From a virus (taxonomy: Duplodnaviria > Heunggongvirae > Uroviricota > Caudoviricetes), in the IMG/VR virus record IMGVR_UViG_3300042868_008486, positions 108,810 through 172,809 of that record: a stretch of 64,000 bases of DNA; one strand, written 5' to 3'. This document shows, piece by piece, positions 1-64,000 of this stretch; position 1 is the stretch's first letter, and every line of letters begins with the position of its first letter. Under the pieces are notes generated by a model. It was not told where the DNA came from, did no database searches, and was given only the letters and a program-made list of their open reading frames with translations. The translations under genes were made by a program, and so were the position numbers.

Positions 1-258
1 AAATAAAGTGTCAAATATTGAATCAACAAGTGAATGTTCATTACCTTCACCCCAATAATCTGTTGTACCAAAATGAACTTCAGGTAAATACATTGGGTAC
101 TTATACCCTCGTTTACTTTTATATTTTTTACGTCTTAACCAACGGAATTCTGCCCAATATAAATCCTCAATTTTGAAATCCGTTAAAAACCCTTTCTTAT
201 ACAAAAGTTTAACAATCCGTTTCTCTTGTTTCTTCCAAAGTTTAACTTCCTTGTTCAT
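1..258 (-). CDS. hypothetical protein, truncated at window edge (MNKEVKLWKKQEKRIVKLLYKKGF...)
   Basis: Minus-strand ORF not in supplied track. ATG at 258..256 overlaps the TGA of the upstream gene (ATGA). Frame is open to position 1. Confidence 0.3.
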   Translation of the reverse strand, partial: MNKEVKLWKKQEKRIVKLLYKKGFLTDFKIEDLYWAEFRWLRRKKYKSKRGYKYPMYLPEVHFGTTDYWGEGNEHSLVDSIFDTLF

Positions 259-629
259 ATCGTAAAACTATTTGAATGAGCTTCTTTAGCTATATCAATT
301 AAATTTTCAATGTCTCTATTACAAGCAAATACCGGAACACCTTCTGATTCTAAAAACACCATAACCCTACGATTATCTAAATCACCACTACCACAAACTC
401 TGCGTATAGTATAACCTTCAGGTTCCCCGAAAGCACCGTGTCCTGTTGAAACATATTCAGTCTTAATGTACCCATTAGGTACTTCACCTAACTCAGTAAC
501 AACTTCCACCATAGTAGGATAGTCTATTAATTTCTCAGTGAGAAATTCAATGTCACGAAGATTAGTTTCTGAACAATATTTAATTAATTGTTTTCTTAAA
601 TTCAATATGTTTTCTCTAGTGTATCTCAT
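255..629 (-). CDS. hypothetical protein
   Basis: 124-aa ORF in minus-strand gene train. Start/stop overlap with neighbours. Confidence 0.5.
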   Translation of the reverse strand: MRYTRENILNLRKQLIKYCSETNLRDIEFLTEKLIDYPTMVEVVTELGEVPNGYIKTEYVSTGHGAFGEPEGYTIRRVCGSGDLDNRRVMVFLESEGVPVFACNRDIENLIDIAKEAHSNSFTI

Positions 630-808
630 AACTTAATATTTTTACCCGATTGTAACCAAGATTCAAATTGTTTCCTTTCAAACTCTCGAATGATTGGTGT
701 CATTTCTTTTTTAATACGTTTATTTGTTTCCGCAATGTCTTGGGGGTCAATAATAGTATACTTACCCACCAAATCCCTATCAAATGATATTTTGACACGT
801 TTACTCAT
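626..808 (-). CDS. hypothetical protein
   Basis: 60-aa ORF, ATGA overlap with next gene. Confidence 0.4.
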   Translation of the reverse strand: MSKRVKISFDRDLVGKYTIIDPQDIAETNKRIKKEMTPIIREFERKQFESWLQSGKNIKL

Positions 809-996
809 TAGTCAACTCTCGAAATTAAACTTACTGTTTTAATTTTACTCCCGTTCCAACGATTCCATTTCTTTACGGTTTTTGTTACCGATTCTATAAG
901 ATTTTCTCGTATCTTATCAGCAACTTCAATAGACCAATCAATGTCAGAACTTAGCATCTTATCAATTTCAACTTCAATTATTATTTTCTTCGCCAT
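808..996 (-). CDS. hypothetical protein
   Basis: 62-aa ORF, overlap-coupled. Confidence 0.4.
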   Translation of the reverse strand: MAKKIIIEVEIDKMLSSDIDWSIEVADKIRENLIESVTKTVKKWNRWNGSKIKTVSLISRVD

Positions 997-1134
997 TATT
1001 TTTCAAACGTTTTTCTTGTTCGTAAATCGCATCAAAATATTCTTCATCTGTCATTTCTATAGACCAAATGAATATACCGAAAGCCACCGCACCAATGCGT
1101 AACTTTAATTCTTTCCAAATACTTCTCTTTCCCA

Positions 1135-1920
1135 TTATAGTGATAATTCTTTAATTTTTACAATAACATTTTTAATTACTTCCCCATAGAATTCCGATTC
1201 AAATAATTCCAACCCTTCAAGTATTTTCTCAATTATCTCATCAGACAATGTTATCGGTTGAACCCCATTTTTAGGATATCTATCGTAAAATGAACCATAA
1301 GTCATAGTATTAATTCGAAAATCAATATAATACTCACCATCAATAGTTTGAATTTCAACAGTTCCACCATCACGATATTGTTCAAAACCAATAACATAGT
1401 TAATTTTATTTTCAACATATTCTTTTTTCAACATAATATCATTGTACTCATCATATGTTGGAATAAAGAAAGGACTAACAGTTTGAGTTAACTTAATTGT
1501 TGTTTCGTCTCTACTACCTTTAGAATCTTTCAAAATGAGTTCTCTGTAATTATGAGCATCTCTACAGAACTTTAAGACTTCCTCATTACCTGTTCTATGA
1601 ATATGATAAAATTCACAATCGAAAAATTCTGATAATTTATTAATTAATTCTTTAGGTTTTGCCTCATTATCAATGAACTTTTTATAACGACAAATCTTTT
1701 CTAATTCATCTTGTTCCTCATTAGATAATTTTTCTAATTCTGAGGTAATCCACCAATCAACATCACCAATACCACTAAAACTACCCATACAATGAATATA
1801 CTTATCTTCATTGATGTTTAAACTATCACAATATAATCCACCAATCCAATGTGGTGAATAACCTCTCCATTCTCGGATATATTCCCCCGTTTCAAATTTT
1901 TCAACCCAATCTCTTGACAT
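1135..1920 (-). CDS. hypothetical protein
   Basis: 261-aa ORF, no recognisable motif. Confidence 0.55.
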   Translation of the reverse strand: MSRDWVEKFETGEYIREWRGYSPHWIGGLYCDSLNINEDKYIHCMGSFSGIGDVDWWITSELEKLSNEEQDELEKICRYKKFIDNEAKPKELINKLSEFFDCEFYHIHRTGNEEVLKFCRDAHNYRELILKDSKGSRDETTIKLTQTVSPFFIPTYDEYNDIMLKKEYVENKINYVIGFEQYRDGGTVEIQTIDGEYYIDFRINTMTYGSFYDRYPKNGVQPITLSDEIIEKILEGLELFESEFYGEVIKNVIVKIKELSL

Positions 1921-1931
1921 AATATTATTTT

Positions 1932-2225
1932 TTAATCGTGACCTAATTCTGAATGAATAATTAAATAAAACCCAACAACTAACGCAACTCTATCACCAAT
2001 CAAACCAAGAATAGGGTTATAAAATGGGATTGGAAAACTTTCGGGTAATTTCCATAAAACAAATGTTCCAATAATTAAAAATAGGTAACACGCTCCATAA
2101 AATACAATCAAAGGTAATAATATTGTGAATATATAACCCCAAAATGTGGGCGTTGATAATATTTTCACCATATACTTAAATGGTAAATATAATGTGTCAA
2201 CCCAAGCTTTAAATATTTCAGTCAT
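1932..2225 (-). CDS. small membrane protein
   Basis: 97 aa with two or three hydrophobic helices (ILLPLIVFYGACYLFLIIGTFVLW). Confidence 0.45.
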   Translation of the reverse strand: MTEIFKAWVDTLYLPFKYMVKILSTPTFWGYIFTILLPLIVFYGACYLFLIIGTFVLWKLPESFPIPFYNPILGLIGDRVALVVGFYLIIHSELGHD

Positions 2226-2663
2226 TTATCTCCAAGAATCATTAAATTTTGAGGCCTTTTTACCTCTAACTCTGTACATTGCCAATGTTAATATATCCAA
2301 CGCTTCGTGTAGACCTGCTCTGTCATCAATAAAGATGTTAGCATAAATCTTAGCGTGATTACCAAAACCAACATCAATCGGTGTTTCATTTATCCTATCA
2401 ATCTCAAGACCTTTTGATTCACAATAAGTCGTAATTTCAGGATATCTCTCAGGTTTACAAGCGGTGAAGATAACGATATAAGCACCCGTTTCTTTTGCCG
2501 TCTTGAGGGTTTTAATAACGGTGTCGAAATCGAAATCATCCATTCTCCAAGGAGAGATTGTATCATCGAAATCAACCCCAATTATAATCTTCCCGTGTTG
2601 TTCCCATTCGGTTTCCAAACGGTCAACATATTTCATTACTTTTTCATTTAGCATAATCTTCAT
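2226..2663 (-). CDS. HAD-superfamily phosphatase-like protein
   Basis: HAD motif I hhhhDxDxT = IIGVDFDDTIS near N-terminus. 145 aa. Confidence 0.5.
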   Translation of the reverse strand: MKIMLNEKVMKYVDRLETEWEQHGKIIIGVDFDDTISPWRMDDFDFDTVIKTLKTAKETGAYIVIFTACKPERYPEITTYCESKGLEIDRINETPIDVGFGNHAKIYANIFIDDRAGLHEALDILTLAMYRVRGKKASKFNDSWR

Positions 2664-2666
2664 AAT

Positions 2667-2858
2667 TTAAAACCAACAAGTAATCATTGATACTCCAGGT
2701 ATTAAACCAACACCGTGGATTATTTCTTCTTTCCACACAGGACCTGCGAAATCACAGTTTAACAATTTTACAATGTTCACTATCCAAGCAACAATTGCGT
2801 ACCCATAAAATAAAAAGGGTATTAAGATTATTTTTTTCATATTTTTACCATTTATCAA
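2667..2858 (-). CDS. small membrane protein
   Basis: 63 aa, hydrophobic N-terminus. Confidence 0.35.
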   Translation of the reverse strand: MINGKNMKKIILIPFLFYGYAIVAWIVNIVKLLNCDFAGPVWKEEIIHGVGLIPGVSMITCWF

Positions 2859-3033
2859 ATTCCGTTAAATCTATTGAAGTCTTTGCGATATCACTAAACA
2901 CTTCAACACTTGTCCCAATACCCGTTGGTGAGAAACTATACGTGAATAACCCATACTCACCATAAACAATTTTAATAGCTTTCTTCCATTCATCCAATTT
3001 TTGGACTTGTTCTTCACTTAACTCAAAACTCAT
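2845..3033 (-). CDS. hypothetical protein
   Basis: 62-aa ORF overlapping neighbour. Confidence 0.35.
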   Translation of the reverse strand: MSFELSEEQVQKLDEWKKAIKIVYGEYGLFTYSFSPTGIGTSVEVFSDIAKTSIDLTEFDKW

Positions 3034-3038
3034 ATTTT

Positions 3039-3302
3039 CTATTTATGTTCGTGAATAAAAAATGTTCCTTGTACTACACCCCAAGATGATTCTTCTTTGA
3101 ATGTGTATGTTACCGCCTCATCTGTTGATGTCATCGGTCTTGTTAAATACCAAATTTGGTTTTCTTTCCAAGTGACATTAACTAATTTATTACCAGAAGG
3201 TAAATGTAAATCACCTTCACCGCCAAAATTTTTAACTCTTGAGTTTTCAGTACAAGAAAATAAGCCAAGACCTAAAACCAACCCTAATAATGTTTTTCTC
3301 AT
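3039..3302 (-). CDS. putative lipoprotein
   Basis: Signal peptide plus lipobox-like LGLGLFSC at N-terminus. 87 aa. Confidence 0.5.
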   Translation of the reverse strand: MRKTLLGLVLGLGLFSCTENSRVKNFGGEGDLHLPSGNKLVNVTWKENQIWYLTRPMTSTDEAVTYTFKEESSWGVVQGTFFIHEHK

Positions 3303-3520
3303 AATTTATCTATTTTTTTAACTAATACTTTAATCGCATCCAATTCACCTCTAGTGAATGATGTTATCTTATCATTGATAGTTATATCAAAACCATCACC
3401 ATTTGACCATTCAGTTACTTCAATAAATGAATCAGGTTTATTTAAATAACAAAAATCAGTTAGGTTAGCACTGATTGACTTACGGTCTTTTACTTTAAAT
3501 TCAAATTTCTTTGGTTTCAT
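3299..3520 (-). CDS. hypothetical protein
   Basis: 73-aa ORF. Confidence 0.4.
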   Translation of the reverse strand: MKPKKFEFKVKDRKSISANLTDFCYLNKPDSFIEVTEWSNGDGFDITINDKITSFTRGELDAIKVLVKKIDKL

Positions 3521-3524
3521 AGGT

Positions 3525-3794
3525 CTAATACTTTTTTACAATATTACGAATTATTTCCATATCTTCATTACTAATACGAAAATATAATCCACCTAATTTT
3601 GAAATTAACCTTAAATGTTCTTCTTGACCAATTGATGAGTCATTTGGAATTGTAATTGAAACCCCATCATTAACACCTGTAGGTTCATCAGTTAAGTAAC
3701 CATCCTCACGTAAATAATCCAACATAGTTCTCTTATCCCAAGAGTCCATTCCACCATAGAATTCGTCTAAATCAACATAAATCGCAACACTCAT
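3525..3794 (-). CDS. hypothetical protein
   Basis: 89-aa ORF. Confidence 0.4.
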   Translation of the reverse strand: MSVAIYVDLDEFYGGMDSWDKRTMLDYLREDGYLTDEPTGVNDGVSITIPNDSSIGQEEHLRLISKLGGLYFRISNEDMEIIRNIVKKY

Positions 3795-3991
3795 TTTCCG
3801 TATTTTGCTTTTAAAATTTTACCTTCACTTTCATAATCAGTCACCGTAATAATATACGTTTCAGTTAAATTAGTTGTTTGAGAACTATCAACTAATTGAT
3901 AACTTTCTGATAAACAATATGTTTTTGCATCATCAAACGTCATCCCGATTATTGAATCACAAATGTCGTGTTTAAATTTTTTTCTTACCAT
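3791..3991 (-). CDS. hypothetical protein
   Basis: 66-aa ORF. Confidence 0.4.
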   Translation of the reverse strand: MVRKKFKHDICDSIIGMTFDDAKTYCLSESYQLVDSSQTTNLTETYIITVTDYESEGKILKAKYGK

Positions 3992-3992
3992 A

Positions 3993-4310
3993 TTATTTAT
4001 TTAATTGTTCGTCTCTAAATTTGTGAAATTCTCTGTCATCAATATCAACAACACCATCTAAAAACATACTAGTAATATCGTGTATGAGGATTTTAATTTT
4101 ATACTTATCCGCCATATGTTTAACAAATTCTAATTGTTCTTCAGTACAAATCAAATAACTTACAATGAATCCGTCATCATCAATATCATCAGTGGACTCA
4201 ACGTCAACAAAACTGTTAGCTTCATCACGTTCATCTTGTGTCATTTGTTCTGTTATGATGTCATTTTCTTCAGGGGTAATACCAGTATCAATTCTATAGA
4301 CTCGTCTCAT
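3993..4310 (-). CDS. hypothetical acidic protein
   Basis: 105 aa, D/E-rich. Confidence 0.45.
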   Translation of the reverse strand: MRRVYRIDTGITPEENDIITEQMTQDERDEANSFVDVESTDDIDDDGFIVSYLICTEEQLEFVKHMADKYKIKILIHDITSMFLDGVVDIDDREFHKFRDEQLNK

Positions 4311-4363
4311 ATACTTTTTTTATTTAAAGATAACAATAATAAATTGATTTATCCAACAAAAAA

Positions 4364-4396
4364 CCCTCAATTTTACTTGAGGGTTTGATTTGTTAG
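4364..4396 (-). terminator. rho-independent terminator downstream of NAMPT-family gene
   Basis: Hairpin AAACCCTCAA-TTTTAC-TTGAGGGTTT, with a T-run on the minus strand. Confidence 0.6.
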
Positions 4397-4404
4397 GTGT
4401 TAGG

Positions 4405-5910
4405 TTAAACCGTTTGTGATGCCAATTGTGTTAGACGTTCACGGATATCAGTTAAAGTCGTTTCGTTGTAGAATTCACCATCTTTGTAGATAGTTTTCAA
4501 CTCACCACGTTTTTCTGTGTCCCAACTAACTTTATCAGTTAATTGATACTCACCGAATGCGTCAGTAACACATAATAATCCTGTTGCAGATTTCTTAGTT
4601 CCGTCGTCAGTGATTGGGTCCTTGAAGATTTCTCTTCCTTCACCATTAACCTCAACATAAGTTGCTTTCATCGCGAAACCAAATGTGTCTCTTGTATTGT
4701 ATTGGTATGTGAATGAACCGATACCTAATACTACGTTTGTTGATGCGAATCCTTTCGCCTCCAATCTTTCACAGATTTCATCCGCTCTGTCAATAGTGAT
4801 TGAGTCACCATAGATTGCTCCGATGTGGGGGTCAAGAACTTTGTAACCTTGTTCATTAACTGTTCCTCCGAATACATCCCAAAGTAATTCAATTACTCCT
4901 TTATATTTTGGATGTGTTAAATCTAATTGTGCGTTCTCAACAACATCTCTATAATCTCGAGATATAACTTGTTCTCCACATAAGATATCTACAGGGTTTC
5001 CTGAGTCAGGACGAATAACTAATTTACCATCACGACCTAAGATTTCATCTTTTAATGTTACTAAGTGTTCGGTACATACTTTCCATAAGTCCCAAGTATC
5101 AGATACTACTGATAAGATACCTTTTGGATATGTCTCCAACAATCTTCGGAATGTTTCAATTTCATCTTCTTTACCACCAGCACACATTACTGAGTGTTCT
5201 GTTGCCGGTACTGAACCTCCAACAAATCCTGTTTCATTGTAGAAACGTCTCGCTCCGTAGATTGCTGGTAATGAGTCAGTTCCATTGAATGATGTCAAGT
5301 GACCTAACCCTGATGTGATTGTTGCGTCAGGTGAATCCAAACCTCTCATTGAGAAGTCGTGACCTTGCCACAATACAAACCCAACATTATCTTTATCTGT
5401 TTTCTCAGCCCACTTCGTTAACACTTTTTTGTATGTGTAAGCGATTGTTGCCGATGTCATAGGTTTCCATAACAAGTTTGAGATAATAGTCTCTAAGAAG
5501 TTAGGTAACCAATAGAAGTCAGGTAATGTATTATACACTGTCAATACAGGAACTTTGATTGGAACTAATGTCCCTTCCGTGATTGCTTTAACTGTGATTG
5601 GTAGATAACCCAAGTCGTGTAATTTCTCAATGTGTGTTGTATCATACTCAGTTCCTAAGTACAACGTTAACTCATTTTTGATTTCACGACAAACCGTTTC
5701 TTTCGGTTGATTGAAGAATCCTTCTTGAAAGAAAGAGTGAATGTTTTTCACCATCATTTGTTGTCCAAATGAAACTAATTGGTCACACCCTTTAGGTGCG
5801 TATTTGTTACTTCTTGGTGTGAAGTTTGAATACACTAATGTTGTTCCTTTAGGGTATTGTTCGTGATGCGATGTTTTGTACCCATCCGTTAATAAAAACG
5901 CGTTAATCAT
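4405..5910 (-). CDS. nadV: nicotinamide phosphoribosyltransferase family protein (NadV or Namat-like)
   Basis: 501 aa, NAMPT-like length and motifs (LLTDGYKTSHH, FNGTDSLPAIYGARRFY). Adjacent to a Prs-family gene. Confidence 0.8.
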   Translation of the reverse strand: MINAFLLTDGYKTSHHEQYPKGTTLVYSNFTPRSNKYAPKGCDQLVSFGQQMMVKNIHSFFQEGFFNQPKETVCREIKNELTLYLGTEYDTTHIEKLHDLGYLPITVKAITEGTLVPIKVPVLTVYNTLPDFYWLPNFLETIISNLLWKPMTSATIAYTYKKVLTKWAEKTDKDNVGFVLWQGHDFSMRGLDSPDATITSGLGHLTSFNGTDSLPAIYGARRFYNETGFVGGSVPATEHSVMCAGGKEDEIETFRRLLETYPKGILSVVSDTWDLWKVCTEHLVTLKDEILGRDGKLVIRPDSGNPVDILCGEQVISRDYRDVVENAQLDLTHPKYKGVIELLWDVFGGTVNEQGYKVLDPHIGAIYGDSITIDRADEICERLEAKGFASTNVVLGIGSFTYQYNTRDTFGFAMKATYVEVNGEGREIFKDPITDDGTKKSATGLLCVTDAFGEYQLTDKVSWDTEKRGELKTIYKDGEFYNETTLTDIRERLTQLASQTV

Positions 5911-5929
5911 AAATTATTTATTTTTTGGT

Positions 5930-6085
5930 TTATTGTAATACTTCAATTGAATAGGTTGTTTTCTCATCCCCAATTTCAAGGGTGTGAATTGTAAGTCCAA
6001 AGGATTCTAACACTTCACTAATTTTGTTAACCGTAGAAGCTTTATCACTCCCGTGAACTAGCTCAAATGTTTTTACTTCTTTCAT
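5930..6085 (-). CDS. small hypothetical protein (51 codons, MKEVKTFELVHGSDK...)
   Basis: Fills the gap between the NAMPT-like and Prs-like genes. Below the 60-aa track cutoff. Confidence 0.25.
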   Translation of the reverse strand: MKEVKTFELVHGSDKASTVNKISEVLESFGLTIHTLEIGDEKTTYSIEVLQ

Positions 6086-6103
6086 AATACAATATTAATT
6101 AAA

Positions 6104-7003
6104 TTATTTGAATACATCAAATCTTGTTACAAAATTTTCTACTTCTTCATTACTAATTGAGTTAGTTGTGAATATGTGTTCGAATGAATTTTTCAAATCA
6201 TCAAACCCTCTTGAGAAAATCCCGTGACTAACAATTAAGTAAATTTTGCCTGTGAAGTTTTCATTTTCTTTTATCGCTTTCGCAATATTAAGGAATGTCC
6301 CTCCACCATCACAGATATCATCAACAATGAATAAATCTTTATCCAACACATCATCAGTTAATGGGACAAGTGTTTTAGATAGTTTACCATCAATGTCTCG
6401 GTATTTTGAACATACCAAAACATCCTGATTAGATTTGAATGAGTCGTTAACTGAATACACTTTCTTCAACGCTCCGGCATCAGGTGAAACATAAACAACC
6501 TTAGACATATCACTAATGATTTGACCTGTCATCATCCAATATTTTTGTAACGAACTCCTAACCAAGTCAATGTTACCTGATTTACTGAAGTTTTGAAGAC
6601 AAGCCTCCAACACATCTGAATGGGGGTCAACAACAGTTACCTTGTCAAACCCTTGTAGGTTAATGATTGGGGCAATTACATCTTTAATATAATTCACACT
6701 ACCAATCGAAAACTTACGGTCACTCCTTGCCCCTAAGAAATAGGGAACATAGAGTTCAATTTTTTTAACACCCAAGTTTTTCAATGCTTGATTAGCACAA
6801 ACAATTAACTCAACATCTTTGAAGGAATTCATTCGACTTCTAATCTCAACCCCATCTTTGAAAAACTTCGACACATCATAAAAATCAGTTGGGTCCTGTA
6901 CTATAATATCAATGGATTGTTGTCCGTCAGGGAACTGACTAACTTTATACCTTAATCTACCTGACAATTTGTCAGTGTCTTGTCTTAAATCTAATACTAG
7001 CAT
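6104..7003 (-). CDS. prs: ribose-phosphate pyrophosphokinase family protein (Prs or Adps-like)
   Basis: PRPP-binding loop LFIVDDICDGGGT and VSPDAGALKKV motif. 299 aa. Confidence 0.8.
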   Translation of the reverse strand: MLVLDLRQDTDKLSGRLRYKVSQFPDGQQSIDIIVQDPTDFYDVSKFFKDGVEIRSRMNSFKDVELIVCANQALKNLGVKKIELYVPYFLGARSDRKFSIGSVNYIKDVIAPIINLQGFDKVTVVDPHSDVLEACLQNFSKSGNIDLVRSSLQKYWMMTGQIISDMSKVVYVSPDAGALKKVYSVNDSFKSNQDVLVCSKYRDIDGKLSKTLVPLTDDVLDKDLFIVDDICDGGGTFLNIAKAIKENENFTGKIYLIVSHGIFSRGFDDLKNSFEHIFTTNSISNEEVENFVTRFDVFK

Positions 7004-7006
7004 TTT

Positions 7007-7264
7007 TTACTTATTTTCAATTAAACTTTTATCATAACACCATATTGGTGTTTTTTCTCCAACATATGAACCACTAACATTGAAATAGAAATGTTCTAAC
7101 GCATCTTCATATGACATATTGTCTTTCATTAGTATCTCAATTGATTTACTAACTGAGTATATTAACCTCATCGTACTTTCATCAACACCAATTATGGCAT
7201 CATCAAACCCATCGGCCTTTAAAAAGGTTTCACCCTCAAATGTATCAATAATTTTTTCAATCAT
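7007..7264 (-). CDS. hypothetical protein
   Basis: 85-aa ORF. Confidence 0.45.
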   Translation of the reverse strand: MIEKIIDTFEGETFLKADGFDDAIIGVDESTMRLIYSVSKSIEILMKDNMSYEDALEHFYFNVSGSYVGEKTPIWCYDKSLIENK

Positions 7265-7643
7265 TACAATCTTTTTTTAAAATTTTATCAATGTATTTAT
7301 ATTCCGTAAATGATGGTTGTAAATCCCATTCAACTAACGATTTAATAATACCCATAGTTTCATTTGTGACATACTTCTTTATGTTAGTTTTAAATATACT
7401 TAATAAAACCTCATTAGTTTGTTCACTATCAAACCCATATAATTGTATTGATGGTCTAAAATACCAATAATTAAACCCAACATACAATCTATCCAACCCT
7501 AAACAAAACAACCAATTGTTATCTTTTTTTTTAATGATGTATAATATATTGTCCCCATCTTTAATGACTTCACAATTATTAAGTAGGATTTCACCTCGTT
7601 TGATAAAATCCTCACTTAACTTTTTATACAATTTATCATTCAT
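7257..7643 (-). CDS. hypothetical protein
   Basis: 128-aa ORF. Confidence 0.5.
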   Translation of the reverse strand: MNDKLYKKLSEDFIKRGEILLNNCEVIKDGDNILYIIKKKDNNWLFCLGLDRLYVGFNYWYFRPSIQLYGFDSEQTNEVLLSIFKTNIKKYVTNETMGIIKSLVEWDLQPSFTEYKYIDKILKKDCND

Positions 7644-7825
7644 TAAAACTTTGATTTCGTATGTTCAATACTTTGAATTAATTTATCATTCTCATTGTTT
7701 AATGTAACGGTTACTTGACCTTCACCATTATACTCCCACCTAACAATGTATTCCCCCAAATCAACACTACCTGATTTAGGTCCTTTGGATACAGGTATTC
7801 CGTTTTTTATCTCCCAAAAATTCAT
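7643..7825 (-). CDS. hypothetical protein
   Basis: 60-aa ORF, ATGA overlap. Confidence 0.4.
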   Translation of the reverse strand: MNFWEIKNGIPVSKGPKSGSVDLGEYIVRWEYNGEGQVTVTLNNENDKLIQSIEHTKSKF

Positions 7826-8190
7826 TACTTACCTTTGTTAAAATATTTATCCACTTGATATATAATAAACCCAAAGATTGTTGAGAATCCCAACGACCCA
7901 ATTATCCATATCGGTGTGTTATTCATTGCTGATAATATACCCCCAATAACAATTGAACATAGGAATAATGATAAGATAATGACCGTAACCGTATTATCAT
8001 TCACTTTGTCAACTCTTTCGGTCCAAACTAATCTTTCCAAAGCATCTTCCATATCTTTTCCGTAAGCCGGAACTTTATGTTCTGACCCATCTTTTTCACG
8101 AATAGTGAATAGGTATTTGTAATAACCTGGACTTGTTTTACTCGCATCCACTAAATCACAATGTACCGCTCTTCTTCTTTCTTTTGCCAT
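7825..8190 (-). CDS. membrane protein
   Basis: 121 aa with two C-terminal TM helices. Confidence 0.5.
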   Translation of the reverse strand: MAKERRRAVHCDLVDASKTSPGYYKYLFTIREKDGSEHKVPAYGKDMEDALERLVWTERVDKVNDNTVTVIILSLFLCSIVIGGILSAMNNTPIWIIGSLGFSTIFGFIIYQVDKYFNKGK

Positions 8191-8193
8191 ATT

Positions 8194-8994
8194 TTATTTT
8201 TTTAACTCTTCTAAACAATTTCTTCTCCAATCTGAATGACCAACGTTCAACGGCATACAACCATCTTTTGATTCCATAATTGCCGTCAACTCATATAAGT
8301 CATCATCCAAATGGAATGTGAACCCCATACCTTTTAGGAACTCAATTTTATCAGCAAATTTAGTAAACTTTACTCTACTCTTTGGAATACCAATCCTTTC
8401 ACAACTTTCCCATAAATCCTTATTCCAATCAGGTGATTTCCAAATTTGATGTGGGGGGTCATCATCATCCCCAACTCGTGATGTTACAACCCAAACTTCA
8501 TATCCTTCGTCAACTAATTCTTTAGCGAATTCCTCAACTGAGGGTAACGCCAAAGTACCATCATAATCGAAACTAACTTTAGTTTTACTATTTTTAGTTA
8601 ATTTATGGTGAGTATCGCATAATGTGAAATACCACCCAATATCTTTTCGCATCTCACCAGGTTCACCACATTTTTCACAAACGGTATAACTTTCAGTTTC
8701 CGCCTGTAATATTCGTTGATGAATTTCAGGACTACCGGCATTAATATAAAATCTTAACCCACCAAATTTCTCTTTAACTTGAGTGGTTTCTTTATTCCAA
8801 CCTAATTCAACTAAATCAGTTATCAATGACTTAATCAAACCAAACCACCCATTACCAACACAGAAGAAACCTGGGTCAACTATAGGACCTTTATCGGTAA
8901 AATACCCATTATACAACCCACCAATTGAGTTTAAGTATTCCGACATTTGCTCATCCGATAAATAATAATTTTCCATAGAACAAATATAAAACAT
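8194..8994 (-). CDS. zinc-ribbon plus HAD-like phosphatase domain protein
   Basis: CEKCGEPGE...LCDTHH cysteine/histidine cluster. C-terminal HAD motif KVSFDYDGTLAL. 266 aa. Confidence 0.5.
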   Translation of the reverse strand: MFYICSMENYYLSDEQMSEYLNSIGGLYNGYFTDKGPIVDPGFFCVGNGWFGLIKSLITDLVELGWNKETTQVKEKFGGLRFYINAGSPEIHQRILQAETESYTVCEKCGEPGEMRKDIGWYFTLCDTHHKLTKNSKTKVSFDYDGTLALPSVEEFAKELVDEGYEVWVVTSRVGDDDDPPHQIWKSPDWNKDLWESCERIGIPKSRVKFTKFADKIEFLKGMGFTFHLDDDLYELTAIMESKDGCMPLNVGHSDWRRNCLEELKK

Positions 8995-9038
8995 TTGAGA
9001 TTATAAAACAATACGATATTTATATTTATATTTGATTT

Positions 9039-9527
9039 ATGAGCACAACTTCCGAGACTAAAGCTGAAAGAGACCCATTAACACCAAACCAAGTTAAAGG
9101 GATTAATATGGTTATTAAAGGTATTGGTAAAAAATACCCTTACGTTGTTGGGTGGGAAAAAAGTGAGGTATTCGATAAATACCAATCTCAAATGTTTATT
9201 AACTTAATAGTTGATATGACTAAATTTGCAAAATATTATAATTCACCAATTAAATCTTATTGGGTTGATGACTTAATTGAAGGTAGATATGATAGTATTG
9301 GTGGGGCTTTTTATCTTGTAAATTACGATGAAATACGTGATGATGCTTATGAAACAAAAAGAAAACTAGAAAATCGTATTAAAGACATTTATGTATTACT
9401 ACCTAAAGAATTTCAAGTTTTTGTTAAATGGTCAGGTGGTAGTTTTTTGTTACGTGACGATGAAGAATATTATAAATCCGTATCAAGTCTTGATATCCAC
9501 AGTTGTTTTGTTAAAATATTTAACTAA
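9039..9527 (+). CDS. hypothetical protein
   Basis: 162-aa plus-strand ORF diverging from the minus-strand train. AT-rich divergent intergenic region 8995-9038. Confidence 0.5.
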   Translation: MSTTSETKAERDPLTPNQVKGINMVIKGIGKKYPYVVGWEKSEVFDKYQSQMFINLIVDMTKFAKYYNSPIKSYWVDDLIEGRYDSIGGAFYLVNYDEIRDDAYETKRKLENRIKDIYVLLPKEFQVFVKWSGGSFLLRDDEEYYKSVSSLDIHSCFVKIFN

Positions 9528-9543
9528 CTTATTGTTTTAATTA

Positions 9544-9567
9544 GTTGCGGGATAGGATTCGAACCTA
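9544..9567 (-). ncRNA. tRNA-like 3' fragment (T-arm only, no partner acceptor strand found)
   Basis: ATAGG-ATTCGAA-CCTAC T-arm. No complementary 5' acceptor strand within 60-400 nt. Confidence 0.2.
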
Positions 9568-10002
9568 CATCATCGGATACTAACCTCCAATATGTTACCA
9601 CTTACACTACTCCGCTATACTACTGAATCCAATTCAGGTGGACTGAGAAATTGTATCTAAATCGTTTTCTTTTCTCACCTTACCACAGACCTCATATTGT
9701 CGACCATATGATTAATCCTGACTTTAAATAACATAGATAATGGTTCGGCCTTTTATGTCAGTCGCTCGACGTGTTATTACCCCAATATCCCAATTCCGTT
9801 CCCCCTAACTATATTGGGTTCCTTGCACCATACCCTCTAATATTGGAGTATGAGGCTGAACCCTCAAGGATTGGTAGCATCTATTGTTATGTTACTGTCT
9901 GCATTCAGTTCAGTAGTTAATTGTGATGAATCATTTACTCGGTCGCAGCCATACCATTCTTTCAGGTAGGTCCCCCTCGCTCTTATCATCATTGAGCCAC
10001 GT

Positions 10003-10078
10003 AGATAGGACAGGATTCGAACCTGTAACTCAACATCACCAGGACGGTTTCAGTTACCAATTACTATCACCTATCTAT
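10003..10078 (-). tRNA. tRNA-like gene, 76 nt, anticodon not assignable
   Basis: T-arm ACAGG-ATTCGAA-CCTGT. Perfect 7-bp acceptor (agatagg at 10003-10009 against cctatct at 10072-10078). D-loop contains TGG. Anticodon arm does not fold canonically by eye. Confidence 0.4.
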
Positions 10079-10193
10079 ATGTTGAGTTTCTTCATAACGG
10101 TACTCAACAAACCCTGCTTGCCAGTATTACATTTACTAACTACTATTATTCACATTCAATGTAACCCAAAGGTGGTCCGCCGTCATTGGTAGT

Positions 10194-10312
10194 AATCAGG
10201 GTGGGACTTGAACCCACAAGGTAACATTCGGCTTCAAGGCTCTCCTATATACCGTTCATAGGATGCAGTTACCACTTTACTCGTCTTATGCGTCTACCAA
10301 TTCCGCCACCTG
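10194..10312 (-). ncRNA. long tRNA-like RNA, family member a (119 nt)
   Basis: T-arm GTGGG-ACTTGAA-CCCAC. Acceptor AGTCAGG/CCTGATT with one G-U pair. 5' end AGTCAGGTGGCGGAATTGGTAGACGC matches the tRNA-Leu D-arm. Middle is about 35 nt too long for a type-II tRNA. Confidence 0.4.
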
Positions 10313-10444
10313 ACTATTTTTTATAATAACCCTTTATATAAAACGTAATATATAAAAAAACATACTCCAATTGTAATACATATAATAGTTGTTACTTGTG
10401 CTGCAGGATGTAAAGTTTCCATTTTATTTTATTTTAAAGTTAGT

Positions 10445-10519
10445 AGATAGGATTGGATTCGAACCAATGACGCATAATACAAATCAATGTACCCGCTCTG
10501 ACCTCTGAGCTACCCATCT
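10445..10519 (-). tRNA. tRNA-like gene, 75 nt
   Basis: Canonical UAGCUCAGAGGUCAGAGC D-arm. T-arm ATTGG-ATTCGAA-CCAAT. 7-bp acceptor with one G-U pair. Anticodon stem GUACA/UGUAU with a 6-nt loop, which is atypical. Confidence 0.45.
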
Positions 10520-10531
10520 ATATTTTTTTGT

Positions 10532-10640
10532 AGTCAAGACAGGAATCGAACCTGTGTATCATCAAAGTACTTTGATGGTATGTTTATACTTCATACCCTG
10601 CTTTTACCATAAAGGTGTGTGTCTACCATTCCACCACCTG
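10532..10640 (-). ncRNA. long tRNA-like RNA, family member b (109 nt)
   Basis: T-arm ACAGG-AATCGAA-CCTGT. Acceptor AGTCAGG/CTTGACT. Family 5' end AGTCAGGTGGTGGAATGGTAGAC. Confidence 0.4.
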
Positions 10641-10776
10641 ACTATATTTTTTGTTACTCAACCCCTCACGTCCTTTTACTCTTGGGGTTAAAGGTCTTGC
10701 GGACCACCATTACGGATTTATCATACTAGGAAGACGCTCAGTATATAAATCTTGCACCTCTCTGAAGTAACTTGTG

Positions 10777-10846
10777 GCTCAAGTGGGAATCGAACCCACA
10801 CCTTGATTTTTAGAGAATCCTATTCTAACCTTTTAACTATTGAACC
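10777..10846 (-). tRNA. tRNA-like gene, 70 nt
   Basis: T-arm GTGGG-AATCGAA-CCCAC. Acceptor GGTTCAA/TTGAGCC with one G-U pair. Possible anticodon loop UAGGAUU. Confidence 0.35.
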
Positions 10847-10961
10847 AAATTGTGACTGATGGTCGTCTAACACCTCGACTTTCGACTGATACAATTTTAC
10901 GTGTGCCCCACTCGGTCTATTTGTCACTGTCAGTTTTCAATCACAATTCAAATATAAGAAA

Positions 10962-11384
10962 TTATTTCTTTTCAGTCCAAACAATTTTATATTTTTCCCA
11001 ATTATTTTTTATTTCTTCTTGTAATGATTCGGTTAAACCTTTGTTTTCCAACACTTTACCATAGACAAAACTAATCACTCTATTAACACTCTTAAAGTGT
11101 TTAATACTTGTCCATTTCTTACCATAACCATCATAGAAGATACCTGTATAACTTTTAGTTATTAATTGAATGTAATTGTTATCAACTTCATACTTGAACA
11201 GTTCTTTTAATTTAACATCCAAATTATTTCCATCATCATCAATCTTAATGATTAAGATATATTCTTTATCTTCCAATGTTACAGGAATCGCATTCATTAT
11301 TGTTTTATCCTTCTTAAATAAGTGTAATTTTGTTTTATGAAGGTAATTCAATGTGTCTTGTTTAATTTGTTCTATTGTTTTCAT
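10962..11384 (-). CDS. hypothetical protein
   Basis: 140-aa ORF embedded in the tRNA-like array. Confidence 0.5.
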   Translation of the reverse strand: MKTIEQIKQDTLNYLHKTKLHLFKKDKTIMNAIPVTLEDKEYILIIKIDDDGNNLDVKLKELFKYEVDNNYIQLITKSYTGIFYDGYGKKWTSIKHFKSVNRVISFVYGKVLENKGLTESLQEEIKNNWEKYKIVWTEKK

Positions 11385-11385
11385 T

Positions 11386-11568
11386 TTAATTTATTTTAGC
11401 AATTATTTTATTATCCCCATCCGTTTCAATGGTTAACATACCCTTGAGTTTAATACTTCCCTTAGTATGGGGGTTATCGGGAGTTTCCTTAGTTGAAAAT
11501 CCAACACCTGTACTTACATCTACGTGATGAACATAATAAGTGTCTCCTCTACATTTGATTACCCACAT
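11386..11568 (-). CDS. hypothetical protein
   Basis: 60-aa ORF. Confidence 0.4.
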   Translation of the reverse strand: MWVIKCRGDTYYVHHVDVSTGVGFSTKETPDNPHTKGSIKLKGMLTIETDGDNKIIAKIN

Positions 11569-11655
11569 TGGAATTGTTGGGTCTTCAAGATGTTTCTTGT
11601 TAAAATGAAATACAATTTCACATTTTTTGTTAATCTACATCATAACTGTTTGTTT

Positions 11656-11970
11656 TTATTGTTTATTATAATTTTTTAATGCTAATGGTAACGACGCGGT
11701 TAATCGGTTTGTAATCTCATTGGATTCAAACGCAATTGATGTTAATTGATTATTTATGTCAGGTTCATAAAATGATGAAACACTAACATTCAAATCAGTT
11801 AATCGTTCTAATAAAATTTTAAGTTTGTTTTCGGTATCAATGGATAATGAAATAAGAAAATTGTTGTTCCATTGACGGGCTTTCTCAGGATGGTCTAACA
11901 TATACTGAGCAATCGAGTGTCCCGATTGAGCCATTTGATAACCCGGAGTTAAATCTCCTCTTGTTACCAC
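11656..11970 (-). CDS. peptidyl-tRNA hydrolase PTH2-like protein
   Basis: 104 aa. N-terminal VTRGDLTPGYQMAQSGHSIAQYM resembles the PTH2 R-x-DL...G...AQ..HA motif. Confidence 0.45.
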   Translation of the reverse strand: MVTRGDLTPGYQMAQSGHSIAQYMLDHPEKARQWNNNFLISLSIDTENKLKILLERLTDLNVSVSSFYEPDINNQLTSIAFESNEITNRLTASLPLALKNYNKQ

Positions 11971-12031
11971 ATAAAGTTTTTGTATCTAATTGTTTTTCAT
12001 AATAATATAAATATAATCAATAATTTTTTGT

Positions 12032-12229
12032 TGTCAAGAGAGGACTCGAACCTCTATGAATTATAATTGATGTTAGTTGGCACTCTCAGAGAGGATATCG
12101 CTTATTATTTTCATCAACCTTATTGGAATGTATTACGTAACGGCTATTTACCCAACTTGTGTACCGTAATCTTCTGCCCATTCCATTCTAACCGCAGCCG
12201 TTTAGCGTCACCCTTTCCGCCACTTGACT
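12032..12229 (-). ncRNA. long tRNA-like RNA, family member c (about 198 nt)
   Basis: T-arm AGAGG-ACTCGAA-CCTCT at 12039-12055. Family 5' end AGTCAAGTGGCGGAAAGGGTGACGC at 12205-12229. Acceptor 6 of 7. No other T-arm in between. Confidence 0.3.
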
Positions 12230-12384
12230 AAAAATGACTTTACCTTACAAAGTCTAAGTAGGTTTAGTTGAGGACTTTCAAATCTTAATCGTCTATATGA
12301 CTCCTTCCTCTCAGTGTATCGTTTATTTACTCGTCGGGCATAGTATCTGAGTTTTCTGTGTGCTGCCATCACACTTACAATCGT

Positions 12385-12500
12385 AGCCAGAACAAGATTC
12401 GAACTTGTAAGACACAGTAATACAGTACTGCGTCATCCCTGTATGGATATGTGCGTCTACCAACGAGCGAGGACACCCCACTCCATTCCGCCACCTGACT
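12385..12500 (-). ncRNA. long tRNA-like RNA, family member d (116 nt)
   Basis: T-arm ACAAG-ATTCGAA-CTTGT. Acceptor AGTCAGG/TCTGGCT with two G-U pairs. D-region carries an insertion (GGAATGGAGTGGGGTGTCCTCGCTCGTTGGTAGACGC). Confidence 0.35.
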
Positions 12501-12671
12501 AAAAATGTGTGTTTTTAAATTATCCCTAGAACACACAAACTATGCCGACATACGATTCGGAGAGCGTCCACGCCAACATATGTGTAAACCCGAAGGTCTT
12601 TTTATTTCAACCCATATCTGTAATCTCTATCTTCGTTCCTTAGCGGTGCACCACTAGAGGGCTAATTCAGT

Positions 12672-12785
12672 AGTCAGGACAGGACTCGAACCTGTTCGAT
12701 TTCACCGTAGGACGTAACGAGACTGCTACTTTCAGAGTGTTACTATATCCCCTCACCTCTGCGTCTACCCATCCGCCACCTGACT
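12672..12785 (-). ncRNA. long tRNA-like RNA, family member e (114 nt)
   Basis: T-arm ACAGG-ACTCGAA-CCTGT. Perfect 7-bp acceptor AGTCAGG/CCTGACT. 5' end AGTCAGGTGGCGGATGGGTAGACGC. Discriminator A, no encoded CCA. Confidence 0.45.
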
Positions 12786-12867
12786 CGGACTCGAACCGTT
12801 GAAAACACACACCTTTCAGTGCCAACAAAACCCTGACCCCAAAGTTTTATTGTCAGTCGCCAGGGTA

Positions 12868-12977
12868 GGACTCGAACCTACACCCTATGACTTGTACCTC
12901 ACCATAGGGACTTACGTTGTTTTTAAAAGAGTGGTATCACCCCACTGTAGCGTCTAACCAATTCCGCCACCTGACTT
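12868..12977 (-). ncRNA. long tRNA-like RNA, family member f (110 nt)
   Basis: T-arm GTAGG-ACTCGAA-CCTAC. Acceptor 6 of 7. 5' end AGTCAGGTGGCGGAATTGGTTAGACGC. Confidence 0.4.
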
Positions 12978-13062
12978 GTTACTTAGGCGAATATACTCAA
13001 ATGCGGTACACTTAGATTTCCAATTCAATACGCCACTTGTATAAAGAGCCTTATAACCAAAT

Positions 13063-13152
13063 TTGAGGTTGAGAACCTCTGTGTTGTAGTGCTTAAATCT
13101 GTCCACTCATATTCTTGTTTCCTTCTCAAGGGAACAACACAAATAATCAGTC
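13063..13152. repeat. direct repeat copy 1 (GAGGTTGAGAACCTCTGTGTTGTAG ... TTCTCAAGGGAACAACAC)
   Basis: Imperfectly repeated at 13236-13340. Each copy holds the hairpins GAGGTT-GAG-AACCTC and TTCC-TTCTCAAG-GGAA. Confidence 0.6.
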
Positions 13153-13235
13153 GCTCGCTTTAGAGTCAGTCGCCCATTGTATAGCAACGCATATACAAAG
13201 GACAACACAGGAATCTTTGTACCTGTACTGATTAT

Positions 13236-13340
13236 TGTTTGAGGTTGAGAACCTCTGTGTTGTAGGGTACTATTCTCCCTTAACCCTCTTTAGCATCATA
13301 CATTCCTTTCTCAAGGGAACAACACAATAATAAATCCCTG
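13236..13340. repeat. direct repeat copy 2
   Basis: Shares the 25-mer gaggttgagaacctctgtgttgtag and ctttctcaagggaacaacaca with copy 1. Confidence 0.6.
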
Positions 13341-13638
13341 TACTCTCAGTAAGTAATGTTATAGATAGGCCCAAACCCCTATCCTCCGTAGCTCAACTAT
13401 TTATTTCAACCACTCAAATTACCTTATGAGATTTATGTCTATTTCAAGTATATTGTTATAACATCTAACCCCTAAACAACTACACTCTGAATGTGTATAT
13501 CTCCCATACTTCGCTCCCATCCCTATTCTACGATAGGTGAGTCCCATAGCAAAATCTGTTTAGTCATTAGCAGGGGAATAATATTTAAAATGGTGACTAC
13601 TCCCTCAGAGCTACCAACCCGCACCAATGAATTGATAC

Positions 13639-13662
13639 GAGCTAGGGAGGACTCGAACCTCC
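13639..13662 (-). ncRNA. tRNA-like 3' fragment (T-arm GGAGG-ACTCGAA-CCTCC), partner strand not found
   Basis: Canonical T-arm, no complementary 5' acceptor. The 7-mer just before the T-stem (gagctag) recurs directly upstream as gagctac. Confidence 0.2.
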
Positions 13663-13675
13663 AAGTCACCATTTT

Positions 13676-13699
13676 AATCGACATAGGACTTGAACCTAT
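13676..13699 (-). ncRNA. tRNA-like 3' fragment (T-arm ATAGG-ACTTGAA-CCTAT), partner strand not found
   Basis: The 7-mer before the T-stem (aatcgac) is repeated directly at 13733-13739 rather than inverted. Confidence 0.2.
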
Positions 13700-13755
13700 A
13701 CGGGAGCACCTATAACCCTCCAATCGACTATTTAATATTTCAAAGAACTTTTAGA

Positions 13756-13831
13756 ATCTGAGGTGGGAATCGAACCCACACTAAGTCAACCTTTACAGGA
13801 TTTGGAACCACTCCTCATTACGCTCTCAGAT
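13756..13831 (-). tRNA. tRNA-like gene, 76 nt
   Basis: T-arm GTGGG-AATCGAA-CCCAC. Perfect 7-bp acceptor (atctgag / ctcagat). Internal arms not canonical by eye. Confidence 0.4.
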
Positions 13832-13854
13832 TTCCTTTCAACAAATATAGTAAT

Positions 13855-14271
13855 TTATTTTTGTTCTGACCTAATAATTTCAATTAATTTATCAATACAT
13901 TCAGATTCAGCTTCAGGATATGTTCTATATAATAAAGAATATTGTCCAATCGTATTTTCCCACCCCCATTCTTCTGAAGCTAAATCATTTGGATTACCAA
14001 AAAAACGTGTGTAGGTATAACAGAATTTAGGTTCTGTCGTACAATCAGTTAATATCTCAGGGAATATCTTATGTGTATCTCTAAACCATTGGAAAACCTG
14101 TGATTTAAGTGGTGCGATTGTATATGTTTCATCACCAACACCATTCATATAAAATGTATGTTTACCGTCTTTTTTATATAATGAACATTCACTCCCAAAC
14201 CAACTATACTTAATATACCCCAATTCTTTAAGTAATAAGGCTTGGTCATATGTGACAAATAAATCTACCAT
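13855..14271 (-). CDS. hypothetical protein
   Basis: 138-aa ORF. Confidence 0.5.
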   Translation of the reverse strand: MVDLFVTYDQALLLKELGYIKYSWFGSECSLYKKDGKHTFYMNGVGDETYTIAPLKSQVFQWFRDTHKIFPEILTDCTTEPKFCYTYTRFFGNPNDLASEEWGWENTIGQYSLLYRTYPEAESECIDKLIEIIRSEQK

Positions 14272-14309
14272 AGTTTTACTTTTTTAAAATATTTTTTATC
14301 TTAACTCAG

Positions 14310-14633
14310 ATGGGTTATGTGTATTTAATTGTTGAGTGGGGTTCAACACCTGAGCGATACAAATTGGGTATCACAAAGAACGACCCTAAACTACGATTAA
14401 AAACCCATCAAACTTCAAACCCCCACGAACTAGTCTTAATACGGACATATAAGTCGGAACATTACCACAAGATTGAATCTTGGATGAAACGTGAATATTT
14501 CATATATGGTCAAGAGGGTGGAACCGAATGGTTTGAATTACCCTCTGAGATTGCATCTAATTTCACCCAAGAATGTAAACGTATTGAGGACGTGTTTAAC
14601 GACCTAATAAAAAGTGGTAACCCTTTTATTTAG
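14310..14633 (+). CDS. T5orf172/GIY-YIG-like domain protein
   Basis: YVYLIVEWG...YKLGITKND...RLKTHQ...EWFELP pattern typical of the T5orf172 (MUG113) family. Confidence 0.5.
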   Translation: MGYVYLIVEWGSTPERYKLGITKNDPKLRLKTHQTSNPHELVLIRTYKSEHYHKIESWMKREYFIYGQEGGTEWFELPSEIASNFTQECKRIEDVFNDLIKSGNPFI

Positions 14634-14884
14634 AAATACCATTTCACACAATCAATACCACTTAACTTAGAATTAACTTTAGTCATTCTAATGAATGGAA
14701 TTTTCTTTACTAATGTTGCCGGCATCACCAAAGAAGTATATGACGTAAAATCTTTGTGTTTTAATACTCGACCATCACCAGCAATAAATTGATAACAAGA
14801 CCCATTATCTAAAATGTAATCACCACTTTTAACCTCATAGGTTACTCTCCCTATCTTTATTGTTTCCATCGTTATTGCCGCCAT
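14630..14884 (-). CDS. hypothetical protein
   Basis: 84-aa ORF, convergent with the plus-strand gene at 14310. Confidence 0.4.
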   Translation of the reverse strand: MAAITMETIKIGRVTYEVKSGDYILDNGSCYQFIAGDGRVLKHKDFTSYTSLVMPATLVKKIPFIRMTKVNSKLSGIDCVKWYF

Positions 14885-15161
14885 CCTTCTCGTCTTTAAT
14901 TGGTTGAAAAATAATTTGATATCCCTTGAATATTTCTTTGATACTCTTCAGGTCTTTAGTAAAACCCTCAATTATTATAATCTGTTTTTCCTTCGTGTTG
15001 ACTATGTACTTCATATTTGAGTAACCGACATTAGAACCATTTCGATTAACAATATTGTAAATAAAGTATTAATCATTTTCTTTCTACCCTCAGTATTAGG
15101 TAACTTAACCACCGTATGGATAAACAAACAATAAGTAATTGCCAGTATTATTACCCCAAAG

Positions 15162-15395
15162 TTAAACATTAAATCCTTCATCTGTGTCTTCTATTATTAA
15201 TTTTGTTAATTTTTCTGATATGTTTCTCATATCGGATAATAAATCATTATTATCAATACCATCCAATTGTTTGAATAAGTGAACGTAACCCATATTGATA
15301 TGGTCCAACGCAGCCTCAAACCCTGATGTGTAATTTTTAGCGTCTTCAATAAGACGGTCCATTATTAATTCTTCTTCAGATTTCTCCTTTTCCAT
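15162..15395 (-). CDS. hypothetical protein
   Basis: 77-aa ORF. Confidence 0.4.
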   Translation of the reverse strand: MEKEKSEEELIMDRLIEDAKNYTSGFEAALDHINMGYVHLFKQLDGIDNNDLLSDMRNISEKLTKLIIEDTDEGFNV

Positions 15396-15539
15396 TTTCT
15401 AACCACTCATTAAATTTTTTAGTGAAGACTTTTGAAAATTCTTTCTTCATCTTCTTTTTTTTCTTACGAGGCATATTCCCCAAGTCATACATTTCAGGAA
15501 ATATGGTTATCGCAGCCCCCAAAGGTATTTGTATCTTCC

Positions 15540-15935
15540 TCATTTTGATGGTATAATATAAATCTCATTAAAGTTATATTGGACCTCATCCTCACTAATA
15601 ACCAACACAGACAATTTATACCCTGTATAATCATCTGACATTGGTAATTCGTGCATACCAACAAACTTATTTTTGTCGTCAACATATTTTTTACGTTCCT
15701 TATCTTGAGCAACATCACCATTAAAGTTAATGTCTTTAATTGTTTTAGTGACTAAGTTCTCACCTTCATAAACCATAAATTTAGAACCTACCAATGTTCT
15801 AAACAACTGACCAAACTTGTGGTAAAAATTATCATTTAAAAATTCTTCAAATGTTTTAAGTTTGGTGTCGGAGATAATATTAATTGGTTTATTATCCCAA
15901 TTTTTCATCCAAGCTTCTTTATTTATCGAGGTCAT
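15540..15935 (-). CDS. hypothetical protein
   Basis: 131-aa ORF. Confidence 0.5.
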   Translation of the reverse strand: MTSINKEAWMKNWDNKPINIISDTKLKTFEEFLNDNFYHKFGQLFRTLVGSKFMVYEGENLVTKTIKDINFNGDVAQDKERKKYVDDKNKFVGMHELPMSDDYTGYKLSVLVISEDEVQYNFNEIYIIPSK

Positions 15936-16185
15936 CTTCTTCTTTAATTAATTCGTAATCACTATTCTTAGTCCTAAATTTAATATAATTTTCCGAACTT
16001 TCCAATAGTTCAGTAACCTCAGTTGTTTGCCAAGTGAAAAATACATTAAATGGGGACATTAATAACCCCCTACCAACTTCAGGAGTGTCAAACTTTTCTT
16101 TAAACGTCCCATCCTCATTAAACTCAATCCAAATGACATCACTTGAACGTTTTGTTAACCCATCACTTCTTTTTAACGTATACAT
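15919..16185 (-). CDS. hypothetical protein
   Basis: 88-aa ORF. Confidence 0.45.
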   Translation of the reverse strand: MYTLKRSDGLTKRSSDVIWIEFNEDGTFKEKFDTPEVGRGLLMSPFNVFFTWQTTEVTELLESSENYIKFRTKNSDYELIKEEDDLDK

Positions 16186-16490
16186 AACTTATGATTTTTT
16201 TCTAAGTATTGAAACAATTCTTCATATGATTGACAAATTAATTCACCCTCTTCATCATTCGCGTCCATTTTATTATCACCATAACCATTTTCAAATATGA
16301 ACCATTCCACCCAATCCAATCCTTCTTCACCATAAACAAAACGTATTGAGTTTTGTAATTGTTCAAATAATATATCAGATAATTGATATCTACCCTCCAT
16401 CAAATCAAACCCTAAATCGTGAAGGTCTGATATCATTTCAGACCCTCTCTTGTAACAATCTAATATATTAAAAAAATTCTCAAATGTCAT
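16173..16490 (-). CDS. hypothetical protein
   Basis: 105-aa ORF. Confidence 0.45.
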   Translation of the reverse strand: MTFENFFNILDCYKRGSEMISDLHDLGFDLMEGRYQLSDILFEQLQNSIRFVYGEEGLDWVEWFIFENGYGDNKMDANDEEGELICQSYEELFQYLEKNHKLCIR

Positions 16491-16491
16491 A

Positions 16492-17028
16492 TCACTTTCT
16501 TTTTACTTGAATTGTTATTCTATAATAACCCATCCAATTGTTTCTATCAATAATTGTTCTAAACTCTAATTCTACCTTGGGAATGAACCCATCAACAACC
16601 CTAACCCCCTCACTTTTTTCATTCATCAATTTGATTACTCTATCGAATAAACCGGTGTTAAGATTATGATTATAAAACTTCTCGACAAAGTTATTATAAT
16701 CTTCAACATTTATTTTATGTAAAAAATGTTTCGAGGCCATTTTAAAATATGGTTCAGAATATAATAACCAACCATTAAACGTGTCTTTATTATATTTCTT
16801 CACCTCACGGTATCTTTTTGTTTCGGGATGGTAGATATCATATTTATTAATATCTACCGTCTCGTCCAAGATAAAACGGGTTGGGTCGTAATCAACAGAC
16901 TTAATCTTGTCGAACACAGAACTACCTTTACCACTCCACTTCATTCTTGGTGATTTGGTTTTTTTTACCCAACCATCAACTTGAACTGAGTTCTCAAATT
17001 CAACACCCGTTTTAGCCCTGTTTTGCAT
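16492..17028 (-). CDS. hypothetical protein
   Basis: 178-aa ORF. Confidence 0.5.
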   Translation of the reverse strand: MQNRAKTGVEFENSVQVDGWVKKTKSPRMKWSGKGSSVFDKIKSVDYDPTRFILDETVDINKYDIYHPETKRYREVKKYNKDTFNGWLLYSEPYFKMASKHFLHKINVEDYNNFVEKFYNHNLNTGLFDRVIKLMNEKSEGVRVVDGFIPKVELEFRTIIDRNNWMGYYRITIQVKRK

Positions 17029-17031
17029 ATC

Positions 17032-17325
17032 TTATTTTGTGTATAAAGATTGTAAATATTCGATATTTTCTTCAGTGAATATTTCTTCACATTTATTACC
17101 AACTAATGAATCTAAGTTGATATCAATATTTTTCAAGGTTTCTCTTAACTTAGAAACGTTAATTTCTTTACCTAAGAATAAAACATTAGAATAATCGGCC
17201 AACTCAATATCAACGTGACTTTGACCAATGTATGCTTGATGTATTACTGTCATAGAAATTGACCCGTTCTCCAATGTGATATCGTTCTCAATATCAACCA
17301 TTACTGTTTTACCAACTATATTCAT
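17032..17325 (-). CDS. hypothetical protein
   Basis: 97-aa ORF. Confidence 0.45.
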   Translation of the reverse strand: MNIVGKTVMVDIENDITLENGSISMTVIHQAYIGQSHVDIELADYSNVLFLGKEINVSKLRETLKNIDINLDSLVGNKCEEIFTEENIEYLQSLYTK

Positions 17326-17333
17326 ATCTCTTA

Positions 17334-17489
17334 TTTTAAAACCATATATTTAACACCATCAACAATCTTAGTCACGTACTTACCACCTTTCTTTTCCGCA
17401 GTCTTTGTAGTCTTCGCAGTTTTAACGTTTTTTTCAGGTTCTCCGAATTTCTCTTTTAACACTTCTCTCATTGAAAATCTTTCCATAAC
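17334..17489 (-). CDS. small lysine-rich protein (51 aa, MERFSMREVLKEKFGEPEKNVKTAKTTKTAEKKGG...)
   Basis: Fills the 190-nt gap. Below the track cutoff. Confidence 0.25.
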
Positions 17490-17517
17490 TCTTATCGTTT
17501 TTACAAATATAATAAAA

Positions 17518-17823
17518 CTATTTTAATTTATTGAATAAAATTTTGGTAACATCTGAATTAACATCAACCAAGGTGTCAGCCAATACTTCTTTACCTTTAG
17601 ATTCTGTTAAGAATTTTTGGTTGTTTCTCTCGTTCTCAATATCAACAGAAGATACTGACTTGTCTACCGGACATAAGTGTGTTGTTATAACTCCGTAACC
17701 ATTCTCATTTTTGTAGTCTACGTTGTCCTGAGTGATGTACGCATACTTCATTAATACTTTATCTTCTTTTTTACAAGATACCATCCCCAAAACTAACAAC
17801 CCTAATAAAACTACTTTTCTCAT
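17518..17823 (-). CDS. putative lipoprotein
   Basis: MRKVVLLGLLVLGMVSC signal plus lipobox. Confidence 0.5.
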   Translation of the reverse strand: MRKVVLLGLLVLGMVSCKKEDKVLMKYAYITQDNVDYKNENGYGVITTHLCPVDKSVSSVDIENERNNQKFLTESKGKEVLADTLVDVNSDVTKILFNKLK

Positions 17824-17871
17824 ATCCGTTACATTTTTAACGAATATACTACAAATTCAAACAACCACCAA

Positions 17872-17900
17872 ATAAAAAACCCCCAATTTTACCTGGGGGT
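17872..17900 (-). terminator. rho-independent terminator
   Basis: AACCCCCA-ATTTTACC-TGGGGGTT with a T-run on the minus strand, after the stop of the 554-aa gene. Confidence 0.6.
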
Positions 17901-17905
17901 TTAAA

Positions 17906-19570
17906 TTATTTAATTCCGTAACTACGTCGAGCGTCATATAGATAGTCGGATAAGATTTCATTAAAGTACCCTTCATTAACATCAGGATACCATCTATCGT
18001 CAGGGTTCCATTTAGGTTTTTCAATATAATCCTCTAACACCATTTCATTAAATGCACATCGAATGTCATCATCACATTTTTCTAAAAATTCGTCAAATTC
18101 CACTTCACCAACTTCACTAATATATTTTGAAACATCAACTTTCAAGATAACCCCTTCATCGTTCATCTGTTCAACAGTTCCGTATTCTTCTAAACCATCT
18201 TTTAATAATCTATATAAATAATTACCATACTCATCGGCTTCAGCATTACTTTGAGCATTACCAATAGCGTGTCTGATGTCATAATTATCATCATATTCTT
18301 CAATTAATTCTTCAAGATTTTTTTCGTTAAAGTCTTCTTCAATGAATTCCTCTTCACGTTCAGCGAGAGCCCTTAACATAGTACGTATCTCAGTTTGATT
18401 CTTATCGTCAACATAATAATTTAAAGCCGAAGACCAATCAGAACCATCTTGGTCCCAAAATTCATAAGTTTCACCAGCCAATATTAATTCAAACATTGTT
18501 ACCTCAATCGTCTTATCATATTCATTACCCGCAGGTGTTGTTACTTTTTTCTTATATCTTCTATAGACATAATCGCCATCAACATATGTTCCAACATCAT
18601 CAGGGTCTAATTTAAGTGTTATGTTATAATCATAATTAGGTGCATCAATAATACCCATATCGGCTAATTTTCTCATCATTGCCCGACCTTCAAACAATTC
18701 AGGCCTATTTTCATATAAATCTCTAATAACATCTTCAGGTAAATCACTTAACTTGAAATCTTGTTGTGAAGCATATTCGGTTCCGAATCCTTGAACTAAG
18801 TAATCATCTTCTTCACCTTCACCACCTAACACATAGAATAACGGTAAAATATATTGGTGATATTCTTCTTTTGGTTTTGAGTTCTTAGGACCTTTTAACT
18901 GATACATAATACCGTCAGTACCAATTGCCGTAGTTAAATGACTTCTATTAATTGTGTATTTATTATTAATTGGTTTTGTCTCACGTAATGAATATATATA
19001 TCCATAACTTGAACGTCCACAGTGCCCCATTCTTTCCGACTCTTCTTTTGAATCCTTAGTATTTAAATCAGCCCAATAGAACCCATTACCATTTTCATCA
19101 CGGAAATCTTTTATAATTTCATTTTTCTCAACGTAATTGATATCACCCTCACCCAATCCTAATGAGTCGTGCCATTCCTTAGACTTTTTAGCTAATTCGT
19201 CTAACTGTAAGTTTTTAAATGGTTTTACATTACCATCCAAACCAACACGAATCCAATCCATAATTCCAATAATTGTCTGACGATATCTACTAATTACACT
19301 ACTATTATTAATTTCTTTAATTGTAATTGCATTAATATCAACACCTTCTTCCCAAGATTTAAAATGAGTGTCCTGTAAATATTTCTTAACACGACCTAAC
19401 ATCCACACTGATAATGAACCACACAATTCATCTAATAATTCAGCCTGGTCTTTGTCTAACCCTTCTTTATCGGTTAATATTTTTAACTTTGACGCTTCAA
19501 CTAATAATTCATCCTGAATACCCATCATAGATTGAATCTTACTAATATGTTCGGCTAATAAATTTCTCAT
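17906..19570 (-). CDS. hypothetical protein (554 aa)
   Basis: Long ORF, no recognisable motif. Confidence 0.6.
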   Translation of the reverse strand: MRNLLAEHISKIQSMMGIQDELLVEASKLKILTDKEGLDKDQAELLDELCGSLSVWMLGRVKKYLQDTHFKSWEEGVDINAITIKEINNSSVISRYRQTIIGIMDWIRVGLDGNVKPFKNLQLDELAKKSKEWHDSLGLGEGDINYVEKNEIIKDFRDENGNGFYWADLNTKDSKEESERMGHCGRSSYGYIYSLRETKPINNKYTINRSHLTTAIGTDGIMYQLKGPKNSKPKEEYHQYILPLFYVLGGEGEEDDYLVQGFGTEYASQQDFKLSDLPEDVIRDLYENRPELFEGRAMMRKLADMGIIDAPNYDYNITLKLDPDDVGTYVDGDYVYRRYKKKVTTPAGNEYDKTIEVTMFELILAGETYEFWDQDGSDWSSALNYYVDDKNQTEIRTMLRALAEREEEFIEEDFNEKNLEELIEEYDDNYDIRHAIGNAQSNAEADEYGNYLYRLLKDGLEEYGTVEQMNDEGVILKVDVSKYISEVGEVEFDEFLEKCDDDIRCAFNEMVLEDYIEKPKWNPDDRWYPDVNEGYFNEILSDYLYDARRSYGIK

Positions 19571-19580
19571 TCTAAAAGTT

Positions 19581-19592
19581 TATTTATAAATA
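19581..19592. promoter_or_regulatory. palindromic TATTTATAAATA element in divergent intergenic region
   Basis: Exact 12-mer palindrome containing the T4-late-like TATAAATA on both strands. 11 nt from the minus ATG at 19570 and 75 nt from the plus ATG at 19668. Confidence 0.4.
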
Positions 19593-19667
19593 TCAAGTAA
19601 ATCAATTGGTGAATTCAAATAATTTCATATCTTTGATAATATACAACAACCCATTAAAATAACAGAT

Positions 19668-20225
19668 ATGAAAACTTTAGCGACAATATTAGTAATCTTA
19701 ATGACATTCAACGTTAACTCTCAAAGTGGTTACAAACTATACTCTAAAGTATGGTTATTTGATTACAACAATAAAACTGCGGTAGTTCAACCAATTAACG
19801 GTTCAGTTAGTTTTAGATATGACTACTTAGACTCAGTTAATACCAAAATAGACACTAACAAAATAAAATCATATTTGTTAAAATCATTTAATGAATTCAG
19901 AAATGATTATGGAAAATGTTCTGTCGTTGAGAACCATCAATTAACTATAGAGTCTAAGAATTACTCTAAAAAATTGGTAAAAAAATACTGTCACGATAAA
20001 ATAACTAAAGGTTCGGAATGTATTTCTATGTTACCACTTATTACTTTCACATTAATCAAAAAAACTGATGGTGATTTTAATAAATTAGTTGCGGAATCTA
20101 TCTTCGACGTATTTGTTACCTCTAAGAACCATATGGATGTTTTACTTGACAACGAATACAAAGAATTTGGGTTTGGGTTTACCATTGAAAACTCAAACAT
20201 TTACATTGTTGTTCGTGGGATATAA
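19668..20225 (+). CDS. secreted hypothetical protein
   Basis: Signal peptide MKTLATILVILMTFNVNSQ. Confidence 0.55.
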   Translation: MKTLATILVILMTFNVNSQSGYKLYSKVWLFDYNNKTAVVQPINGSVSFRYDYLDSVNTKIDTNKIKSYLLKSFNEFRNDYGKCSVVENHQLTIESKNYSKKLVKKYCHDKITKGSECISMLPLITFTLIKKTDGDFNKLVAESIFDVFVTSKNHMDVLLDNEYKEFGFGFTIENSNIYIVVRGI

Positions 20226-20253
20226 AAAAAGGGAGTGTTAAACTCCCTTTTTA
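20224..20253. terminator. bidirectional terminator
   Basis: GGGAGT-GTTAAA-CTCCC hairpin with an A-run on one side and a T-run on the other. Lies between convergent genes. Confidence 0.6.
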
Positions 20254-20254
20254 A

Positions 20255-21451
20255 TTAATCTTCGGTTCCCCAATGAATAGTGCCTTTCATATTGGTTGAC
20301 CAATCTTTAGGCCCTTCACCCCAAGTTTCACATTGCATTTGAGAATTAGGTTCACCAACTTTACATTTAGATTGAGTTTTTGGATTCCAAATATATGCTA
20401 ATTTAATACCCGGAATTCTATATGGAATCTTAGGAACTTTAAACGCTACACCGTAATCATAATCAAAATCATAAGTAGGATATGTTTTTGATGGGTCTGT
20501 CTTTAACTTAGAATTACCCGAAATATTTAAATCTAAAGCAATTTTTAAATATTTATCGGATTCATAATCCGACTTATCTTTTGATGCTCCAGGTTGACCA
20601 TAAATATCACCACTGTTACTTGACGCTCCCAAATATTTACCCGTAAGATTACCTTCCCAATTAGGTGTATAAATTAATTTTGGTGATATTGTAACACCAA
20701 TTGATTTTAATTCAGCAATAACAAATTCTTTAGCCGACTCGTTTCTTAATTTTGATAATTCGGCAAAAGTATGAACTTTACCATCAGGTGATGTACCATT
20801 AGGTAATGTTGAACAAGATGTTTTGATTGTTAATCCATTTAATAATCCCTTACTATTAGGCGTATTAATTAAAGCGTCTTTAACCTTTTTTAGGGTTGTT
20901 TCTCTAAATTGAGCAACAAACTCAGGGTCCAATTTCCAACTATTATCAATAAAGTATTTTTTACTTACTAAATCATCGTCAACAGGAAATTCAAAATTAA
21001 TTGGTTGAGTTGTCCCTGGCGTTTCAATTGGTTTTGTGTTTGAAGCCTTTTTAGTTCTCGCATACATAATAGTAATATTACCTTCAGTACTTGCCTTTAA
21101 TTCTGAATACACTTTCAATATCATTGCTCGATATTTTGGGTTCTTTTTTAACATTGTAACTCTAAAGTGAGTATCATTTCGTTCACCCAATTTTTTTGAC
21201 ACTTCAGCAACAAGTTGTTTGTTTTCATTATATTTTTCAACTTCTTCATCACTAATAATTTTATTAACTTCTTCAGTGTTTGTTGATGGCGGTAAATCAA
21301 ATGTGTAACCATCTTGTTTATCCCCAATAATAGCACTCAACCACGCAGGTGCGACGTTTGATGTTTTCTGTAACGTAGGTGTCCATTGTTCATTAATATT
21401 TCTCATCAACACCCTATACTGAGATTCTGTAATTATTATTTTGTGTTTCAT
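20255..21451 (-). CDS. hypothetical protein (398 aa)
   Basis: Long ORF. Confidence 0.55.
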   Translation of the reverse strand: MKHKIIITESQYRVLMRNINEQWTPTLQKTSNVAPAWLSAIIGDKQDGYTFDLPPSTNTEEVNKIISDEEVEKYNENKQLVAEVSKKLGERNDTHFRVTMLKKNPKYRAMILKVYSELKASTEGNITIMYARTKKASNTKPIETPGTTQPINFEFPVDDDLVSKKYFIDNSWKLDPEFVAQFRETTLKKVKDALINTPNSKGLLNGLTIKTSCSTLPNGTSPDGKVHTFAELSKLRNESAKEFVIAELKSIGVTISPKLIYTPNWEGNLTGKYLGASSNSGDIYGQPGASKDKSDYESDKYLKIALDLNISGNSKLKTDPSKTYPTYDFDYDYGVAFKVPKIPYRIPGIKLAYIWNPKTQSKCKVGEPNSQMQCETWGEGPKDWSTNMKGTIHWGTED

Positions 21452-21488
21452 ATCAAGTTTTTATAAATAAATATATAATCCTTTCCTT

Positions 21489-21857
21489 TTGTCAATAATT
21501 CTTATATATTTATTAACTATGAAGACAATTTTAGTTTTATTATTAGGTCTTACATTTAGTTCATTTACATTTACTACAAGAAATGTAATTCCGAGTGTTC
21601 ATACCGCTACTTGGTATGACACATCAGGTCACCCTAGAGTCCATAGGGAACACTCGACCGCAGCGTACAACAACTTACCTTTACACACTAAATTAGTTGT
21701 TACCAATTTATCAAATAACAAGACAGATACTGTTGAAGTTACTGATAGAATGGGAAACAAATCTTCAAACCGAATTGATTTAAGTAAAAAATCATTTGGG
21801 AAGTTGGCTAATCACAAAGTGGGTAAAATTCAAGTTGTAGTTGTACCATTGAAATAA
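21489..21857 (+). CDS. RlpA-like double-psi beta-barrel protein (probable true start about 21519, MKTILVLLLGL signal)
   Basis: ATWYDTSGHPRVHREHSTAAYNNLPLHTKLVVTNL...NRIDLSKKSFGKLA matches the RlpA/expansin DPBB pattern. Confidence 0.55.
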   Translation: MSIILIYLLTMKTILVLLLGLTFSSFTFTTRNVIPSVHTATWYDTSGHPRVHREHSTAAYNNLPLHTKLVVTNLSNNKTDTVEVTDRMGNKSSNRIDLSKKSFGKLANHKVGKIQVVVVPLK

Positions 21858-21858
21858 A

Positions 21859-21888
21859 CAAAAGGGGTCGATTTAGACCCCTTTTCTT
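21859..21888. terminator. bidirectional terminator
   Basis: AGGGGTC-GATTTA-GACCCCT with a flanking A-run and T-run. Confidence 0.6.
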
Positions 21889-22250
21889 ATTACCCCCATA
21901 TTTTCAATTAGATGTGGTATTCTGAAACCACAGTAATCACCTTCAAATGTGTTCATTTCAAGATAACAATCACCATCGTCACCTAATATTTCCACAATAT
22001 CATTTTGACTAATCTTTCTATAATGTACTGATGAGAATTCGTGGTCATCATAAATATAACCAACCTCATCACCACGCATTACTATTTTCATTTGACGTTC
22101 AACATCAATATCATTGGGTGTATGAACCGTCATCGGTAACCAATCACCTGTCGTTAATAATTCACAGACCTCATCACCTAAAACTATTTCATCGTCAGAT
22201 ATGATAAACAATCTATTGTCTTCACTTTGAACTAATTTTACTTTTTTCAT
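21873..22250 (-). CDS. hypothetical protein
   Basis: 125-aa ORF. Confidence 0.45.
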   Translation of the reverse strand: MKKVKLVQSEDNRLFIISDDEIVLGDEVCELLTTGDWLPMTVHTPNDIDVERQMKIVMRGDEVGYIYDDHEFSSVHYRKISQNDIVEILGDDGDCYLEMNTFEGDYCGFRIPHLIENMGVIRKGV

Positions 22251-22633
22251 TTCTTAAACATCAACATTGATTTCACCTCATCACAGAATAATTGTTTCTC
22301 AATGATAGGTGACCATTTCCCTTTGTAAGTTATTCCCCTAATTGGAATGTTATCAATCCAAACATATTCTGACTTACCTTGAATTCTTGGTTTGTCTGTT
22401 ATTAACCCGTGGTATTTAAAACCATTATCGTTCAACCATTTTTCAGTTACCTCACGGTCTTTACTTTCTCTAGCAGTAAAGAATGTAATGATATTACCTT
22501 CATCGTATAACTTATTCAATTCTTCTAAAGCCCCATCGTAGACTTTAGCGTCGGAATATAAATGACTTTCCTCATTTTTTATATCATCACAAATGGTCCC
22601 ATCTATGTCGACCAAATAAACTCGTTTCTTCAT
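22247..22633 (-). CDS. HAD-superfamily phosphatase (nucleotidase-like)
   Basis: Motif I VYLVDIDGTIC at N-terminus. 128 aa. Confidence 0.55.
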   Translation of the reverse strand: MKKRVYLVDIDGTICDDIKNEESHLYSDAKVYDGALEELNKLYDEGNIITFFTARESKDREVTEKWLNDNGFKYHGLITDKPRIQGKSEYVWIDNIPIRGITYKGKWSPIIEKQLFCDEVKSMLMFKK

Positions 22634-22947
22634 AAATTAATTCTATTTTCTCTACACATATCAGAGATAAACCTTTTTAAGTTAATTAGACTTTCTTTAT
22701 AATCACCGATAGGGTCAACAACACTTGGGAATCTTTCGTGTAACTCATCTTGTTCCAATGTGTCTTTACAACTTGAGTAGATGTCTCTAATGATTCCTAA
22801 TAAGATGTCTTCTTTATCGTAATTATCTTCAATCTTTTTATCCATAACCAAACCTTCCAATTCTTGAGCATATTCAACAAGTTCCTGAACTTCAGGTTCA
22901 TCAAGTAAGTCCCTGTTATTTCGGAAAATTTGGCTAATAGATTTCAT
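22630..22947 (-). CDS. hypothetical protein
   Basis: 105-aa ORF. Confidence 0.45.
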   Translation of the reverse strand: MKSISQIFRNNRDLLDEPEVQELVEYAQELEGLVMDKKIEDNYDKEDILLGIIRDIYSSCKDTLEQDELHERFPSVVDPIGDYKESLINLKRFISDMCRENRINL

Positions 22948-23162
22948 TACTCTTTAATAAACATATTGGTGTTAGCGATTGGTAATCTTAATACCGGTAG
23001 TTGTTTTTCCATTGCGTCTCTTTGCATCACTTGGTAAAACCCGTCATCCATAACTTTCACAGTTGGAACGTCAGTGTAATGAACGATTAAATCGGATTTT
23101 TCCGCAATACCTTCATAAAGTTTCGCAGTCTTTGTTGTTGTGTTAAATACTAATGTTTGCAT
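22947..23162 (-). CDS. hypothetical protein
   Basis: 71-aa ORF. Confidence 0.4.
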   Translation of the reverse strand: MQTLVFNTTTKTAKLYEGIAEKSDLIVHYTDVPTVKVMDDGFYQVMQRDAMEKQLPVLRLPIANTNMFIKE

Positions 23163-23237
23163 AATAATTTTTTTATTAAAGGTAGTTATTTATTTTTTCT
23201 TAATCAACACTATTTATTATTTAAGAATTAAAACATT

Positions 23238-23720
23238 ATGGCTTCAGCATTTGAATCTCTACCGGATAAAGCGGTATTTAAAATATGTCAAAAACTAATC
23301 GGACAAGAAATTGATATTGATGACTATGAAGAGTTATTTGATGCGGTGTCCGAAGTCGCTTCTTTATTTAAAATACAAGCCGGATATGTAGATTATAGTT
23401 ACATCAAAACTTATTTAAAACTGAATTTTGAAAGTATTATTAATAATGACCAATCAAGTATTGAAAAACCATCTTTAAAAGTTTACAATGTTCCTTATTA
23501 TATTATTGAGACACTTGTTGAGAGACAGGAGTTAGTTCAAAATTTCTCAACATATGAAGATGATTCATCAAACATTTCAGATATCATCATTGAATTAGAA
23601 TCTGATGATAGATTTGATATTTGGAGTGGTAATGAAAATCCTTACCGTAGTAGAGATTACATTGATAGTGAGTTAAATAGTTGGGGTGTAAGAGCCGATG
23701 AGATTAGACAAGTCAAATAA
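23238..23720 (+). CDS. hypothetical protein
   Basis: 160-aa plus-strand ORF. Confidence 0.5.
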   Translation: MASAFESLPDKAVFKICQKLIGQEIDIDDYEELFDAVSEVASLFKIQAGYVDYSYIKTYLKLNFESIINNDQSSIEKPSLKVYNVPYYIIETLVERQELVQNFSTYEDDSSNISDIIIELESDDRFDIWSGNENPYRSRDYIDSELNSWGVRADEIRQVK

Positions 23721-23815
23721 TTACCCTTTAATTTTACTAATCACTAAGTGAGTGATAACTAATAATACTAATACTGATGATAGTGTTACTTGAACGATGG
23801 CTTCGATGTTATGAA

Positions 23816-23968
23816 TCATAATGTTTTTTCCAAAACACTATCAATAACCATACCACTATTTAATTGTTTCTTTAATTTTTTTAAATCTTTGATGATTTTA
23901 TCGTAATCAATCGGGTCCGAGTCCAATTGTTTGTCAACAATCTTTTTTACCATCTTACCGATTACCTC
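23816..23968 (-). CDS. small hypothetical protein (50 aa)
   Basis: ATG overlaps the stop of the upstream 316-aa gene. Below the track cutoff. Confidence 0.2.
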   Translation of the reverse strand, partial: EVIGKMVKKIVDKQLDSDPIDYDKIIKDLKKLKKQLNSGMVIDSVLEKTL

Positions 23969-23970
23969 AT

Positions 23971-24921
23971 TCATATATAATCACCAAATAACTCATTAAT
24001 ATGTTCTTTAACATTGTAAGGGTATTCAACAATATGAAATGACAAATACTTATACTCATCACTATTCCCCATTAATACCGTTAAAATTGAAAGGAAACTA
24101 CCATAATAATCAATTGGGTTAAATGGATACCCATCAATTGTTTCATTTAAATAATCTCTAATAATCTGTTCAAATTTAGGGATTCGAATTTTTAAATTCC
24201 AACCACCTTTACCGTCTTCAGTCCAAAGGTTATCCATATCAAAATATTCGGTTAAAGCATCAAAGACATATTTTTGTTGTTCACTTTCCCAAGCGTTGTT
24301 ATAGGATTGACTATAAATATTATAAAGTTCTTGTTCCAAGTTATCGTCCATTGAATATATCTCATCAAAATAACTTTGGTCATTAATTGCATCAATCACA
24401 TTATCGTCACCTAATATAGTCCCGTCATCGAATTCAAATCCACGATGATTTTCCAAAAGATATTGTTTTAATCGTTCTTGGTTTGCAATATTTAAGTTAT
24501 CTACAACATCAACAAAAGCATCAAAACTATCTATGGTAAACATTTCAAAATATTCATTAGATAAGATAGTGTCAGCAATCCTCTCACAGGAATAATCAGC
24601 AGTAAATAATTCTTTTAAATCAGATAATTCACCTTTATAATAATAGTTACCATTTTCCACAAGAATGTCATTGAAACTCTCATTAACAATATGTTTGATA
24701 ACATCACCTGTGGTATCATTATCCAACATTGCTAATAACACCTGACCTTGATAATCTTCGTTAAAATTTGAACTATGAGGATTTAACGTCATTAAAAGAC
24801 CTTCTTTATTAATAACCTTAATTAAATTATCGAAGTTATGAAATAACTTAATTTCATCAGTCATATCATCACCATCATTTAATCTTTCAATGTAATCTAT
24901 TAAACGTTCTCTTTTTGTCAT
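23971..24921 (-). CDS. hypothetical protein (316 aa)
   Basis: Long ORF. Confidence 0.55.
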   Translation of the reverse strand: MTKRERLIDYIERLNDGDDMTDEIKLFHNFDNLIKVINKEGLLMTLNPHSSNFNEDYQGQVLLAMLDNDTTGDVIKHIVNESFNDILVENGNYYYKGELSDLKELFTADYSCERIADTILSNEYFEMFTIDSFDAFVDVVDNLNIANQERLKQYLLENHRGFEFDDGTILGDDNVIDAINDQSYFDEIYSMDDNLEQELYNIYSQSYNNAWESEQQKYVFDALTEYFDMDNLWTEDGKGGWNLKIRIPKFEQIIRDYLNETIDGYPFNPIDYYGSFLSILTVLMGNSDEYKYLSFHIVEYPYNVKEHINELFGDYI

Positions 24922-25080
24922 ACTAATAAATATTCACAACTAACTAAAAACTAGTAGTACTGTGGTCACCGAAATCGTTGTCGTAATCTTCTATAATATC
25001 TTCCATTTGTTTGGGGGGTTAAAAACATAAATATCATACCTCACTATTTATATTAAAATAAACAATAAAAAATTTTAATT

Positions 25081-25689
25081 ATGTCTTACACAAGAGAACA
25101 GATTGAGTCAGCACTTAAATCAAAAGGGTATAAATGGTTTAATGATGACGCAAATAAATCTTACGATGTCAACATCGTTGGTGTTAGAAACAATTCACCA
25201 TCAGTTGCTAAAAAGGTGACTAATGTATTTGATGACCATATCACAATTTCATTTAAAGATGAGAAAGGTGTTTGGCAATTCTATTGTTGGAACGCAACAA
25301 CAGACCCAGGTAAAAAAGGTGTTATGGAATTTCATAACAACAAAGGAGTTGCTAGATTAGTTCCTAATCAATATCGTACAACTTGGGCGGTTGATAAACA
25401 TCAGGGAAAATATGACGCTCTTTGTCAAAGATTGGCAAAAGTTAAAGTTTATCGTGATGCAAATAAAAACTTACTTTTTGAAGAAACTGTTACTGATGAA
25501 GGTATGTTTGGTATTAACATTCACAAAGCAGGAACTGATTCTACTTGGGTTGAAAATTGGTCTGAGGGATGTCAAGTATTTAAAAGAGTTAAAGACTTTG
25601 ATGTCTTTATGTCTATCTGTAAAAAAGCTTCTAAAATTCACGGTAACAAATTCAGTTACACATTATTAGAATCAACAGATATTAAATAA
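25081..25689 (+). CDS. YkuD-like (L,D-transpeptidase fold) putative peptidoglycan-active protein
   Basis: GINIHKAGTDSTWVENWSEGCQVF resembles the His...Ser-x-Gly-Cys catalytic motif of L,D-transpeptidases. Confidence 0.4.
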   Translation: MSYTREQIESALKSKGYKWFNDDANKSYDVNIVGVRNNSPSVAKKVTNVFDDHITISFKDEKGVWQFYCWNATTDPGKKGVMEFHNNKGVARLVPNQYRTTWAVDKHQGKYDALCQRLAKVKVYRDANKNLLFEETVTDEGMFGINIHKAGTDSTWVENWSEGCQVFKRVKDFDVFMSICKKASKIHGNKFSYTLLESTDIK

Positions 25690-25691
25690 CT

Positions 25692-25722
25692 AAAAACCCC
25701 CAATATTAAGGGGGTTTTTTTA
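25692..25722. terminator. bidirectional terminator
   Basis: AACCCCC-AATATTAA-GGGGGTT with a T-run. Confidence 0.6.
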
Positions 25723-26268
25723 ATTCACAATATTCACTTCAATACTACCAATACCGGTAGTCTTCAGTAAATTAAATTCCGTATATAGATAATTAGAAAT
25801 ACATTCAATCACTTCACCACTCACTTCCCATCCAATTTCATCATTATTTAACGCGTCTTCTAATGACATTTCTTCACCATCAATTTCAACTCTACCTCGT
25901 GTTTTATCAACTTTACAATCAACTTCAATAACTAAATGAATGAATGTGTCATCCCCACCACGTCTACGGTTAGCTTCATTTTCATCATACAAGGTATAAT
26001 CAATAATATCAAATTCAAAGTCATAAGACCCACAATTATTAACACGTAAATTGTAACCACCAAAATTATCCTCTAATATTTTTTCAATTTTCTCATCACC
26101 AATAAATTCCGCGAACCATCCGATGGCTTTATCACGAGCTTGCCAATCATTCTTAATCCCAATACTTATTAAATAAGCATCATCCCAATACGGTCTTTTA
26201 CTCCATATCTTACGTAATAGTTTTTTTCTTACGTCATCTAATTGTTCTTCTTTAATTAATATCTTCAT
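25720..26268 (-). CDS. hypothetical protein
   Basis: 182-aa ORF. Confidence 0.5.
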   Translation of the reverse strand: MKILIKEEQLDDVRKKLLRKIWSKRPYWDDAYLISIGIKNDWQARDKAIGWFAEFIGDEKIEKILEDNFGGYNLRVNNCGSYDFEFDIIDYTLYDENEANRRRGGDDTFIHLVIEVDCKVDKTRGRVEIDGEEMSLEDALNNDEIGWEVSGEVIECISNYLYTEFNLLKTTGIGSIEVNIVN

Positions 26269-26278
26269 ACCTATTTTT

Positions 26279-26953
26279 TTATTGGAATATTGTTATGACG
26301 TATGGTGCTTGGAAGTCGGTGTCTATATAATTAGGAACATTACCTTCACTAAAAAAAGAGTCAAACTGAGGGTAATTAATTTCAGTTTCATCATAAATAT
26401 GATGATTTTGCCACCACTCATAACCACTAAGAGCATCTTCCAAAGGCATTTCACCAACTAATGAACCATCTTCAGCTCGATATTGATATGCCTTAATTGG
26501 GTCAACTTTATTATATATAGCAACAAAGTCTTCGTCCAAATGATATTCAACATCTTTATGGTTAACCAATATTATATCATACATTTTCTCATTAGTTTCC
26601 TCGTCCTCGTAAATATTGGTTTTTAATTTCTTAACATTCGAAAGTACCGATTTAACATAATCATTAACATCATTACTCGTATAAATGTCTTTAGCACCCT
26701 CAATTTTCACATTAAATCTTGAGTGTTGACCCATACCCGCAAGTCGATTGAAGAAATCAACTTGTTCACCTAATTGTGATTCAAGTCCAGGGTTAGTATA
26801 TGACAAATCATCAGGATTCTTCATTCTAAATTTTAGAATATCAGGGCCCATACTAGCCTCAAAAACCCCTAAAGGATAACATAAAATCCCATTAATGTTT
26901 GCAACACCTTTAAAGTATTTAGTCAACATCTTTACATAAATCTCGTCATTCAT
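26279..26953 (-). CDS. hypothetical protein
   Basis: 224-aa ORF. Confidence 0.5.
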   Translation of the reverse strand: MNDEIYVKMLTKYFKGVANINGILCYPLGVFEASMGPDILKFRMKNPDDLSYTNPGLESQLGEQVDFFNRLAGMGQHSRFNVKIEGAKDIYTSNDVNDYVKSVLSNVKKLKTNIYEDEETNEKMYDIILVNHKDVEYHLDEDFVAIYNKVDPIKAYQYRAEDGSLVGEMPLEDALSGYEWWQNHHIYDETEINYPQFDSFFSEGNVPNYIDTDFQAPYVITIFQ

Positions 26954-26955
26954 AG

Positions 26956-26967
26956 TATTTATAAATA
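26956..26967. promoter_or_regulatory. palindromic TATTTATAAATA element
   Basis: Exact 12-mer between divergent starts at 26953 (minus) and 26987 (plus). Confidence 0.4.
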
Positions 26968-26986
26968 TACTACTTAATTAAAAATT

Positions 26987-27490
26987 ATGGACAAAGAAAT
27001 ATTAAAAAAAGGTTTAGAGAAATATACCAAACACATATTAAAAATTATGGTTGATTACGATATCCGTATAGCAATCAGAAATGGTATGATAAAAAAACGA
27101 GAGTTTCTTATCACCTACATCTTTACGATTGACCATTCAAAATTTTGGAGAGGTAATAGAAACAACCCCAACCCTAACTTCAGTCAAGAATATAACGATG
27201 AAGTTAACAAAATATATATGGATGAATATACTGAAGAACTTGAGACCGCAGTTAAACTTTTTGGTGTTTCAGAACCTGATGTTAGAATAGAATATAAAAG
27301 TATTAACAAAGAAATCTACGACCCACTTATTAAAAGTTTAAACAACGATTATAATGGTGAATTTAGACCGGAATTTTTATATGCAAGCCCCGCATTAGGT
27401 TTAGAGTTTACCGAACACACAGACACAAGAGTTGTTCAAGAACAATTAGAAGATGAGGGGTTTGATATTGATGACATCGCCTTTTATTAA
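26987..27490 (+). CDS. hypothetical protein
   Basis: 167-aa ORF. Confidence 0.5.
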   Translation: MDKEILKKGLEKYTKHILKIMVDYDIRIAIRNGMIKKREFLITYIFTIDHSKFWRGNRNNPNPNFSQEYNDEVNKIYMDEYTEELETAVKLFGVSEPDVRIEYKSINKEIYDPLIKSLNNDYNGEFRPEFLYASPALGLEFTEHTDTRVVQEQLEDEGFDIDDIAFY

Positions 27491-27528
27491 AAAACCCCCC
27501 ACCTTTTCAGATGAGGGGTGAGATATAA
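27491..27528 (-). terminator. hairpin terminator (CCCCACYTTTTCAG-TGAGGG family)
   Basis: Paralogous to the terminator at 28511-28541. Bulged stem with a T-run on the minus strand. Confidence 0.4.
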
Positions 27529-27694
27529 TCTTATTGTGTCGAAAAACAAATACCAGGGTAGACGAGTTTTAATGTTTAAATGTTGAACCTTGAATATTTT
27601 TGATAGTTGAACTTTGAGTCGGCATCACATTCATAAACATCGAACATCACTGAATAAGTTCTAGTATATATTTGTTAGTCAACAACAAGTCCGA

Positions 27695-28126
27695 TTATAT
27701 TGATGTCGTTGCGTTGTGGTTATCCAACTCTTCTTGTAATCTCTCGATTTCTTCTTCGATTGATTTAACTCTCACGTCTCTCTCAACAATTGAGATTTCC
27801 GCAGTTTTAAGTGTAGGTTCCTGTCTTGAGTATCTATCAGATACTTTACCTTCACTACAATCAATTTGGTTAAGTTTCTTAGCCAAAGATTTCAATTCAG
27901 ACAATCTAAAGATTTTGTCGTAAACCCCAATGTTCGCTCTATGGATTTTTGTTTTAAGGTCGATTAAACCTTCTTCCAATGTCATTATGTTAGACAAAGA
28001 ATTTACCGTTGAGTAAGGTCTAACATTACCTTCATCAATTGAGTTGTACGAGTACACTTTTTTAAACTCATCGTCGATTGCTTTAATCAATCGGTTCTTT
28101 TCTTTTAACGCTTGTTTAATTGTCAT
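27695..28126 (-). CDS. hypothetical coiled-coil protein
   Basis: 143 aa. Confidence 0.5.
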   Translation of the reverse strand: MTIKQALKEKNRLIKAIDDEFKKVYSYNSIDEGNVRPYSTVNSLSNIMTLEEGLIDLKTKIHRANIGVYDKIFRLSELKSLAKKLNQIDCSEGKVSDRYSRQEPTLKTAEISIVERDVRVKSIEEEIERLQEELDNHNATTSI

Positions 28127-28170
28127 ATGTCTTTTTGTTTTTGTTATAGTTAAAGTATATAAGTTTTTTT

Positions 28171-28497
28171 TTAAGGTGTCAATAGAGTTTCTCTAAAATT
28201 TCTGATTCTTATTTCTAATTCATCAATAATTAGTTCACGAATCTCTTCTTTGGTCTTCTCATCTTTGATTTTGAATAGGGATTCTAAGTATACAAATAAG
28301 TTAAAACTCGCAGGAAAATCAATAGTCCAAGATTCTTTATCACTCAAGTTAAGTTTTAATTTATAATCTCCAAAACCATCACATTTAAATGGGTATTCAA
28401 TTTTGAACATAAGAAACCCAACACCTTCGTAATACAAATCCAACTTAGTTAGATTAACAATTGATTCCGCTAACTTATGTTTAACTTTCTCGTTCAT
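28171..28497 (-). CDS. hypothetical protein
   Basis: 108-aa ORF. Confidence 0.45.
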   Translation of the reverse strand: MNEKVKHKLAESIVNLTKLDLYYEGVGFLMFKIEYPFKCDGFGDYKLKLNLSDKESWTIDFPASFNLFVYLESLFKIKDEKTKEEIRELIIDELEIRIRNFRETLLTP

Positions 28498-28510
28498 AAA
28501 ACAAATATAA

Positions 28511-28541
28511 ACAAAAAACCCCCACTTTTCAGTGAGGGTTC
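28511..28541 (-). terminator. rho-independent terminator
   Basis: Minus-sense CCCUCAC-UGAAAA-GUGGGGG (7 bp including one G-U) followed by UUUUUU. Confidence 0.55.
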
Positions 28542-28546
28542 AGATT

Positions 28547-29017
28547 TTATTTTAAAAATCTTAGTTTATATAATGTGGAATTAATTAATTCCTGAATTGT
28601 GTCTATCTGATTTTGTAGGTAACTTTCTTTAACCGACTTTCTTAGTGTGTCGATATCACCATCCAATTTTTTCAAATAGTTAATTACTTGTTCACCACTT
28701 TTATAGTTCTCAAATCCATCACATTTATAATTTGATATGATTCCGTGTTTACCTTGGTAAGATTCAATTAACCCGTCAAATAAACCCAAAACACCATCAT
28801 AATAATCATTTAACGCAATATGTTCTGCGTATGATTTAGTTTGTAAATGAAAGATGTGAGTCTGATTTCTTGAGTGTAATAATTTTGAAACTAATTGTGA
28901 GAAATTACCATTCTCACCACTTTCAGTTTTTTCTTCACTTTTTTCATCAGTCTTATCCTCTTCTTGTTCCATTAACTTACGAGTTAACATATCTTTTTTA
29001 CTAAAACTTTTTTCCAT
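28547..29017 (-). CDS. hypothetical protein
   Basis: 156-aa ORF. Confidence 0.5.
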   Translation of the reverse strand: MEKSFSKKDMLTRKLMEQEEDKTDEKSEEKTESGENGNFSQLVSKLLHSRNQTHIFHLQTKSYAEHIALNDYYDGVLGLFDGLIESYQGKHGIISNYKCDGFENYKSGEQVINYLKKLDGDIDTLRKSVKESYLQNQIDTIQELINSTLYKLRFLK

Positions 29018-29019
29018 AT

Positions 29020-29250
29020 TTATACGTTTTTACTATAAATACCTTCATTTATAAAATAAGACCTAACTAATTTACCCAACTCCATATCGTTTTGGGTTTC
29101 TTTAATCATTCCCTTGAGCTTCTTACGCTCCCCAATTAATTCCGATAAGATATTTTTAAACTCATCATTCTTAATTGTTCCGAATACGTTATTCTCAAAT
29201 AACTCTTCTAATTGAATCTTTAATTTAGTTTCACTTATCATTTCTAACAA
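29020..29250 (-). CDS. hypothetical protein
   Basis: 76-aa ORF. Confidence 0.4.
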   Translation of the reverse strand: MLEMISETKLKIQLEELFENNVFGTIKNDEFKNILSELIGERKKLKGMIKETQNDMELGKLVRSYFINEGIYSKNV

Positions 29251-29755
29251 AATTTTTAGTTAAATAATCTTTATCTGACATTATGATAATGTCATCTGTT
29301 AATTCCTCAAATAGAACATATGAATTTAAAACATCATATAACCCATCAACCTCTTTCCAATAAATCGAACCCTCCGACTCAGGTGAATAATCATTGTCCA
29401 CCAAATACTGAACTATAGTGTTAAATGATGTTGTCATAAACCCGTGAGCAAAACCCCTCGGAACTAACAACTCATCGCCAGGTTTCATATCATAAGAATA
29501 TATTTTCATATACTCAGGAGAGTCCTCACGGATATCTACTATAAAATCAACTATAGACCCCGTAATTACCTTAATTACCTTAGCCTGAGATTTCTCCCCA
29601 ACTTGGAAGTGCAAACCTCTTAGAGTGTAAATTTGGGGGTTAAAACTGATATTACTCTGTAACCAATTCTTATCAAAAGAATTTAGAGATAGTGGAGCAA
29701 ATGTTCCTCGGTGGTCCACAAACACCGGATTACTTTTAAATTGAGGATATTCCAT
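29231..29755 (-). CDS. dTDP-4-dehydrorhamnose 3,5-epimerase-like cupin (RmlC family)
   Basis: LRGLHFQ...VIKVITGSIVDFIVDIREDSPEY...LLVPRGFAHGF...YSPESEGSIYW matches conserved RmlC blocks. Confidence 0.65.
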   Translation of the reverse strand: MEYPQFKSNPVFVDHRGTFAPLSLNSFDKNWLQSNISFNPQIYTLRGLHFQVGEKSQAKVIKVITGSIVDFIVDIREDSPEYMKIYSYDMKPGDELLVPRGFAHGFMTTSFNTIVQYLVDNDYSPESEGSIYWKEVDGLYDVLNSYVLFEELTDDIIIMSDKDYLTKNFVRNDK

Positions 29756-29798
29756 AAAAAAAACCTTTATCTAATTATAAGATAAAGGTTTCATAGTA

Positions 29799-30224
29799 TC
29801 AATCATTGTCCCCGTACAAATCTAAAATTTCATACCCTTCCCTATCATCAACCACTTTATTAACCGGTAATCCGTAGGTTTCTTCAAACCACCGTTTTAA
29901 TAACGTTTCAAACCAAGTACCAAATATTTTTTTTAATGACTTTAGTTTATAACTAGAGTACAATAACATAGGATAAATACCTATTTTATTTCCCGTGTAA
30001 GGTTCAACTTCGGCGTATTGAAATATCCAATCATCATCTTCCCACTCATCATCATTAATTTCTTTATAAAAATTAAATGGAGTGTAATCAACATAAGTGT
30101 TTCTAGTGTGAACCCAAAAATCATATGGTCGTTCAATCTTATGTAAATCAGAATTCACCTCCATTAATTTTTTAAACCCTTCGTAGATTTTATCTAACTT
30201 ATCTTCTGTAATTATAATTTTCAT
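29799..30224 (-). CDS. hypothetical protein
   Basis: 141-aa ORF. Confidence 0.45.
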   Translation of the reverse strand: MKIIITEDKLDKIYEGFKKLMEVNSDLHKIERPYDFWVHTRNTYVDYTPFNFYKEINDDEWEDDDWIFQYAEVEPYTGNKIGIYPMLLYSSYKLKSLKKIFGTWFETLLKRWFEETYGLPVNKVVDDREGYEILDLYGDND

Positions 30225-30241
30225 AAAAATTCAGATTTTTA

Positions 30242-30553
30242 TTATTGACCAATTACAATTTCATTAAAATCAATACTCTTTGTTCCGTCAAGACCACCAT
30301 CAACTTCTTTGTACATAAAATTGTTAACCACAGAAGTTATACTTTGTTCAGCCTGAGCAATTTTAGTTTCCATCCAATCTTCAAGTTGTTCACCTTCCTC
30401 CATTTTCTCCCACATTGTTTTAGCCAATGTAGCAATAGTATAAAGTTGTTGCTTAGCCATATAAGAACCTTCCTCCTGATTCTCATTAATTGACTTTTTG
30501 ATTTTCTTAGTAAGTCTTTCTAATTGTTTTTCAGTTATAATGATATTACCCAT
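30242..30553 (-). CDS. hypothetical protein
   Basis: 103-aa ORF. Confidence 0.45.
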   Translation of the reverse strand: MGNIIITEKQLERLTKKIKKSINENQEEGSYMAKQQLYTIATLAKTMWEKMEEGEQLEDWMETKIAQAEQSITSVVNNFMYKEVDGGLDGTKSIDFNEIVIGQ

Positions 30554-30563
30554 AATCGTTTTT

Positions 30564-30575
30564 ATTTATAAATAT
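30564..30575. promoter_or_regulatory. palindromic TATTTATAAATA element
   Basis: Exact 12-mer 11 nt upstream of the ATG at 30553. Sits immediately after the terminator at 30583-30610. Confidence 0.45.
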
Positions 30576-30582
30576 CCGAGAA

Positions 30583-30610
30583 TAAAAAAAGGGAGACCGA
30601 AATCTCCCTT
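30583..30610 (-). terminator. rho-independent terminator
   Basis: GGGAGA-CCGAAA-TCTCCC with a T-run on the minus strand. Confidence 0.55.
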
Positions 30611-30667
30611 TGGGGCCATAAAGGCACATCCACCACCTTGTTATACGATACAAGGAAACGACATATT

Positions 30668-30925
30668 TTAAAAGTTCGGTGTCGATTTCACAACCGTCTC
30701 CTGAACCACTTGTTCTATTTTTTGTTTACCCTCGTTAGAACCATCGAAATATTTTTTCAATGATAAGTATGTATACACCACACAAAAACATAGTAAACCT
30801 ATTAACATTTTTAATATAGTTTTCCAAAATTTGAAAATCATATACCCACCAAATCCTATGATTGCTAATGTTGCTAATGTCTGTGAATCCATATCCGTTT
30901 GTTTTATATATACAAATATAAACAA
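30668..30925 (-). CDS. small membrane protein
   Basis: 85 aa with two TM helices. Confidence 0.45.
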   Translation of the reverse strand: MFIFVYIKQTDMDSQTLATLAIIGFGGYMIFKFWKTILKMLIGLLCFCVVYTYLSLKKYFDGSNEGKQKIEQVVQETVVKSTPNF

Positions 30926-30933
30926 ATTTTCAA

Positions 30934-31449
30934 TTACTCAGCATCTTCATACTGAAAATAATTTCTTGGAGGTTCAAAATCCATCGGAAGGTTTTTAATA
31001 TCTTCCTTCAGTTCATCAACCATTTCCTGAGTGTAGGGTGTTCTAAAATGTGAACGTCGTTGATTAAACGGTCTCTCTTGGTCCTCCGCATCCTCACGTA
31101 AATCTTGTTCTATCCTTTGGAGGTGATTAGTTAATACCTCGTGTTTATTCCACTTCTCATAATCCTCAAGTGATTTTATAACTTTAGTATCACCATAGTT
31201 ATAAAAACCTTCACCTAAGTCAGTATTTGTCGTGTAAATGTCAACAATACCATTATCACCATCATAGTCATAACATAAGTCTCTTAATCTACTTATATTA
31301 GTAATACCCTTTTCTTCCCAATTACGACCATAAGACCTAACCTTACAGATGTAGATGTGTCCATCATTATATTCCCAAATCATTCCGTTGATTTTATCTC
31401 TAAGTTCAACTAATTCGTTTAATAATAAGTTTGACACATCTAATTTCAT
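30934..31449 (-). CDS. hypothetical protein
   Basis: 171-aa ORF. Confidence 0.5.
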   Translation of the reverse strand: MKLDVSNLLLNELVELRDKINGMIWEYNDGHIYICKVRSYGRNWEEKGITNISRLRDLCYDYDGDNGIVDIYTTNTDLGEGFYNYGDTKVIKSLEDYEKWNKHEVLTNHLQRIEQDLREDAEDQERPFNQRRSHFRTPYTQEMVDELKEDIKNLPMDFEPPRNYFQYEDAE

Positions 31450-31532
31450 ATCTATAAGTTTTTATTGTTAGTTACTTTTTTGTTTTATGGTAACGACATT
31501 GTTGTCGTTACCATAGTGTTGTGAGATTTCTA

Positions 31533-32435
31533 TTACTTAATGTTCAAGAAAGTTCCTTGTCCACCCGCCATAGTTGTCGGTAATTGTCCATCCCATTTCT
31601 CAATTTTCTTGTATTCAACATACAAAGGTGTTAACTTTTGTTGTGTTAAATCCATCGCTCTTGCCTTAGCGGATGCGTTGATGACAGTCTCAGCGGAGTC
31701 AGCTTTTGCGACCGCAACTTTACGTTGACCATCAGCCTGTGCAGCAATTGCCTGTTGTTTAGACGCTTCAGCTTGTTGGATAGCTCTTGTTTTTGCGATA
31801 ATAGATTCTTGTAATGCCTCAGGAGGTGTAATGTTAGTTCTCAACTGAGATACGTCAAACCATTTAATCAATCGTTTATTACATTCGACAACGATGTTAG
31901 ACTCAAAGTTTTCACGGTGGTTAAAGATACTATCGACAGACCAAGTATTCGCCACGTCATTCACCGCTCCAACGATTGCGTTTTTCAACCATCCTTGTTC
32001 CACCTCTTTAATTGGTAATCTCAAGTTTTGGAACATATCCCCAACTGTACTAGATTTCAGTTTGTAGTTAAATGTAGGGTTAATAGTTGTGGTAAATCCA
32101 CCTTTAGTAATAACCATTTGGTCACCATACTCAATGTGTTGTTGGAACACAGGAAACTCATACATTGTTTCAGTCCAAGAGTTATAAACCACCCAACCTG
32201 TTTTGTATTCATACTTCGATACACCACGAGCATCACCTGTTAAATTAACTTTGATACCTACGTTACCTGTATCAACTCTTTCTGTTGAGAATGGTTGGAT
32301 TAATGAGATAACAATCCCCAAGACACCAACGACAATCCCGTTTCTTAAACTTACAGTATCATCATTTGAGATACCTTTAAAAATCATTACACCTGCAATA
32401 ATCAATGACAATACTAATAAAATAATTGTAATCAT
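31533..32435 (-). CDS. SPFH/band-7 (prohibitin/stomatin-like) membrane protein
   Basis: N-terminal TM, SPFH-like core, and a C-terminal Ala/Gln-rich coiled coil (AIQQAEASKQQAIAAQADGQRKVAVAKA). Confidence 0.65.
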   Translation of the reverse strand: MITIILLVLSLIIAGVMIFKGISNDDTVSLRNGIVVGVLGIVISLIQPFSTERVDTGNVGIKVNLTGDARGVSKYEYKTGWVVYNSWTETMYEFPVFQQHIEYGDQMVITKGGFTTTINPTFNYKLKSSTVGDMFQNLRLPIKEVEQGWLKNAIVGAVNDVANTWSVDSIFNHRENFESNIVVECNKRLIKWFDVSQLRTNITPPEALQESIIAKTRAIQQAEASKQQAIAAQADGQRKVAVAKADSAETVINASAKARAMDLTQQKLTPLYVEYKKIEKWDGQLPTTMAGGQGTFLNIK

Positions 32436-32662
32436 AATTTTTCTTCTTCTTTTTTTGTTAATAAATTAATAAAATAATGTGCTATTGTTTTCAATTGGAA
32501 CACGGTGTAGAATAACACAAAAAACACCGTAATCATTTGTAAGAACACCGGACACTCTCGACTGATAACATATTCAAATACCATTGTGAGGACACTGATG
32601 TAGATAATTGTAGAAGCCAGAACCAACCAACCATTACTACTTAAATTTAACCACCCTTTCAT
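32432..32662 (-). CDS. small membrane protein
   Basis: 76 aa with two TM helices. Overlap-coupled. Confidence 0.45.
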   Translation of the reverse strand: MKGWLNLSSNGWLVLASTIIYISVLTMVFEYVISRECPVFLQMITVFFVLFYTVFQLKTIAHYFINLLTKKEEEKL

Positions 32663-32722
32663 TTCATAATTTAATAAATTTTAATTGTTAATAATAGTAC
32701 TCTTTATAATTCATAAAGTCAA

Positions 32723-33169
32723 TTAGACTTTGGTCATCCAAATATAGTAATTTGTTTTGTTACTTGTACCAGGTGTGATGTCAATAAATTTCAATCCCTG
32801 AATATTTCCACTAACCAAATTGTATTGATATATCGTCCCACTCAAATATCCCCAAGGTGTACCGTTCATTGATAGGTTAAACCCACCTCCCGTGTAGTAT
32901 AAAGAATAGTTAGATGTGTAACCATTAAATTTATACACGGTATTGGTGACGAATTTTAACGTATCATAGGTTGTAGTAGGATTTCCTATCCCCCCAATCC
33001 TTATCCCCGTTATAACCCAGGTTTGACCTACCAAAGTCGGTATTGAGTCTTGTATGGTATCATTGTTATGTGGATACGTAATCACCGGTGGCGGTCCTGA
33101 CGGTTGGGGGTTCTCTTTGATACAAGATGTTACCCCCAAGATTAATAATAAACCGATTAATATCCTCAT
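32723..33169 (-). CDS. putative lipoprotein
   Basis: MRILIGLLLILGVTSC signal plus lipobox. Confidence 0.5.
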   Translation of the reverse strand: MRILIGLLLILGVTSCIKENPQPSGPPPVITYPHNNDTIQDSIPTLVGQTWVITGIRIGGIGNPTTTYDTLKFVTNTVYKFNGYTSNYSLYYTGGGFNLSMNGTPWGYLSGTIYQYNLVSGNIQGLKFIDITPGTSNKTNYYIWMTKV

Positions 33170-33170
33170 C

Positions 33171-33446
33171 TTACTTAGTGACTAATGCTTCGATTTTACT
33201 TTTCATATGGTCCGCCAAATCATATTCATTTGTTTTAGTGATGACGATTGACTCACACAAATATTTGTATGGAACGTGGATTAAGAAGTCAGTCCCGTTG
33301 AAGAATAACAAATCGTTCTTCAATTCCAAACACCCTTGAACCATTTTAAGAAATAATTTGTATTGTACTCCGTCAACAAATGACTCATTCAATAATGACC
33401 CGAACTTCTCGTTCTCAATTCTAATGTTATATGTTACTGTCGTCAT
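33171..33446 (-). CDS. hypothetical protein
   Basis: 91-aa ORF. Confidence 0.4.
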   Translation of the reverse strand: MTTVTYNIRIENEKFGSLLNESFVDGVQYKLFLKMVQGCLELKNDLLFFNGTDFLIHVPYKYLCESIVITKTNEYDLADHMKSKIEALVTK

Positions 33447-33483
33447 AATTTTTTCGTTTCAACAAATATAGTAATAATTTTGA

Positions 33484-33783
33484 TTAACATTCAACTATTT
33501 CCGCAAAATAAAATGAACCCCCGTTATCAATGTACAATTCTTTCCTGAATGTCACCTCATCCCCATCTTTATATTTGGAGTTATCGGTGAATGGGTCCAA
33601 TATTAATTCTTGGTAAAAAGTTCTTACAACTTTTTCACCACCACAATTTGCGTGTATGTTTTTTGGGGTATGTTCAACATAGAACCCCTTCTCGTCATTA
33701 AATCTAATAGTTCCTTTTAACATATCAGTAATTTGTTTTATGTTTATCCTTACGTGTGTATTTTTTTCTATTGCGATAAACAT
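33484..33783 (-). CDS. hypothetical protein
   Basis: 99-aa ORF. Confidence 0.45.
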   Translation of the reverse strand: MFIAIEKNTHVRINIKQITDMLKGTIRFNDEKGFYVEHTPKNIHANCGGEKVVRTFYQELILDPFTDNSKYKDGDEVTFRKELYIDNGGSFYFAEIVEC

Positions 33784-33868
33784 TAGGTCTTGTCGCCATC
33801 AAAATCTCCGTTTGCGTAATCTCAATTGTTTTCATAATTCTTATTTTTATCAAAGTTATTAATTAAAT

Positions 33869-34303
33869 TCAAATACCACGCATCATTTCACGATTAATAT
33901 CTCTCTCTTTGATTGAATTTCGTTTATCGTATAAGTTTTTACCTTTAGCCAAAACAATTTCCATTTTGATTAACCCACGTTCATTTCGAAAAAGACGATA
34001 TGGGACAATCGTTAAACCATTAATTAATTCTTTTTCTAATTTCCTTAACTCCTTTTTCTTCATTAAGAGTTTACGTTCCCGGTTAGACTCGTGACTATAT
34101 GCAACATTATTACTCGTAACATTCATTCCTTTAACAAATAACTCACCTTTATTAAAATAACAATAGGTATCCACCATTGAAACTAAGTTGTTGGTAATTG
34201 CTTTAACTTCAGACCCTTGGAGTTTTAACCCAACGATAAATGTCTCAACAAAGTGATATTCAAACTTAACCTTTCGGTTTACTATGTTAACGGAATTTTT
34301 CAT
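33869..34303 (-). CDS. smpB: SsrA-binding protein SmpB
   Basis: NRKVKFEYHFVETFIVGLKLQGSEVKAI ... ERKLLMKKKELRKLE...IVLAKGKNLYDKR align block-for-block with bacterial SmpB. Likely start is the internal ATG at 34303. The track ORF extends to 34366 through a hairpin. Confidence 0.75.
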   Translation of the reverse strand: MKNSVNIVNRKVKFEYHFVETFIVGLKLQGSEVKAITNNLVSMVDTYCYFNKGELFVKGMNVTSNNVAYSHESNRERKLLMKKKELRKLEKELINGLTIVPYRLFRNERGLIKMEIVLAKGKNLYDKRNSIKERDINREMMRGI

Positions 34304-34325
34304 ATGAACAAATATAATAAAAAAA

Positions 34326-34358
34326 CCCCAATAAAGATTTACTCTATTGGGATTTTTT
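34326..34358. terminator. hairpin plus T-run, terminator or attenuator
   Basis: CCCAATA-11 nt-TATTGGG, then TTTTTTT on plus and an A-run before it. Upstream of SmpB on minus. Confidence 0.4.
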
Positions 34359-34444
34359 TCAACCATAGTAAGAAAGGGGTTAATGGTATTTTGTGTAAAA
34401 TATAAATATTACTAAATTTTAAAAAGTTTTAGATATTTATCATT

Positions 34445-34786
34445 ATGGTAATTAAAATCAACGATAATAAGTTTAAAGTCAAAGTAATGATGACACCAGG
34501 TCAGACTCAAAAAGGTATGATGGGTAAAAAATTTGACAAAACTTTCAATGGAATGTTATTCTTAATGAATGAAGGTATTCATTGTTTTTGGATGAAGGAT
34601 TGTATTATCCCATTGGATATTATCTTCATCAAAGATGGTAAGATTTTCAACATCCACCACAATTGTAACCCTTGTAAATCAGATGATTGTGGAAACTATT
34701 GTGGTGAAGGTGATATGATATTAGAGGTTAAAGGTGGAACGTGCAAACGTTTAGATATTAAACTTGACGATACCATTATATTTTAA
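34445..34786 (+). CDS. DUF192 (COG1430)-like protein
   Basis: GMLFLM...FWMKDCIIPLDIIFI..DGKI pattern. Confidence 0.5.
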   Translation: MVIKINDNKFKVKVMMTPGQTQKGMMGKKFDKTFNGMLFLMNEGIHCFWMKDCIIPLDIIFIKDGKIFNIHHNCNPCKSDDCGNYCGEGDMILEVKGGTCKRLDIKLDDTIIF

Positions 34787-36189
34787 CCTTCGTTTATTTT
34801 ACTTTGTAGAACTCTTACGAATTCATTTTGAATCATTTTAGTGAACTTAACTGCCGGTGAATCTTCTTCACTTCGTTGGTAACCTCCACCACCTCCCGAT
34901 GATTTTTGACTAGGTTTTCCTAAATAATTAAGTCCTGATATATTAGTGATACATTTATGTCCCCCACTATTCGCCTGAATCAAATCCCAAGCAGTGATAG
35001 ATATCTTTTCCATAATCGCCTTTTGTTTTTCACTCAACGATTTATATGGTTTTGACATTATGTCCCCAACGATAGTCAATAGTTCTTTACCATTACCCAT
35101 TGACTTAAATTTATCACCATATAGTGCAACAAAGTCTTTGAATGTAAACCCAACTGACTCCTCACCAACTGATGATTCTGAAACCCATTTAATTGTTGAT
35201 AAAGGTATTTGTCTATCTTTTAATTGCGATTCCCATTTAGCTAAAACCTCATCTTTAATCTCCCCTAAGTTCACACCTTTCAATGCTCTATCTTTTTTGT
35301 ATGGATTACAAGACGCTTGTACCAATCCTAATGGCCAAGCAATAACTATGAAGTCAGCTTCAGGATTATTTTTGAATGGGGTATATCTATCGTAAGACCC
35401 CGGTTTCATCATATTACCACCACCATATTGAACAATAACATTATCCAATACTTTTACGTTTGGATGATTTTTCATCGACTCAATATAGTTCTCTTGGTTT
35501 TTCTTTAATTGTTCAACAGGAGCAAAACCTTTTTCAACCATAATACGTTTGATATTATGTAAGATATTCAATAATGAAGGTGTTGATTTCATAACCAACT
35601 CTTCTAAGAAACCTGGTTTGTTTTTGAACGCCAATAGTAATTTGTTACACACAAATCCCATCGCCATTTTATTTTTTTGTAATGACTTATCTTTATCTAT
35701 TTTAAATAAATAATTGATAACCTCATCAACACTAATATCTTGTGGTGCAAAGTTTGCTGAGTCAACTGTTGAAATCAATAAAAGGTCATCACTTGGGAAT
35801 AACTCTTTAGTTGATATTGTTTGTGATACAGTTTCCACATTTGAACGTGACGCTTTAAAGTTAGTCGATGTTTTATCATCAACACCCGCTTGAGTATCGT
35901 GGTGGTCAGTATGTATAACAAACATTGGTTTTCCGTGAGCAAAATCCACTAACACCGGCATAACGTCACCACTACCTTCAGGTTTCTTTATAGACCATTC
36001 TTTATCACCATATTGGATTACTTCACAATCAACAGTTTTGATTCCGTATTGTGCCAAGTATTCTTTCATAGCAATTGCGGTTGTAACACCATCTAAATCT
36101 TGGTGAAAATATATTTTAGCCTTTTGATATCTATCCGCAATCGCGTTAATATCTCTAAGACCTGATTCTAATATTACTCTTTTTTTCAT
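34783..36189 (-). CDS. DHH-family phosphoesterase
   Basis: HQDLDGVTTAIAM (motifs I-II) and VIHTDHHDT (DHH motif). 468 aa. Confidence 0.55.
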   Translation of the reverse strand: MKKRVILESGLRDINAIADRYQKAKIYFHQDLDGVTTAIAMKEYLAQYGIKTVDCEVIQYGDKEWSIKKPEGSGDVMPVLVDFAHGKPMFVIHTDHHDTQAGVDDKTSTNFKASRSNVETVSQTISTKELFPSDDLLLISTVDSANFAPQDISVDEVINYLFKIDKDKSLQKNKMAMGFVCNKLLLAFKNKPGFLEELVMKSTPSLLNILHNIKRIMVEKGFAPVEQLKKNQENYIESMKNHPNVKVLDNVIVQYGGGNMMKPGSYDRYTPFKNNPEADFIVIAWPLGLVQASCNPYKKDRALKGVNLGEIKDEVLAKWESQLKDRQIPLSTIKWVSESSVGEESVGFTFKDFVALYGDKFKSMGNGKELLTIVGDIMSKPYKSLSEKQKAIMEKISITAWDLIQANSGGHKCITNISGLNYLGKPSQKSSGGGGGYQRSEEDSPAVKFTKMIQNEFVRVLQSKINEG

Positions 36190-36192
36190 AGA

Positions 36193-37257
36193 TTATTTAA
36201 ATAAAGACCCTAATAATGAACTAAATGGGTCCACTTTATTTGTATTTGATGGTGATTTAGGTGCTTCAATATTTGGTGTTTCACCAACATTCCCATCACC
36301 AAAATCTTCTTCCCAATTTTTTTGACCCTCTTCACTTTGATTATATTTCTCAATTTCTTCAGGATATTGTTTTAAAACTTCATCAGGTGTTGTTTTTGAA
36401 TCAACAATTCCTAAAGTATCTAATAAACCAAGATACCATTTAGTTCTCCTCATTAAAGCTCTTGTTGCCGGATTACCACCTAATAAACGAGGAACTCCTG
36501 CGGCAAATTTATTCCATAAAGAAACATTTTTAGATGTGATAAATTTAGTATAATTATAATTAACGTTACCAAATTCTCTAAACCCTTTAAATGTCGTTTT
36601 AAGAGTTTCTTTTTCAGCCGCACCAAGACCTTTAGCCAATTTAGAACCAACCTTCATTTCTTTACTAGCGGTAGTGAATAACTTAATATAGTCCTCAACC
36701 AAACTAACAATATTTTTAAGAAATGGTATTTTACCAACTGATGAACGTAAAAGTGCAACTAATTTAGTTCCCCAACTTGGTGATTTCTCAACAAATTTAG
36801 CAACAGGACCACCAGCCGCTTTAGCCGCCTCAGCCAATTTAAATGCGTCTTTACCCGCAGCGGCATATCTAAAACCTTTAACGGCATCACCACCTAATTT
36901 TAAAAGACCAACAACAGGTTTTGCAATAACATCACCCAATAATGGGATTACCGATACCCAAGATAAAATTGCAAATAATTTATCATCTTGTTTCCAATAA
37001 CTAATACCATTTGCTAAATCAATAACACCCGTTGGGTCAAAAATACCGGCAATATCACCAACGGTGTTATACCATTTAGATTCGTTAATCAATTTTGAGT
37101 TCTCAGGGTGGATGGCTTTATAAAATTCAACAACAAATTTTCTCTCGTTTTTACTTAAAGTTTTCCATTTTTCTGATAAAACTTTATATTGTTCTTCACG
37201 ATATATTTCTTTGACTCTGTTGTTAAATTCAGATTCTTGTAGTACAATACCTTTCAT
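36193..37257 (-). CDS. hypothetical protein (354 aa)
   Basis: Long ORF preceded by a conserved upstream motif. Confidence 0.55.
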   Translation of the reverse strand: MKGIVLQESEFNNRVKEIYREEQYKVLSEKWKTLSKNERKFVVEFYKAIHPENSKLINESKWYNTVGDIAGIFDPTGVIDLANGISYWKQDDKLFAILSWVSVIPLLGDVIAKPVVGLLKLGGDAVKGFRYAAAGKDAFKLAEAAKAAGGPVAKFVEKSPSWGTKLVALLRSSVGKIPFLKNIVSLVEDYIKLFTTASKEMKVGSKLAKGLGAAEKETLKTTFKGFREFGNVNYNYTKFITSKNVSLWNKFAAGVPRLLGGNPATRALMRRTKWYLGLLDTLGIVDSKTTPDEVLKQYPEEIEKYNQSEEGQKNWEEDFGDGNVGETPNIEAPKSPSNTNKVDPFSSLLGSLFK

Positions 37258-37285
37258 ATTATTTTTTATTAATAAATATTATGAA
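37258..37285 (-). promoter_or_regulatory. conserved upstream element AATATTTATTAATAAAAA (sense orientation)
   Basis: 18-mer identical to the one at 51744-51762 and near-identical to the one at 57797-57815. Lies between the terminator hairpin and the ATG. Confidence 0.45.
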
Positions 37286-37287
37286 AA

Positions 37288-37314
37288 ACAAAAAAAAGGG
37301 ACTTATTTAGTCCC
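37288..37314 (-). terminator. rho-independent terminator at the methyltransferase stop
   Basis: GGGACT-TATTT-AGTCCC with a T-run on the minus strand. Confidence 0.55.
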
Positions 37315-38169
37315 TTCTTCAAATTCCATTACAGATTGTTTCTTTTGGTCAACAAACCCTTGAACTCGATTTCTTGCTATCTCAGCATAATTTGGGGATA
37401 ATTCTATCCCTACCCATCTTCTATCCAAGGTTTCTGCGGCAACTAAACTTGTTCCTGAACCTGCGAAGGGGTCTAATATAACATCGTTTTTATATGATAA
37501 TATTTTAATGGCTTTCGTTGGGATGTCCATTGAGAATGTCGCTTTAGTTAATGACCTTGTGTCCGCAAAATATTTCCACTGACCAAAAACCAATTCCATA
37601 AATTCTTTCTTATCCGTCTCTTCATAGACAACTTTTTTCTTAACGGAACCATCTTCTTGTTCTATCTCAGTTGGAACACCTTTCCATTGTGGTTCACCTT
37701 TAACTATTTTAATATGTTTGTGTTTGTAAGCTAATATTACACATTCCTTTGGATTGTAAATATAAGGACTTGAAGGAGACATCCAACTACCCCAAGCAGT
37801 CGTTTTACTTCGATGAGGTGAATCTTCTTCCAAGTCAACAATACCAAAGAACTTATATCCAATTCTTTTCATAACCTGATAAATCTCAGAACAAAAGAAA
37901 ATTCTACCCCCTTTATCTTGTCTATTTATTTCGTATGGTATGTTGATGGCGATTCTACCATCATCCTTTAATATTTGATAGGCTTGTGTTAACCATTCAG
38001 TTGTAAACTTTAAGTATTCTTCAATGTACATATCATCATCGTGTACGTCATAAGCAATTCCAACTCCATATGGGGGTGATGTAACAATTAGGTCAATTGA
38101 ATTGATTGGCATATCCGCCATTACATCAATACAACTACCATTTATAATTTTTCCAATATAATTTTCCAT
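37303..38169 (-). CDS. DNA methyltransferase, N4/N6 beta-class
   Basis: Motif IV LIVTSPPYGV precedes motif I ILDPFAGSGTS. Confidence 0.75.
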   Translation of the reverse strand: MENYIGKIINGSCIDVMADMPINSIDLIVTSPPYGVGIAYDVHDDDMYIEEYLKFTTEWLTQAYQILKDDGRIAINIPYEINRQDKGGRIFFCSEIYQVMKRIGYKFFGIVDLEEDSPHRSKTTAWGSWMSPSSPYIYNPKECVILAYKHKHIKIVKGEPQWKGVPTEIEQEDGSVKKKVVYEETDKKEFMELVFGQWKYFADTRSLTKATFSMDIPTKAIKILSYKNDVILDPFAGSGTSLVAAETLDRRWVGIELSPNYAEIARNRVQGFVDQKKQSVMEFEEGTK

Positions 38170-38203
38170 ACTTAATAATAGATTTTTTGAGTTGAAATGT
38201 CAA

Positions 38204-39163
38204 CTACCAACAAGTAATAATGACTAATCCGTGACCACCGTCACCACCCGCACCACCGGCTGCGTTTTGTGCGGAACCACCTCCACCACCACCACAACCG
38301 TGACCACCATCACCTCCAAATCCACCAACTCTACCCGCAGTACTTGATGACCCACCACCAGCACCACCTGTGTAAAATAATGGCGTATCAGTATTACCAC
38401 CTGAACCATCAACTTGGTCTCCCATTCCGTGACCACCATCAATAACAGTTGCTGAATTTGCGGTTCCACCACTAAGTGTTGGTATAATACCTGTACCTGT
38501 AATGTTACCACCATTCGCAGTTGCACCACCCGCAGAGTTCCCACCACCACTAGCACCCGCAGAAACAGGTGATATTAATGTAATTGAGTTACCCGTACCA
38601 CCACCACTTGAACCACCAACAACTCCGATTTGGCCAGCAACAGGATTTATTTGACCTAACTGAGGAAATATAAATGAAGTTGAGTAAGTCCATATTGTTC
38701 CCGCAGCCCCTGCAGTACCATTAACTGATGTTGTTCCACCACCACCACCTGTTGGGGCGACATTACCATTTTTCATTAATACCGCAGTAGTTCCCGTTGA
38801 GGGGATTACAGAAACATAAGAATGTTCTCCACTACCACCTATTCCACCATTACCATTAACGATACCACCTGTTCCACCGACACCACCTCTACCTACTTGA
38901 ACGAACAATGTGTCAGGTAATAATGACGCAGGAAAAAGTCCTGCCGCGAATGCTGAAGAACCACCTCCACCACCTCCTGTTCCTGAGTTGTTAGTATTTC
39001 CACGACCTCCACCACCGCCAGCACCACCACCTATACATAAAATATAAACGAAAGATGCGTTATTTGGTTTTGACCAAGTTTGCCAAGCAGTTGCTCCTGA
39101 TGAATTAACCCTAAAAACTTGATTACTATTTTCTTTACCGGGTAAGTTAAATATATCTATCAT
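38204..39163 (-). CDS. glycine-rich repeat protein, paralogue 1 (putative fibre/adhesin)
   Basis: Conserved N-terminus MIDIFN...NQVF...WQTW.KP and conserved C-terminus GG.GGDG.VIIT.W. The middle is a G-rich low-complexity region. Confidence 0.6.
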   Translation of the reverse strand: MIDIFNLPGKENSNQVFRVNSSGATAWQTWSKPNNASFVYILCIGGGAGGGGGRGNTNNSGTGGGGGGSSAFAAGLFPASLLPDTLFVQVGRGGVGGTGGIVNGNGGIGGSGEHSYVSVIPSTGTTAVLMKNGNVAPTGGGGGTTSVNGTAGAAGTIWTYSTSFIFPQLGQINPVAGQIGVVGGSSGGGTGNSITLISPVSAGASGGGNSAGGATANGGNITGTGIIPTLSGGTANSATVIDGGHGMGDQVDGSGGNTDTPLFYTGGAGGGSSSTAGRVGGFGGDGGHGCGGGGGGSAQNAAGGAGGDGGHGLVIITCW

Positions 39164-39169
39164 TATTAT

Positions 39170-40114
39170 TTACCAATATGTTATTATGACTAATCCGTCA
39201 CCACCTCTACCACCATTACCACCTTGGTTAGTTATTCCGGCTCCACCGCCACCTCCACCACTACCATAGGCTCCGTGACCTCCTTGTCCACCAGGTCCAC
39301 CATCTGATGAACCACCACCCGCACCTCCTAAGAAAACTAAAGGTTCTGTGGAGTATCCATTAGTGTTCGGGTTAAATGACATATAACCACCACTACCACT
39401 ACCACCCGGTGTTGTGTTAGTAGCTGAACCACCCGCAGGTCCACCTGTCATTGTGGGGATATTACCACCCGCATTTACATTACCTCCCGCTTGAGCAGTC
39501 CCACCATTCATTCCCGCACCCGCAGCACCCGGTGTTGTTATACCACTAATAGTGATTGAATTTGGTATTGGGGTTGTTTGACCTAAAACACCTGGCAAAC
39601 CATCAAATGCGGGTACTAAACTAAATTCTGAGAATATACCTGTAGTTTCACTCCAAAGAGTTCCCGCAGTTCCCGCAGTTCCACCATTTAATCCTGAAGC
39701 ACCACCACCCGCAGCCGCAGTTCCACTTTGATATAAAACATTTGATGCGGTTTTTCCTGTATCAGAAGCTACCAAAACATATGATAATGTTCCTGCCCCA
39801 CCGTTACTGTTAGTTGTCCCACCAATTCCCGCAGAACCACCACCACCAACTTGGATGTGTAGGATTTCAGGTAAGTAACTAGCGGGTACTAAGGCGTTCA
39901 TTCCTGCGGATGAACCACCACTACCACCACCACGTCTAGCGGTCGCAGTTCCAGCACCTTGACCACCACCACCTCCACCTCCACCACCAATTAAGAAGAA
40001 ATGAACGAATTGACAATTTTGAGGTTTAATCCAACTATAGAATGAATTTATTCCATTGGCATAAAAAACTTGTCTGTTTTGACTACCGTCAACTATATTA
40101 AAAATATCTATCAT
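39170..40114 (-). CDS. glycine-rich repeat protein, paralogue 2
   Basis: Same architecture as paralogue 1. Confidence 0.6.
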   Translation of the reverse strand: MIDIFNIVDGSQNRQVFYANGINSFYSWIKPQNCQFVHFFLIGGGGGGGGGQGAGTATARRGGGSGGSSAGMNALVPASYLPEILHIQVGGGGSAGIGGTTNSNGGAGTLSYVLVASDTGKTASNVLYQSGTAAAGGGASGLNGGTAGTAGTLWSETTGIFSEFSLVPAFDGLPGVLGQTTPIPNSITISGITTPGAAGAGMNGGTAQAGGNVNAGGNIPTMTGGPAGGSATNTTPGGSGSGGYMSFNPNTNGYSTEPLVFLGGAGGGSSDGGPGGQGGHGAYGSGGGGGGAGITNQGGNGGRGGDGLVIITYW

Positions 40115-40117
40115 AAT

Positions 40118-41041
40118 TTAAGTAACTGTTACAATAACGAATCCGTCACCACCACGACCACCGATTCCTGCGGTTGAGTTACCTCCGGCTCCTCCACCAC
40201 CTCCACCACAACCGAATGAACCATCACCACCTTTACCTCCAACACCTAATGTTTGTGAAGCCGCACCACCACCAGCACCACCACTAAAGAACATTGGTGT
40301 TTTAAAGTTTGGTCCGATGAAGTTTTCTCTTGTCGCATAACCATTATTACCCGGATTGGCGGTTGCACTCTGAACTGCGGTGTTAGTACCACCTGAAATC
40401 GTTGGGAAATCTAAAATACCCACAATACTTGCAGATGCCCCTAAAGTTCCAACCGAACTACAACCCGCACCACCCGCACCACCTGTGAACGGAATACCTG
40501 ATGGTGTTACGTTAGTTGCGGGAGTACTTGATGACCCACCTATACCACCGGCTTGACCTGCATACGCCGAAACCAAACCAACTTGACCTAATATGATATC
40601 CGCTTGGACAATTATTGTTCCAGCATTTTGAGTTAATGTTGTTCCCGCACCCAATGTTCCACTTTTCATTAATATATTATAACGTGTTGAAATATCAGGA
40701 ATTGAACAAACATAACTTAAACCTCCAACACCACCAGCACCATTACCTGACGCTCCACCAATACCACCACCACCAACTTGAATATATAACATATCGGGTA
40801 AAGTAAAAGCGGGAACGGTTATGTAAGCATACGCGGCAGAACCACCTCCGTTACCGCCACTTCGTGTTGATGCCGCACCTGTCGCCCCACCACGTCCACC
40901 CGCACCACCTCCTACTAAGAAGAAGTTAACGAATTTACAATTAGGTGGTTTAATCCAAGTTTGCCAAGCATCAGTTCCTGCAAAATAAAAAACTTGGTTT
41001 TTTAAACTATTATCATTTATATGATTATAATCTATACCCAT
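40118..41041 (-). CDS. glycine-rich repeat protein, paralogue 3
   Basis: Same architecture, ends GGRGGDGFVIVTVT. Confidence 0.6.
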   Translation of the reverse strand: MGIDYNHINDNSLKNQVFYFAGTDAWQTWIKPPNCKFVNFFLVGGGAGGRGGATGAASTRSGGNGGGSAAYAYITVPAFTLPDMLYIQVGGGGIGGASGNGAGGVGGLSYVCSIPDISTRYNILMKSGTLGAGTTLTQNAGTIIVQADIILGQVGLVSAYAGQAGGIGGSSSTPATNVTPSGIPFTGGAGGAGCSSVGTLGASASIVGILDFPTISGGTNTAVQSATANPGNNGYATRENFIGPNFKTPMFFSGGAGGGAASQTLGVGGKGGDGSFGCGGGGGGAGGNSTAGIGGRGGDGFVIVTVT

Positions 41042-41043
41042 AA

Positions 41044-41241
41044 TTAATTAGCCCAAACGGGTCTTTCAGGTGTGGAGTTTATTACTCTATAACCATAACT
41101 CCCTTCAAGAGTTAAAGTATTACCGTCTAAGTCAGTAAATCTAATAACTGAACCATTACTAATTTCTTGGTACAATTGACCTTCATACCCATATTCAAAT
41201 TCACATAAAATATATTCCATAACCTTAATATTTACCACCAA
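41044..41241 (-). CDS. hypothetical protein
   Basis: 65-aa ORF. Confidence 0.4.
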   Translation of the reverse strand: MVVNIKVMEYILCEFEYGYEGQLYQEISNGSVIRFTDLDGNTLTLEGSYGYRVINSTPERPVWAN

Positions 41242-41650
41242 TTACTGTCACATCATATCCCGCAGCAACCGCAGTTCCTACTGTAACAAAAAGTTTATAA
41301 CCCGGAGGTAATGCAAAATTTAATGGTAATTCATATGTAGGTAAAGCCGCAGTTTCTGAAAGTGTTACTGCAGGTAATGATATTTCATCCCACAATGTAT
41401 TATTTTCTGTTGTTCCTGTAACATCCCCATTATTAATGAATACTCTTGCAACTGTCGCCACATTAGTCCCTAACGCTCTGAACCTCATCCTTTGAACATA
41501 ACCACCATTTGTCGTTGATGCGTGAAATGCCATATAAGCGGTTCCTGATGTTAAATCTTTAGTTGTGTTAGCCGTCAATACAGAACCTACCCATTGTGTG
41601 TCAGCGGATGCCGTATAAATTGGTTGTGTATTTAATGATGTATTTGCCAT
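41225..41650 (-). CDS. hypothetical protein (possible structural)
   Basis: 141 aa, Thr/Ala/Val-rich. Confidence 0.45.
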   Translation of the reverse strand: MANTSLNTQPIYTASADTQWVGSVLTANTTKDLTSGTAYMAFHASTTNGGYVQRMRFRALGTNVATVARVFINNGDVTGTTENNTLWDEISLPAVTLSETAALPTYELPLNFALPPGYKLFVTVGTAVAAGYDVTVIGGKY

Positions 41651-41674
41651 TTTATATTATTTTTTTATTTATTT

Positions 41675-42508
41675 TTATGTTAAAAAGTTTCCTGTCATAA
41701 TTGCATTAGCCAATCCGTAATTAAATAAACTTGGTGATTGTGACGGTGTGTTAACCCATACGGGTGACCCATTATATGTTGAACGGACTAAAACATCCCC
41801 CTCCGTAGGATTAGTAATTCTAACGTCGTGTAGTTCGTCTAATTCCCAACCATTTGAAATATTAATAAATATGGAACCCACTGTTGCAGATTGTCTAATA
41901 ACATAACCAATTAATACTGTGTGATAGGGTGCTTGTGGTTTTGTTGATGTATAACCACCAGCAACTGTTGGTGATAACCATAATGCAGTTCCACCACTAA
42001 AACCATTAGTATTTAAATTACTTATAATACCAAATGTTGTTACATAACCTTCCCCGGCTGATGTAATGTCTGAGGTAACCATACCTAATGTAGTTACTGA
42101 ATAACCATCACCTGTCGCTATCGCTCTTTTAACTGAGGGTCTATTACCTTGAGAACCAAAAACATAAACTATTTCACCCTTAACTAAAGTAGTAGCCTCC
42201 TCATTATAAACTCTAACAAGTTCTTCTTGACCTACTTGTAAGTCAATTAATGTCCCACCTGGAACACCAACACCAACATTCAATGTACCTGTGCCAGCAT
42301 CCCAAGTTAAACTACCTATTTGGGATGTTGTAGTTGCGGTAACATCAAACTCAATCTGATTGACATTCGTTAATATATCGTCTCGTGTAATTTGTTTCGA
42401 ACTACCGGTGGGGTCATCCGTTGTATCACTAACGTCAACAACATAGAATAAATCTTCACCCGTCACTGCGGATAATACCGGTAATTGAGGTACTTTTTGA
42501 TTAGCCAT
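41675..42508 (-). CDS. putative tail fibre/structural protein
   Basis: 277 aa, Thr/Gly/Val-rich beta-type composition. Sits next to the glycine-rich paralogues. Confidence 0.35.
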   Translation of the reverse strand: MANQKVPQLPVLSAVTGEDLFYVVDVSDTTDDPTGSSKQITRDDILTNVNQIEFDVTATTTSQIGSLTWDAGTGTLNVGVGVPGGTLIDLQVGQEELVRVYNEEATTLVKGEIVYVFGSQGNRPSVKRAIATGDGYSVTTLGMVTSDITSAGEGYVTTFGIISNLNTNGFSGGTALWLSPTVAGGYTSTKPQAPYHTVLIGYVIRQSATVGSIFINISNGWELDELHDVRITNPTEGDVLVRSTYNGSPVWVNTPSQSPSLFNYGLANAIMTGNFLT

Positions 42509-42573
42509 TTAAAAATAGTCTATAAACTTTTATTTAAATATAAATATAGGTTCAGACTATTTTATTTTGTAGA

Positions 42574-42804
42574 CTATGTAGTTTGTTTTTTTTCTAAATT
42601 GTCGATATGATGTTGAAGATACCATAACGCTTTCTTCAAATCTTGTAACTCAGCGTCACTATCTTTTTTTCCCGCTCTTGAGATATACTTAACCGTATTA
42701 CCCAATGAAAATCCTAATTCCCAAGCATCAATAACTTTGATTGCTTCATACGGGTTACTTTTTCCCCCATAATGAACGGGATTATTAACCATTTCTTTTT
42801 CCAT
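42574..42804 (-). CDS. hypothetical protein
   Basis: 76-aa ORF. Confidence 0.4.
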   Translation of the reverse strand: MEKEMVNNPVHYGGKSNPYEAIKVIDAWELGFSLGNTVKYISRAGKKDSDAELQDLKKALWYLQHHIDNLEKKQTT

Positions 42805-42810
42805 AAATTA

Positions 42811-43029
42811 TCACTTTACCCTATAATAATCTTTTGAAGTTTCACTTTCAACTATAAACCCGTCAGAAATCAAATTATTTATGATTATTCGAGTTTCTTC
42901 CAAATCTTTTTTCAGGATATGTTCTGAAATATAATTAATATGGATTGGTAATCTTAATTTTGCTTCAAGTAGTTTTAAAGTTTTTTCCATAATATTAGGT
43001 TTAGTTAACAAATTCGGTTTTGGTGTCAA
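42811..43029 (-). CDS. hypothetical protein
   Basis: 72-aa ORF. Confidence 0.4.
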   Translation of the reverse strand: MTPKPNLLTKPNIMEKTLKLLEAKLRLPIHINYISEHILKKDLEETRIIINNLISDGFIVESETSKDYYRVK

Positions 43030-43768
43030 TTATATCTTTTTGATTAATATACGACAAAATCTTTCTTTTAAAGATAGGTAACAATGTTTCTTCCAATGGG
43101 AATTCATTACTACAGGTTACTTCAAAGATAGGCGATTCTGACTCATTATTCTTTTCATATGTTTTAGAAAATTTAGGGATAACGTCGTAGATGGTCAAAT
43201 CTTTTAAGTCATTTTTAAAAATTAATGTTAGTTCGGTTCTTTCTTGATTTTTTACCTTATAAACCTTTTTGGTAACATATCTCCATACATAAGTAATACT
43301 CCCATCATTATAATAAAAGAACCCAATTTTGTTATGTAAGTTGGATTTATTCAATTTTGGTTTAACTTTAATTGAATCAAATACTACAGACCATAATGAT
43401 TTCGCAAAATTAAAATAGTCGTGGATTTGTGGTTGACAATATTCAACAATTTTTTTGTATTCAGTCAATTCTTCATCAGTCAATACCGGTATGTCTTTGA
43501 GTTTTAAATCCGATAACAATAATTCATCATCAGGTGTTTTAAAAGTCTTCTCGGTATATAATATCTTATTCTGTGTCGATAATGTTTGCATATTACCCAA
43601 ATGTAATGACAATTCAATAAACATTGGGTAAACTTTTAGTTCCTCAAAATATTTGTTTAATTTTTGAAAGTAGTCTAGTAATACGTATTGTTTTTGTTCA
43701 GCATCTATGATTCCTTGGAATAACCAATCGGTTTCCATTATAAAGTTGTATTTTTTGCTTTTAGCCAT
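43001..43768 (-). CDS. hypothetical protein
   Basis: 255-aa ORF. Confidence 0.5.
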   Translation of the reverse strand: MAKSKKYNFIMETDWLFQGIIDAEQKQYVLLDYFQKLNKYFEELKVYPMFIELSLHLGNMQTLSTQNKILYTEKTFKTPDDELLLSDLKLKDIPVLTDEELTEYKKIVEYCQPQIHDYFNFAKSLWSVVFDSIKVKPKLNKSNLHNKIGFFYYNDGSITYVWRYVTKKVYKVKNQERTELTLIFKNDLKDLTIYDVIPKFSKTYEKNNESESPIFEVTCSNEFPLEETLLPIFKRKILSYINQKDIIDTKTEFVN

Positions 43769-43811
43769 TTGTTAATCTTTTAACTGAAATATAATTGAAA
43801 ACTATTAAACA

Positions 43812-45293
43812 TCAATTAGTTCTCATAACAACATAGTAAGTACCGTCGACATTAATCTCATCATAACTACCATCATAACTATTCAAATCACCATAATCAC
43901 CATTACTTATTAATTCTTCTTTAAGTGATTTTTCATCAACATATCTAAATATGGTTTTACTATCATAACCCATATCTTGCAAAAACCCTAAAGGGTCTCG
44001 TCTAATTTCAGCTAATTTATCTTCAACCTCAGACTCAATCATATCTTCACTAACTTCAGGTTCAATCTCATCAATTTTTTCTTGAGTTTCGTCTTTCTTT
44101 TCTTCAGCTCTTTCAATTAAATTTTGAATCTCATCATAAGCCGGTGAATACTCGTCACTATCAATAGGAATCTCATCCTCTAATGATGATTGTTTTTCTT
44201 CCAACTCAGATATGTACACATCTAACTCATCAATATACGCTTGTAAAGTCGCGATTTCACGTTCTTGGTCATCGGTATAATCTAAGTTATTTAAATCAAA
44301 ATATGCTTGAGGTTCACTACTAATATCATCATAATAATAATCTTTAAAATCATCAGCAACATCATCACCATCAATATGACGTTCAAGTGTGTCCTTACTA
44401 AAATTTTCATACCCTACATCATCAATGTAATTATCCCAATAATCATCTAACGCTTTATCAGCTTCATCAGTTGTCATAACAGAATATTCGTTAGGATTAC
44501 GGAAACCACCTAAATCACGAACAATAAATGAGTTATATCCATAATCAACAATATCATAAACGTCATAATATTCGGATTCAATTTCTTCAATTCTAGATTC
44601 TACCTCATCAATTTCATCTTGTAATGAATCAACAGTTTCGTCATCATCAGTTTCATTGTATCGGTCTTGTAATAGTTCTAATCGTCGTTTTAACTCATCG
44701 TATTCTTCTTTGACCTCATCGGTCTTAATCATTACAGAACTATCGTTATTTGAAAGATATTCTAATAATGCCCATCGTTTTGCCGCCTCTTCACTACTAT
44801 TAAGGTCATCAAATGTCCCTTCTTCTCTATCGGCTTGCATTTCGGCAAATTTTGCGTTATATTCCTGACGTATTTTTTTATTTTCTAACTCAGAATCGTA
44901 TGCTGATATTGACCCAAATTCAACACCATCTACTGATGATACCCTTGAATATGATATGTCCAACTTACCCTCAACATATTTTAATTTACCCAAATCTTTA
45001 AGATTTTTACAACTCGCCAATTTTAAATCACCCGAAACACCGGCAAGATTACCTAAAGTTGTGATAGGTTTTGATGACAAATCCAAATCACCATCAATCC
45101 ACACAAGTTTCCCTTGGAATCGTTTTAATTTAGTTACTATATCCATTCGGTTAACACCGGCAGTTAACATCGTTAAAAATTGGCCAGGTTCCATATGGTA
45201 ATATTCACCTTCAACTTGTTCAACAATCGCACGAACAAACCCTTTCAAACCACTTTCAGTTAATCTAATTTTTTTCATATCAATAAATATCAA
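43812..45293 (-). CDS. hypothetical acidic coiled-coil protein (493 aa)
   Basis: N-terminal LRR-like block, D/E-rich C-terminal half. Confidence 0.55.
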   Translation of the reverse strand: MIFIDMKKIRLTESGLKGFVRAIVEQVEGEYYHMEPGQFLTMLTAGVNRMDIVTKLKRFQGKLVWIDGDLDLSSKPITTLGNLAGVSGDLKLASCKNLKDLGKLKYVEGKLDISYSRVSSVDGVEFGSISAYDSELENKKIRQEYNAKFAEMQADREEGTFDDLNSSEEAAKRWALLEYLSNNDSSVMIKTDEVKEEYDELKRRLELLQDRYNETDDDETVDSLQDEIDEVESRIEEIESEYYDVYDIVDYGYNSFIVRDLGGFRNPNEYSVMTTDEADKALDDYWDNYIDDVGYENFSKDTLERHIDGDDVADDFKDYYYDDISSEPQAYFDLNNLDYTDDQEREIATLQAYIDELDVYISELEEKQSSLEDEIPIDSDEYSPAYDEIQNLIERAEEKKDETQEKIDEIEPEVSEDMIESEVEDKLAEIRRDPLGFLQDMGYDSKTIFRYVDEKSLKEELISNGDYGDLNSYDGSYDEINVDGTYYVVMRTN

Positions 45294-45381
45294 TTATTAC
45301 AATAAATAGTCCATTAAACTTTACAATTAAACCTTTTCGTTGATATTTATCTATGTATAAACTTTAATAAAAAACATTAAT

Positions 45382-45537
45382 ATGGGATGTGGATGTAAAA
45401 ACAAAGGAAACCAAGCACAACAACCTACAACTCAACAAGGTCAACAACCTTCACAACCTGAAGGTCAAAAAACCAATAATCAATCTATTCAAGAGTCGAT
45501 TAAAAAAGTAGTTGAGAAGTATTACACAAAAAGGTAA
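45382..45537 (+). CDS. small Q/P-rich protein (MGCGCKNKGNQAQQPTTQQGQQPSQPEGQK...)
   Basis: 51-codon plus-strand ORF followed by the terminator at 45559-45586. Not in the track. Confidence 0.35.
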   Translation: MGCGCKNKGNQAQQPTTQQGQQPSQPEGQKTNNQSIQESIKKVVEKYYTKR

Positions 45538-45558
45538 TGGGCTAAAACTTATTGTATA

Positions 45559-45586
45559 AAGGGGGTTGTTAACTCCCTTTTTTTGT
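45559..45586 (+). terminator. rho-independent terminator
   Basis: GGGGG-TTGTTAA-CTCCC followed by TTTTTTT. Confidence 0.55.
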
Positions 45587-45640
45587 TTAAACTATTTAAA
45601 GTGTTACTAAATTTCGATATTAATTATAAAAACAATTAAT

Positions 45641-46447
45641 ATGAAATACATAAATCCAAATTTAAATCGAGGTGTTGTCAACCTATTAGCCGACTATATT
45701 TTAAAAGAGATTAACAAAAAAGGTGATTACGATTCTGTCATTGAAGTTACCGATTGTGGTAAATTTGTTTTAGTTAATGGGATGACATCATTAGAAACCT
45801 TATTAGAACTAAACACCATTAAAACATCATTCATCAGTGAATACAAAGAAACCCTTGAAGACTTAGGGTATGGGGAATTTAACCTTATTGATTTACTTGT
45901 CTACGATGTTGACCTAAATAAGAAAGACACATTTTGGTTTGACTTCTATAACACATCAAGACCAACCTACACTAACTTTATTATTCAACACGCAGGTTTA
46001 GATAATTCTCTTTCAATCACAAATGATTTACTATATGAGGTAAATTTCTCCAATGACGATATTGACGAATTAACCAATTTCGTTTACCCCCCATTAAGTA
46101 TTAGTTCAGAATTTCCACACGGTTATAGTTTGAATATGGGTCGTTCACATTATTACTATTCCGAGTATATCGCTCACAACATAATGAACCCAATTGTATC
46201 ACAAAAACTTTCTTTTAAAATTTCCACGAGACTTGACGAGGATGAAGATTTTATGATAGACATTAAATCCAATTCAATGTATAACGACGGTTTCGTTAAA
46301 TCAATGGTTTTAGACGTATTTGACTTCGATTTAACGACTTTTAATGAGAGGTTGGAGGGTTATGACTTTTTAGATGATATTCTTCTCCCATTCGATAATA
46401 AACCTTGGTTAGTTAAAGACCGAACCAATGATTGTGTTATATTTTAA
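45641..46447 (+). CDS. hypothetical protein
   Basis: 268-aa ORF. Confidence 0.5.
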   Translation: MKYINPNLNRGVVNLLADYILKEINKKGDYDSVIEVTDCGKFVLVNGMTSLETLLELNTIKTSFISEYKETLEDLGYGEFNLIDLLVYDVDLNKKDTFWFDFYNTSRPTYTNFIIQHAGLDNSLSITNDLLYEVNFSNDDIDELTNFVYPPLSISSEFPHGYSLNMGRSHYYYSEYIAHNIMNPIVSQKLSFKISTRLDEDEDFMIDIKSNSMYNDGFVKSMVLDVFDFDLTTFNERLEGYDFLDDILLPFDNKPWLVKDRTNDCVIF

Positions 46448-46449
46448 CC

Positions 46450-46485
46450 AAAAAACCCCATTCGTTAAAAATGGGGTTTTTTTTA
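46450..46485. terminator. bidirectional terminator
   Basis: AACCCCA-TTCGTTAAAAA-TGGGGTT with a T-run. Between convergent genes. Confidence 0.6.
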
Positions 46486-46767
46486 TACCAATAAATGTTT
46501 TTTAATTATATCAATACCTTCCGATATCTCATTGAAATCTCTTTCAGGTGCGAAGAGTAATGATTTGGGTTCTTCACCAGGTGATTCGACAATCATAAAT
46601 GCCGGAACATAATCATTTTCAGTAATCTCAACAAACATATCATATTCATCTTTATGTTCGTCAATATCTCTTTCATAGAATTCGATATTTGATTCTTTAA
46701 GTTGTTCTTTCATCATTTCACAGAATGGACAACCGTTCATCGTATAAACAATCACTAATTTATCCAT
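46483..46767 (-). CDS. glutaredoxin-like protein (NrdH/Grx)
   Basis: CPFC active site. 94 aa. Confidence 0.7.
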   Translation of the reverse strand: MDKLVIVYTMNGCPFCEMMKEQLKESNIEFYERDIDEHKDEYDMFVEITENDYVPAFMIVESPGEEPKSLLFAPERDFNEISEGIDIIKKHLLV

Positions 46768-47083
46768 TGATTAATATATTTTCTAAGTTTCTCAATTGAG
46801 TTTCTTGTAACAACCCTGTTTGTGTTGTGATTTCACGACCTTCTGAGAATGATTTAACAGTTGGAATACTTCTAATTCCTAATGATGCTGCAAATTCCTT
46901 ATCAGATTCAACATTAAATGTGTAATAAGAAACTAACGAGTTATTACTAATCGCATCCGCTCCAACTCTTTCAAAGATAGGTTTCATCATCTTACACGGA
47001 CCACACCATTCTGCAAAGAAATCAACAACAAGTTTATCACCTTTTTTAATCTTCTCTTGTAATTCAATACTATTTATTTCCAT
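46760..47083 (-). CDS. trx: thioredoxin
   Basis: WCGPCK active site. 107 aa. Confidence 0.8.
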   Translation of the reverse strand: MEINSIELQEKIKKGDKLVVDFFAEWCGPCKMMKPIFERVGADAISNNSLVSYYTFNVESDKEFAASLGIRSIPTVKSFSEGREITTQTGLLQETQLRNLENILING

Positions 47084-47402
47084 TTTTCTTTTGTTTTATT
47101 ATTTGGTTTATTGTAAAATCTGCAATATGTTTTTTATCTGCCTGATACATAAAGTACACAACATTCTCATAAATCGAACCCTGAAGTTCAGTGTCCAAGT
47201 AAATATAAATACCTGACTCGTGAAAAGAATGTAATGACGCTAACACATTATCCTCATTATCTCTAATCGAATGACTACACCAAAGTAATTCACTTCGGTT
47301 TACTAATTTTTTAAACATATTAGAATCCATTAATACTTTGGTATATGATGGATATGATTCATATTTAGCTTTAAATAATTCTATACAATGTTTTGGTATC
47401 AT
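47070..47402 (-). CDS. hypothetical protein
   Basis: 110-aa ORF. Confidence 0.45.
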   Translation of the reverse strand: MIPKHCIELFKAKYESYPSYTKVLMDSNMFKKLVNRSELLWCSHSIRDNEDNVLASLHSFHESGIYIYLDTELQGSIYENVVYFMYQADKKHIADFTINQIIKQKKNGNK

Positions 47403-47412
47403 AGTTTAATCT

Positions 47413-49119
47413 TTATAGTGGTAAATCATCAAAATCGTGTTCGGGAAAAAATGTAAATTTATTTAATTCCATTTCTTCTAATTTTTCATCCCATATAATG
47501 GTAGAATAATCCCCATTATTGTAAACAATAGCTTCAGAGTGAGTTCCCATACCCAACTTAAATTCCACGTCTTTTTGAGGTAATGTGAATAGTTTTTGTG
47601 TGTGTAAATAAGCAACTCGCTCATCTAACACCTCTAAAACCCCTGACCAACTAATATCAGGTTGACTATTTCTTTTCGCTTTAGTCTGAACTCTTTTAAT
47701 TTTTAATTCATCTTTAACAACCGTTAATGCGAATTCATTTGTTAATCGTTCATCACTATCAAACCCACCCTTTCTAAGAGATATGATGAAACAATCAGGT
47801 CGATTAATATAAGTTCTAACACAGTTGGTTTGAACTGACGACTCATTGTTATAATCATCTGTTGTTGACAATAACACAGGGTAATAAACATCACCATTAA
47901 ATGATATTGGTCTTTCCACTGAACCTTGGAATTCTCGACTATATCGTCTTGTTGTTACCCCATTAGTATAACTTGAAATAAGTTTGGACCACTCATCGTG
48001 TTCATCAATAAACCCATTTAGTGTTTTTGATTTCCATTTAACCGGTTGTAATTTTTCCAATCTCGCTCTGAAATTAATGTGGTCAACGATTGTACTATAA
48101 TCAAGAACTCCCGAACACACCAAAAGAAATATTTGATATATGTTATTCAGTTCACTTTTTGTGAACGGGACATTCATACTATCATCAGCAAAATACGCAC
48201 CACTTTCAATTATCATCTTCAACTCACTATCAGGTTTTGACACAAGAAAATCAGTACCGAAGAACTTTGCACCCCATCTATATGCCGTCACATTAAATCT
48301 TTCAATTGTATGTAATACACGTTTTAGTTTATCACCTTTCATATCTTGAAGGTTCATAAACGCATCGACATACTTGTACCCCACCTTTTTATAATCAGGT
48401 TTTTTTGGTTGTGGGTAGACCTCAATGAGTGGTTTCCAATTGTTAGGTAGTTTGACCCCACTCGTAATTAAAAAGTGTTTATACAACGAGTATTTAGGTT
48501 CCTCGTCATACTCTTTAATACCAGGTATCGAATTAATAAATTCAATAATCGGCTTGTCAATATCAAAATTAGGTACTTCAGTCATTGTATCCCAAAAAGA
48601 CAGGTTAGTGAAAAAATTCTTAATCTTTTCCGTAATTGTCTCAATAGGGTCTTCCCACAATCCTGACCTTCTGAGTGTCTTTTTACACTTTCGTTTTAAA
48701 TGGTAATTAATTAACGACCCATTATATAATGAATTTGTTTTATAATTGTAGGTTACGAAATATAACCCCGTTGATTTAATAAAATATGGTTTACCAGGTT
48801 TTCTTATCCTTTCATATAGAAACAACTTAATGGAAACTTTAGTATCAGTCCTTTCCACGGATATAATTCGTCTTGCGTGTCGGACCCCACATAATGGGTT
48901 GGCATAATTCTCTTCAAACGTTTTTTCATCCTTAGATGATTTTTTAGTTTCATCATATTCAAAATGGGGATGTTTCGCAGTACCAATACTCTTAGCCGTA
49001 TACTCCCAATCCTCACCAAAAAGACTTTCGTTTTTTACTTTTTTTGGTTCCAATGAGTTGAAGTTACAATAGAAATCCGTATTGTAGTTACCAACAATAT
49101 ATTCATATATTTTTTCCAT
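47413..49119 (-). CDS. hypothetical protein (568 aa)
   Basis: Long ORF. Confidence 0.6.
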   Translation of the reverse strand: MEKIYEYIVGNYNTDFYCNFNSLEPKKVKNESLFGEDWEYTAKSIGTAKHPHFEYDETKKSSKDEKTFEENYANPLCGVRHARRIISVERTDTKVSIKLFLYERIRKPGKPYFIKSTGLYFVTYNYKTNSLYNGSLINYHLKRKCKKTLRRSGLWEDPIETITEKIKNFFTNLSFWDTMTEVPNFDIDKPIIEFINSIPGIKEYDEEPKYSLYKHFLITSGVKLPNNWKPLIEVYPQPKKPDYKKVGYKYVDAFMNLQDMKGDKLKRVLHTIERFNVTAYRWGAKFFGTDFLVSKPDSELKMIIESGAYFADDSMNVPFTKSELNNIYQIFLLVCSGVLDYSTIVDHINFRARLEKLQPVKWKSKTLNGFIDEHDEWSKLISSYTNGVTTRRYSREFQGSVERPISFNGDVYYPVLLSTTDDYNNESSVQTNCVRTYINRPDCFIISLRKGGFDSDERLTNEFALTVVKDELKIKRVQTKAKRNSQPDISWSGVLEVLDERVAYLHTQKLFTLPQKDVEFKLGMGTHSEAIVYNNGDYSTIIWDEKLEEMELNKFTFFPEHDFDDLPL

Positions 49120-49134
49120 AGTGTAAAGATATAA

Positions 49135-49160
49135 AAAAAAGGGGGATTTTCACCCCCGTC
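49135..49160 (-). terminator. rho-independent terminator
   Basis: GGGGG-ATTTTCA-CCCCC with a T-run on the minus strand. Confidence 0.6.
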
Positions 49161-49163
49161 GTA

Positions 49164-49952
49164 TTAAAACATTTCCTCAGCCAAGTCCCAAAGTTTGGTG
49201 TTGATTCGGTTAGTATTTAAGATGTCGTTCAACGTTCTAAGTTTAGTTTTACGACCACTGTTAGATTTGTATTGAATACCACCTCTAACCCACTTCTCCT
49301 GAACCACGTTGAATACTTGCCAAAGTGAGTCTCCTTTATCCTCGTCCCTCAATGGATTCAAGATTTCTTCGTAGTCTAAAGTTGCCGGTACTGAACCTGT
49401 TTTCCAACGAACCTCCGCAGATTTTCTAACGAAGTCAATCTTCTCGTCAGTCGTCAACTCTCTCCCCATCATTCGGTTAACTGAACCTTCGATGATTGGT
49501 AGTCTTTTTGAGAAGTCCTCAGTCAATCGTTTAACATCTTCTAACTCGAAACCTGTATGTCTTACTCTGAAAGCCTCAGATAACGCCGTAGGTACTGTTA
49601 ATCCGTTAGCACATACTAATCGGTGTAAACCCGCCTTAATGTTTAACGTCGCCATACCATTGTGTGAGTTAGACACTATCGCTTCAATCAATGTGTCACC
49701 AACGTTTGGTAATTCACCATTACGGAACTTGATTTCGTGTAATCCGTGGACACCTTTCCCTGTTTGTTTTACACTCGCAATCTCCCACCCCTCTCTTTGG
49801 AAGTTCTCTACGATATCCACTGTTGGAACGAATGTGTATCTGTTAGATACTTTTGGTGATGGACTTGTAGCGAATACAGATGGTGCTACTTCTTTAACTT
49901 GGTCTAAGGTCATAATCGCGTTTCTCATATCTTTATCGTTTTGGTTTAACAA
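49164..49952 (-). CDS. DUF932-like phage/plasmid protein
   Basis: 262 aa. FVPTVDIVENF...EI pattern resembles DUF932. Weak. Confidence 0.35.
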   Translation of the reverse strand: MLNQNDKDMRNAIMTLDQVKEVAPSVFATSPSPKVSNRYTFVPTVDIVENFQREGWEIASVKQTGKGVHGLHEIKFRNGELPNVGDTLIEAIVSNSHNGMATLNIKAGLHRLVCANGLTVPTALSEAFRVRHTGFELEDVKRLTEDFSKRLPIIEGSVNRMMGRELTTDEKIDFVRKSAEVRWKTGSVPATLDYEEILNPLRDEDKGDSLWQVFNVVQEKWVRGGIQYKSNSGRKTKLRTLNDILNTNRINTKLWDLAEEMF

Positions 49953-49986
49953 AGATACACACTTTTTTGAATTGGCACCATAACTT

Positions 49987-50020
49987 CAAAAAAAAAATCC
50001 CCCAATTTTTTTGGGGGATT
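49987..50020 (-). terminator. rho-independent terminator
   Basis: ATCCCCCA-ATTTTTT-TGGGGGAT with a T-run on the minus strand. Confidence 0.6.
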
Positions 50021-50023
50021 ATT

Positions 50024-50317
50024 TTAGTTCAAACAAAATGAACCGTATTTTGTTTTTTGGAATAGTTTGTTGATTCGTTTAACTTCTTCAGGTGGTATTT
50101 CCCCACTTTTAAGTTCAACTACGATTTCAATCAATTGTTGTCGTGTCACTGAAATATCTTCACCTTTCTCAAGATTCTTATAACATTGCTCTTCAACTTT
50201 GTTATAGAAATCGTTTACCAACACATCACCAAGTAACTCGGTTAAATCATTAGGGTTTTTATCAAAAAACGTTTTAAAATGATTTAAATAAATATCAACA
50301 TCAACATTCTTCATCAT
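50024..50317 (-). CDS. hypothetical protein
   Basis: 97-aa ORF. Confidence 0.45.
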   Translation of the reverse strand: MMKNVDVDIYLNHFKTFFDKNPNDLTELLGDVLVNDFYNKVEEQCYKNLEKGEDISVTRQQLIEIVVELKSGEIPPEEVKRINKLFQKTKYGSFCLN

Positions 50318-50337
50318 ATATTTTGTTTTAATTATAA

Positions 50338-51729
50338 TTACATTACAGTGAAGAACATAGGAGCATCTTCTTCAAGTTTCTCTCTAAGTCTTTCAGGTAT
50401 CTTAACACTTGGATTTGAATCTACCAATACTAAGAAATTCAACATATCAGCATCTGCAACACTTTCAGGAATTGCTTCCAATTGTTTGTTTTCAGTTAAT
50501 GATAAGAAATACAAGTTTGGCATTCTATCGAATACATCAGGTAATGTTTTCACTAAGTTAGTGAACATTATTGATTGTAAATCGGTAAACTTACCTAAAC
50601 TTTCAGGAACATCAAGTGCGATGTTTTCTTTTGAAGTATTGTTTATATGTAATTTATCAATATCAGATGGTAAACTTTCGAATAACTCATTAAACCCGTA
50701 TAACGCTACGAATTTACCCGCTGAACTGTTAGGGTAATTAATATCAACTGTTTTTGAGTTATTTGACACTAAACCTTTTGCGAATTCTTGTTTAAACTCA
50801 TCTTTAAATTCAGACAATGGTCCATTTAACAATTCAACCAAATTTACTCTATGGTCCATTCTGTCCATAAATTGGTCAGATGGAAAGTGGAATTGGAACC
50901 TTTCTTGAGGTAATCCTGTTCTTTTACCAACCAAACCTTTATCATCATTTGCCAAGATAACATATAATGGACCTTGTTTAGCGTAAGTCATAAAGTAGTT
51001 TGAACCCGGAGGTGAAGTACACCAATGTGACTCACCATTTTGGTAATCATAATAACCACCATACCAAGATGCCGCCTCACGTTGTAAGTCACCTGTTCCT
51101 TCAATTTTAATTAAAGTATAGTCACTACCAACTTTCATAACCTCAGCACCTGGATGTGAATAACCTTCACGTTCTTTTCGAATGTCTTTCTTTAAACTTT
51201 CTTTATTTTTCTTAGCAACAACATCTTCAGGAATTGATGTGATAACTCTAGTTAACGACATTGGTGTTAACTTATTAATGTCACGACTTTCCTGTGGGAT
51301 ATGTGCTTTATATGATTCAAACTTTTTAAGTAAGTCATTTAGTTTAAATAAATCCTCAAGGTATCGTCTACGGAATTCTTTAACAATCGCCTTATATTCA
51401 GGTGATTTTGGGTCAAGACCTTCAATATCACCAATTTCCGCTAGTTCTTCGTTGGAAGGTTTAACCAAACTTTTAAGTAACCATTGAGTAAATTTACCAA
51501 CCTTTACTTTCTCCATATCCTCAACAGACGCACCTTCAACATCAAAGTTCTCAGGCATTTGGACTGTAGGGTCAGCAAAAATCACTTGTTTTAATATCTC
51601 GAAAGGTAGGGCTCCTTTGGCTTTTTTAGTAGGGTCGTTACTTGGTACTGGTTTTACCAATTTATCGTATAATACTTGAAATCTTGATTGTTCAACAATT
51701 AAGTTTGAAAGTAATGAAGTTATTCTCAT
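50338..51729 (-). CDS. hypothetical protein with C-terminal leucine-rich repeats
   Basis: Probable ATG start at 51729 (MRITSLL). The track ORF is extended to 51765 by a TTG start through the conserved upstream motif. Confidence 0.55.
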   Translation of the reverse strand: MRITSLLSNLIVEQSRFQVLYDKLVKPVPSNDPTKKAKGALPFEILKQVIFADPTVQMPENFDVEGASVEDMEKVKVGKFTQWLLKSLVKPSNEELAEIGDIEGLDPKSPEYKAIVKEFRRRYLEDLFKLNDLLKKFESYKAHIPQESRDINKLTPMSLTRVITSIPEDVVAKKNKESLKKDIRKEREGYSHPGAEVMKVGSDYTLIKIEGTGDLQREAASWYGGYYDYQNGESHWCTSPPGSNYFMTYAKQGPLYVILANDDKGLVGKRTGLPQERFQFHFPSDQFMDRMDHRVNLVELLNGPLSEFKDEFKQEFAKGLVSNNSKTVDINYPNSSAGKFVALYGFNELFESLPSDIDKLHINNTSKENIALDVPESLGKFTDLQSIMFTNLVKTLPDVFDRMPNLYFLSLTENKQLEAIPESVADADMLNFLVLVDSNPSVKIPERLREKLEEDAPMFFTVM

Positions 51730-51762
51730 AATTTTATTTTTATTAATAAATATTTCAGTTTT
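51730..51762 (-). promoter_or_regulatory. conserved upstream element AATATTTATTAATAAAAA
   Basis: Shares the 18-mer tttttattaataaatatt with 37258-37277. Confidence 0.45.
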
Positions 51763-51792
51763 CAAAAATAGTCATAATTTTTAAAATAACTA

Positions 51793-52638
51793 TTAAATAC
51801 TATAATTCATCACTAACAATTCTTCCCCCATACTTTGAGTTTTACCTTTCTTAGCCGCGGCTGCTTTAGCGAATAACTTACTTTCCCAAACGTATTCATC
51901 CTTTGGGAACCACTCAGATAATAATGGGAAATCATAATAAGATAATGAAAATTTACCCTTCATATCTTTTAAAACATTCGCTAACCTTTCGTGGTCTTCT
52001 CTATCAAAATCGTGATTAGAGTAATAGTTCTCAGTCTTCCAATATGGTGGGTCAGTATAGAAGTACGTTTTAGGTCCATCATATTTAGTAATAACATCAG
52101 CAAAATCCATATTCTCAACCTCAGTAATTTTTAAGAAGTGCTCCAACCAATCAGGTTTAGATAACTTATCACGGAATGTTAAGTATTTTGATTTGTACTT
52201 ACCTTTAAGGTCGATATACGAACTCTTTTCAGGTTTTGACCCTGAAAATACTTGAGTTATAACATATACATATTTTGCCGCAGTCTGATAATCACCAGGG
52301 GTTACGCTGAAATTCTCCGCAAATATTTCAGCCTGAAACCTGTTAAATAATTCTTTTAGATGAGGTGGAGTAACTTCAACCCCCACTTGCTGGCATTCAA
52401 ATGAATTAATCGCATTCAACAATTCTGTTGGGTTCTGTAAACATTTAAACAGATTATAATTCAATGGATTAAAATCATTGTAAACAACCTTGGTTAAGTT
52501 GGGGTATTTTTTTAGGTCCATATTGTAGAATACCCAAAACATACCACTAAATGGTTCGACATATGTTTCAATGTCATTTGGGATAAATGGAACAATCCAT
52601 TTCCCTATCTTACTTTTCCCTCCGATGTAACTTAGCAT
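51793..52638 (-). CDS. dam: Dam-like N6-adenine DNA methyltransferase (alpha class, D12)
   Basis: SYIGGKSK...YVEPFSGMFWVF (motif I) followed by YTDPPYW (motif IV). Confidence 0.7.
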   Translation of the reverse strand: MLSYIGGKSKIGKWIVPFIPNDIETYVEPFSGMFWVFYNMDLKKYPNLTKVVYNDFNPLNYNLFKCLQNPTELLNAINSFECQQVGVEVTPPHLKELFNRFQAEIFAENFSVTPGDYQTAAKYVYVITQVFSGSKPEKSSYIDLKGKYKSKYLTFRDKLSKPDWLEHFLKITEVENMDFADVITKYDGPKTYFYTDPPYWKTENYYSNHDFDREDHERLANVLKDMKGKFSLSYYDFPLLSEWFPKDEYVWESKLFAKAAAAKKGKTQSMGEELLVMNYSI

Positions 52639-52732
52639 ACTTTTTTTATGTAAGAATAGTTATTATAATTCCCCAAATCAACCTTGAAATTAGTTTATTT
52701 GTATTTATATTTATAAAAAAAAATTAATAATT

Positions 52733-52948
52733 ATGGAAGAATTTGAAGGTAATGTTGTTGAGGCGGATGTGTTAAACAGAATCACTGAAGTTGGTGATAA
52801 AGATGGGAAGTCTTGTAAATCTTGTGGTAATAAAGGTATCGGTAAAAATAACGTATCAATTTTAGTTGTTGGGTTTTCGGTAGTATTTACGTCTTGTTAT
52901 GGTATTGTTAAAATAGTTCAAGACATTTATCATTTGTTTGCTCGTTAA
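52733..52948 (+). CDS. small protein with C-terminal TM helix
   Basis: 71 aa, CKSCGNKG then VSILVVGFSVVFTSCYGIV. Confidence 0.35.
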   Translation: MEEFEGNVVEADVLNRITEVGDKDGKSCKSCGNKGIGKNNVSILVVGFSVVFTSCYGIVKIVQDIYHLFAR

Positions 52949-53860
52949 TTAACGAGCAAACTTTACAAATAACTTAACAAATAAATCACCCCCATTGAAC
53001 CCCTTGGATTTAACTCTTAGGGGTTTTGACGTATCAAACGTTGGTGGCATTTTTATTGACAATGCACCTTGTGGGTGTGGAACCTCAAATGATTCACTTT
53101 TTAACCCATTCAAATCAAAATATTTATTGTAAATTAAATCATTATTAAACTTCTCAAAATCGTTTTCAGGATTTAATCTAACTCGAACAACTAAATTACC
53201 ATAAATACCTTTATAGTAATCACCCTTACCTTGTAATTTCAAAAACTGACCATCATCAATTCCGTGGGGTAATTTAATACTAACTGTTTCGATTTTCTCC
53301 TGAGTTGTCGAACCTTGACAAGTATGACAGACTCTAGTGTAGGAAAATCCTTGACCATTACAGGCATTACAATGTGATTGTACCATTTGTACAAACATCC
53401 CCGTTCCTATTCTTTGAGTTACAAATCCATTACCGTGACAATGTTGACAAGTGTGTCTATCACCACCTTGCCCACCACAATCATTACACATATGTTTCCT
53501 TTGGAATGTTATGTGTTTATCAGAACCATTAAACGACTCTAACGCACCTACTAAAATATCAATTACTTTATCAGGAGCTCCTTGTCGTTGTTGTCTTTGC
53601 TGATTGAACATTTGTTCAAATGGATTGAATCCACCACCACCCATACCACTGAATGGGTTATTTCGTTGACTATCATATTGAGCTCGTTTATTGTCGTCCC
53701 CCAATACGTCATACGCTTCAGATATTCTTTTAAATAAGTTTTCATCCCCACCTTTATCAGGGTGATGTTCTTTGGCTAATTTTCTATATTTTTTTTTAAT
53801 CGTGTCTTGATTGTCCTTTTCATCAACACCTAGTATTTCGTAATAATTCTCACGACTCAT
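52949..53860 (-). CDS. dnaJ: DnaJ-like co-chaperone
   Basis: J-domain with HPD (KEHHPDKGGD). Four CxxCxGxG repeats. C-terminal domain present. Confidence 0.8.
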   Translation of the reverse strand: MSRENYYEILGVDEKDNQDTIKKKYRKLAKEHHPDKGGDENLFKRISEAYDVLGDDNKRAQYDSQRNNPFSGMGGGGFNPFEQMFNQQRQQRQGAPDKVIDILVGALESFNGSDKHITFQRKHMCNDCGGQGGDRHTCQHCHGNGFVTQRIGTGMFVQMVQSHCNACNGQGFSYTRVCHTCQGSTTQEKIETVSIKLPHGIDDGQFLKLQGKGDYYKGIYGNLVVRVRLNPENDFEKFNNDLIYNKYFDLNGLKSESFEVPHPQGALSIKMPPTFDTSKPLRVKSKGFNGGDLFVKLFVKFAR

Positions 53861-53893
53861 TTACTTATCCGTATTTAATTTTACTTATTATTT

Positions 53894-54541
53894 ATGGAGC
53901 ATCATTACCTCATAGTATTATTCAAAAATAAAGTAAAAAAGAAAATAATCAAGAAATTTATAACACTTAAAAACGCCGATGAGTTTTATAAAAAACTTGT
54001 CGAGGAGAGTGATGAGGTTATTTTTGATAAAAAATACGAGAATGGTTTTAAATCTGACTATGAGATTGCGTTATTAGGTAAAAAGGGGACGAATAAGGAA
54101 GTTATTTACATTAAAGATGATTTCGGTAGGCAAAGTAAAGTTGACTTACAGGATGATGAGTTTTCAATTATAAAAGTCTTACCATATAAAATTGATGAAC
54201 AATTTTTGGATTACACAACAAAAAAGAAAATTAACACTAAACAATTCACTAAGCAATATTTATCGGGTGTTGGGTTGAAGATGGTTTCAAAACTTAATAA
54301 CAAAATAATTGTTCAAAATGATGATGTGATTAATCTATTCACATTTAAAAATGATGAGGACTCTTTAAGGTTTATTGATAACCTATCTAAAGTTTTTATC
54401 GGGCAAAAAAAAATTGACTGTATGTTTGTAAAAGATTCATCGTCATCACAACGAAAATACTTATACAATATACTAGTCAATTACGGGTTTCCTAAATCTT
54501 ATCTTTTTCGTCAGTCAACGACGTTTCCTGTAAAAAAATAA
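53894..54541 (+). CDS. hypothetical protein
   Basis: 215-aa ORF. Confidence 0.5.
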   Translation: MEHHYLIVLFKNKVKKKIIKKFITLKNADEFYKKLVEESDEVIFDKKYENGFKSDYEIALLGKKGTNKEVIYIKDDFGRQSKVDLQDDEFSIIKVLPYKIDEQFLDYTTKKKINTKQFTKQYLSGVGLKMVSKLNNKIIVQNDDVINLFTFKNDEDSLRFIDNLSKVFIGQKKIDCMFVKDSSSSQRKYLYNILVNYGFPKSYLFRQSTTFPVKK

Positions 54542-54743
54542 ATTCTGTTCCTGAAATATCAATTTTAAATTGCTTATGTCCTCTGTCAACTTCTCTAAAG
54601 TTGTCCTGTACTCTCTTAAAATCTTTCTCATTTAATTGGAACACAACCGCCATCTTCCCTTCAGGAAATAATGAATCAGTCGCCTCCACAATTAAAGCTA
54701 GTCTTTCAACTATCCCATCAATACTTTTATTATTCTCTTCCAT
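54492..54743 (-). CDS. hypothetical protein
   Basis: 83-aa ORF. Overlaps the 3' end of the plus gene at 53894. Confidence 0.35.
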   Translation of the reverse strand: MEENNKSIDGIVERLALIVEATDSLFPEGKMAVVFQLNEKDFKRVQDNFREVDRGHKQFKIDISGTEFIFLQETSLTDEKDKI

Positions 54744-54901
54744 AATGACAACTTTTCAGGTTTTTTAGGTAATATTTCTTCTTTTTGAACTTGTTTAATT
54801 TGATTGATAAATTGTCTCTTCTCACGTTCTAATTCAAGGTGTATCTTACTCCTCTCCTTCTCTAACAAGCTCGCCTGTAATTCCAACTGACTCTTCTTCA
54901 T
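54710..54901 (-). CDS. hypothetical protein
   Basis: 63-aa ORF. Confidence 0.35.
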   Translation of the reverse strand: MKKSQLELQASLLEKERSKIHLELEREKRQFINQIKQVQKEEILPKKPEKLSLWKRIIKVLMG

Positions 54902-55316
54902 CTTCTAATTCAATTTTTTCGGTTCTAATTTCAAATGATAGATTTTTTAACTTACCTAAACTTTGTTTTTCAAAAATTGTTTTTAATTCCGAAACTTTCA
55001 CTTGGAATAATCTATCTTTTTCTTCTCGGTCTAAATTGTACTTAATAATATTTTGAATATTCTCCGTATTTTTTTCAACCGCATCTTCGCTAATTTCAGT
55101 AACAAATGATATTAACCTATGTCCTTCAATTTTTGATTCCTGTTCCATAATCTTTTCTTCATCAACATACTTTTTAGGTAGTTTCCAAGAATTGGGAATA
55201 CTAAGGTCGAAACTTAGATAATTCTTTAACTTCCTAACCGATTGTAAGTATGGAAATAATGTTGAAAATTCTTTGTATAAACTCATAATTAATTTTTTAT
55301 AATGTATGTTAAACAA
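54846..55316 (-). CDS. hypothetical protein
   Basis: 156-aa ORF. Confidence 0.45.
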   Translation of the reverse strand: MFNIHYKKLIMSLYKEFSTLFPYLQSVRKLKNYLSFDLSIPNSWKLPKKYVDEEKIMEQESKIEGHRLISFVTEISEDAVEKNTENIQNIIKYNLDREEKDRLFQVKVSELKTIFEKQSLGKLKNLSFEIRTEKIELEDEEESVGITGELVREGEE

Positions 55317-55476
55317 TATGTTATTGTTAATCCTAGGGAAAGTAGTTCCCTATTACTTAATACCAATTTCTGTGGTGTTGATTGTAATAGGGACACTATA
55401 AACCTAAACACTGTTCTTAACACAGTGATTACTGAAAAAATAAATACAAATAGAAATATTGTATTAATATCGTTCA

Positions 55477-55653
55477 TTATTTCTCAGTTTTTCTTTCAGC
55501 TAAAATTTCTTTTCTTAACTCGTCCAATTGTTTTTTCAATTTTTGAGCGGTTTGTCTAGCTCTTGTTCCCGCGCTTTTATTACCACCAAAAAACTTAGTT
55601 GTATCCACTGATAATTCTTCAGCCAACGCTTTGATTTGTTCTAATGTTTCCAT
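55477..55653 (-). CDS. histone H1-like nucleoid protein (58 aa)
   Basis: METLEQIKALAEELSVDTTKFFGGNKSAGTRARQTAQKLKKQLDELRKEI resembles Bacteroidetes histone H1/Hc1-like proteins. Not in the track (below 60 aa). TATTTATA lies about 25 nt upstream. Confidence 0.45.
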   Translation of the reverse strand: METLEQIKALAEELSVDTTKFFGGNKSAGTRARQTAQKLKKQLDELRKEILAERKTEK

Positions 55654-55734
55654 TTTAAATGTTGTTTTGTTTTATTTTTATTTATACTAAAAGTTAATTT
55701 TATTACTCCTAATGTAAATAGTGGGGGGAAATTT

Positions 55735-56202
55735 TTATTTATCAATATTTTTATCCAAGACTTTATACAAAGAGGATATCATATCCAAATCGGATTTAGT
55801 AAATGGTTTTTTAGTATCGAATAAATCGGTGAAAAAATCATTAATAGCGTTTCGAATTTCCTCATTTTTTTGATTATAAAATGTATCATCGAAAAATGAT
55901 TTAAAATAGTCTAAATGTTCACCTTCGGGATAAAAGTTAATACTTTCTTTTTTGAAGTTCTCTAATGTTCGGTTCCAACACCAAATAAAGTGATTCCCAT
56001 TATCTTCATCTGATAATGTGATTTTGGTCTCTATGGTATTATCGGTCTCACCAAGATATGTTTTTACTATTAACATATTTAATGAACGTGTAAAGTCGTA
56101 ATATAATACCAATTTTTCGGGTATAATATTATTACTTCGAAACCAAACGTCAACGTCTTCAGGTGTCAATGGCTTTGTTATATAGTTAAAAAAATTCTCC
56201 AT
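55735..56202 (-). CDS. hypothetical protein
   Basis: 155-aa ORF. Confidence 0.5.
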   Translation of the reverse strand: MENFFNYITKPLTPEDVDVWFRSNNIIPEKLVLYYDFTRSLNMLIVKTYLGETDNTIETKITLSDEDNGNHFIWCWNRTLENFKKESINFYPEGEHLDYFKSFFDDTFYNQKNEEIRNAINDFFTDLFDTKKPFTKSDLDMISSLYKVLDKNIDK

Positions 56203-56250
56203 AGATAAATGTCTATGGAGAAATTATAATTCTTATTATGTTAAAGTAAA

Positions 56251-57789
56251 TTATTGAGTTTTTCTACTATAACCCATCAAATGTTGGATTTTAGTGAATT
56301 CTTCATTTAATACTTTAGTTGTCTTTTCAGTAGACTCAAGTTTAATGTTAAGACCATTTCCTGATTCATTATCCGGTCTGTCTGTTATAGGTTGTGTTGC
56401 TTTGTTATATGACTTATTACGAAGTTTAGCGAACTTGTTATCTTTACGTTTTTTATTAAGTTTTTTACCTAAGTCAGTTTCTTCAGCATTTGCCCATTTT
56501 GGGTTATTTCCTGTTTTAGATGAACCTTCGATATTACCTTCCATCCAATCTTCATTTGGTTGAATTTCATCATAATCTAAGTTCTCCATACCAGGTCTCA
56601 TATAATCATCCAAAAACTCATCACCGTCTTTAGACATTGTATAACCTTTTTTAGTCATTTTAGATAATTGTCCGTTATTTTTAGGAAAATGGTTAGGGTT
56701 TTCAGTGTATTCACCTTTAGAACCATCTTTTAAATAATCTTTCATTTTTTTAGTTACAGATTTGATGTAATCATCATTTTCTTTACCCGAACCTTTATGA
56801 GCTTTCTCATATTCAGATAACCCTCTAACTTTACCTCCTGTTGTTTTTAAATCTTCTTTAACGATTGATTCAATTAAATCAATTAATTCAGACTCAGATA
56901 ACTTCAAAGATTCTTTTTTACCCCCTTTATTTTTAGCTTCTTTCGCAGCTTTTTTCATAGGTTCTTTTTTATCGCCATTCTTATTTAAATCTAAGAAATC
57001 AGGTTTACTTTCTTTTGTTTCAGTTTTTTTACCCCTTAACAATTTGAAGTCCTCAGCATCAATCTTATTATTTTTATTCTTGTCTAATTTCTTTTGACCA
57101 CCTTTTAATGACTCATTCAATGATTTACAATTATATCTTTTAATTAAGTCCAAATCAAGTTCATCAGCTTCACCACCTTTACTTTCAATAGTATCTTTAA
57201 CGGCTTTACAACCACCAACATTTTCTTCAGAGTCAAAACCTTCTTCTTCATCCATCATACCATATGAACCACCACACTCGTTACATTCATTCTCATAAAG
57301 ACCACTACCACATTCACATAATCCTGAACCACTTTCATCTAATTCATTTTCAAAATCATCATCTTCGTATTCGAAATCAGAATCATTATCAGAATATTCA
57401 TCAACCCCATCTTCAAAATCAGAATCATCATTACCATAATGTTTCAATAAATCTTCAATATCGTCAGCCGACATCTTTGAAAAGTTTTTACGTCCGAATC
57501 TTGGGTGTCCGTCGTCCATACCACCAAGTTCATTAATTTCCTCATCAAATTCAGAATCGACATCAGAATCATCATCATTATAATTTTTTAATAAGTCAGC
57601 TATCTCATCAGAAGACATTTCTGAAAAGTTTTTACTTCCGAATTTTGGATGACCATCGTCCATACCACCAAGTTCATTAACTTCATTATGTTTTAATCTT
57701 GATACTAAGTTATCCGCTCTTTCCTCCAACGTTTCAGATAAAATTTTACTAACTAAACTATCTATGTTTTTTTGATTATTTTTTCTCAT
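56251..57789 (-). CDS. acidic protein with internal 48-aa duplication and Cys-rich segment
   Basis: NELGGMDDGHP[KR]FG.KNFS.MS.D.I.DLLK.Y..DDSD repeated twice. CECGSGLYENECNECGG. Confidence 0.55.
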   Translation of the reverse strand: MRKNNQKNIDSLVSKILSETLEERADNLVSRLKHNEVNELGGMDDGHPKFGSKNFSEMSSDEIADLLKNYNDDDSDVDSEFDEEINELGGMDDGHPRFGRKNFSKMSADDIEDLLKHYGNDDSDFEDGVDEYSDNDSDFEYEDDDFENELDESGSGLCECGSGLYENECNECGGSYGMMDEEEGFDSEENVGGCKAVKDTIESKGGEADELDLDLIKRYNCKSLNESLKGGQKKLDKNKNNKIDAEDFKLLRGKKTETKESKPDFLDLNKNGDKKEPMKKAAKEAKNKGGKKESLKLSESELIDLIESIVKEDLKTTGGKVRGLSEYEKAHKGSGKENDDYIKSVTKKMKDYLKDGSKGEYTENPNHFPKNNGQLSKMTKKGYTMSKDGDEFLDDYMRPGMENLDYDEIQPNEDWMEGNIEGSSKTGNNPKWANAEETDLGKKLNKKRKDNKFAKLRNKSYNKATQPITDRPDNESGNGLNIKLESTEKTTKVLNEEFTKIQHLMGYSRKTQ

Positions 57790-57796
57790 TGTTTTG

Positions 57797-57815
57797 TTTT
57801 TATAATAAATATTAT
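57797..57815 (-). promoter_or_regulatory. conserved upstream element AATATTTATTATAAAAA
   Basis: 8 nt upstream of the ATG at 57789. Variant of the 37258 and 51744 motif. Confidence 0.4.
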
Positions 57816-57830
57816 GGAATATTCGTTTAT

Positions 57831-58376
57831 TTATTTAGATTTTCTATTTTCATATTCATAAGCAATAATGTTTTTAATTACCGACTCACTTATATTCATT
57901 TTTTTACTAACATTTTTAATCGCGTCCTGCATTTTTTTATCCTCAAATATTTTTAAGGCTTTCATATCACCTTGGTTACAATATGGGAATTTTTTACATT
58001 TAGCTTTAACCTCAACAAATTTACCACCAGGTATTTGTGTTTTCTTATAAGACCTACCTGAACCACGAGTATGATTACCTTTCATTTTAACATCTTCAAA
58101 CCCAGGTGCGTCATACATTCCAACAGATGAGGAACTTGTTGTTTCGTTAGCTTCAACTTTACTAAACAATGGTGCCGAATATCCTCCCGCACTTCCCGAA
58201 CCTGTGGTTTCTTTAGTTTCTGTTTTATCACAAGTCTCACAATCTTCTTCTTCAGTCATATCTGTTGATGATAACTTTCTATTAATCTCACCTGATACCA
58301 TAGCACCTTCAATACCACCTAATTGACCGGCTGAGATTTCATTAAATTTACTTTTTATTTGGTCAGCTATATTCAT
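57831..58376 (-). CDS. hypothetical protein
   Basis: 181-aa ORF. Confidence 0.5.
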   Translation of the reverse strand: MNIADQIKSKFNEISAGQLGGIEGAMVSGEINRKLSSTDMTEEEDCETCDKTETKETTGSGSAGGYSAPLFSKVEANETTSSSSVGMYDAPGFEDVKMKGNHTRGSGRSYKKTQIPGGKFVEVKAKCKKFPYCNQGDMKALKIFEDKKMQDAIKNVSKKMNISESVIKNIIAYEYENRKSK

Positions 58377-58377
58377 A

Positions 58378-58623
58378 TTATGCGTTTCTTAATCTTGGTT
58401 CCCAAGAACTTCTTTGAGTCCACATATAATTGTAAAACTCTCTAAAAACTCTCAACACAACCTCTTTAACATTTCCGTGGATTTTTCCACGATTTATTTC
58501 ATTAGCAATTAGAGTCAATAATTTGTCCTCAAATTGTTTCATTGTGGTACTCCCCACAAAATCCTTGATTTCTTTTCGAATTATTACTTCGATTTCTTTC
58601 TTATCACTCGCCGTTAATGCCAT
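58378..58623 (-). CDS. hypothetical protein
   Basis: 81-aa ORF. Confidence 0.45.
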   Translation of the reverse strand: MALTASDKKEIEVIIRKEIKDFVGSTTMKQFEDKLLTLIANEINRGKIHGNVKEVVLRVFREFYNYMWTQRSSWEPRLRNA

Positions 58624-58624
58624 A

Positions 58625-59236
58625 CTACCATAGTTTAATATAAATACCCCCTTGATATTGAATTGTCTTATTAGGACCTAAACCAACACCAACTGAGAAT
58701 ACTTTATCTTTCTTAGTTTTCATCAATACTGATGGTCCTATTGAAGTAAATCCCGTTTGATTATTCAATCCTAATTGTCCTCCCAAATAAAATTGATTCT
58801 TAGGTAGTTCTTTAACAATTAAAACATCATTAATCTTCATTTTATTAATATGTGAATCCCATACTCGACCCAATATATTATTTCGGAATATCGTATCTGT
58901 TAAAGCTATATAACCTAAACTATCTTTTAATTTTAAAGTGTCTTTATACACCACTTTACTATAATAATCACGGATTACCTCAACGGTGTCGATACGACCC
59001 GGTAATTCAACATAAATCGGAATCTCCTTATATATGGTCTCACCTTTCTTATAAACGGTTTGGATTGTTGGTACATAAACAGTATCCACAGTGTGTTTAA
59101 TTACTTCGTAAGGTTTACCACCAACATAAGTGATTTTGCCAGTATTTACCTCACAAGACCTTAAACACAAAATGGTAATAATAAGACCTATTATTACCAC
59201 CACTTTTAAATCAATATATTTTAAGATTGTTTTCAT
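58625..59236 (-). CDS. N-terminally anchored membrane protein (spanin-like candidate)
   Basis: TM helix VVIIGLIITILCL, then a periplasmic domain. Two genes downstream of the amidase. Confidence 0.4.
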   Translation of the reverse strand: MKTILKYIDLKVVVIIGLIITILCLRSCEVNTGKITYVGGKPYEVIKHTVDTVYVPTIQTVYKKGETIYKEIPIYVELPGRIDTVEVIRDYYSKVVYKDTLKLKDSLGYIALTDTIFRNNILGRVWDSHINKMKINDVLIVKELPKNQFYLGGQLGLNNQTGFTSIGPSVLMKTKKDKVFSVGVGLGPNKTIQYQGGIYIKLW

Positions 59237-59865
59237 TCTTCAGTTTTAATTGTTTTCTTTCTTGAGCCCATTACTTTAGACCATTTAGATTTAAATTTTT
59301 CATAATAAACTTTCAATTTATTTAAGAACACCAAAAATTCATCATCACATTTCATCATATCACCTTCGATATAAACTCCGTTCTCTTCACCGATTGAATA
59401 ATAGAATTCAACCCCGTAATCAATAATTTTTCCTGACCATTCAACATTTTTCGAATAGACATTTAATTTATTGAAGTCAACTAAGTCAGATACCTCAGCA
59501 ATAAATTCATCCATAGTTTCTTGGAACGCAATTTTTTCATCAGTAGTTAATTCTAACTCTGTTTGGTCTTTTCCGTGTAAAACCAGCACACCCCCCGAAA
59601 TTCTGTAAGCTTGTTTTTTATCGTCTTTACTTTCCTCTTTTTCTCCATCTTCTTCATCTGAAGTTTCAGCAGTTTCGTACTCATCATCTTCAATATCATC
59701 CTCAATTGATTTACCAAGATTAAATTTTGAAGTAATATTTTCTTGTTCGGATATTAATCCATATTGGGTTCTGATATTATTAATATCTTCATTTAGTTTT
59801 GTAGTTGTTAATAATGACCTTGAAGCCTTTAACAATCTTTTAATTTCATCGTGTGAATTACCCAT
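59233..59865 (-). CDS. hypothetical acidic protein
   Basis: 210-aa ORF. Confidence 0.45.
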   Translation of the reverse strand: MGNSHDEIKRLLKASRSLLTTTKLNEDINNIRTQYGLISEQENITSKFNLGKSIEDDIEDDEYETAETSDEEDGEKEESKDDKKQAYRISGGVLVLHGKDQTELELTTDEKIAFQETMDEFIAEVSDLVDFNKLNVYSKNVEWSGKIIDYGVEFYYSIGEENGVYIEGDMMKCDDEFLVFLNKLKVYYEKFKSKWSKVMGSRKKTIKTEE

Positions 59866-60460
59866 TTTCTATTTTTTTTGTAAAACTATCAAAACTGAAA
59901 GCCGGACTAACATCAGTAAAATCAACATCGTAATTACTTCTGGTTATCACACCCCCCTGTTTTTGAAAATCCTTTATTTTAGTATTATGACCGATAATTT
60001 GAGAATCGACTGAGGTTTCATCGAATAATTGTTTACATAATTGAACCAACTTTTCTATTTGTGTCTCAGTGTATGGTTGCCAAAAATAATAGTCACGCCA
60101 TTTTCTCTCAAATACCACTCCTTTATAAATATCACCAATCCAGTTAACGTAATAATCTTTTAAGGGTTCTTTTTGAATCCAACCTAAATTTTCTAAACAA
60201 ATTATGATTGACCCCTGATTTATTTTAGTTTCAGGGAAATAATTACTATACTCAGAATTGGTTAGTAATTGTAAAATAACCCCCTCTCGTGTTACCACAT
60301 AATGGGGGATTTTATCGTATTCACCGTTGTAACGGTATTTTAATGATTGTAGATAATCATTTATATTTCTTGAGGTATGGGTAAGAATAATTTGATGTTT
60401 TTTCTTTTGTTTTCCCGTACCTTTAAATTTTCCATATTTTTGAACATCAACCATTGACAC
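59858..60460 (-). CDS. N-acetylmuramoyl-L-alanine amidase (Amidase_2/PGRP-type endolysin)
   Basis: HQIILTHTS...HYVVTREGVILQLL...SIIICLENLG...YTETQIEKLVQL...IIGHN pattern of T7-lysozyme-like amidases. Confidence 0.55.
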   Translation of the reverse strand: MSMVDVQKYGKFKGTGKQKKKHQIILTHTSRNINDYLQSLKYRYNGEYDKIPHYVVTREGVILQLLTNSEYSNYFPETKINQGSIIICLENLGWIQKEPLKDYYVNWIGDIYKGVVFERKWRDYYFWQPYTETQIEKLVQLCKQLFDETSVDSQIIGHNTKIKDFQKQGGVITRSNYDVDFTDVSPAFSFDSFTKKIENG

Positions 60461-60485
60461 ATATATTAAACTTTTATCCTATGTG

Positions 60486-61634
60486 TTAAGATTGTTTCAC
60501 ATAACTAAGTCTTTTAACGTATTCGTCATAAAGAGTTGTTGTGGTTGTAGTATAAACTTCATCACCAATTTCCTCTAATATTTCTCTAACATCATCACTA
60601 ATAGTTTCAGTAGTTTCAATTATTGGTTCTTCATAAACTTCATCCATTGATGATAAAATACTCGTACCGTCAGGAAATTCCATAGGTTGTACTTCAATAA
60701 TTTCATTTACACCCTCATTTACACCCTCATTTACTCCCTCATTTACTCCCTCATTTACTCCCTCATTTACTCCCTCAGTTATTCCCTCAGTTATTCCCTC
60801 AGTTGCTCCCTCAGTTACAGTATCATTTACAGTATCATTTACAGTATCATTTACAGGTTCATTTACAGGTTCATTTACAGGTGAATGACTTTCCTGTAAA
60901 TCAAGATATTCTTCTTCACTCGCAAATGTTTCAATAATAGGTAATGTTGTTGTTTCAGTTATATAAACTTCAGTTTCTATTGGTAATTCTTCTTCAGGTA
61001 ATTCAACCTCACCTGTTTCCTCATCAAAAACAACTTGTTTCTCATTAGATTCATAAACTTCTTTAGTAATCTCATAAGTAGGGTTTATCACAGAATCAGA
61101 CATTAACCCACCATCTTCATCTTCCGTAGGACCTTCAATTTTAGGTTCTTCGATAGTTTCAACTTTAGGTTTATTATCGTCAAATTTAACGAAAAAGTGT
61201 AACGATGTTAATGAAATAATCGGTAATAACCCACCCTCTAAAAATGCTAACCAACGTTTCATCGCCGTTAAATCTGCCGGGTCTGAACCTAATACTTCCC
61301 AAACAGGGGCCGTTAACTCAATCCAAGATTTGAATAACGCTCCGTCAGTATCAACTTCTTTAAATGAGAAAAAGATATTACCTACCATTTGAATAAATGT
61401 TACCAATCCGAACATAAACCAAACCCCACCTTTAATCTTATTTGTGGCAGCAACTAATGCAACCATCGCACCTACCTCAATCGCAATTGATAAGTAAACC
61501 GCCCAACTCAATGGGTTTGCCAAATCATACCAAGACACAACGTGTGATATTGATATAACCGCAACCAATAAAATAGGGATTAAGAACATAAACCTAATAG
61601 GGTTGTCCTTAATCCAATTCCAAATATTTTTCAT
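60486..61634 (-). CDS. membrane protein with acidic tandem-repeat region
   Basis: Four N-terminal TM helices. Repeat block NEPVNEPVNDTVNDTVNDTVTEGATEGITEGITEGVNEGVNEG... Confidence 0.55.
   Translation of the reverse strand: MKNIWNWIKDNPIRFMFLIPILLVAVISISHVVSWYDLANPLSWAVYLSIAIEVGAMVALVAATNKIKGGVWFMFGLVTFIQMVGNIFFSFKEVDTDGALFKSWIELTAPVWEVLGSDPADLTAMKRWLAFLEGGLLPIISLTSLHFFVKFDDNKPKVETIEEPKIEGPTEDEDGGLMSDSVINPTYEITKEVYESNEKQVVFDEETGEVELPEEELPIETEVYITETTTLPIIETFASEEEYLDLQESHSPVNEPVNEPVNDTVNDTVNDTVTEGATEGITEGITEGVNEGVNEGVNEGVNEGVNEGVNEIIEVQPMEFPDGTSILSSMDEVYEEPIIETTETISDDVREILEEIGDEVYTTTTTTLYDEYVKRLSYVKQS
60703..60895. repeat. 15-nt (and 12-nt) in-frame tandem repeats inside a CDS
   Basis: CCCTCATTTAC[AT]C x6, CCCTCAGTTAYT x4, AGTATCATTTAC x3, AGGTTCATTTAC x3. 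All contiguous. Confidence 0.8.
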
Positions 61635-61942
61635 TATTTTGTTAAAGTTTCAATCTCTTTATCAATCTCAGTTTGTCTCGTAACATCCAACATCTTTCTA
61701 TCAGTTGATTGAATCATTCTTTTTTCAGATTTCAACCCTTCGATAGTTAAATCAGTTTTAGTCACCGTAATCACCTCTAAAGAGTCAATTTTTTCAGATA
61801 AAACATCAATACGTTTATTCACGGATTTTGTGGGGTTACCACAAGTGTTTAAGAAAATAGCAAACAATAAGATGAATACTATTTTTTGATAATGTTTTGT
61901 AATAAAGTCATTAATTTTTCCCATAATTTTAATTTTAGTCAT
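61634..61942 (-). CDS. putative lipoprotein
   Basis: VFILLFAIFLNTCGN signal plus lipobox. Confidence 0.45.
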   Translation of the reverse strand: MTKIKIMGKINDFITKHYQKIVFILLFAIFLNTCGNPTKSVNKRIDVLSEKIDSLEVITVTKTDLTIEGLKSEKRMIQSTDRKMLDVTRQTEIDKEIETLTK

Positions 61943-61951
61943 TATAAATGT

Positions 61952-61994
61952 AAAAAACCTTCTATCATAATAAATAGAAGGTTTCTTTTTTTTT
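61952..61994. terminator. bidirectional terminator after sigma factor gene
   Basis: AACCTTCTA-10 nt-TAGAAGGTT with a flanking A-run and T-run. Confidence 0.6.
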
Positions 61995-62796
61995 ACATAT
62001 AGTCAAATAAGACCGAGCTTTCATTTCTGAGTTTCCTCAACGCTTTTTCTTTTATTTGTCTAACACGTTCTTTAGTTAGGTTAAAATCAGTACCAATATC
62101 TTCTAACGTTCGACACGTACCTGTCAATCCAAAATAATCTTCGATGATGACTTTTTCACGTTCATCTAAGATATCTAACAAACCAATTAACTTTGTTTTT
62201 AGAATATCTTGACCATTGAAAACCTCGTCAGGCATCTCAGCTCCCTCGTTTTTAATGATGTCGATTAATGTATCACCCTCATCGTTGATATTCATATCTA
62301 AATCAATTATTGATGGTAGATTTTGGAATTTATCACTTAAATTACCACCTGACGTTTCAATTTCTTTCTTCGCCTTATACAAGTCCTGAACAACATTAAC
62401 AGGTAGTCGGATAGTTCTTGCGTTATCATTTAGTGATTGTAATATAGATTGTCTAACCCACCACACCGCATATGATATAAATCTTAAATTCTTTGACCAA
62501 TCAAAGTTACGGATAGCCTTTAGTAACCCAAAGTTACCCTCATTAATCAAATCAGGTAATGGTAATCCTTGGTTTTGATATTGTTTAGCGACCGTGATAA
62601 CAAAACGTAAGTTACCTTCAACAAGTTCTTGTTCGATGTTACGAATTTGTTTATCAGACAAACCACCTTTCGATATCATTTCAGAGAGTTCTTTTTCTCT
62701 ATCAGGTGTCATTACTTTAATCTTACGGATATCTTTCAAGTAAACTTGAATCTCGTCTTGGTTGATTGGAATTGCCGAATTTTTGTCCTTCATCAT
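61993..62796 (-). CDS. sigma-70 family RNA polymerase sigma factor
   Basis: Region 2 (ISYAVWWVRQSILQSL), region 3 (RTIRLPVNVV), and region 4.2 HTH (TLEDIGTDFNLTKERVRQIKEKALRKLR). Confidence 0.75.
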   Translation of the reverse strand: MMKDKNSAIPINQDEIQVYLKDIRKIKVMTPDREKELSEMISKGGLSDKQIRNIEQELVEGNLRFVITVAKQYQNQGLPLPDLINEGNFGLLKAIRNFDWSKNLRFISYAVWWVRQSILQSLNDNARTIRLPVNVVQDLYKAKKEIETSGGNLSDKFQNLPSIIDLDMNINDEGDTLIDIIKNEGAEMPDEVFNGQDILKTKLIGLLDILDEREKVIIEDYFGLTGTCRTLEDIGTDFNLTKERVRQIKEKALRKLRNESSVLFDYM

Positions 62797-62797
62797 A

Positions 62798-63412
62798 TTA
62801 TTTAATTTGGTTTGAATACTTGTTTAACAAAGATACTTCTTTTTCTGTTAATGACGCTCTACCTTGAGTACTTATTTTATCCAAAATTGAATTAAATACA
62901 TCTTCACTCACAACATCACTAACTTTAATCTCCTTAGTTTTTCTAATTAGTTTAGAGATTTCATCATCATCTTCATCATCACTATATAAACTCATAATGT
63001 CGTCAAACATTTCTTCGCTTATAGAGTTAAAGTCACTCAATTTTCGTTCCGTAAAATTAAAGTCTGACTTTTTGTCAGGGGTTGTGTCACCAAATAAGTG
63101 TGATGATATATCACTTGGTAACCCAAATGACAAGTTGTCAGGTTCATATGGTAATAAAAAGTAAACAGGTTTATCTTCACTTAATATTATATCCATAAAT
63201 TCTTGAACTGATTTCAATGTTTCATCTGTTGAAAACGTAAACACCGAAGCCTCAGGCCCATAATAGAATCTAATGTTAGAACTCTTTGTTAAAATAGCAA
63301 TTTCTTCCGCTATTTCAGTAACGTAATTATCTTGATTTTTACTCTTAACAAACAAAAATAAGATAAACTTAAATTTCATATTCTTAGGTTTCATAACTAC
63401 TATTTTTAACAA
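62798..63412 (-). CDS. hypothetical acidic protein
   Basis: 204-aa ORF. The N-terminal 20 aa may be an over-extension. Confidence 0.45.
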   Translation of the reverse strand: MLKIVVMKPKNMKFKFILFLFVKSKNQDNYVTEIAEEIAILTKSSNIRFYYGPEASVFTFSTDETLKSVQEFMDIILSEDKPVYFLLPYEPDNLSFGLPSDISSHLFGDTTPDKKSDFNFTERKLSDFNSISEEMFDDIMSLYSDDEDDDEISKLIRKTKEIKVSDVVSEDVFNSILDKISTQGRASLTEKEVSLLNKYSNQIK

Positions 63413-63440
63413 AGATAACTAAAAAATCGAATCCAACAAA

Positions 63441-64000
63441 TTATTGGGTAACATAACTAATATTTTCTTCTTTCCTAACTTTAACAACATTATCCGCCCA
63501 ATTTGTAACCATTGGATTGTGCGTAATAACAAATATCTTCTCAAAGTATTCTTTAATCTTAGTAAAGAACTCTGAAACCATATCTAAGTTATCGTTAGAT
63601 ATTTTACCAAACACCTCATCAAAGACAATAATATTTGGTTTAGGTAGTGAACAAATTTTACTCAACACCGCTCTCAACGCTAAGGATGCAATAGTACGTT
63701 CATAACCTGAACCTGACGCGATATTCTTCTCAACCTGAGTATTATTATCAACCATAATAAATTCAACCTCATTCTTATCGTTAATCCTAACTTCTAATCT
63801 GAAATGAGAACTATCTTCAAGTAATCGTTGTAACTCCGAGTTAATCAACGGCATCATAGTTTTCATAATGTGTTTTGAAATCCCATTCTTACCATAAATT
63901 TCCAAGTACAATTTATAAATCTTTTCTTTCTCGGATTCCTCAAGAATTTTTTCAATCTTTTTAAGATTATCAGTAATCTTACCTTCAAGTGTTTCTATTT
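63441..64000 (-). CDS. SbcC/Rad50-like recombination ATPase, C-terminal part (gene continues beyond window)
   Basis: Signature-like SGSGYERTIASLAL, Walker B/D-loop IIVFDEVFGKISNDN, H-loop VITHN. The frame stays open from 63912 to 64000. The track start at 63911 is a TTG. Confidence 0.6.
   Translation of the reverse strand, partial: IETLEGKITDNLKKIEKILEESEKEKIYKLYLEIYGKNGISKHIMKTMMPLINSELQRLLEDSSHFRLEVRINDKNEVEFIMVDNNTQVEKNIASGSGYERTIASLALRAVLSKICSLPKPNIIVFDEVFGKISNDNLDMVSEFFTKIKEYFEKIFVITHNPMVTNWADNVVKVRKEENISYVTQ

What the first reader, a model, noticed from the sequence alone, without database searches (positions are those of the whole stretch)
12978..13640. 650-nt non-coding segment with paired roughly 100-nt direct repeats and multiple short hairpins: candidate structured ncRNA(s)
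No credible ORF lies here. The track ORFs 13491-13723 overlap tRNA-like elements and sit on both strands.
- Two imperfect direct repeats (13063-13152 and 13236-13340) each contain GAGGTTGAGAACCTC (a 6-bp hairpin), TGTGTTGTAG, and CCTTCTCAAGGGAACAACAC.
- Further hairpins are GATAGG-CCCAAACC-CCTATC (13363-13384) and CCTAT-TCTACG-ATAGG (13522-13538).
- The composition is less AT-rich than the coding DNA.
- This could be a pair of paralogous sRNAs, a riboregulator, or tmRNA- or intron-like RNA. It is not CRISPR-like: only two copies, and no regular spacing.
Basis: seen in the sequence. Interest (0 to 1): 0.55.

Follow-up and report, generated by a model that had tools for sequence, protein, structure and literature searches.

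The report
Kissing-loop RNA repeats in phage tRNA array
The two repeats are copies of a widespread, apparently undescribed folded RNA that large phages place between their tRNA genes; a larger version of it lies in a highly transcribed region of a cultured crAss-like phage, and its function is unknown.

Summary
The two repeats (window 13237-13328 and 13061-13143, minus strand) are copies of an 80-160-nt RNA module. I found it in more than 119 uncultivated viral contigs, in no Rfam family and in no paper searched.

Its fold has four parts:
- a closing helix P1 (GUGUUG/CAACAC);
- a hairpin P2 whose loop carries UUGAGAA;
- a variable hairpin;
- a 3' hairpin P3 whose loop UUCUCAA pairs with the P2 loop.

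This loop-loop pairing is supported by compensatory changes at three positions in at least ten independent sequences.

The module normally sits 4-6 nt upstream of a tRNA 5' end and 4-5 nt downstream of a tRNA 3' end. It is therefore probably excised from the tRNA transcript as a stable small RNA. That step is inferred, not shown.

The same core forms part of a 200-300-nt stand-alone RNA. One member lies in an intergenic region of crAss-like phage phi14:2 that was reported as abundantly transcribed, with unknown function.

In the window, the repeats belong to a 753-nt cassette (12977-13729) of tRNA-derived structured RNAs. A close relative (89-98% identical in the aligned flanks) lacks the whole cassette.

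Function is unknown. tmRNA, intron, ribozyme and CRISPR readings are not supported.

The parts
13237..13328 (-). Copy A of the kissing-loop RNA module (92 nt).
   Evidence: Covariance model R1 scores 83.2 bits, E=1.5e-14. Coordinates of the parts are:
- P1: 13320-13325 with 13257-13262.
- P2: 13316-13319 with 13303-13306.
- P2 loop UUGAGAA at 13308-13314 pairs with the P3 loop UUCUCAA at 13245-13251.
- P3 stem: 13252-13255 with 13241-13244.
13061..13143 (-). Copy B of the same module (83 nt). Its P2 loop is one A shorter. Its variable hairpin is homologous to that of L116.
   Evidence: R1 scores 70.6 bits, E=5e-12. Coordinates of the parts are:
- P1: 13135-13140 with 13081-13086.
- P2: 13131-13134 with 13119-13122.
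- Loop-loop pairing: 13123-13129 with 13069-13075.
- P3 stem: 13076-13079 with 13065-13068.

13144..13236 (-). Segment Y: a cloverleaf-like RNA. It has an 8-10-bp closing stem and three arms, but no T-loop motif. It occupies the position that a tRNA takes after copy A in other phages.
   Evidence: MFE -31.7 kcal/mol, z=-4.4, 0 of 200 shuffles fold as well. No homologue was found in the loci held.
12977..13060 (-). Segment Z: a stem-closed RNA in the tRNA position after copy B. It contains a degenerate tRNA-Leu-like 5' motif (ACAAGUGGCG).
   Evidence: The fold is weak (z=-1.7). The motif similarity is repeat family D8. No homologue was found. This part is inferred.
13329..13584 (-). Segment X: 256 nt, unexplained.
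   Evidence: z=-1.5. The only similarity found is 42 nt to L001 (13458-13498). Possible tag frames are listed.
13585..13677 (-). Circularly permuted tRNA-like element. Its order is:
- a 14-bp outer helix, which takes the place of the anticodon stem;
- a T arm;
- an acceptor stem closed by a hairpin extension;
- U8-A9;
- a D arm.
   Evidence: MFE -44.6 kcal/mol, z=-7.4. Model R2 finds the same arrangement in other phages at weak to marginal scores: L053 9398-9480 (30.3 bits, E=1e-4), L065 (19.2 bits, E=0.16) and L091 (17.5 bits, E=0.46). Their stems have a different sequence but still pair. L053 lies between tRNA-Phe and tRNA-Asn.
13675..13729 (-). tRNA-like RNA that lacks the anticodon arm: acceptor stem, D arm and T arm only.
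   Evidence: Fold. Homologues in L125 and L007 have an identical D arm and covarying acceptor and T stems (AGUCGAU/GUCGAUU versus AGUUAGG/CCUGACU).
12977..13729 (-). The whole 753-nt cassette. It is an insertion or deletion relative to the closest relative found, with AGTC at both junctions.
   Evidence: L153 is 89% identical over window 19999-13717 and 97.6% over 12981-12772. In L153 the sequence runs from tRNA-Tyr and 'ATTAAAT' straight into AGTCAGGTGGCGG. R1 finds no copy of the module in L153.
13754..13831 (-). tRNA-Tyr(GUA), the upstream flank of the cassette.
   Evidence: ARAGORN.
12852..12976 (-). tRNA-Leu-like RNA and downstream flank of the cassette. It has AGUCAGG-UG-GCGGAAUUGGUUAGACGC at its 5' end and a T arm at 12868-12878. 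The 3' end is approximate.
   Evidence: ARAGORN does not call it at default settings.

Best explanation
The two repeats are paralogous genes, on the minus strand, for a small structured RNA module that large phages embed in their tRNA arrays.

Fold (shown):
- Helix P1 (GUGUUG/CAACAC) closes a three-way junction.
- The junction holds hairpin P2 (UUCC/GGAA, with a 9-nt loop) and a hairpin of variable sequence and length.
- Hairpin P3 follows directly 3' of P1.
- The P3 loop UUCUCA(A) pairs with UUGAGAA in the P2 loop. This gives a compact pseudoknotted core and leaves the variable hairpin exposed.

Processing (inferred):
- The module lies a few nucleotides from a tRNA 3' end on one side and a tRNA 5' end on the other.
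- It is therefore co-transcribed with the array.
- RNase P cuts on its 3' side, at an AAAU-type leader. The tRNA 3'-end machinery cuts on its 5' side.
- The result is a stable RNA of about 90 nt, as happens with the T4 tRNA-cluster RNAs C and D.

Action (inferred):
- The same core is part of a 200-300-nt stand-alone RNA that is not next to tRNAs.
- That RNA lies in an abundantly transcribed intergenic region of the crAss-like phage phi14:2.
- The core therefore most likely acts in trans as a folded RNA. It could bind a conserved protein or RNA partner, or self-associate through its two complementary loops.
- It is less likely to be a cis signal for tRNA maturation.

In this genome the two copies are part of a 753-nt accessory cassette of tRNA-derived RNAs, which a close relative lacks.
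For: Family:
These give 121 distinct sequences.
- R1 scores the homologues at 44-89 bits.

Structure:
- 96% of cells in the proposed pairs form standard pairs, against 42-54% when the partners are slid by 1-3 columns.
- All ten one-sided changes in P1 give G:U or U:G pairs and none gives a mismatch. This also fixes the strand.
- P3 changes between GC and AU with both sides changing.
- P2 is UCAC/GUGG in phi14:2 and ACC/GGU in L015.

Loop-loop pairing:
- G19>U occurs with C117>A in both sequences recovered, L167 and L168.
- A20>C occurs with U116>G in all seven distinct sequences that have a recognisable 3' part.
- G17>U occurs with C119>A in L169.
- A20>G gives a G:U pair in L191.
- L130 carries a double change.

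Context:
- 36 of 73 distinct copies are followed by a tRNA or tRNA-like gene with 7 of 7 acceptor pairs and a T arm. In 34 of these 36 it starts 2-4 nt after CCUCAA.
- 21 of 73 are preceded by a T arm plus acceptor strand, in 17 of the 21 ending 5-6 nt before GUGUUG.

Expression of a relative:
- R1 scores 44.6 bits (E=7e-8) at phi14:2 positions about 3130-3210.
- This lies inside the g004-g005 intergenic region.
- That region was reported as rightward-transcribed, more abundant than most mRNAs, and not declining late in infection (doi 10.1101/2020.03.07.982082).

Cassette:
- Absent from L153.
- Reproduced in six independent assemblies.
Against: - There is no transcript data for this phage, and no convincing promoter or terminator in the array.
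- In the window neither copy is followed by a recognisable tRNA. They are followed only by segments Y and Z, so the processing scheme is extrapolated from other phages.
- The close relative L153 does without both copies, so they are dispensable or redundant.
- The probes used to collect the family fixed parts of the sequence. Conservation of the probed stretches is therefore partly imposed by the search.
- The mapping of the module onto the reported phi14:2 transcript rests on gene numbering in the RefSeq record, not on read coverage that I could inspect.
- The molecular function is not known. 'Trans-acting' is favoured only because the stand-alone form has no constant neighbouring gene.
Confidence: 0.7

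Rival explanations
1. A cis-acting spacer for tRNA maturation. The module exists only to fold independently between tRNAs. It would present an optimal short leader to RNase P and a defined trailer to the 3' processing enzymes, and would have no function once released.
For: Spacing to the flanking tRNAs is tight: 2-4 nt after CCUCAA, and 5-6 nt from the end of the upstream acceptor strand to GUGUUG. Leaders are of the AAAU type. A genome can carry several copies, each next to a different tRNA (L119 has four copies).
Against: The same core, with the same invariant loops and the same covarying loop-loop pairing, occurs in a stand-alone RNA that is not adjacent to tRNAs. A simple insulator would not need near-invariant loop and junction sequences across very different phages. 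In the window the copies are not followed by real tRNAs.
Confidence: 0.13
2. Part of the segment (13677 down to about 13330) is a circularly permuted, two-piece tmRNA gene. The permuted tRNA-like element would be the alanine-accepting domain, and the RNA downstream would carry a tag frame, working with the phage's own SmpB.
For: - The window encodes SmpB at 33869-34366(-) (Pfam E=2.9e-41), yet no tmRNA is detected.
- The order 'helix strand, T arm, acceptor 3' strand, loop, acceptor 5' strand, D region, helix strand, long 3' RNA' is the topology of permuted ssrA genes. This comparison rests on my own knowledge.
- GCU-AAU-GAC-UAA (Ala-Asn-Asp-stop) lies 13 nt after the helix.
- Some stand-alone relatives of the module sit next to canonical phage tmRNAs (L106, L049).
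Against: - The acceptor stem has G2:U71 and G3-C70, not G3:U70, and the discriminator is G.
- The only Ala-initiated frames are 3-4 residues long or implausible, and ARAGORN reports 'tag not identified' even at 60-70% thresholds.
- No Rfam tmRNA family reaches even E=10 here.
- The best-scoring similar element, in L053, is 81 nt long and flanked directly by tRNA-Phe and tRNA-Asn, with no room for a coding piece.
- The relative L153 lacks the cassette.
Confidence: 0.06
3. The module is a new self-cleaving ribozyme that trims tRNA precursors. It would be an analogue of the HDV-like theta ribozymes that sit next to phage tRNAs.
For: It has a compact pseudoknotted fold with near-invariant junction and loop nucleotides, and it lies immediately next to tRNA ends. 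There is precedent for ribozymes at phage tRNA 3' ends (PMC10879173).
Against: - No ribozyme family in Rfam matches at E<=10.
- The helix order does not fit the HDV fold. In the HDV fold the 3' strand of P1 follows P3 directly; that detail is from my own knowledge.
- The distance to the downstream tRNA varies from -1 to +10 nt relative to the usual position. The upstream gap includes 4-5 extra nucleotides beyond the discriminator.
- The stand-alone form has no tRNA to process.
Confidence: 0.06
4. The repeats are DNA-level elements with no RNA function of their own. They could be recombination or homing-endonuclease target sequences that shuffle tRNA cassettes, or decayed tRNA pseudogenes.
For: - The cassette is an indel with AGTC microhomology at both junctions.
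- A T5orf172/MUG113-domain ORF lies at 14310-14633(+), next to the array.
- HNH endonuclease genes sit inside relatives of the module.
- The neighbours Y, Z, the arm-less tRNA-like RNA and the permuted tRNA-like element are tRNA-derived.
Against: Substitutions respect RNA pairing on one strand only. They are wobble-only in P1 and compensatory in P2, P3 and the loop-loop helix. DNA-level selection does not predict this. The module has no T arm, D arm or acceptor logic, so it is not a tRNA remnant. A relative's locus is reported as abundantly transcribed.
Confidence: 0.05

Closest known systems
Abundant 'long non-coding RNA' from the g004-g005 intergenic region of crAss-like Cellulophaga phage phi14:2 (Drobysheva et al., bioRxiv 10.1101/2020.03.07.982082; Nature 2021)
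   Same: The phi14:2 region contains a clear homologue of the module's core. It has P1, P2, the UUGAGAA/UUCUCA pairing and the ACAACAC-AAAUGAG junction, and R1 scores it at 44.6 bits. The paper reports the region as transcribed on the same strand, more abundantly than most genes and throughout infection, with unknown function.
   Different: The phi14:2 RNA is the 200-300-nt stand-alone form. It has an upstream GNRA hairpin and two further covarying hairpins, and it ends in GGGUGCUAA. The window copies are the short, tRNA-flanked form with a closed P3 hairpin. The paper describes neither a structure nor a family. I could not inspect the read coverage.
T4 RNA D / RNA C (species 2 and 1 RNAs, genes rnaD and rnaC) of the T4 tRNA cluster
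   Same: They are small stable RNAs encoded inside a phage tRNA array and of unknown function (PMC3014915, PMC9697503). RNA D has conserved ends around a variable middle. It shares GAUG-GUUCCCUGAG-AAGGAAU and CUUACA-U-CACAG with the module, including a compensatory change in the P1-like helix.
   Different: R1 gives only 11.4 bits (E=4.7) on rnaD, which is not significant. The GAGUAAGGAA stretch is not conserved among T-even relatives. RNA D has no P3 hairpin and no UUCUCA partner, and it ends in ...GCGCACCA. Homology is therefore a lead, not a result.
GOLLD and ROOL RNAs
   Same: [quoted passage not shown] GOLLD was first found in lake metagenomes. That origin is from my own knowledge (it is in the expanded name quoted). 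I did not look up the source environments of the samples here.
   Different: They are 580-800 nt long with many junctions. Neither Rfam model matches the window or the related loci. There is no sequence or architectural similarity.
HDV-like theta ribozymes next to phage tRNAs (PMC10879173)
   Same: They are small pseudoknotted RNAs that abut tRNA genes in phage tRNA arrays, including phages that carry suppressor tRNAs. This window also carries a tRNA with a CUA anticodon.
   Different: Theta ribozymes cleave at their own 5' end, within +/-5 nt of the tRNA 3' end, and have the HDV fold with a catalytic C. The module's helix order is different and no HDV family matches. Its tightest association is with the tRNA downstream.
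Bacterial Y-RNA-like YrlA / permuted tRNA genes (relevant only to the 13585-13677 element)
   Same: The element is a tRNA-like module with T arm, D arm and acceptor stem. The acceptor stem is closed by a loop, and the RNA ends emerge from the anticodon-stem side. The comparison with YrlA and with permuted tRNA genes of algae rests on my own knowledge.
   Different: There is no match to Rfam YrlA at this position. No TROVE/Ro gene was found among the 54 window proteins scanned. There is no anticodon loop to restore by ligation. In L053 the outer stem ends at the neighbouring tRNAs.

Membership tests
Any Rfam 15 family | A match to a curated covariance model | tested here: not met
   In 12978-13640 nothing reaches a gathering score. 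At E<=10 the only hit inside the segment is a chance mir-52 match (15.8 bits, E=8.6). No family matches the module in 16 related loci.
phi14:2-type stand-alone phage RNA ('class B') | The shared core: P1 GUGUUG/CAACAC, the P2 loop UUGAGAA pairing with UUCUCA, and the ACAACAC junction | tested here: met
   Both window copies have the core. R1, built only from the tRNA-linked form, scores stand-alone members at 44-53 bits. The loop-loop covariation is seen in both forms.
phi14:2-type stand-alone phage RNA ('class B') | An upstream GNRA hairpin, a hairpin AGUAGUUAA/UUAACUAC, a hairpin ACCCU/AGGGU, and a 3' end GCUAA | tested here: not met
   These elements are absent around both window copies. 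They are present and covary in 19 aligned stand-alone members. The window copies are therefore a distinct short variant.
T4 RNA D (rnaD) | Location in a phage tRNA cluster on the tRNA strand | tested here: met
T4 RNA D (rnaD) | Statistically supported sequence and structure similarity | tested here: inconclusive
   R1 places a hit on rnaD, but at 11.4 bits and E=4.7, among 14 hits of similar score. The shared motifs are partly not conserved within T-even phages.
tmRNA (two-piece / permuted) | G3:U70 in the acceptor stem (the alanine identity element) | tested here: not met
   The acceptor is G1-C72, G2:U71, G3-C70, with discriminator G. G:U falls at position 3 only if an eighth pair is assumed.
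tmRNA (two-piece / permuted) | A tag reading frame with a resume codon and a hydrophobic C-terminus | tested here: not met
   The only Ala-initiated frames that are short (3-4 residues) are AND*, AYL* and AKEG*. ARAGORN reports 'Tag not identified' even at lowered thresholds.
tmRNA (two-piece / permuted) | Detection by ARAGORN or Rfam tmRNA models at normal thresholds | tested here: not met
tmRNA (two-piece / permuted) | The partner protein SmpB encoded or available | tested here: met
   An SmpB gene lies at 33869-34366(-), Pfam PF01668, E=2.9e-41.
HDV-like / theta ribozyme | The nested double-pseudoknot helix order with a catalytic C, and cleavage at the element's own 5' end next to a tRNA 3' end | tested here: not met
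   No HDV-type Rfam hit. The helix order of the module differs. There is a gap of 4-5 nt beyond the discriminator. Cleavage itself cannot be tested here.
Group I intron | The P3-P7 pseudoknot topology with a G-binding P7, splice-site U:G and terminal G, and interrupted exons | tested here: not met
   No Intron_gpI hit. The order of helix strands does not fit. The upstream hairpin has no conserved U:G pair, and the flanking genes are unrelated. The only resemblance is that HNH genes sit in a loop of two stand-alone members.
CRISPR array | Short repeats at regular spacing, separated by unique spacers | tested here: not met
   There are two copies, 176-185 nt apart, of an 83-92-nt structured unit. 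The repeated parts are the two ends of each unit.
YrlA / Y RNA (13585-13677 only) | A Ro-binding helix and a match to the YrlA model, with a Ro (TROVE) gene | tested here: not met
   No YrlA hit at this position. No TROVE family was found among the 54 window proteins.

The most novel reading that the evidence does not exclude
The conserved core may be the functional heart of a new class of phage RNA with a biochemical activity of its own. One option is a ligand- or protein-binding fold, or a catalytic one. Another is an RNA that self-assembles through its two complementary 7-nt loops pairing between molecules. In either case the core would come in two formats. The first is a stand-alone RNA that is abundant in crAss-like phage infection. 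The second is a set of tRNA-punctuated copies, each displaying a different variable hairpin. Together with the neighbouring tRNA-Leu-like RNAs, whose inner parts are hypervariable, the array would then be a battery of scaffolded variable RNA domains aimed at host or defence factors.
Probability: 0.12. Interest if true: 0.85.

Novelty: new variant of a known kind. Interest (0 to 1): 0.65.

Why it matters
Phage tRNA arrays are usually read as tRNAs plus spacers. Here the 'spacer' is a strongly conserved RNA with a covariation-supported pseudoknot. It is present in well over a hundred large uncultivated phages, and the only cultured-phage homologue found is in a crAss-like phage.

- It gives a sequence and structure identity to one of the two abundant RNAs of unknown function reported in phi14:2 infection. 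That phage is cultured, so the family is experimentally accessible.
- It offers a possible, unproven link to the T4 RNAs C and D, which are still listed as having unknown roles.
- Annotating the family would remove spurious small ORFs, such as those withdrawn from the phi14:2 record.
- It would also explain assembly breaks in tRNA arrays.

Tried and rejected
- Rfam at gathering and at E<=10 thresholds on the window and on 16 related loci: no family for the module.
- blastn of the region and of the module against 50,697 phage records: nothing at first. A 30-nt probe gave one 20-nt hit, in Pseudoalteromonas phage HM1, with no GUGUUG next to it. I read it as a chance match.
- Searching papers for the literal core sequences: none found. 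The supplement of the 10,006-candidate viral RNA survey is not held, so I cannot say whether that survey lists the module.
- Genome collection scan: 20 hits, against about 35 expected by chance (my own estimate). Only 8 are real modules, all on metagenome-assembled contigs, so no host could be assigned.
- Hammerhead, twister, pistol, hatchet and HDV readings, checked by eye against remembered consensus sequences and by Rfam: no fit.
- RNase P RNA and group I intron readings of the stand-alone form: the strand order does not fit.
- Riboswitch or 5'-UTR reading of the stand-alone form: the downstream genes are unrelated.
- Neighbouring-gene enrichment across 139 loci: the recurrent proteins have no known function.
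- Promoter and terminator scans: no more hits than in shuffled sequence.
- Exact probe for the permuted tRNA-like element in viral contigs: no hit.
- TAG recoding, prompted by the tRNA with a CUA anticodon: no gain in ORF length.
- Thermodynamic tests: the two module copies alone are not exceptional (z=-1.9 and -1.5). The case for them rests on comparative data.
Full report
**1. Setting**

The window is AT-rich (about 31% GC). Its genes lie mostly on the minus strand. It carries phage-type genes:
- NAMPT and a ribose-phosphate pyrophosphokinase;
- DNA methylases;
- DnaJ;
- a sigma factor;
- SmpB.

It has no nucleotide match among 50,697 phage records.

Between about 9500 and 13850 the minus strand carries a dense tRNA region.
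- The T-arm motif GGTTCRANTCC occurs 13 times there. The whole window has 20 matches, against 6 expected.
- ARAGORN at default settings calls only four tRNAs.
- Many of the other units are non-canonical. Examples are six tRNA-Leu-like units that begin AGUCAGG-UG-GCGGAAU.

**2. The observation**

- 28 nt at 100% identity and 25 nt at 92% identity;
- exactly two covariance-model hits in the window, 13237-13328(-) at 83.2 bits and 13061-13143(-) at 70.6 bits.

GC is raised here. The ORFs are short, overlapping and on both strands. Six independent assemblies carry the same sequence. One of them spans both repeats, and two others break just upstream of the first repeat, at window position 13355, where the repeated units begin.

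**3. What the repeats are**

*How the family was collected.* Three probes were run against viral contigs.

| Probe | Result |
|---|---|
| 25-nt exact probe | 3 viral contigs |
| Two-anchor probe | 15 viral contigs |

Many of the contigs are 90-370 kb long.

*The shared pattern.* On the window's minus strand it reads:

GUGUUGUUCCCUUGAGAAAGGAA – variable 20-90 nt – (CU)ACAACAC-A-GAGG(NN)UUCUCA(NN)CCUC-AAA

*The fold.*
- P1 (GUGUUG/CAACAC) closes a junction.
- The junction holds P2 (UUCC/GGAA, with loop CUUGAGAAA) and a variable hairpin. The variable hairpin often has the form AGUG...CACU and abuts P1.
- P3 follows P1 directly.

*Pair counts on 59 sequences.*
- 96% of cells form standard pairs, against 42-54% when the partners are slid.
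- All ten one-sided changes in P1 give wobble pairs. This fixes the RNA strand.
- P3 changes between GC and AU with both sides changing.
- P2 is replaced by UCAC/GUGG in phi14:2 and by ACC/GGU in L015.

**4. The loop-loop helix**

UUGAGAA in the P2 loop is the exact complement of UUCUCAA in the P3 loop. Both were nearly invariant in the first collections, so I probed for variants of single loop positions.

| Change in the P2 loop | Change in the partner | Sequences |
|---|---|---|
| G19>U | C117>A (UUAUCA) | both recovered, in unrelated contexts: L167, L168 |
| A20>C | U116>G | all seven distinct sequences with a recognisable 3' part |
| G17>U | C119>A | the one recovered: L169 |
| A20>G | none; gives G:U | L191 |
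| Shifted GA | matching shift of UC, together with a compensated P1 | L130 |

Two kinds of sequence do not compensate:
- an A20>U variant (2 loci) keeps U116;
- copies whose loop is AACUCAA pair over only 4-5 positions.

I regard the loop-loop pairing as shown by covariation. Whether it forms within one molecule or between molecules cannot be decided from sequence.

**5. Genomic grammar**

I used a strict test for a neighbouring tRNA: seven of seven acceptor pairs plus a T arm.
- 36 of 73 distinct copies are followed by a tRNA or tRNA-like gene. In 34 of these 36 it starts 2-4 nt after CCUCAA.
- 21 of 73 are preceded by a tRNA 3' end, in 17 of the 21 ending 5-6 nt before GUGUUG.

The leaders are AAAU-like. 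From established knowledge of RNase P and of tRNA 3' processing, I infer that the module is released as an RNA of about 90 nt. This is inferred, not shown.

In the window the tRNA positions are occupied by other units:
- after copy A, by segment Y, a cloverleaf-like RNA (z=-4.4);
- after copy B, by segment Z, a weaker stem-closed RNA.

**6. A larger relative, and expression**

About 48 of the 141 occurrences collected have a different 3' continuation (ACAACAC-AAAUGAG-UUCUCA-GC...). These belong to a stand-alone RNA, in most members 200-300 nt long, with further parts:
- an upstream GNRA hairpin, with 10-11 double changes per pair;
- a hairpin AGUAGUUAA/UUAACUAC, which carries variable inserts;
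- a hairpin ACCCU/AGGGU;
- a 3' end GCUAA.

Other observations on this form:
- Its downstream genes are unrelated to each other.
- Some members have a T4-late-like TATAAATA just upstream.
- Two lie next to canonical phage tmRNAs.
- Two carry an HNH endonuclease gene inside a loop.

One member is in the cultured crAss-like Cellulophaga phage phi14:2. There it covers three tiny ORFs that have since been withdrawn from the RefSeq record.

The locus lies in the g004-g005 intergenic region. Drobysheva et al. report that region as follows:
- transcribed rightward;
- more abundant than most protein-coding genes;
- present from the first time point and not declining;

My mapping onto that region uses the gene names in the RefSeq record.

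**7. The cassette**

The closest relative I found is L153. It is 89% identical over 6.3 kb upstream and 97.6% identical downstream. In L153 the sequence runs from tRNA-Tyr directly into the tRNA-Leu-like unit. Window positions 12977-13729 (753 nt) are therefore an insertion or deletion, bounded by AGTC on both sides.

On the minus strand the cassette reads, in order:
1. a tRNA-like RNA without an anticodon arm (13675-13729). It is conserved in L125 and L007, with covarying stems;
2. a circularly permuted tRNA-like element (13585-13677, z=-7.4). L053, L065 and L091 show the same arrangement at weak to marginal scores (30.3 bits with E=1e-4, down to E=0.46);
3. segment X, 256 nt and unexplained (z=-1.5);
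4. copy A;
5. segment Y;
6. copy B;
7. segment Z.

**8. Alternatives considered**

*tmRNA.* This deserved a real test, for three reasons:
- the window encodes SmpB;
- the permuted element has the topology of a two-piece ssrA gene;
- a GCU-AAU-GAC-UAA frame follows it.

It fails on four counts:
- there is no G3:U70, no acceptable tag, and no detection at normal thresholds;
- the similar element in L053 lies between two tRNAs, with no room for a coding piece;
- L153 lacks the cassette;
- none of this concerns the two repeats themselves.

*Other readings.* The self-cleaving ribozyme, group I intron, RNase P RNA, riboswitch, CRISPR and pure-DNA readings are discussed under the rival explanations and the membership tests. 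None is supported.

*T4 RNA D.* The resemblance is suggestive: shared motifs, a compensated P1-like helix and the same genomic niche. It is not statistically significant (11.4 bits) and is only partly conserved among T-even phages.

**9. Verdict**

- *Shown:* a real, widespread RNA family with a pseudoknot supported by covariation. It is apparently undescribed, meaning it is not in Rfam 15 and was not found in the literature I could search. Two copies lie in this window, inside an accessory cassette of tRNA-derived RNAs.
- *Inferred:* excision by the tRNA-processing enzymes, and action in trans.
- *Unknown:* the biochemical function.

Noticed in passing
window 33869-34366 (-): A phage-encoded SmpB (Pfam PF01668, E=2.9e-41; the likely true start is the internal MKNSVNIV...). 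ARAGORN and Rfam detect no tmRNA anywhere in the 64-kb window.
   Followed up: partly
window 10199-10322, 10531-10650, 12032-12232, 12385-12507, 12672-12785, 12852-12976 (all -; approximate): Six tRNA-Leu-like units share AGUCAGG-UG-GCGGAAU.GGUAGACGC, a T arm and CCUGACU-A. The region where the anticodon and variable arms should be is 30-120 nt too long and hypervariable. ARAGORN misses them at default settings and calls them intron-bearing tRNAs of assorted identity only at lowered thresholds. The same family is the commonest downstream neighbour of the module in other phages.
   Followed up: partly
window 10647-10773 (-): A 127-nt non-coding element between the CUA-anticodon tRNA and a tRNA-like unit. 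It is 96.9% identical to L003 10982-11108 and L002 4491-4617, which are otherwise unrelated contigs. In those contigs it lies directly upstream of a copy of the module. It has no Rfam match.
   Followed up: partly
window 10774-10846 (-): A tRNA with anticodon CUA, which would read TAG. Treating TAG as sense hardly lengthens ORFs, and TAG ends only 2 of 55 long minus-strand ORFs.
   Followed up: yes
window 9544-9617 (-) and 10443-10519 (-): Two tRNAs with non-standard anticodon loops: an 8-nt loop (four-base 'ttag') and a 6-nt loop ('ga').
   Followed up: no
window 14310-14633 (+): A 107-aa ORF with T5orf172/MUG113 domains, a GIY-YIG-like family, on the opposite strand. It lies about 600 nt upstream of the RNA cassette (taken from the gene table of L159). 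It is a possible homing-type nuclease near an indel.
   Followed up: no
window 13855-14271 (-): A 138-aa protein of unknown function just upstream of tRNA-Tyr. It belongs to a family found in 22 of about 139 module-bearing loci, sometimes as 2-3 tandem paralogues. It has no Pfam domain and matches only PHROGs of unknown function.
   Followed up: partly
window 38204-41041 (-): Three tandem ORFs of about 310 aa, with 44-47% GC in a 31% GC genome. Two carry a glycine-rich domain (PF21722), and one has weak tail-fibre matches.
   Followed up: no
L005, L008, L011, L013, L014, L018, L070, L109, L114, L123 (directly 3' of the module): Another conserved RNA-like element of about 100 nt (UAUUAGUGAACUUCGGUACCCAUACCGCUGACGAUGGGCUAAG...). 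It lies between the module and the next AGUCAGG unit. It is absent from the window.
   Followed up: no
L039 about 3821-4216 (+), L026 about 6825-7310 (+); also L019 and L066: HNH (NUMOD4-like) endonuclease ORFs, each preceded by a terminator-like hairpin. In L039 and L026 they lie inside a variable loop of the stand-alone RNA, whose 3' part (UUAACUACGUGACCCUAC...) resumes after the ORF. In L019 and L066 the same ORF follows the RNA's 5' part, but no 3' part was found downstream.
   Followed up: partly
L053 9401-9481 (+); L065 5689-5755 (-); L091 590-670 (-): Stand-alone permuted tRNA-like elements, with the order T arm, acceptor stem closed by a 4-7-nt loop, then D arm. They lie between ordinary tRNAs. 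L053, L065 and the window element have G2:U71 in the acceptor stem; in L091 the stem reads as fully Watson-Crick. L065 and L091 are only marginal model hits (E=0.16 and 0.46). None has an anticodon loop.
   Followed up: partly
window 13572: The only difference between the window and two independent assemblies (L162, L163) across the cassette: T versus A on the minus strand, in segment X.
   Followed up: no
window 4405-7003 (-): An NAD-salvage pair: nicotinamide phosphoribosyltransferase and ribose-phosphate pyrophosphokinase. From my own knowledge, this pair is known from large T4-like and Vibrio phages.
   Followed up: no

Follow-up and report, generated by a model that had tools for sequence, protein, structure and literature searches.

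T4 late promoters are read by a sigma factor that lacks region 4. According to a comparative review, jumbo phages without a polymerase of their own often carry both a minimal and an RpoD-like sigma factor, plus gp33 (PMC7824862). In the 'moraphages', which are possibly related, tail and baseplate genes are T4-like and the core genome includes a second transcription-related gene (PMC12619734). On the bacterial side, transcription in Flavobacterium johnsoniae starts 4-5 nt after the end of the -7 box, and Bacteroidota mRNAs are Shine-Dalgarno-free and depend on A-rich upstream sequence (PMC6847099). The canonical Bacteroidota promoter, -33 TTTG / -7 TAHHTTTG, is referred to as the H class below.

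In the present work, we analysed a 64,000-nt stretch of a Caudoviricetes genome (the window; positions 108,810 to 172,809 of IMG/VR record IMGVR_UViG_3300042868_008486). We consider it probable, at roughly 0.75, that a short box recurring ahead of its genes serves as the -10-type core of promoters belonging to a class specific to one uncultured clade of large Bacteroidota phages. Most likely, this class is -35-independent and phage-specific, and the phage's own sigmaA-like factor is possibly its reader. The same phages also use host-type H promoters. The likeness to T4 late promoters lies in the absence of a -35-type element, the difference in the invariant unit, which is ATATTTAT and not TATAAATA.

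The conserved unit is an 8-mer in fixed orientation

Among all 8-mers, ATATTTAT gave the strongest signal in the 45 nt before gene starts of the 64-kb window (16 genes; binomial p 7e-16). It has 19 intergenic copies, compared with 2.5 +/- 1.5 expected when only the intergenic DNA is shuffled with dinucleotides preserved (300 shuffles, none giving more than 7), and 17 of the 19 are directed towards an ATG at most 35 nt off. Single-base changes abolish the upstream enrichment except at the first position, which accepts A, G or C but not T; other A/T-only 8-mers showed no upstream enrichment. What is conserved, then, is ATATTTAT, or VTATTTAT in its more general form, read on the sense strand of the gene that follows. 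We refer to this 8-mer as the P box.

The first-pass annotation had instead centred on the palindromic 12-mer TATTTATAAATA. There are indeed exactly three copies of it (0.10 expected), all intergenic and close to ATGs, but the third begins at 30563 rather than 30564 and the measured distances are 2-19 nt rather than 10-20 nt. As a functional unit the palindrome does not stand, since palindromy is limited to 3/19 intergenic copies of the window and, clade-wide, to 13/132 leadered copies. Nor does the proposed T4 late-promoter core hold: the bases completing TATAAATA are variable (A in 52-62%), and intergenic TATAAATA copies are mostly the antisense reading of ATATTTATA. With up to two mismatches, an extended 17-mer, ATATTTATWAATAAAAA, was recovered on the minus strand before the ATGs at 19570, 21451, 30553, 37257 and 51729, and it has 8 matches in total versus 1.2 expected; 57789, also named, has the core plus an A-rich tail only. 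An 18-mer said to be shared by two sites is exact, yet located at 37263-37280 and 51737-51754 instead of 37258 and 51744.

The P boxes and neighbouring elements are as follows.

9016-9023 and 9022-9029, plus strand: two overlapping P boxes ahead of 9039-9527
9027-9034, plus strand: host-type box TATATTTG, together with these overlapping P boxes (9016..9034) ahead of 9039-9527
19586..19593, minus strand: P box ATATTTAT, 15 nt to the ATG of 17906-19570, inside the palindromic 12-mer 19581-19592; kept in orthologues L082-L084
21467..21474, minus strand: P box, 15 nt to the ATG of 20255-21451, one of two in a 67-nt divergent intergenic region
21506..21513, plus strand: P box of the putative leaderless class (see below), 5 nt to the ATG of 21519-21857 (DPBB_1 lipoprotein-like)
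23210..23217, plus strand: P box variant CTATTTAT, 20 nt to the ATG of 23238-23720
24926..24933, minus strand: P box, putative leaderless class, 4 nt to the ATG of 23971-24921
25044..25051, plus strand: P box variant CTATTTAT, 29 nt to the ATG of 25081-25689 (matches endolysin-like PHROG families)
26955..26968, both strands: divergent pair of P boxes that overlap, within an intergenic region of 33 nt, equal to the palindromic 12-mer at 26956; same layout in L001
26961-26968, minus strand: P box ATATTTAT of this pair, 7 nt to the ATG of 26279-26953
26955-26962, plus strand: P box GTATTTAT of this pair, 24 nt to the ATG of 26987-27490
29035..29042, minus strand: P box variant GTATTTAT, 17 nt to the ATG of 28547-29017 (DUF5856, Dps-like), within the end of the upstream ORF
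30568..30575, minus strand: P box, 14 nt to the ATG of 30242-30553, directly after a terminator; kept in L001, L082 and L084
30584..30608, minus strand: terminator-like hairpin and T-run, adjoining this P box on its upstream side
34402..34409, minus strand: P box, 35 nt to the ATG of 33869-34366 (SmpB), in a divergent intergenic region; kept in L001
34433..34440, plus strand: P box, putative leaderless class, 4 nt to the ATG of 34445-34786 (DUF192); also 4 nt in orthologues L088 and L089
37272..37279, minus strand: P box, 14 nt to the ATG of 36193-37257, directly after a terminator
37290..37314, minus strand: terminator-like hairpin and T-run upstream of this P box, at the end of the tail-fibre / Gly-rich / methylase operon
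42540..42547, minus strand: P box, 31 nt to the ATG of 41675-42508 (tail-fibre-like), the first gene of the operon reaching down to 37303
45283..45290, minus strand: P box, putative leaderless class, 4 nt to the ATG of 43812-45278
45302-45309: second box, CTATTTAT, near the preceding one
45343..45350, plus strand: P box, 31 nt to the ATG of 45382-45537, divergent partner of 45283-45290
51746..51753, minus strand: P box, 16 nt to the ATG of 50338-51729 (LRR C-terminus)
51763-51770, minus strand: host-type box TATTTTTG upstream of this P box, giving putative tandem promoters
52701..52714, plus strand: two overlapping P boxes, GTATTTAT and ATATTTAT, 24 and 18 nt to the ATG of 52733-52948
57805..57812, minus strand: P box, 15 nt to the ATG of 56251-57789

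The orientation of the box towards its downstream gene is fixed. Five short divergent intergenic regions, one of just 33 nt, carry a P box on each strand. The box often adjoins the T-run of a preceding terminator, and the order of terminator, P box and ATG, already noticed in the first-pass annotation, is clear at 30584/30575 and 37290/37279. The earlier suggestion that transcription units begin at the motif is supported. The TTG-extended ORF 50338-51765 was rightly suspected to be a miscall, as it reads through the motif and its orthologues begin at the ATG equivalent to 51729. It counts against our reading that the genes behind P boxes are functionally mixed (SmpB, DUF192, Dps-like and lytic-transglycosylase-like lipoprotein genes, many unknowns) and do not form a clean late module. 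Homologues of the 277-aa protein 41675-42508 have collagen, phage cement, Peptidase_S74, PTR and BppL_N domains.

Conservation among relatives

For comparison, we used about 100 related metagenomic phage fragments, with ~20 kb examined per relative; contigs of this clade reach 322 kb. In ten pooled non-redundant relatives, ATATTTAT was again the top upstream 8-mer, with 64/121 copies no more than 45 nt from an ATG (17-fold enrichment, p 3e-63), and it ranked first upstream in 80 further sigma-carrying loci. P boxes are kept before orthologous genes at 25-50% protein identity while their flanks diverge, often in the succession hairpin, T-run, box, ATG; the order of terminator, box and ATG is retained in orthologues of 25-48% protein identity. 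For instance, orthologues of 23971-24921 (25-28% protein identity) retain hairpin, T-run, ATATTTAT, 4 nt and ATG, and those of 20255-21451 retain ATATTTAT or GTATTTAT upstream.

The promoter class, P or H, is maintained per gene family. In the family of 56251-57789, a P box lies at 14-16 nt in 31/33 distinct orthologue upstream regions and an H promoter in 0/33; the families of 28547-29017 and 43812-45278 have P in 5/5 orthologues each, and that of 49164-49928 has H in 6/6. On the other side, some variant boxes are weakly conserved, for example 58640 (10/30 orthologues) and 61970, within a hairpin (4/29). Cellular Bacteroidota DNA (0.9 Mb) showed only 1.3-fold enrichment of the P box upstream of genes, compared with 4.3-fold for H, and 1.1 Mb of unrelated phage DNA, low-GC phages included, showed no enrichment (0.9-1.2-fold). 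The motif behaves as the phage-specific promoter element that had been proposed.

Spacing and putative start sites

The distance from P box to ATG is bimodal: about a quarter of the sites fall in a peak at 4-5 nt, and a second peak lies at 14-16 nt. In the same phages, H boxes have a sharp peak 4 nt before the ATG. Upstream of P boxes, we found no sequence-specific partner at -33/-35: the TTG present upstream at H sites is absent at P sites. Leadered P sites show a peak of A (77-83%) at the position taken by the first base of the ATG in leaderless sites. Judged from the spacing, the P box would take the register T(-12) A(-11) T T T A T(-6), with transcription starting at an A 4-5 nt beyond it. 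An ATG 4-5 nt beyond the box would then yield a leaderless mRNA, and one at 14-16 nt an A-rich leader of ~10 nt without Shine-Dalgarno sequence, corresponding to the AATAAAAA part of the earlier consensus. This tail looks like the short A-rich, Shine-Dalgarno-free leaders of Bacteroidota (PMC6847099).

The phage sigma factor and its H promoter

61993..62796, minus strand: phage sigma factor, homologue of Bacteroidota sigmaA (41-45% identity)
63410..63417, minus strand: host-type -7 box TATCTTTG with TTTG ~20 nt upstream, 15 nt to the ATG of 62798-63394

The assignment of 61993-62796 to the sigma-70 family was confirmed by Pfam sigma-70 regions 1.2, 2 and 4. Relative to host sigmaA, its sigma2.3-2.4 helix is unchanged and its sigma4.2 helix host-like (one R to K change); group-specific changes cluster in regions 1.2 and 3.0, and 24 aa are deleted in region 3.1. 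This pattern fits a box in which TA is retained at -12/-11 and the bases further downstream are different. Against the phage sigma as reader of P, its regions 2.4 and 4.2 are host-like, so that it could equally read H promoters, and P sites lack the -33 element that such a region 4 would bind.

The gene 62798-63394 is the first of the two-gene sigma operon, whose upstream regions contain TAHHTTTG in 37/40 distinct orthologues and a P box in 0/40. These phages have many H promoters with -33 TTG, and such promoters also precede their tRNA genes. The conserved H promoter before the sigma operon, along with a P box at the head of a tail-fibre-type operon, fits a transcriptional cascade without proving one.

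Alternative readings

P boxes might be promoters with a reader other than the RpoD-like phage sigma, a possibility to which we give tangible, but less than even, weight. This reader would then be the sigmaA holoenzyme of the host, alone or helped by a phage cofactor, or else a minimal, T4 gp55-type sigma whose gene lies unrecognised in another part of the ~200-320 kb genome. The RpoD-like factor would replace or supplement host sigmaA at H promoters. The near identity of its 2.3-2.4 and 4.2 helices to those of Bacteroidota sigmaA speaks for this, as do the frequency of H promoters with -33 TTG and the lack of a -35-type element at P, which recalls T4 late promoters. The paired sigma factors of other jumbo phages (PMC7824862) and the T4-like genes and second transcription-related core gene of the moraphages (PMC12619734) point the same way. 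However, P is not used before cellular Bacteroidota genes, and unaided host sigmaA is therefore unlikely to favour it. Besides, no second sigma-like protein emerged when 2,799 proteins of the clade, from partial genomes, were searched with HMMs, a method with which gp55-like proteins are hard to detect, and the fixed clade-specific sigma changes in regions 1.2 and 3 would be left to explain.

We regard it as improbable that the motif is an operator overlapping promoters, to which a repressor or activator of the phage binds, rather than a polymerase-recognition element. Part of the copies are palindromic and the sites lie at gene starts, but only ~10% of copies show the symmetry, orientation to the gene is strict, the ATG spacing is promoter-like and identical to that of a bona fide -7 box, and no other conserved candidate promoter is found in the 33-78-nt divergent regions or directly after terminators. 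Slightly less credible still is an action in RNA, as a translation enhancer, a T4 RegA-type translational-repressor site or a processing site, as the nearby ATGs and the reliance of Bacteroidota mRNAs on A-rich upstream sequence in place of Shine-Dalgarno sequences (PMC6847099) might suggest. At 4-5 nt sites in the 33-78-nt divergent regions or directly after terminators, the transcript must start as well, and its promoter would need a place upstream of the box, where there is no conservation; the box sequence, fixed apart from position 1, is also unlike a general AU-rich enhancer. The first-pass annotation had likewise allowed for a translation-initiation element, which is disfavoured because the box cannot be part of the mRNA in the 4-5 nt class; in addition, the A-rich tail resembles an ordinary leader. 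Finally, a functionless by-product of base composition might come to mind in a genome of 32% G+C with even more AT-rich intergenic DNA. We deem this next to impossible in view of the excess over intergenic shuffles, the unenriched single-base variants and other A/T-only 8-mers, the orthologous sites conserved amid diverging flanks and the lack of enrichment in unrelated low-GC phages.

A putative order of transcription

With the P box as a phage-specific -10-type element, host RNA polymerase with host sigmaA would transcribe the H units first, the phage sigma among them. The P units would presumably come next, transcribed by a polymerase redirected to the P box, for which the phage sigma would be the simplest agent. 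They would include the tail-fibre operon headed by the box at 42540..42547.

A conserved octamer upstream of start codons

The window has a G+C content of 31-39% and its genes lie mostly on the minus strand; its start codons lack a preceding Shine-Dalgarno sequence, a known signature of Bacteroidota (PMC6847099). The first-pass annotation had singled out an AT-rich palindrome recurring just ahead of start codons, and the recurrence itself held up upon recounting. The 12-mer TATTTATAAATA occurs three times (19581, 26956, 30563) against 0.1 expected, and its extended 17-mer consensus yields eight matches with at most two mismatches against 1.2 expected, including those ahead of the ATGs at 19570, 21451, 30553, 37257 and 51729. 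Besides, an exact 18-mer is indeed shared between 37263-37280 and 51737-51754, and the reported succession of terminator and motif is seen at two sites, where a hairpin plus T-run lies directly upstream (30584-30608, 37290-37314).

Counts of every 8-mer in the 45 nt preceding 111 ORFs with ATG starts put ATATTTAT first in the window (16 genes, p 7e-16). Both strands together carry 32 copies, 19 of which fall into the non-coding 11% of the window, and 17 of these 19 face a same-strand ATG 4-35 nt away; the orientation towards the gene is thus fixed, and the copies mark starts of transcription units. Shuffles confined to intergenic sequence gave just 2.5 +/- 1.5 copies; AT-richness hence does not explain the count. 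Across the window and 10 non-redundant relatives, 64/121 copies lie inside upstream windows that make up 3% of positions (17-fold, p 3e-63). This enrichment was abolished by every single-base substitution at box positions other than the first, including those in the invariant TA at positions 2-3, whereas position 1 is most often A, tolerates G and C, and disfavours T. Together, enrichment and substitution pattern define VTATTTAT (the P box) as the conserved unit. At leadered sites, the box is followed by W-A-W-W and then by an A run. Two intergenic ATATTTAT copies, at 25027-25034 and 12007-12014 (minus strand), are not followed by a called gene within 70 nt and may either drive small unannotated ORFs or RNAs, or be inactive.

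Spacing, register and placement

A second motif enriched upstream of genes in these phages, TATCTTTG / TATATTTG, corresponds to the Bacteroidota -7 box TAHHTTTG (the H box). Its distance to the ATG peaks sharply at exactly 4 nt, with an additional broad class at 15-26 nt, and the expected TTG is found ~20 bp upstream. The same analysis detected no TTG or -33 element upstream of P boxes, only T-rich DNA. The P box-to-ATG distance is bimodal, with 4-5 nt in 33/122 non-redundant sites and a second peak at 14-16 nt. In Flavobacterium johnsoniae, where the -7 box spans -12 to -5, the transcript begins 4-5 nt past the box (PMC6847099), so that an ATG spaced at 4-5 nt implies a leaderless mRNA. Leadered P sites show an A peak (77-83% A, with G and C nearly absent) 5-7 nt past the box, which is the position of the ATG's A in the leaderless class. 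The register of the P box would accordingly read T(-12) A(-11) T T T A T(-6). A register with A(-11) at box position 1 is disfavoured, since G and C are tolerated there and no sites exist at the spacing it predicts.

The P box sits where a promoter must be. It occurs directly 3' of terminators, and in five divergent intergenic regions (33-159 nt) each strand has a copy; the shortest region (26954-26986) harbors a palindrome that is in fact two overlapping divergent boxes. At 43812-45293 and 50338-51765 (both minus strand), the longest possible ORF begins with a TTG that lies upstream of, or overlaps, the P box. Orthologue comparison backs the ATG at 51729, confirming the suspicion that the TTG-extended ORF 50338-51765 is a miscall, and likewise the ATG at 45278 for ORF 43812-45293.

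Conservation across related phages

Protein-guided searches of IMG/VR returned ~100 fragments of related phages, from source contigs of up to 322 kb. ATATTTAT ranks first or second among upstream 8-mers in most relatives taken singly, and first in a pooled 1.46 Mb around the sigma gene. Gene families differ in promoter class, and each keeps its own. In the family of 56251-57789, whose proteins are ~45% identical and whose flanks have diverged, a P box is yet retained at 14-16 nt in 31/33 distinct upstream regions, with an H box in none. P boxes precede all members examined of the 28547-29017 and 43812-45278 families (5/5 each), H boxes those of the DUF932 family of 49164-49928 (6/6), and the 50338-51729 family has kept a tandem arrangement of H followed by P. 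Orthologues of 23971-24921, at 25-28% identity, preserve the order hairpin, T-run, ATATTTAT, 4 nt, ATG, into which a sequence-specific -35 element does not fit.

The enrichment is confined to this clade in the controls. In 0.9 Mb around rpoD genes of cellular Bacteroidota, upstream enrichment was 1.3-fold for P versus 4.3-fold for H, and it was 0.9-1.2-fold for P in 1.1 Mb of unrelated viral contigs. The GenBank phage collection returned neither DNA nor protein matches when queried with 10 kb of DNA and a 568-aa protein.

The phage sigma factor and its operon

ORF 61993-62796 (minus strand) carries Pfam regions 1.2, 2 and 4, in agreement with its prior assignment to the sigma-70 family. Among cellular proteins it is most similar to primary sigma factors of Bacteroidota (41-45% identity). 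At least 8,000 candidate homologues, all significant, were retrieved from metagenome proteins; the best 120 are 79-100% identical and reside on contigs of up to ~320 kb, and the 80 closest viral loci in IMG/VR are 75-83% identical. Among cultured phages in the GenBank collection there was no close homologue, with matches under 40% identity only. Motif-carrying contigs that could be checked all carry the sigma gene (fragments L002 and L182 share a contig, L090 and L231 another, and L092 contains a sigma fragment). An HMM search of 2,799 clade proteins, which represent parts of genomes, turned up no further sigma-like protein.

The sigma gene is the second in a two-gene operon headed by 62798-63394, and a canonical H promoter with upstream TTTG precedes this first gene in 37/40 distinct relatives, a P box in none. 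An H-like box just before the sigma ATG (62828-62835) is probably a chance match in coding sequence, as it is kept in only 4/24 relatives; the conserved promoter is the one ahead of 62798-63394. The leading gene (minus strand) encodes an acidic protein of 170-200 aa that precedes sigma on the same strand in the relatives examined; the protein in the window has a weak C-terminal match to DUF6576. Its sequence is only ~38% identical across the clade, yet its place and host-type promoter are kept, and its product is a candidate sigma partner or modifier of host transcription. Beyond the window's high-coordinate end, in positions 1-10000 of fragment L178, a one-strand block without P boxes lies upstream of the sigma operon and encodes a protein with a faint primase-like (DnaG) match, an SbcD-like phosphoesterase and an SbcC-like ATPase. 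Gene 55 of T4, encoding its late sigma factor, also adjoins genes 46 and 47, the SbcCD homologues.

Comparison of 120 phage with 63 cellular sigma sequences revealed essentially the same helices in region 2.3-2.4 (FISYAVWW.RQSILQ) and region 4.2 (ERVRQIKEKA). Group-specific differences cluster in regions 1.2 and 3.0, and the phage proteins carry 6 extra residues after region 1.2 and lack 24 residues in region 3.1.

Genes downstream of P and H boxes

H or H-like boxes are found ahead of the sigma operon, the DUF932 gene, tRNA genes and long operons of small genes; many single genes and short operons have a P box in front. One P-driven operon is headed by a tail-fibre-type gene (41675-42508, minus strand) whose homologues contain collagen, phage cement, Peptidase_S74, PTR and BppL_N domains. 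Other P-driven genes encode an endolysin-like protein, SmpB, a DUF192 protein, a Dps-like protein and many products without any match. Sequence searches of PHROGs, Pfam and PDB gave almost nothing for most box-driven genes, only the tail-fibre-like gene being placed, via the domains of its homologues, and several of the ORFans are low-complexity proteins. This scarcity of matches precludes a clean early/late assignment; the gene content is compatible with H promoters acting early and P promoters in the middle or late phase.

Several P-driven products have features of their own. The operon of 41675-42508 continues downstream of the tail-fibre-like gene with three paralogous glycine-rich proteins of ~310 aa (38204-41041, minus strand), two of which end in ...GGDGLVIITYW-like tails and one of which, when checked, had a Gly_rich_2 domain; last in the operon come a DNA methylase and a terminator. 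The 463-aa protein of 50338-51729 (minus strand) has a C-terminal leucine-rich-repeat domain. The 512-aa protein of 56251-57789 (minus strand) is highly charged with internal repeats (INELGGMDDGHP.FG), and shares a ~45-aa stretch (residues ~255-300) with hundreds of unrelated viral contigs.

tRNA genes, tRNA-like repeats and cell-like functions

A tRNA cluster at 9544-10846 (minus strand) and 13754-13831 comprises four genes according to ARAGORN and five according to Rfam. The tRNA at 10531-10643 has an insertion, and that at 10774-10846 bears a CTA anticodon of the amber-suppressor type. Since recoding could distort gene calls, we looked for TAG or TGA read-through ORFs and saw no sign of them in the window. 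Host-type boxes TATATTTG lie just upstream of tRNA genes at 10949-10956 and 13842-13849. An ORF-free stretch of ~1.9 kb (11935-13750) contains at least six copies of a tRNA T-arm-like repeat (GGTTCGAGTCC, minus strand), four of which pair with 5' repeats resembling a tRNA-Leu D-arm:

Repeats within the ORF-free stretch
12030-12062, minus strand, T-arm-like repeat
12383-12415, minus strand, T-arm-like repeat
12670-12702, minus strand, T-arm-like repeat
12856-12888, minus strand, T-arm-like repeat
13637-13669, minus strand, T-arm-like repeat
13674-13706, minus strand, T-arm-like repeat
12210-12229, partner 5' repeat, D-arm-like
12481-12500, partner 5' repeat, D-arm-like
12766-12785, partner 5' repeat, D-arm-like
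12957-12976, partner 5' repeat, D-arm-like

The paired units, ~115-125 nt long, form a 7-bp acceptor-like stem when folded and were called as tRNAs by neither ARAGORN nor Rfam; possibly they represent tRNA-like genes with 35-45-nt insertions. The window also encodes cell-like functions (33869-34366, 52949-53860, 4405-5910, 6104-7003, 37303-38169, 51793-52638), with products including SmpB, a full-length DnaJ, a nicotinamide phosphoribosyltransferase together with a ribose-phosphate pyrophosphokinase, and two DNA methyltransferases of the N6_N4 and D12 classes. No tmRNA was found in the window, although SmpB is encoded.

Discussion

Position, specificity and conservation lend good support to the earlier proposal that the motif is a phage-specific promoter that defines transcription units, and we put the probability of this reading, based on comparative sequence analysis, at roughly 0.85-0.9. 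Within the known repertoire, the P box would work like a -10-type element and most closely resembles the host -7 box, with which it shares the position and the first two bases. Both the P box and the Bacteroidota housekeeping promoter (-33 TTTG / -7 TAHHTTTG, the latter a revision of TAnnTTTG; recognised by sigmaA(Bfr)) are AT-rich octamers starting with TA, lie at the same position relative to leaderless ATGs within 0-1 nt, have T-rich DNA upstream and serve Shine-Dalgarno-free genes, and true copies of the housekeeping promoter are used by the phage too, e.g. for the sigma operon. However, the downstream halves differ, with TTTAT-W in P and HHTTTG in H: where the host box has T(-8) T(-7) T(-6) G(-5), P has TAT-W. 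The hallmark G(-5) is absent, the G variant ATATTTGT being weakly represented (9/59 copies), and T is disfavoured just 5' of the P box. Moreover, P lacks the host -33 TTTG ~19-21 bp upstream, and while cellular Bacteroidota genes use the -7 box, P is not enriched there.

The first-pass annotation had likened the core of the motif to T4 late promoters, which consist of TATAAATA at -10 without a -35 element and are recognised by gp55 together with gp33 and the sliding clamp gp45. In architecture the likeness holds, as both are single, phage-specific, AT-only 8-bp elements near -10 that have no -35 partner and serve at least some virion genes. No conserved motif was found upstream of the P box, which can abut a terminator hairpin. 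In sequence, the analogy fails because TATAAATA is not the conserved unit, and we reject it: the invariant part of P is ATATTTAT, whereas the bases completing TATAAATA are variable, and the few palindromic copies contain it incidentally. Within the window, the four sense copies of TATAAATA all lie within VTATTTATAAATA, and most intergenic copies are the opposite strand of ATATTTATA. Nor does the palindrome qualify as the functional unit, be it as an operator or otherwise, since the palindromic 12-mer occurs in just 13/132 leadered boxes. Such rarity, together with the mostly antisense origin of TATAAATA, marks palindrome and T4-like octamer as by-products of the P box. Besides, no homologues of gp55, gp33 or gp45 were identified in the parts of clade genomes examined, and unlike gp55 the only sigma factor seen here is full-length and RpoD-like.

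The overall layout has a parallel in phage sigma cascades, such as that of Bacillus phage SPO1, in which gp28 is followed by gp33/34; RpoD-like sigma factors also occur in jumbo phages without their own polymerase. In the present clade, too, a phage sigma gene behind a host-type promoter is combined with a second, phage-specific promoter class spread over the genome. Unlike SPO1 promoters, however, P has no -35-type element, and this sigma factor keeps host-like recognition helices, its link to the box being a candidate one. Well-studied sigma70 holoenzymes recognise position -12 through region 2.4, and their contacts to the bases immediately 3' of the -10 element come from region 1.2. The observed pattern of sigma differences would be in line with a factor still recognising TA at -12/-11 but an altered half downstream of it; equally, retention of region 4.2 would be in line with recognition of H-type promoters. 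That the phage's own sigma reads the P box is plausible, at about even odds. Somewhat less probable, and put forward tentatively, is the more specific scenario in which a sigmaA-like factor with retained host helices was re-specified through region 1.2, region 3.0 and the region 3.1 deletion to read a -33-independent TATTTAT-W with a downstream half unlike the host TTTG.

We found no paper combining the P motif with phage promoters. The freshwater 'moraphages' described in 2025 (jumbo phages of up to 307 kb with predicted Flavobacteriia hosts) have a sigma factor, primase, SbcC-like exonuclease, glutaredoxin, DnaJ and T4-like tail genes among their core genes, and their promoters were not analysed (PMC12619734). 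By description only, the phages studied here are similar, as relatives of the window reach 322 kb, show a Bacteroidota host signature and share the sigma factor, primase, SbcC-type exonuclease, glutaredoxin and DnaJ; RNA polymerase genes were absent from the clade sequence examined.

The P box is a further case of a known type of feature: a phage-specific promoter class is to be expected in a large phage and does not constitute a new principle. Still, little work has been done on the transcription signals of Bacteroidota phages, and the present clade is uncultured but widespread. Taken together, P and H boxes provide a means to annotate its transcription units. The P box corrects start codons, e.g. 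those of the TTG-extended ORFs 50338-51765 and 43812-45293, and predicts leaderless genes where most proteins have no recognisable function. It could also become an orthogonal promoter part for Flavobacteria. Two promoter classes alongside a diverged sigmaA homologue further offer a natural case of shifted specificity in a Bacteroidota-type sigma factor. If the re-specification scenario is true, a small set of sigma changes would separate phage from host promoters in Bacteroidota, whose transcription system is unusual, and many mRNAs made in this way would start without a leader, in a phylum with a reported minority of leaderless mRNAs.

Follow-up and report, generated by a model that had tools for sequence, protein, structure and literature searches.

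We find that a 64,000-nucleotide stretch of DNA (hereafter the window, meaning the whole of the stretch analysed) carries a genuine gene for SmpB, the protein half of trans-translation. Judged from sequence comparisons, this is probably (we would put it at about 0.75) a functional, canonical smpB on a Bacteroidota jumbo phage of at least 217 kb, the product of which would act in ordinary trans-translation. Huge phages have been described as carrying both tmRNAs and SmpB in their complement of translation genes (Al-Shayeb et al. 2020; PMC7162821), and a phage-borne SmpB is thus a kind of gene already reported. What the present gene adds is a large, strongly conserved clade of phage SmpB proteins, which shows that jumbo phages have repeatedly captured genes for ribosome rescue. 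The gene deserves attention chiefly for the size of this clade, and for the slight possibility that its members are truly devoid of tmRNA, in which case they would allow one to ask cleanly why a virus brings only the protein half of trans-translation.

The open reading frame encodes SmpB

The gene and the elements immediately upstream of it are as follows.

33869-34366, minus strand: open reading frame as called mechanically, 165 aa; SmpB
33869..34303, minus strand: predicted true extent of the smpB coding sequence, 144 aa plus stop, from the Pfam and NCBIfam matches, homologue sizes, a conserved ATG, the AlphaFold2 model and dN/dS
34304..34366, minus strand: spurious 21-codon N-terminal extension, beginning with ATG, not TTG, and lying outside the SmpB profile
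34319..34359, minus strand: terminator-like hairpin (A-run, 18-pair stem, T-run), potentially bidirectional, with a putative terminator function
34309..34316, minus strand: TATATTTG box (TAnnTTTG), separated by 5 nt from the ATG at 34303; candidate Bacteroidota-type -7 promoter element

A preliminary description of this DNA had aligned the open reading frame block-for-block with bacterial SmpB, and profile searches and solved structures bear this assignment out. The Pfam profile PF01668 matches with an E value of 2.9e-41 (141.2 bits against a cut-off of 27) over profile positions 2-139 of 143, covering residues 28-163 of the 165-aa version, and the scores of both NCBIfam equivalog models exceed their cut-offs (TIGR00086, 142.9 bits versus 119.1; NF003843, 138.7 versus 130). 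Fifteen distinct solved SmpB sequences align with the phage protein over its full length, the best being that of Thermotoga maritima (7LJP). An AlphaFold2 model built with 31 homologues (mean pLDDT 76) has a strand-rich core and a predicted C-terminal helix at residues 127-142. When this model was compared with the PDB using Foldseek, the top 20 matches were all SmpB (probability 1.00, TM 0.6-0.8), ribosome-bound complexes among them, and no non-SmpB structure was returned with E < 0.1. A PHROG search placed the protein in phrog_6791. Because the Pfam and NCBIfam cut-offs are passed, the alignments are full length and the modelled fold matches SmpB only, the identification is secure.

The predicted start lies at an internal ATG

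Comparison with relatives places the translation start at the ATG at 34303, giving a protein of 144 aa, which is the internal start, 21 codons downstream of the mechanical one, that the preliminary description had favoured. Among 2,616 relatives found in a database search, the best 120 (61-100% identity) are nearly all 144-145 aa long. The homologous ATG is the start in 16/16 IMG/VR relatives; in-frame stops lie 2-38 codons upstream of it, and none of the 16 has an in-frame ATG upstream of the conserved start. The annotated smpB start should therefore move to 34303. The mechanical start, which had been described as a TTG, is in fact an ATG (codon at 34366).

The 21-codon extension reads through the hairpin at 34319-34359, in agreement with the earlier observation of a hairpin and T-run at 34326-34358 within it. 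The hairpin has a folding energy of -22 kcal/mol and a folding z-score of -4.3, and no other terminator-like site was found in 33700-34900. Its stem is conserved, with compensatory changes, in five relatives (L012-L015 and L026).

Between the hairpin and the start codon, the TAnnTTTG motif is equally spaced from the ATG in 15/16 relatives, also where the remaining upstream sequence is unrelated. The motif matches the -7 consensus of Bacteroidota promoters. We considered it as a promoter signal for the whole window and dropped this idea, as it is not enriched upstream of the window's open reading frames (8/85); only its conservation upstream of smpB was used as evidence. Because of this lack of enrichment, we treat the TATATTTG box as a putative smpB promoter element.

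Genome context and probable origin

The identical protein is encoded on 13 contigs from several metagenomes, the longest of 216,909 bp. Relatives occur on 26 IMG/VR viral contigs of up to 369 kb, and more than 100 distinct clade sequences with 60-94% identity to the window SmpB are spread across many metagenomes. The best SmpB matches among deposited phages, at 36-44% identity, come from the Lak megaphages of Prevotella and from the 630-735-kb genomes of Al-Shayeb et al.; when 20 kb of the window were compared with deposited phages by megablast, no near-identical genome was found.

The gene had been called phage-encoded, and context supports this although the window itself contributes no recognised virion hallmark gene (capsid, terminase or tail), which is why phage identity is argued from context. 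The same lack would fit a piece of a bacterial genome or plasmid in which smpB is the cell's own gene. We consider this reading highly improbable, the least probable of those we weighed. The window (32% G+C) is densely coding with nearly all genes on one strand, and most of its large open reading frames match neither Pfam nor PHROG. No rRNA or housekeeping genes were seen in the sequence examined, and the window and its flanks carry phage-typical genes (NAD salvage, Sir2, SbcC-like, sigma factor and amidase). The relatives lie on IMG/VR viral contigs, and identity between the clade and the cellular SmpBs found does not exceed 54%. Taken as context, these features make phage identity a well-supported reading.

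Among cellular proteins, Bacteroidota supply the SmpBs most similar to that of the phage (51-54% identity in Cyclobacteriaceae and 47% in Roseivirga and Owenweeksia). This similarity points to Bacteroidota as the probable donor phylum of smpB and most likely as the phylum of the host.

The ribosome-entry features of the tail are kept

We aligned the phage protein and its relatives with an E. coli SmpB reference that had been checked against PDB 6Q98. The C-terminal basic tail, the presence of which had been pointed out previously, aligns with those of the solved SmpBs, with the following correspondences.

E. coli G132-K133: phage G121-K122
E. coli H136: phage Y125
E. coli D137-K138-R139: phage D126-K127-R128
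E. coli K143, R145, R153: phage K132, R134, R142

According to a review of SmpB function (PMC4151336), an aromatic residue of the tail stacks on 16S G530 and triggers EF-Tu, and replacement of His136 by Tyr is tolerated; peptidyl transfer and tagging require the DKR motif and the basic residues downstream of it; and the tail has to become a helix within the mRNA channel. In the phage protein the aromatic position is Tyr125, the modelled helix spans residues 127-142, and the tail is as long as that of the functional Thermus thermophilus SmpB. G121, K122, D126 and K127 are invariant among 31 members of the phage clade. As far as alignment and modelling can tell, all tail features required for productive ribosome entry are thus kept in the phage SmpB. 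Codon comparisons with eight phage relatives give dN/dS values of 0.05-0.11, with the tail constrained too, and indicate that the gene is maintained by strong purifying selection.

Together, selection and the kept ribosome-entry features argue against a pseudogene and against a tagging-defective decoy. A decoy would bind host tmRNA or ribosomes and block tagging, such that phage products escape degradation. The only features that might speak for such a role are substitutions at two positions: the residue equivalent to E. coli E31 is Ile23 in the phage protein, and Ile or Val across the clade, and the equivalent of E. coli W147 is Ile136. Against it stand the aromatic residue, the DKR motif and the basic tail residues, most of them invariant in the clade and with the roles given above (PMC4151336), and a tail no shorter than that of a working SmpB. 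We therefore give the decoy reading very little weight.

The alignment also covers E. coli L91, K124 and E31, which we take to be residues of the tmRNA-binding surface. The outcome for these contact residues is mixed: the equivalents of L91 and K124 (L80 and K113) are invariant, but that of E31 is not kept. Glu31 of E. coli has reportedly been linked to tmRNA binding, in work from 2006 attributed to Dulebohn and colleagues. The changes at the E31 position (Ile or Val) and the W147 position (Ile136), as they appear in the alignment, count against our preferred reading of a canonical, functional SmpB.

No tmRNA is detected in the window or its flanks

The preliminary description had reported no recognisable tmRNA in the window, and ARAGORN, Rfam and a custom scan for the G3:U70 acceptor pair agree. 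ARAGORN called no tmRNA in the 64 kb at its default or at a 90% threshold; it detected the ssrA gene adjoining smpB in three bacterial loci used as positive controls. Searches of the whole window with the standard and permuted Rfam families found none, either at gathering score or at E<=10; when 9000-14500 was scanned permissively, the sole result was a 17-nt T-loop fragment of RF00023 at 13763-13779 (15.5 bits against a gathering score of 47).

G3:U70 is the alanine identity element of tmRNA. The window contains 13 good T-arm motifs, all on the minus strand between 9568 and 13779, and this acceptor pair is present in none of the 13 corresponding elements. A relaxed G3:U70 scan, which recovered the tmRNA of phage Lak-B5 as a control, picked up four weak AT-rich matches in the window, of which at least three fall within open reading frames.

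No tmRNA was found in approximately 10 kb past each window end either, bringing the sequence searched to about 84 kb, or some 39% of the 216,909-bp contig, with the tRNA array included. Among the 26 IMG/VR viral contigs with relatives, none has a detectable tmRNA within 10 kb of SmpB. A scan of IMG/VR with a generic tmRNA 5' pattern produced no SmpB-clade contig among the 120 matches listed, and tblastx comparison of those loci with the clade linked only apparent adjacent smpB-ssrA pairs of bacterial type.

Several candidates were rejected along the way. ARAGORN thresholds of 80%/70% gave 10/93 'tmRNA' calls, which were built from tRNA T-arms or coding sequence and which we treated as false positives. 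Weak calls at relaxed thresholds also appeared near the SmpB genes of four relatives. Rfam backed neither that of L008 at gathering score nor those of L028 and L030 at E<=1; the exception is a 77-nt element in L036 that comprises the tRNA-like domain only.

A hypervariable tRNA-like array lies downstream of smpB

The T-arm motifs of the window belong to a single array.

9544..13831, minus strand: array of tRNA and tRNA-like genes that shares its strand with smpB and lies about 20 kb downstream of it, with 13 T-arm motifs; searched for tmRNA, none found

Only 5 of the 13 array genes reach the Rfam tRNA threshold. The array is hypervariable: in one relative (L010, 10563-10872) a 750-bp segment (12977-13725) and a 270-bp segment (12501-12771) are absent, with the flanking stretches 97-98% identical. 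Two T-arms at 13639-13699 had earlier been singled out as orphans without partner strands. The motifs do exist, at 13699 and 13662 on the minus strand, but so do partner strands, in non-canonical arrangements. Both motifs fall within the 750-bp segment.

One such arrangement is an element at 13583-13676 (minus strand) in which a long outer stem surrounds three hairpins, one T-arm-like, one long and rich in G-U, and one small. Read from 13676 to 13583, its parts come in the order T-arm, 3' acceptor, 5' acceptor plus D-arm, which resembles permuted ssrA genes. As a permuted two-piece tmRNA it was rejected, as it has no G3:U70, no match to a permuted family at E<=10 and no credible tag frame, and as its segment is lacking in a close relative that retains SmpB. 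It was also rejected as a conserved partner of SmpB because, besides lacking G3:U70 and any tmRNA-model score, it lies in the 750-bp segment that is missing from the closest relative.

These elements raise the question of whether SmpB has been repurposed to partner one of the phage's unusual tRNA-like RNAs, such as that at 13676-13583, rather than a canonical tmRNA. SmpB does share a strand with the aberrant array, and similarly odd units occur in other SmpB-bearing huge-phage contigs, including a 77-nt RNA with G3:U70 described below. However, the close relative that lacks the 750-bp candidate segment retains SmpB at 89% identity, no element in the window has G3:U70, and no tmRNA family scores at E<=10 in the window beyond the 17-nt RF00023 fragment. 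We regard a repurposed SmpB as very unlikely.

Several properties of the array and its counterparts are recorded here as observations in their own right. When introns are allowed, ARAGORN interprets array genes as interrupted by 23-121 nt within the anticodon loop or close to it, and two genes have 'anticodons' of 2 or 4 bases. Identical acceptor stems recur among several genes (AGTCAGG/CCTGACT and AGATGGG/CCTATCT), and an encoded CCA is absent from all of them. The junctions in L010 coincide with the 5' ends of tRNA-like genes, with AGTC microhomology. An amber-suppressor-type tRNA with anticodon CUA lies at 10774-10846 on the minus strand (57 bits). We looked for TAG recoding as a link to this tRNA(CUA) and saw no sign of it: 5/70 minus-strand stops are TAG, and the read-through extensions are short.

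In the element at 13583-13676, the T-arm-like hairpin (GGTTCGAGTCC) occupies the position of the D-arm. Similar 'two T-arm' units are found on two SmpB-bearing huge-phage contigs (L028, 4860-4950; L036, 5296-5396), and we know of no described family of such units. L036 (IMGVR_UViG_3300042502_001233, 362 kb) also encodes, at 5626-5702, an RNA of 77 nt that has G3:U70 in its acceptor, A73 and an encoded CC. Its match to the Rfam tmRNA model (28.7 bits) is confined to the two ends of the model, corresponding to a tRNA-like domain without the tag region, and the RNA sits 4.3 kb upstream of the SmpB gene of that contig.

A further non-coding element of about 90 nt, at 12231-12324 on the minus strand, is 84% identical to L028 4766-4859; the SmpBs of these two phages share only 51% identity. 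The element contains an invariant core of 26 nt (CAACTAAACCTACTTAGACTTTGTAA), is found immediately 5' of a tRNA-like gene in either phage and has no match in Rfam. Within the variable 750-bp segment are two copies, at 13062-13142 and 13238-13327, of a structured unit of about 85 nt comprising an 8-bp stem (TGTGTTGT/ACAACACA) and a hairpin (GAGGTTCTCAACCTC).

In Lak phages the tmRNA is distant from smpB

For comparison, we used the complete 543,529-bp genome of Lak-B5 (MK250024.1), assembled from 12 pieces. Its SmpB gene lies at 112,431-112,868 and its tmRNA at 409,798-410,207, about 297 kb apart. The Lak-B5 tmRNA is a full-length, one-piece molecule that matches model positions 1-374 in Rfam at 48.0 bits (E 3.5e-17; gathering score, 47), and it has the acceptor GGGGAUG/CAUCUCC with G3:U70 and the tag DDEIEFRMAA. 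ARAGORN misses it at default settings and detects it at a 90% threshold. Across Lak genomes, the tmRNA is present in 15/15 at 87.5-100% identity and SmpB in 15/15. The Lak-B5 tmRNA gene (L202, 29930-30339) has a tRNA cluster and a gene for tRNA(CUA) in its neighbourhood.

In Lak-A1, Lak-B5, LR756501 and LR745206, SmpB is located 3-16 kb from a same-strand tRNA array, with no tmRNA within 20 kb. The window is laid out in the same way: its smpB lies at 34 kb, and the array occupies 9.5-13.8 kb. It thus resembles the Lak and other huge-phage SmpB loci in a genome of more than 200 kb, a same-strand tRNA array close by and the lack of an adjacent tmRNA. It differs from them in that its SmpB is only 42-46% identical to theirs and belongs to a separate, populous clade, whereas for Lak the tmRNA is demonstrated in the genome.

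With the bacterial SmpBs of E. coli, T. thermophilus and T. maritima (7LJP), the phage protein shares a full-length match above the equivalog cut-offs, the fold and the helix with its aromatic residue, DKR motif and basic residues. It is set apart from them by a jumbo-phage-like genome, an identity of at most 54% and the lack of a detected adjacent ssrA, which the three bacterial control loci do have. Phage G (PMC12484599) and an OM43 methylophage (PMC9004378) likewise carry one half of the trans-translation pair, but in their case it is a tmRNA without a reported SmpB, whereas in the window phage it is SmpB without a detected RNA.

Host tmRNA and a second phage gene are about equally probable partners

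The preliminary description had regarded the window's SmpB as an orphan, which does not follow from a 64-kb window. The window is less than a third of the 216,909-bp contig, and in Lak the partner is distant from smpB (about 297 kb) and is missed by default ARAGORN. Absence from the window therefore does not make smpB an orphan. More generally, a partner RNA should not be taken as absent because a partial window lacks it or ARAGORN at default settings does not report it, given that the Lak tmRNA is detectable only by Rfam or at a relaxed ARAGORN threshold.

Three explanations had been offered for the missing tmRNA: that it is encoded elsewhere in the genome, that the phage SmpB hijacks or antagonises host tmRNA, or that SmpB has been repurposed. 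A tmRNA elsewhere and use of host tmRNA both retain substantial probability. Antagonism and repurposing are disfavoured because all the tail residues for ribosome entry are kept and purifying selection is strong.

In the first of the two surviving explanations, the phage encodes its own tmRNA in the remaining 130-150 kb or so, and SmpB and tmRNA form a phage-borne rescue pair. The Lak genomes provide the precedent, with both genes in 15/15 and the Lak-B5 pair widely separated, and both genes are among those reported in huge phages (Al-Shayeb et al., PMC7162821). AT-rich phage tmRNAs are also easily missed, as default ARAGORN overlooks that of Lak. On the other side, nothing was found in about 84 kb that include the only tRNA array seen, which is the sort of site that holds the Lak tmRNA, nor within 10 kb of SmpB in the 26 relatives. 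We hold an own tmRNA to be a serious possibility, a little short of an even chance.

In the second, the genome has no tmRNA, and SmpB would work solely with that of the host, raising rescue capacity or stabilising the host tmRNA. This reading is favoured by the failure to find a tmRNA in any clade sequence examined, and by a SmpB that has an intact tail and is nearest to Bacteroidota SmpBs, for which reason it is plausibly compatible with the tmRNA of a Bacteroidota host. It is weakened by the fact that the sequence examined covers less than half of the genome and that Lak-B5, the sole complete SmpB-bearing phage genome checked, has a tmRNA. Because the negative result for about 39% of the genome, tRNA array included, is set against the positive precedent of Lak, we consider the odds of host tmRNA only and of an additional phage copy elsewhere in the genome to be roughly equal.

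A broader proposal would be that an entire clade of Bacteroidota jumbo phages has SmpB but no tmRNA of its own, and either commandeers host tmRNA or uses one of the aberrant tRNA-like RNAs of its hypervariable array. We think this unlikely; if true, SmpB without an own tmRNA would represent a phage-specific variant of ribosome rescue.

Proposed function

Our preferred reading, that of a canonical SmpB acting in ordinary trans-translation, suggests the following course of events. The gene, probably captured from Bacteroidota, would be transcribed from its own promoter-like box and insulated from upstream transcription by the terminator-like hairpin. Phage SmpB would bind the tRNA-like domain of alanyl-tmRNA, substituting for the anticodon arm, and, where ribosomes have stalled at the 3' end of a broken mRNA, enter their empty A site. 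There, Tyr125 would stack on 16S G530, and Asp126-Lys127-Arg128 together with the basic C-terminal helix would fill the vacant mRNA channel, such that translation shifts to the tag frame of tmRNA and the ribosome is freed. During infection, surplus SmpB may keep ribosomes available amid heavy cutting of mRNA. We infer both the benefit to the phage and the identity of the partner, which would be the host's tmRNA, plus a phage copy if one is encoded elsewhere in the genome.

Other genes of the window and its flanks

Genes related to NAD salvage (NAMPT and PRPP-synthetase-like) are located at 4405-7003 on the minus strand, and Sir2-family, nucleoside deoxyribosyltransferase-like and NUDIX genes lie just past the left end of the window. 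Towards the other end, a sigma-70-family gene with regions 2 and 4 occupies 61993-62796 (minus strand), and SbcC-like and metallophosphatase genes follow past the right end. Three tandem paralogous genes of 307-319 aa are found at 38204-41041 on the minus strand, at least two of them with the glycine-rich domain PF21722. They lie in the stretch of highest G+C, which reaches 45% in 38001-40000 and 39% in 40001-42000, compared with about 32% elsewhere.
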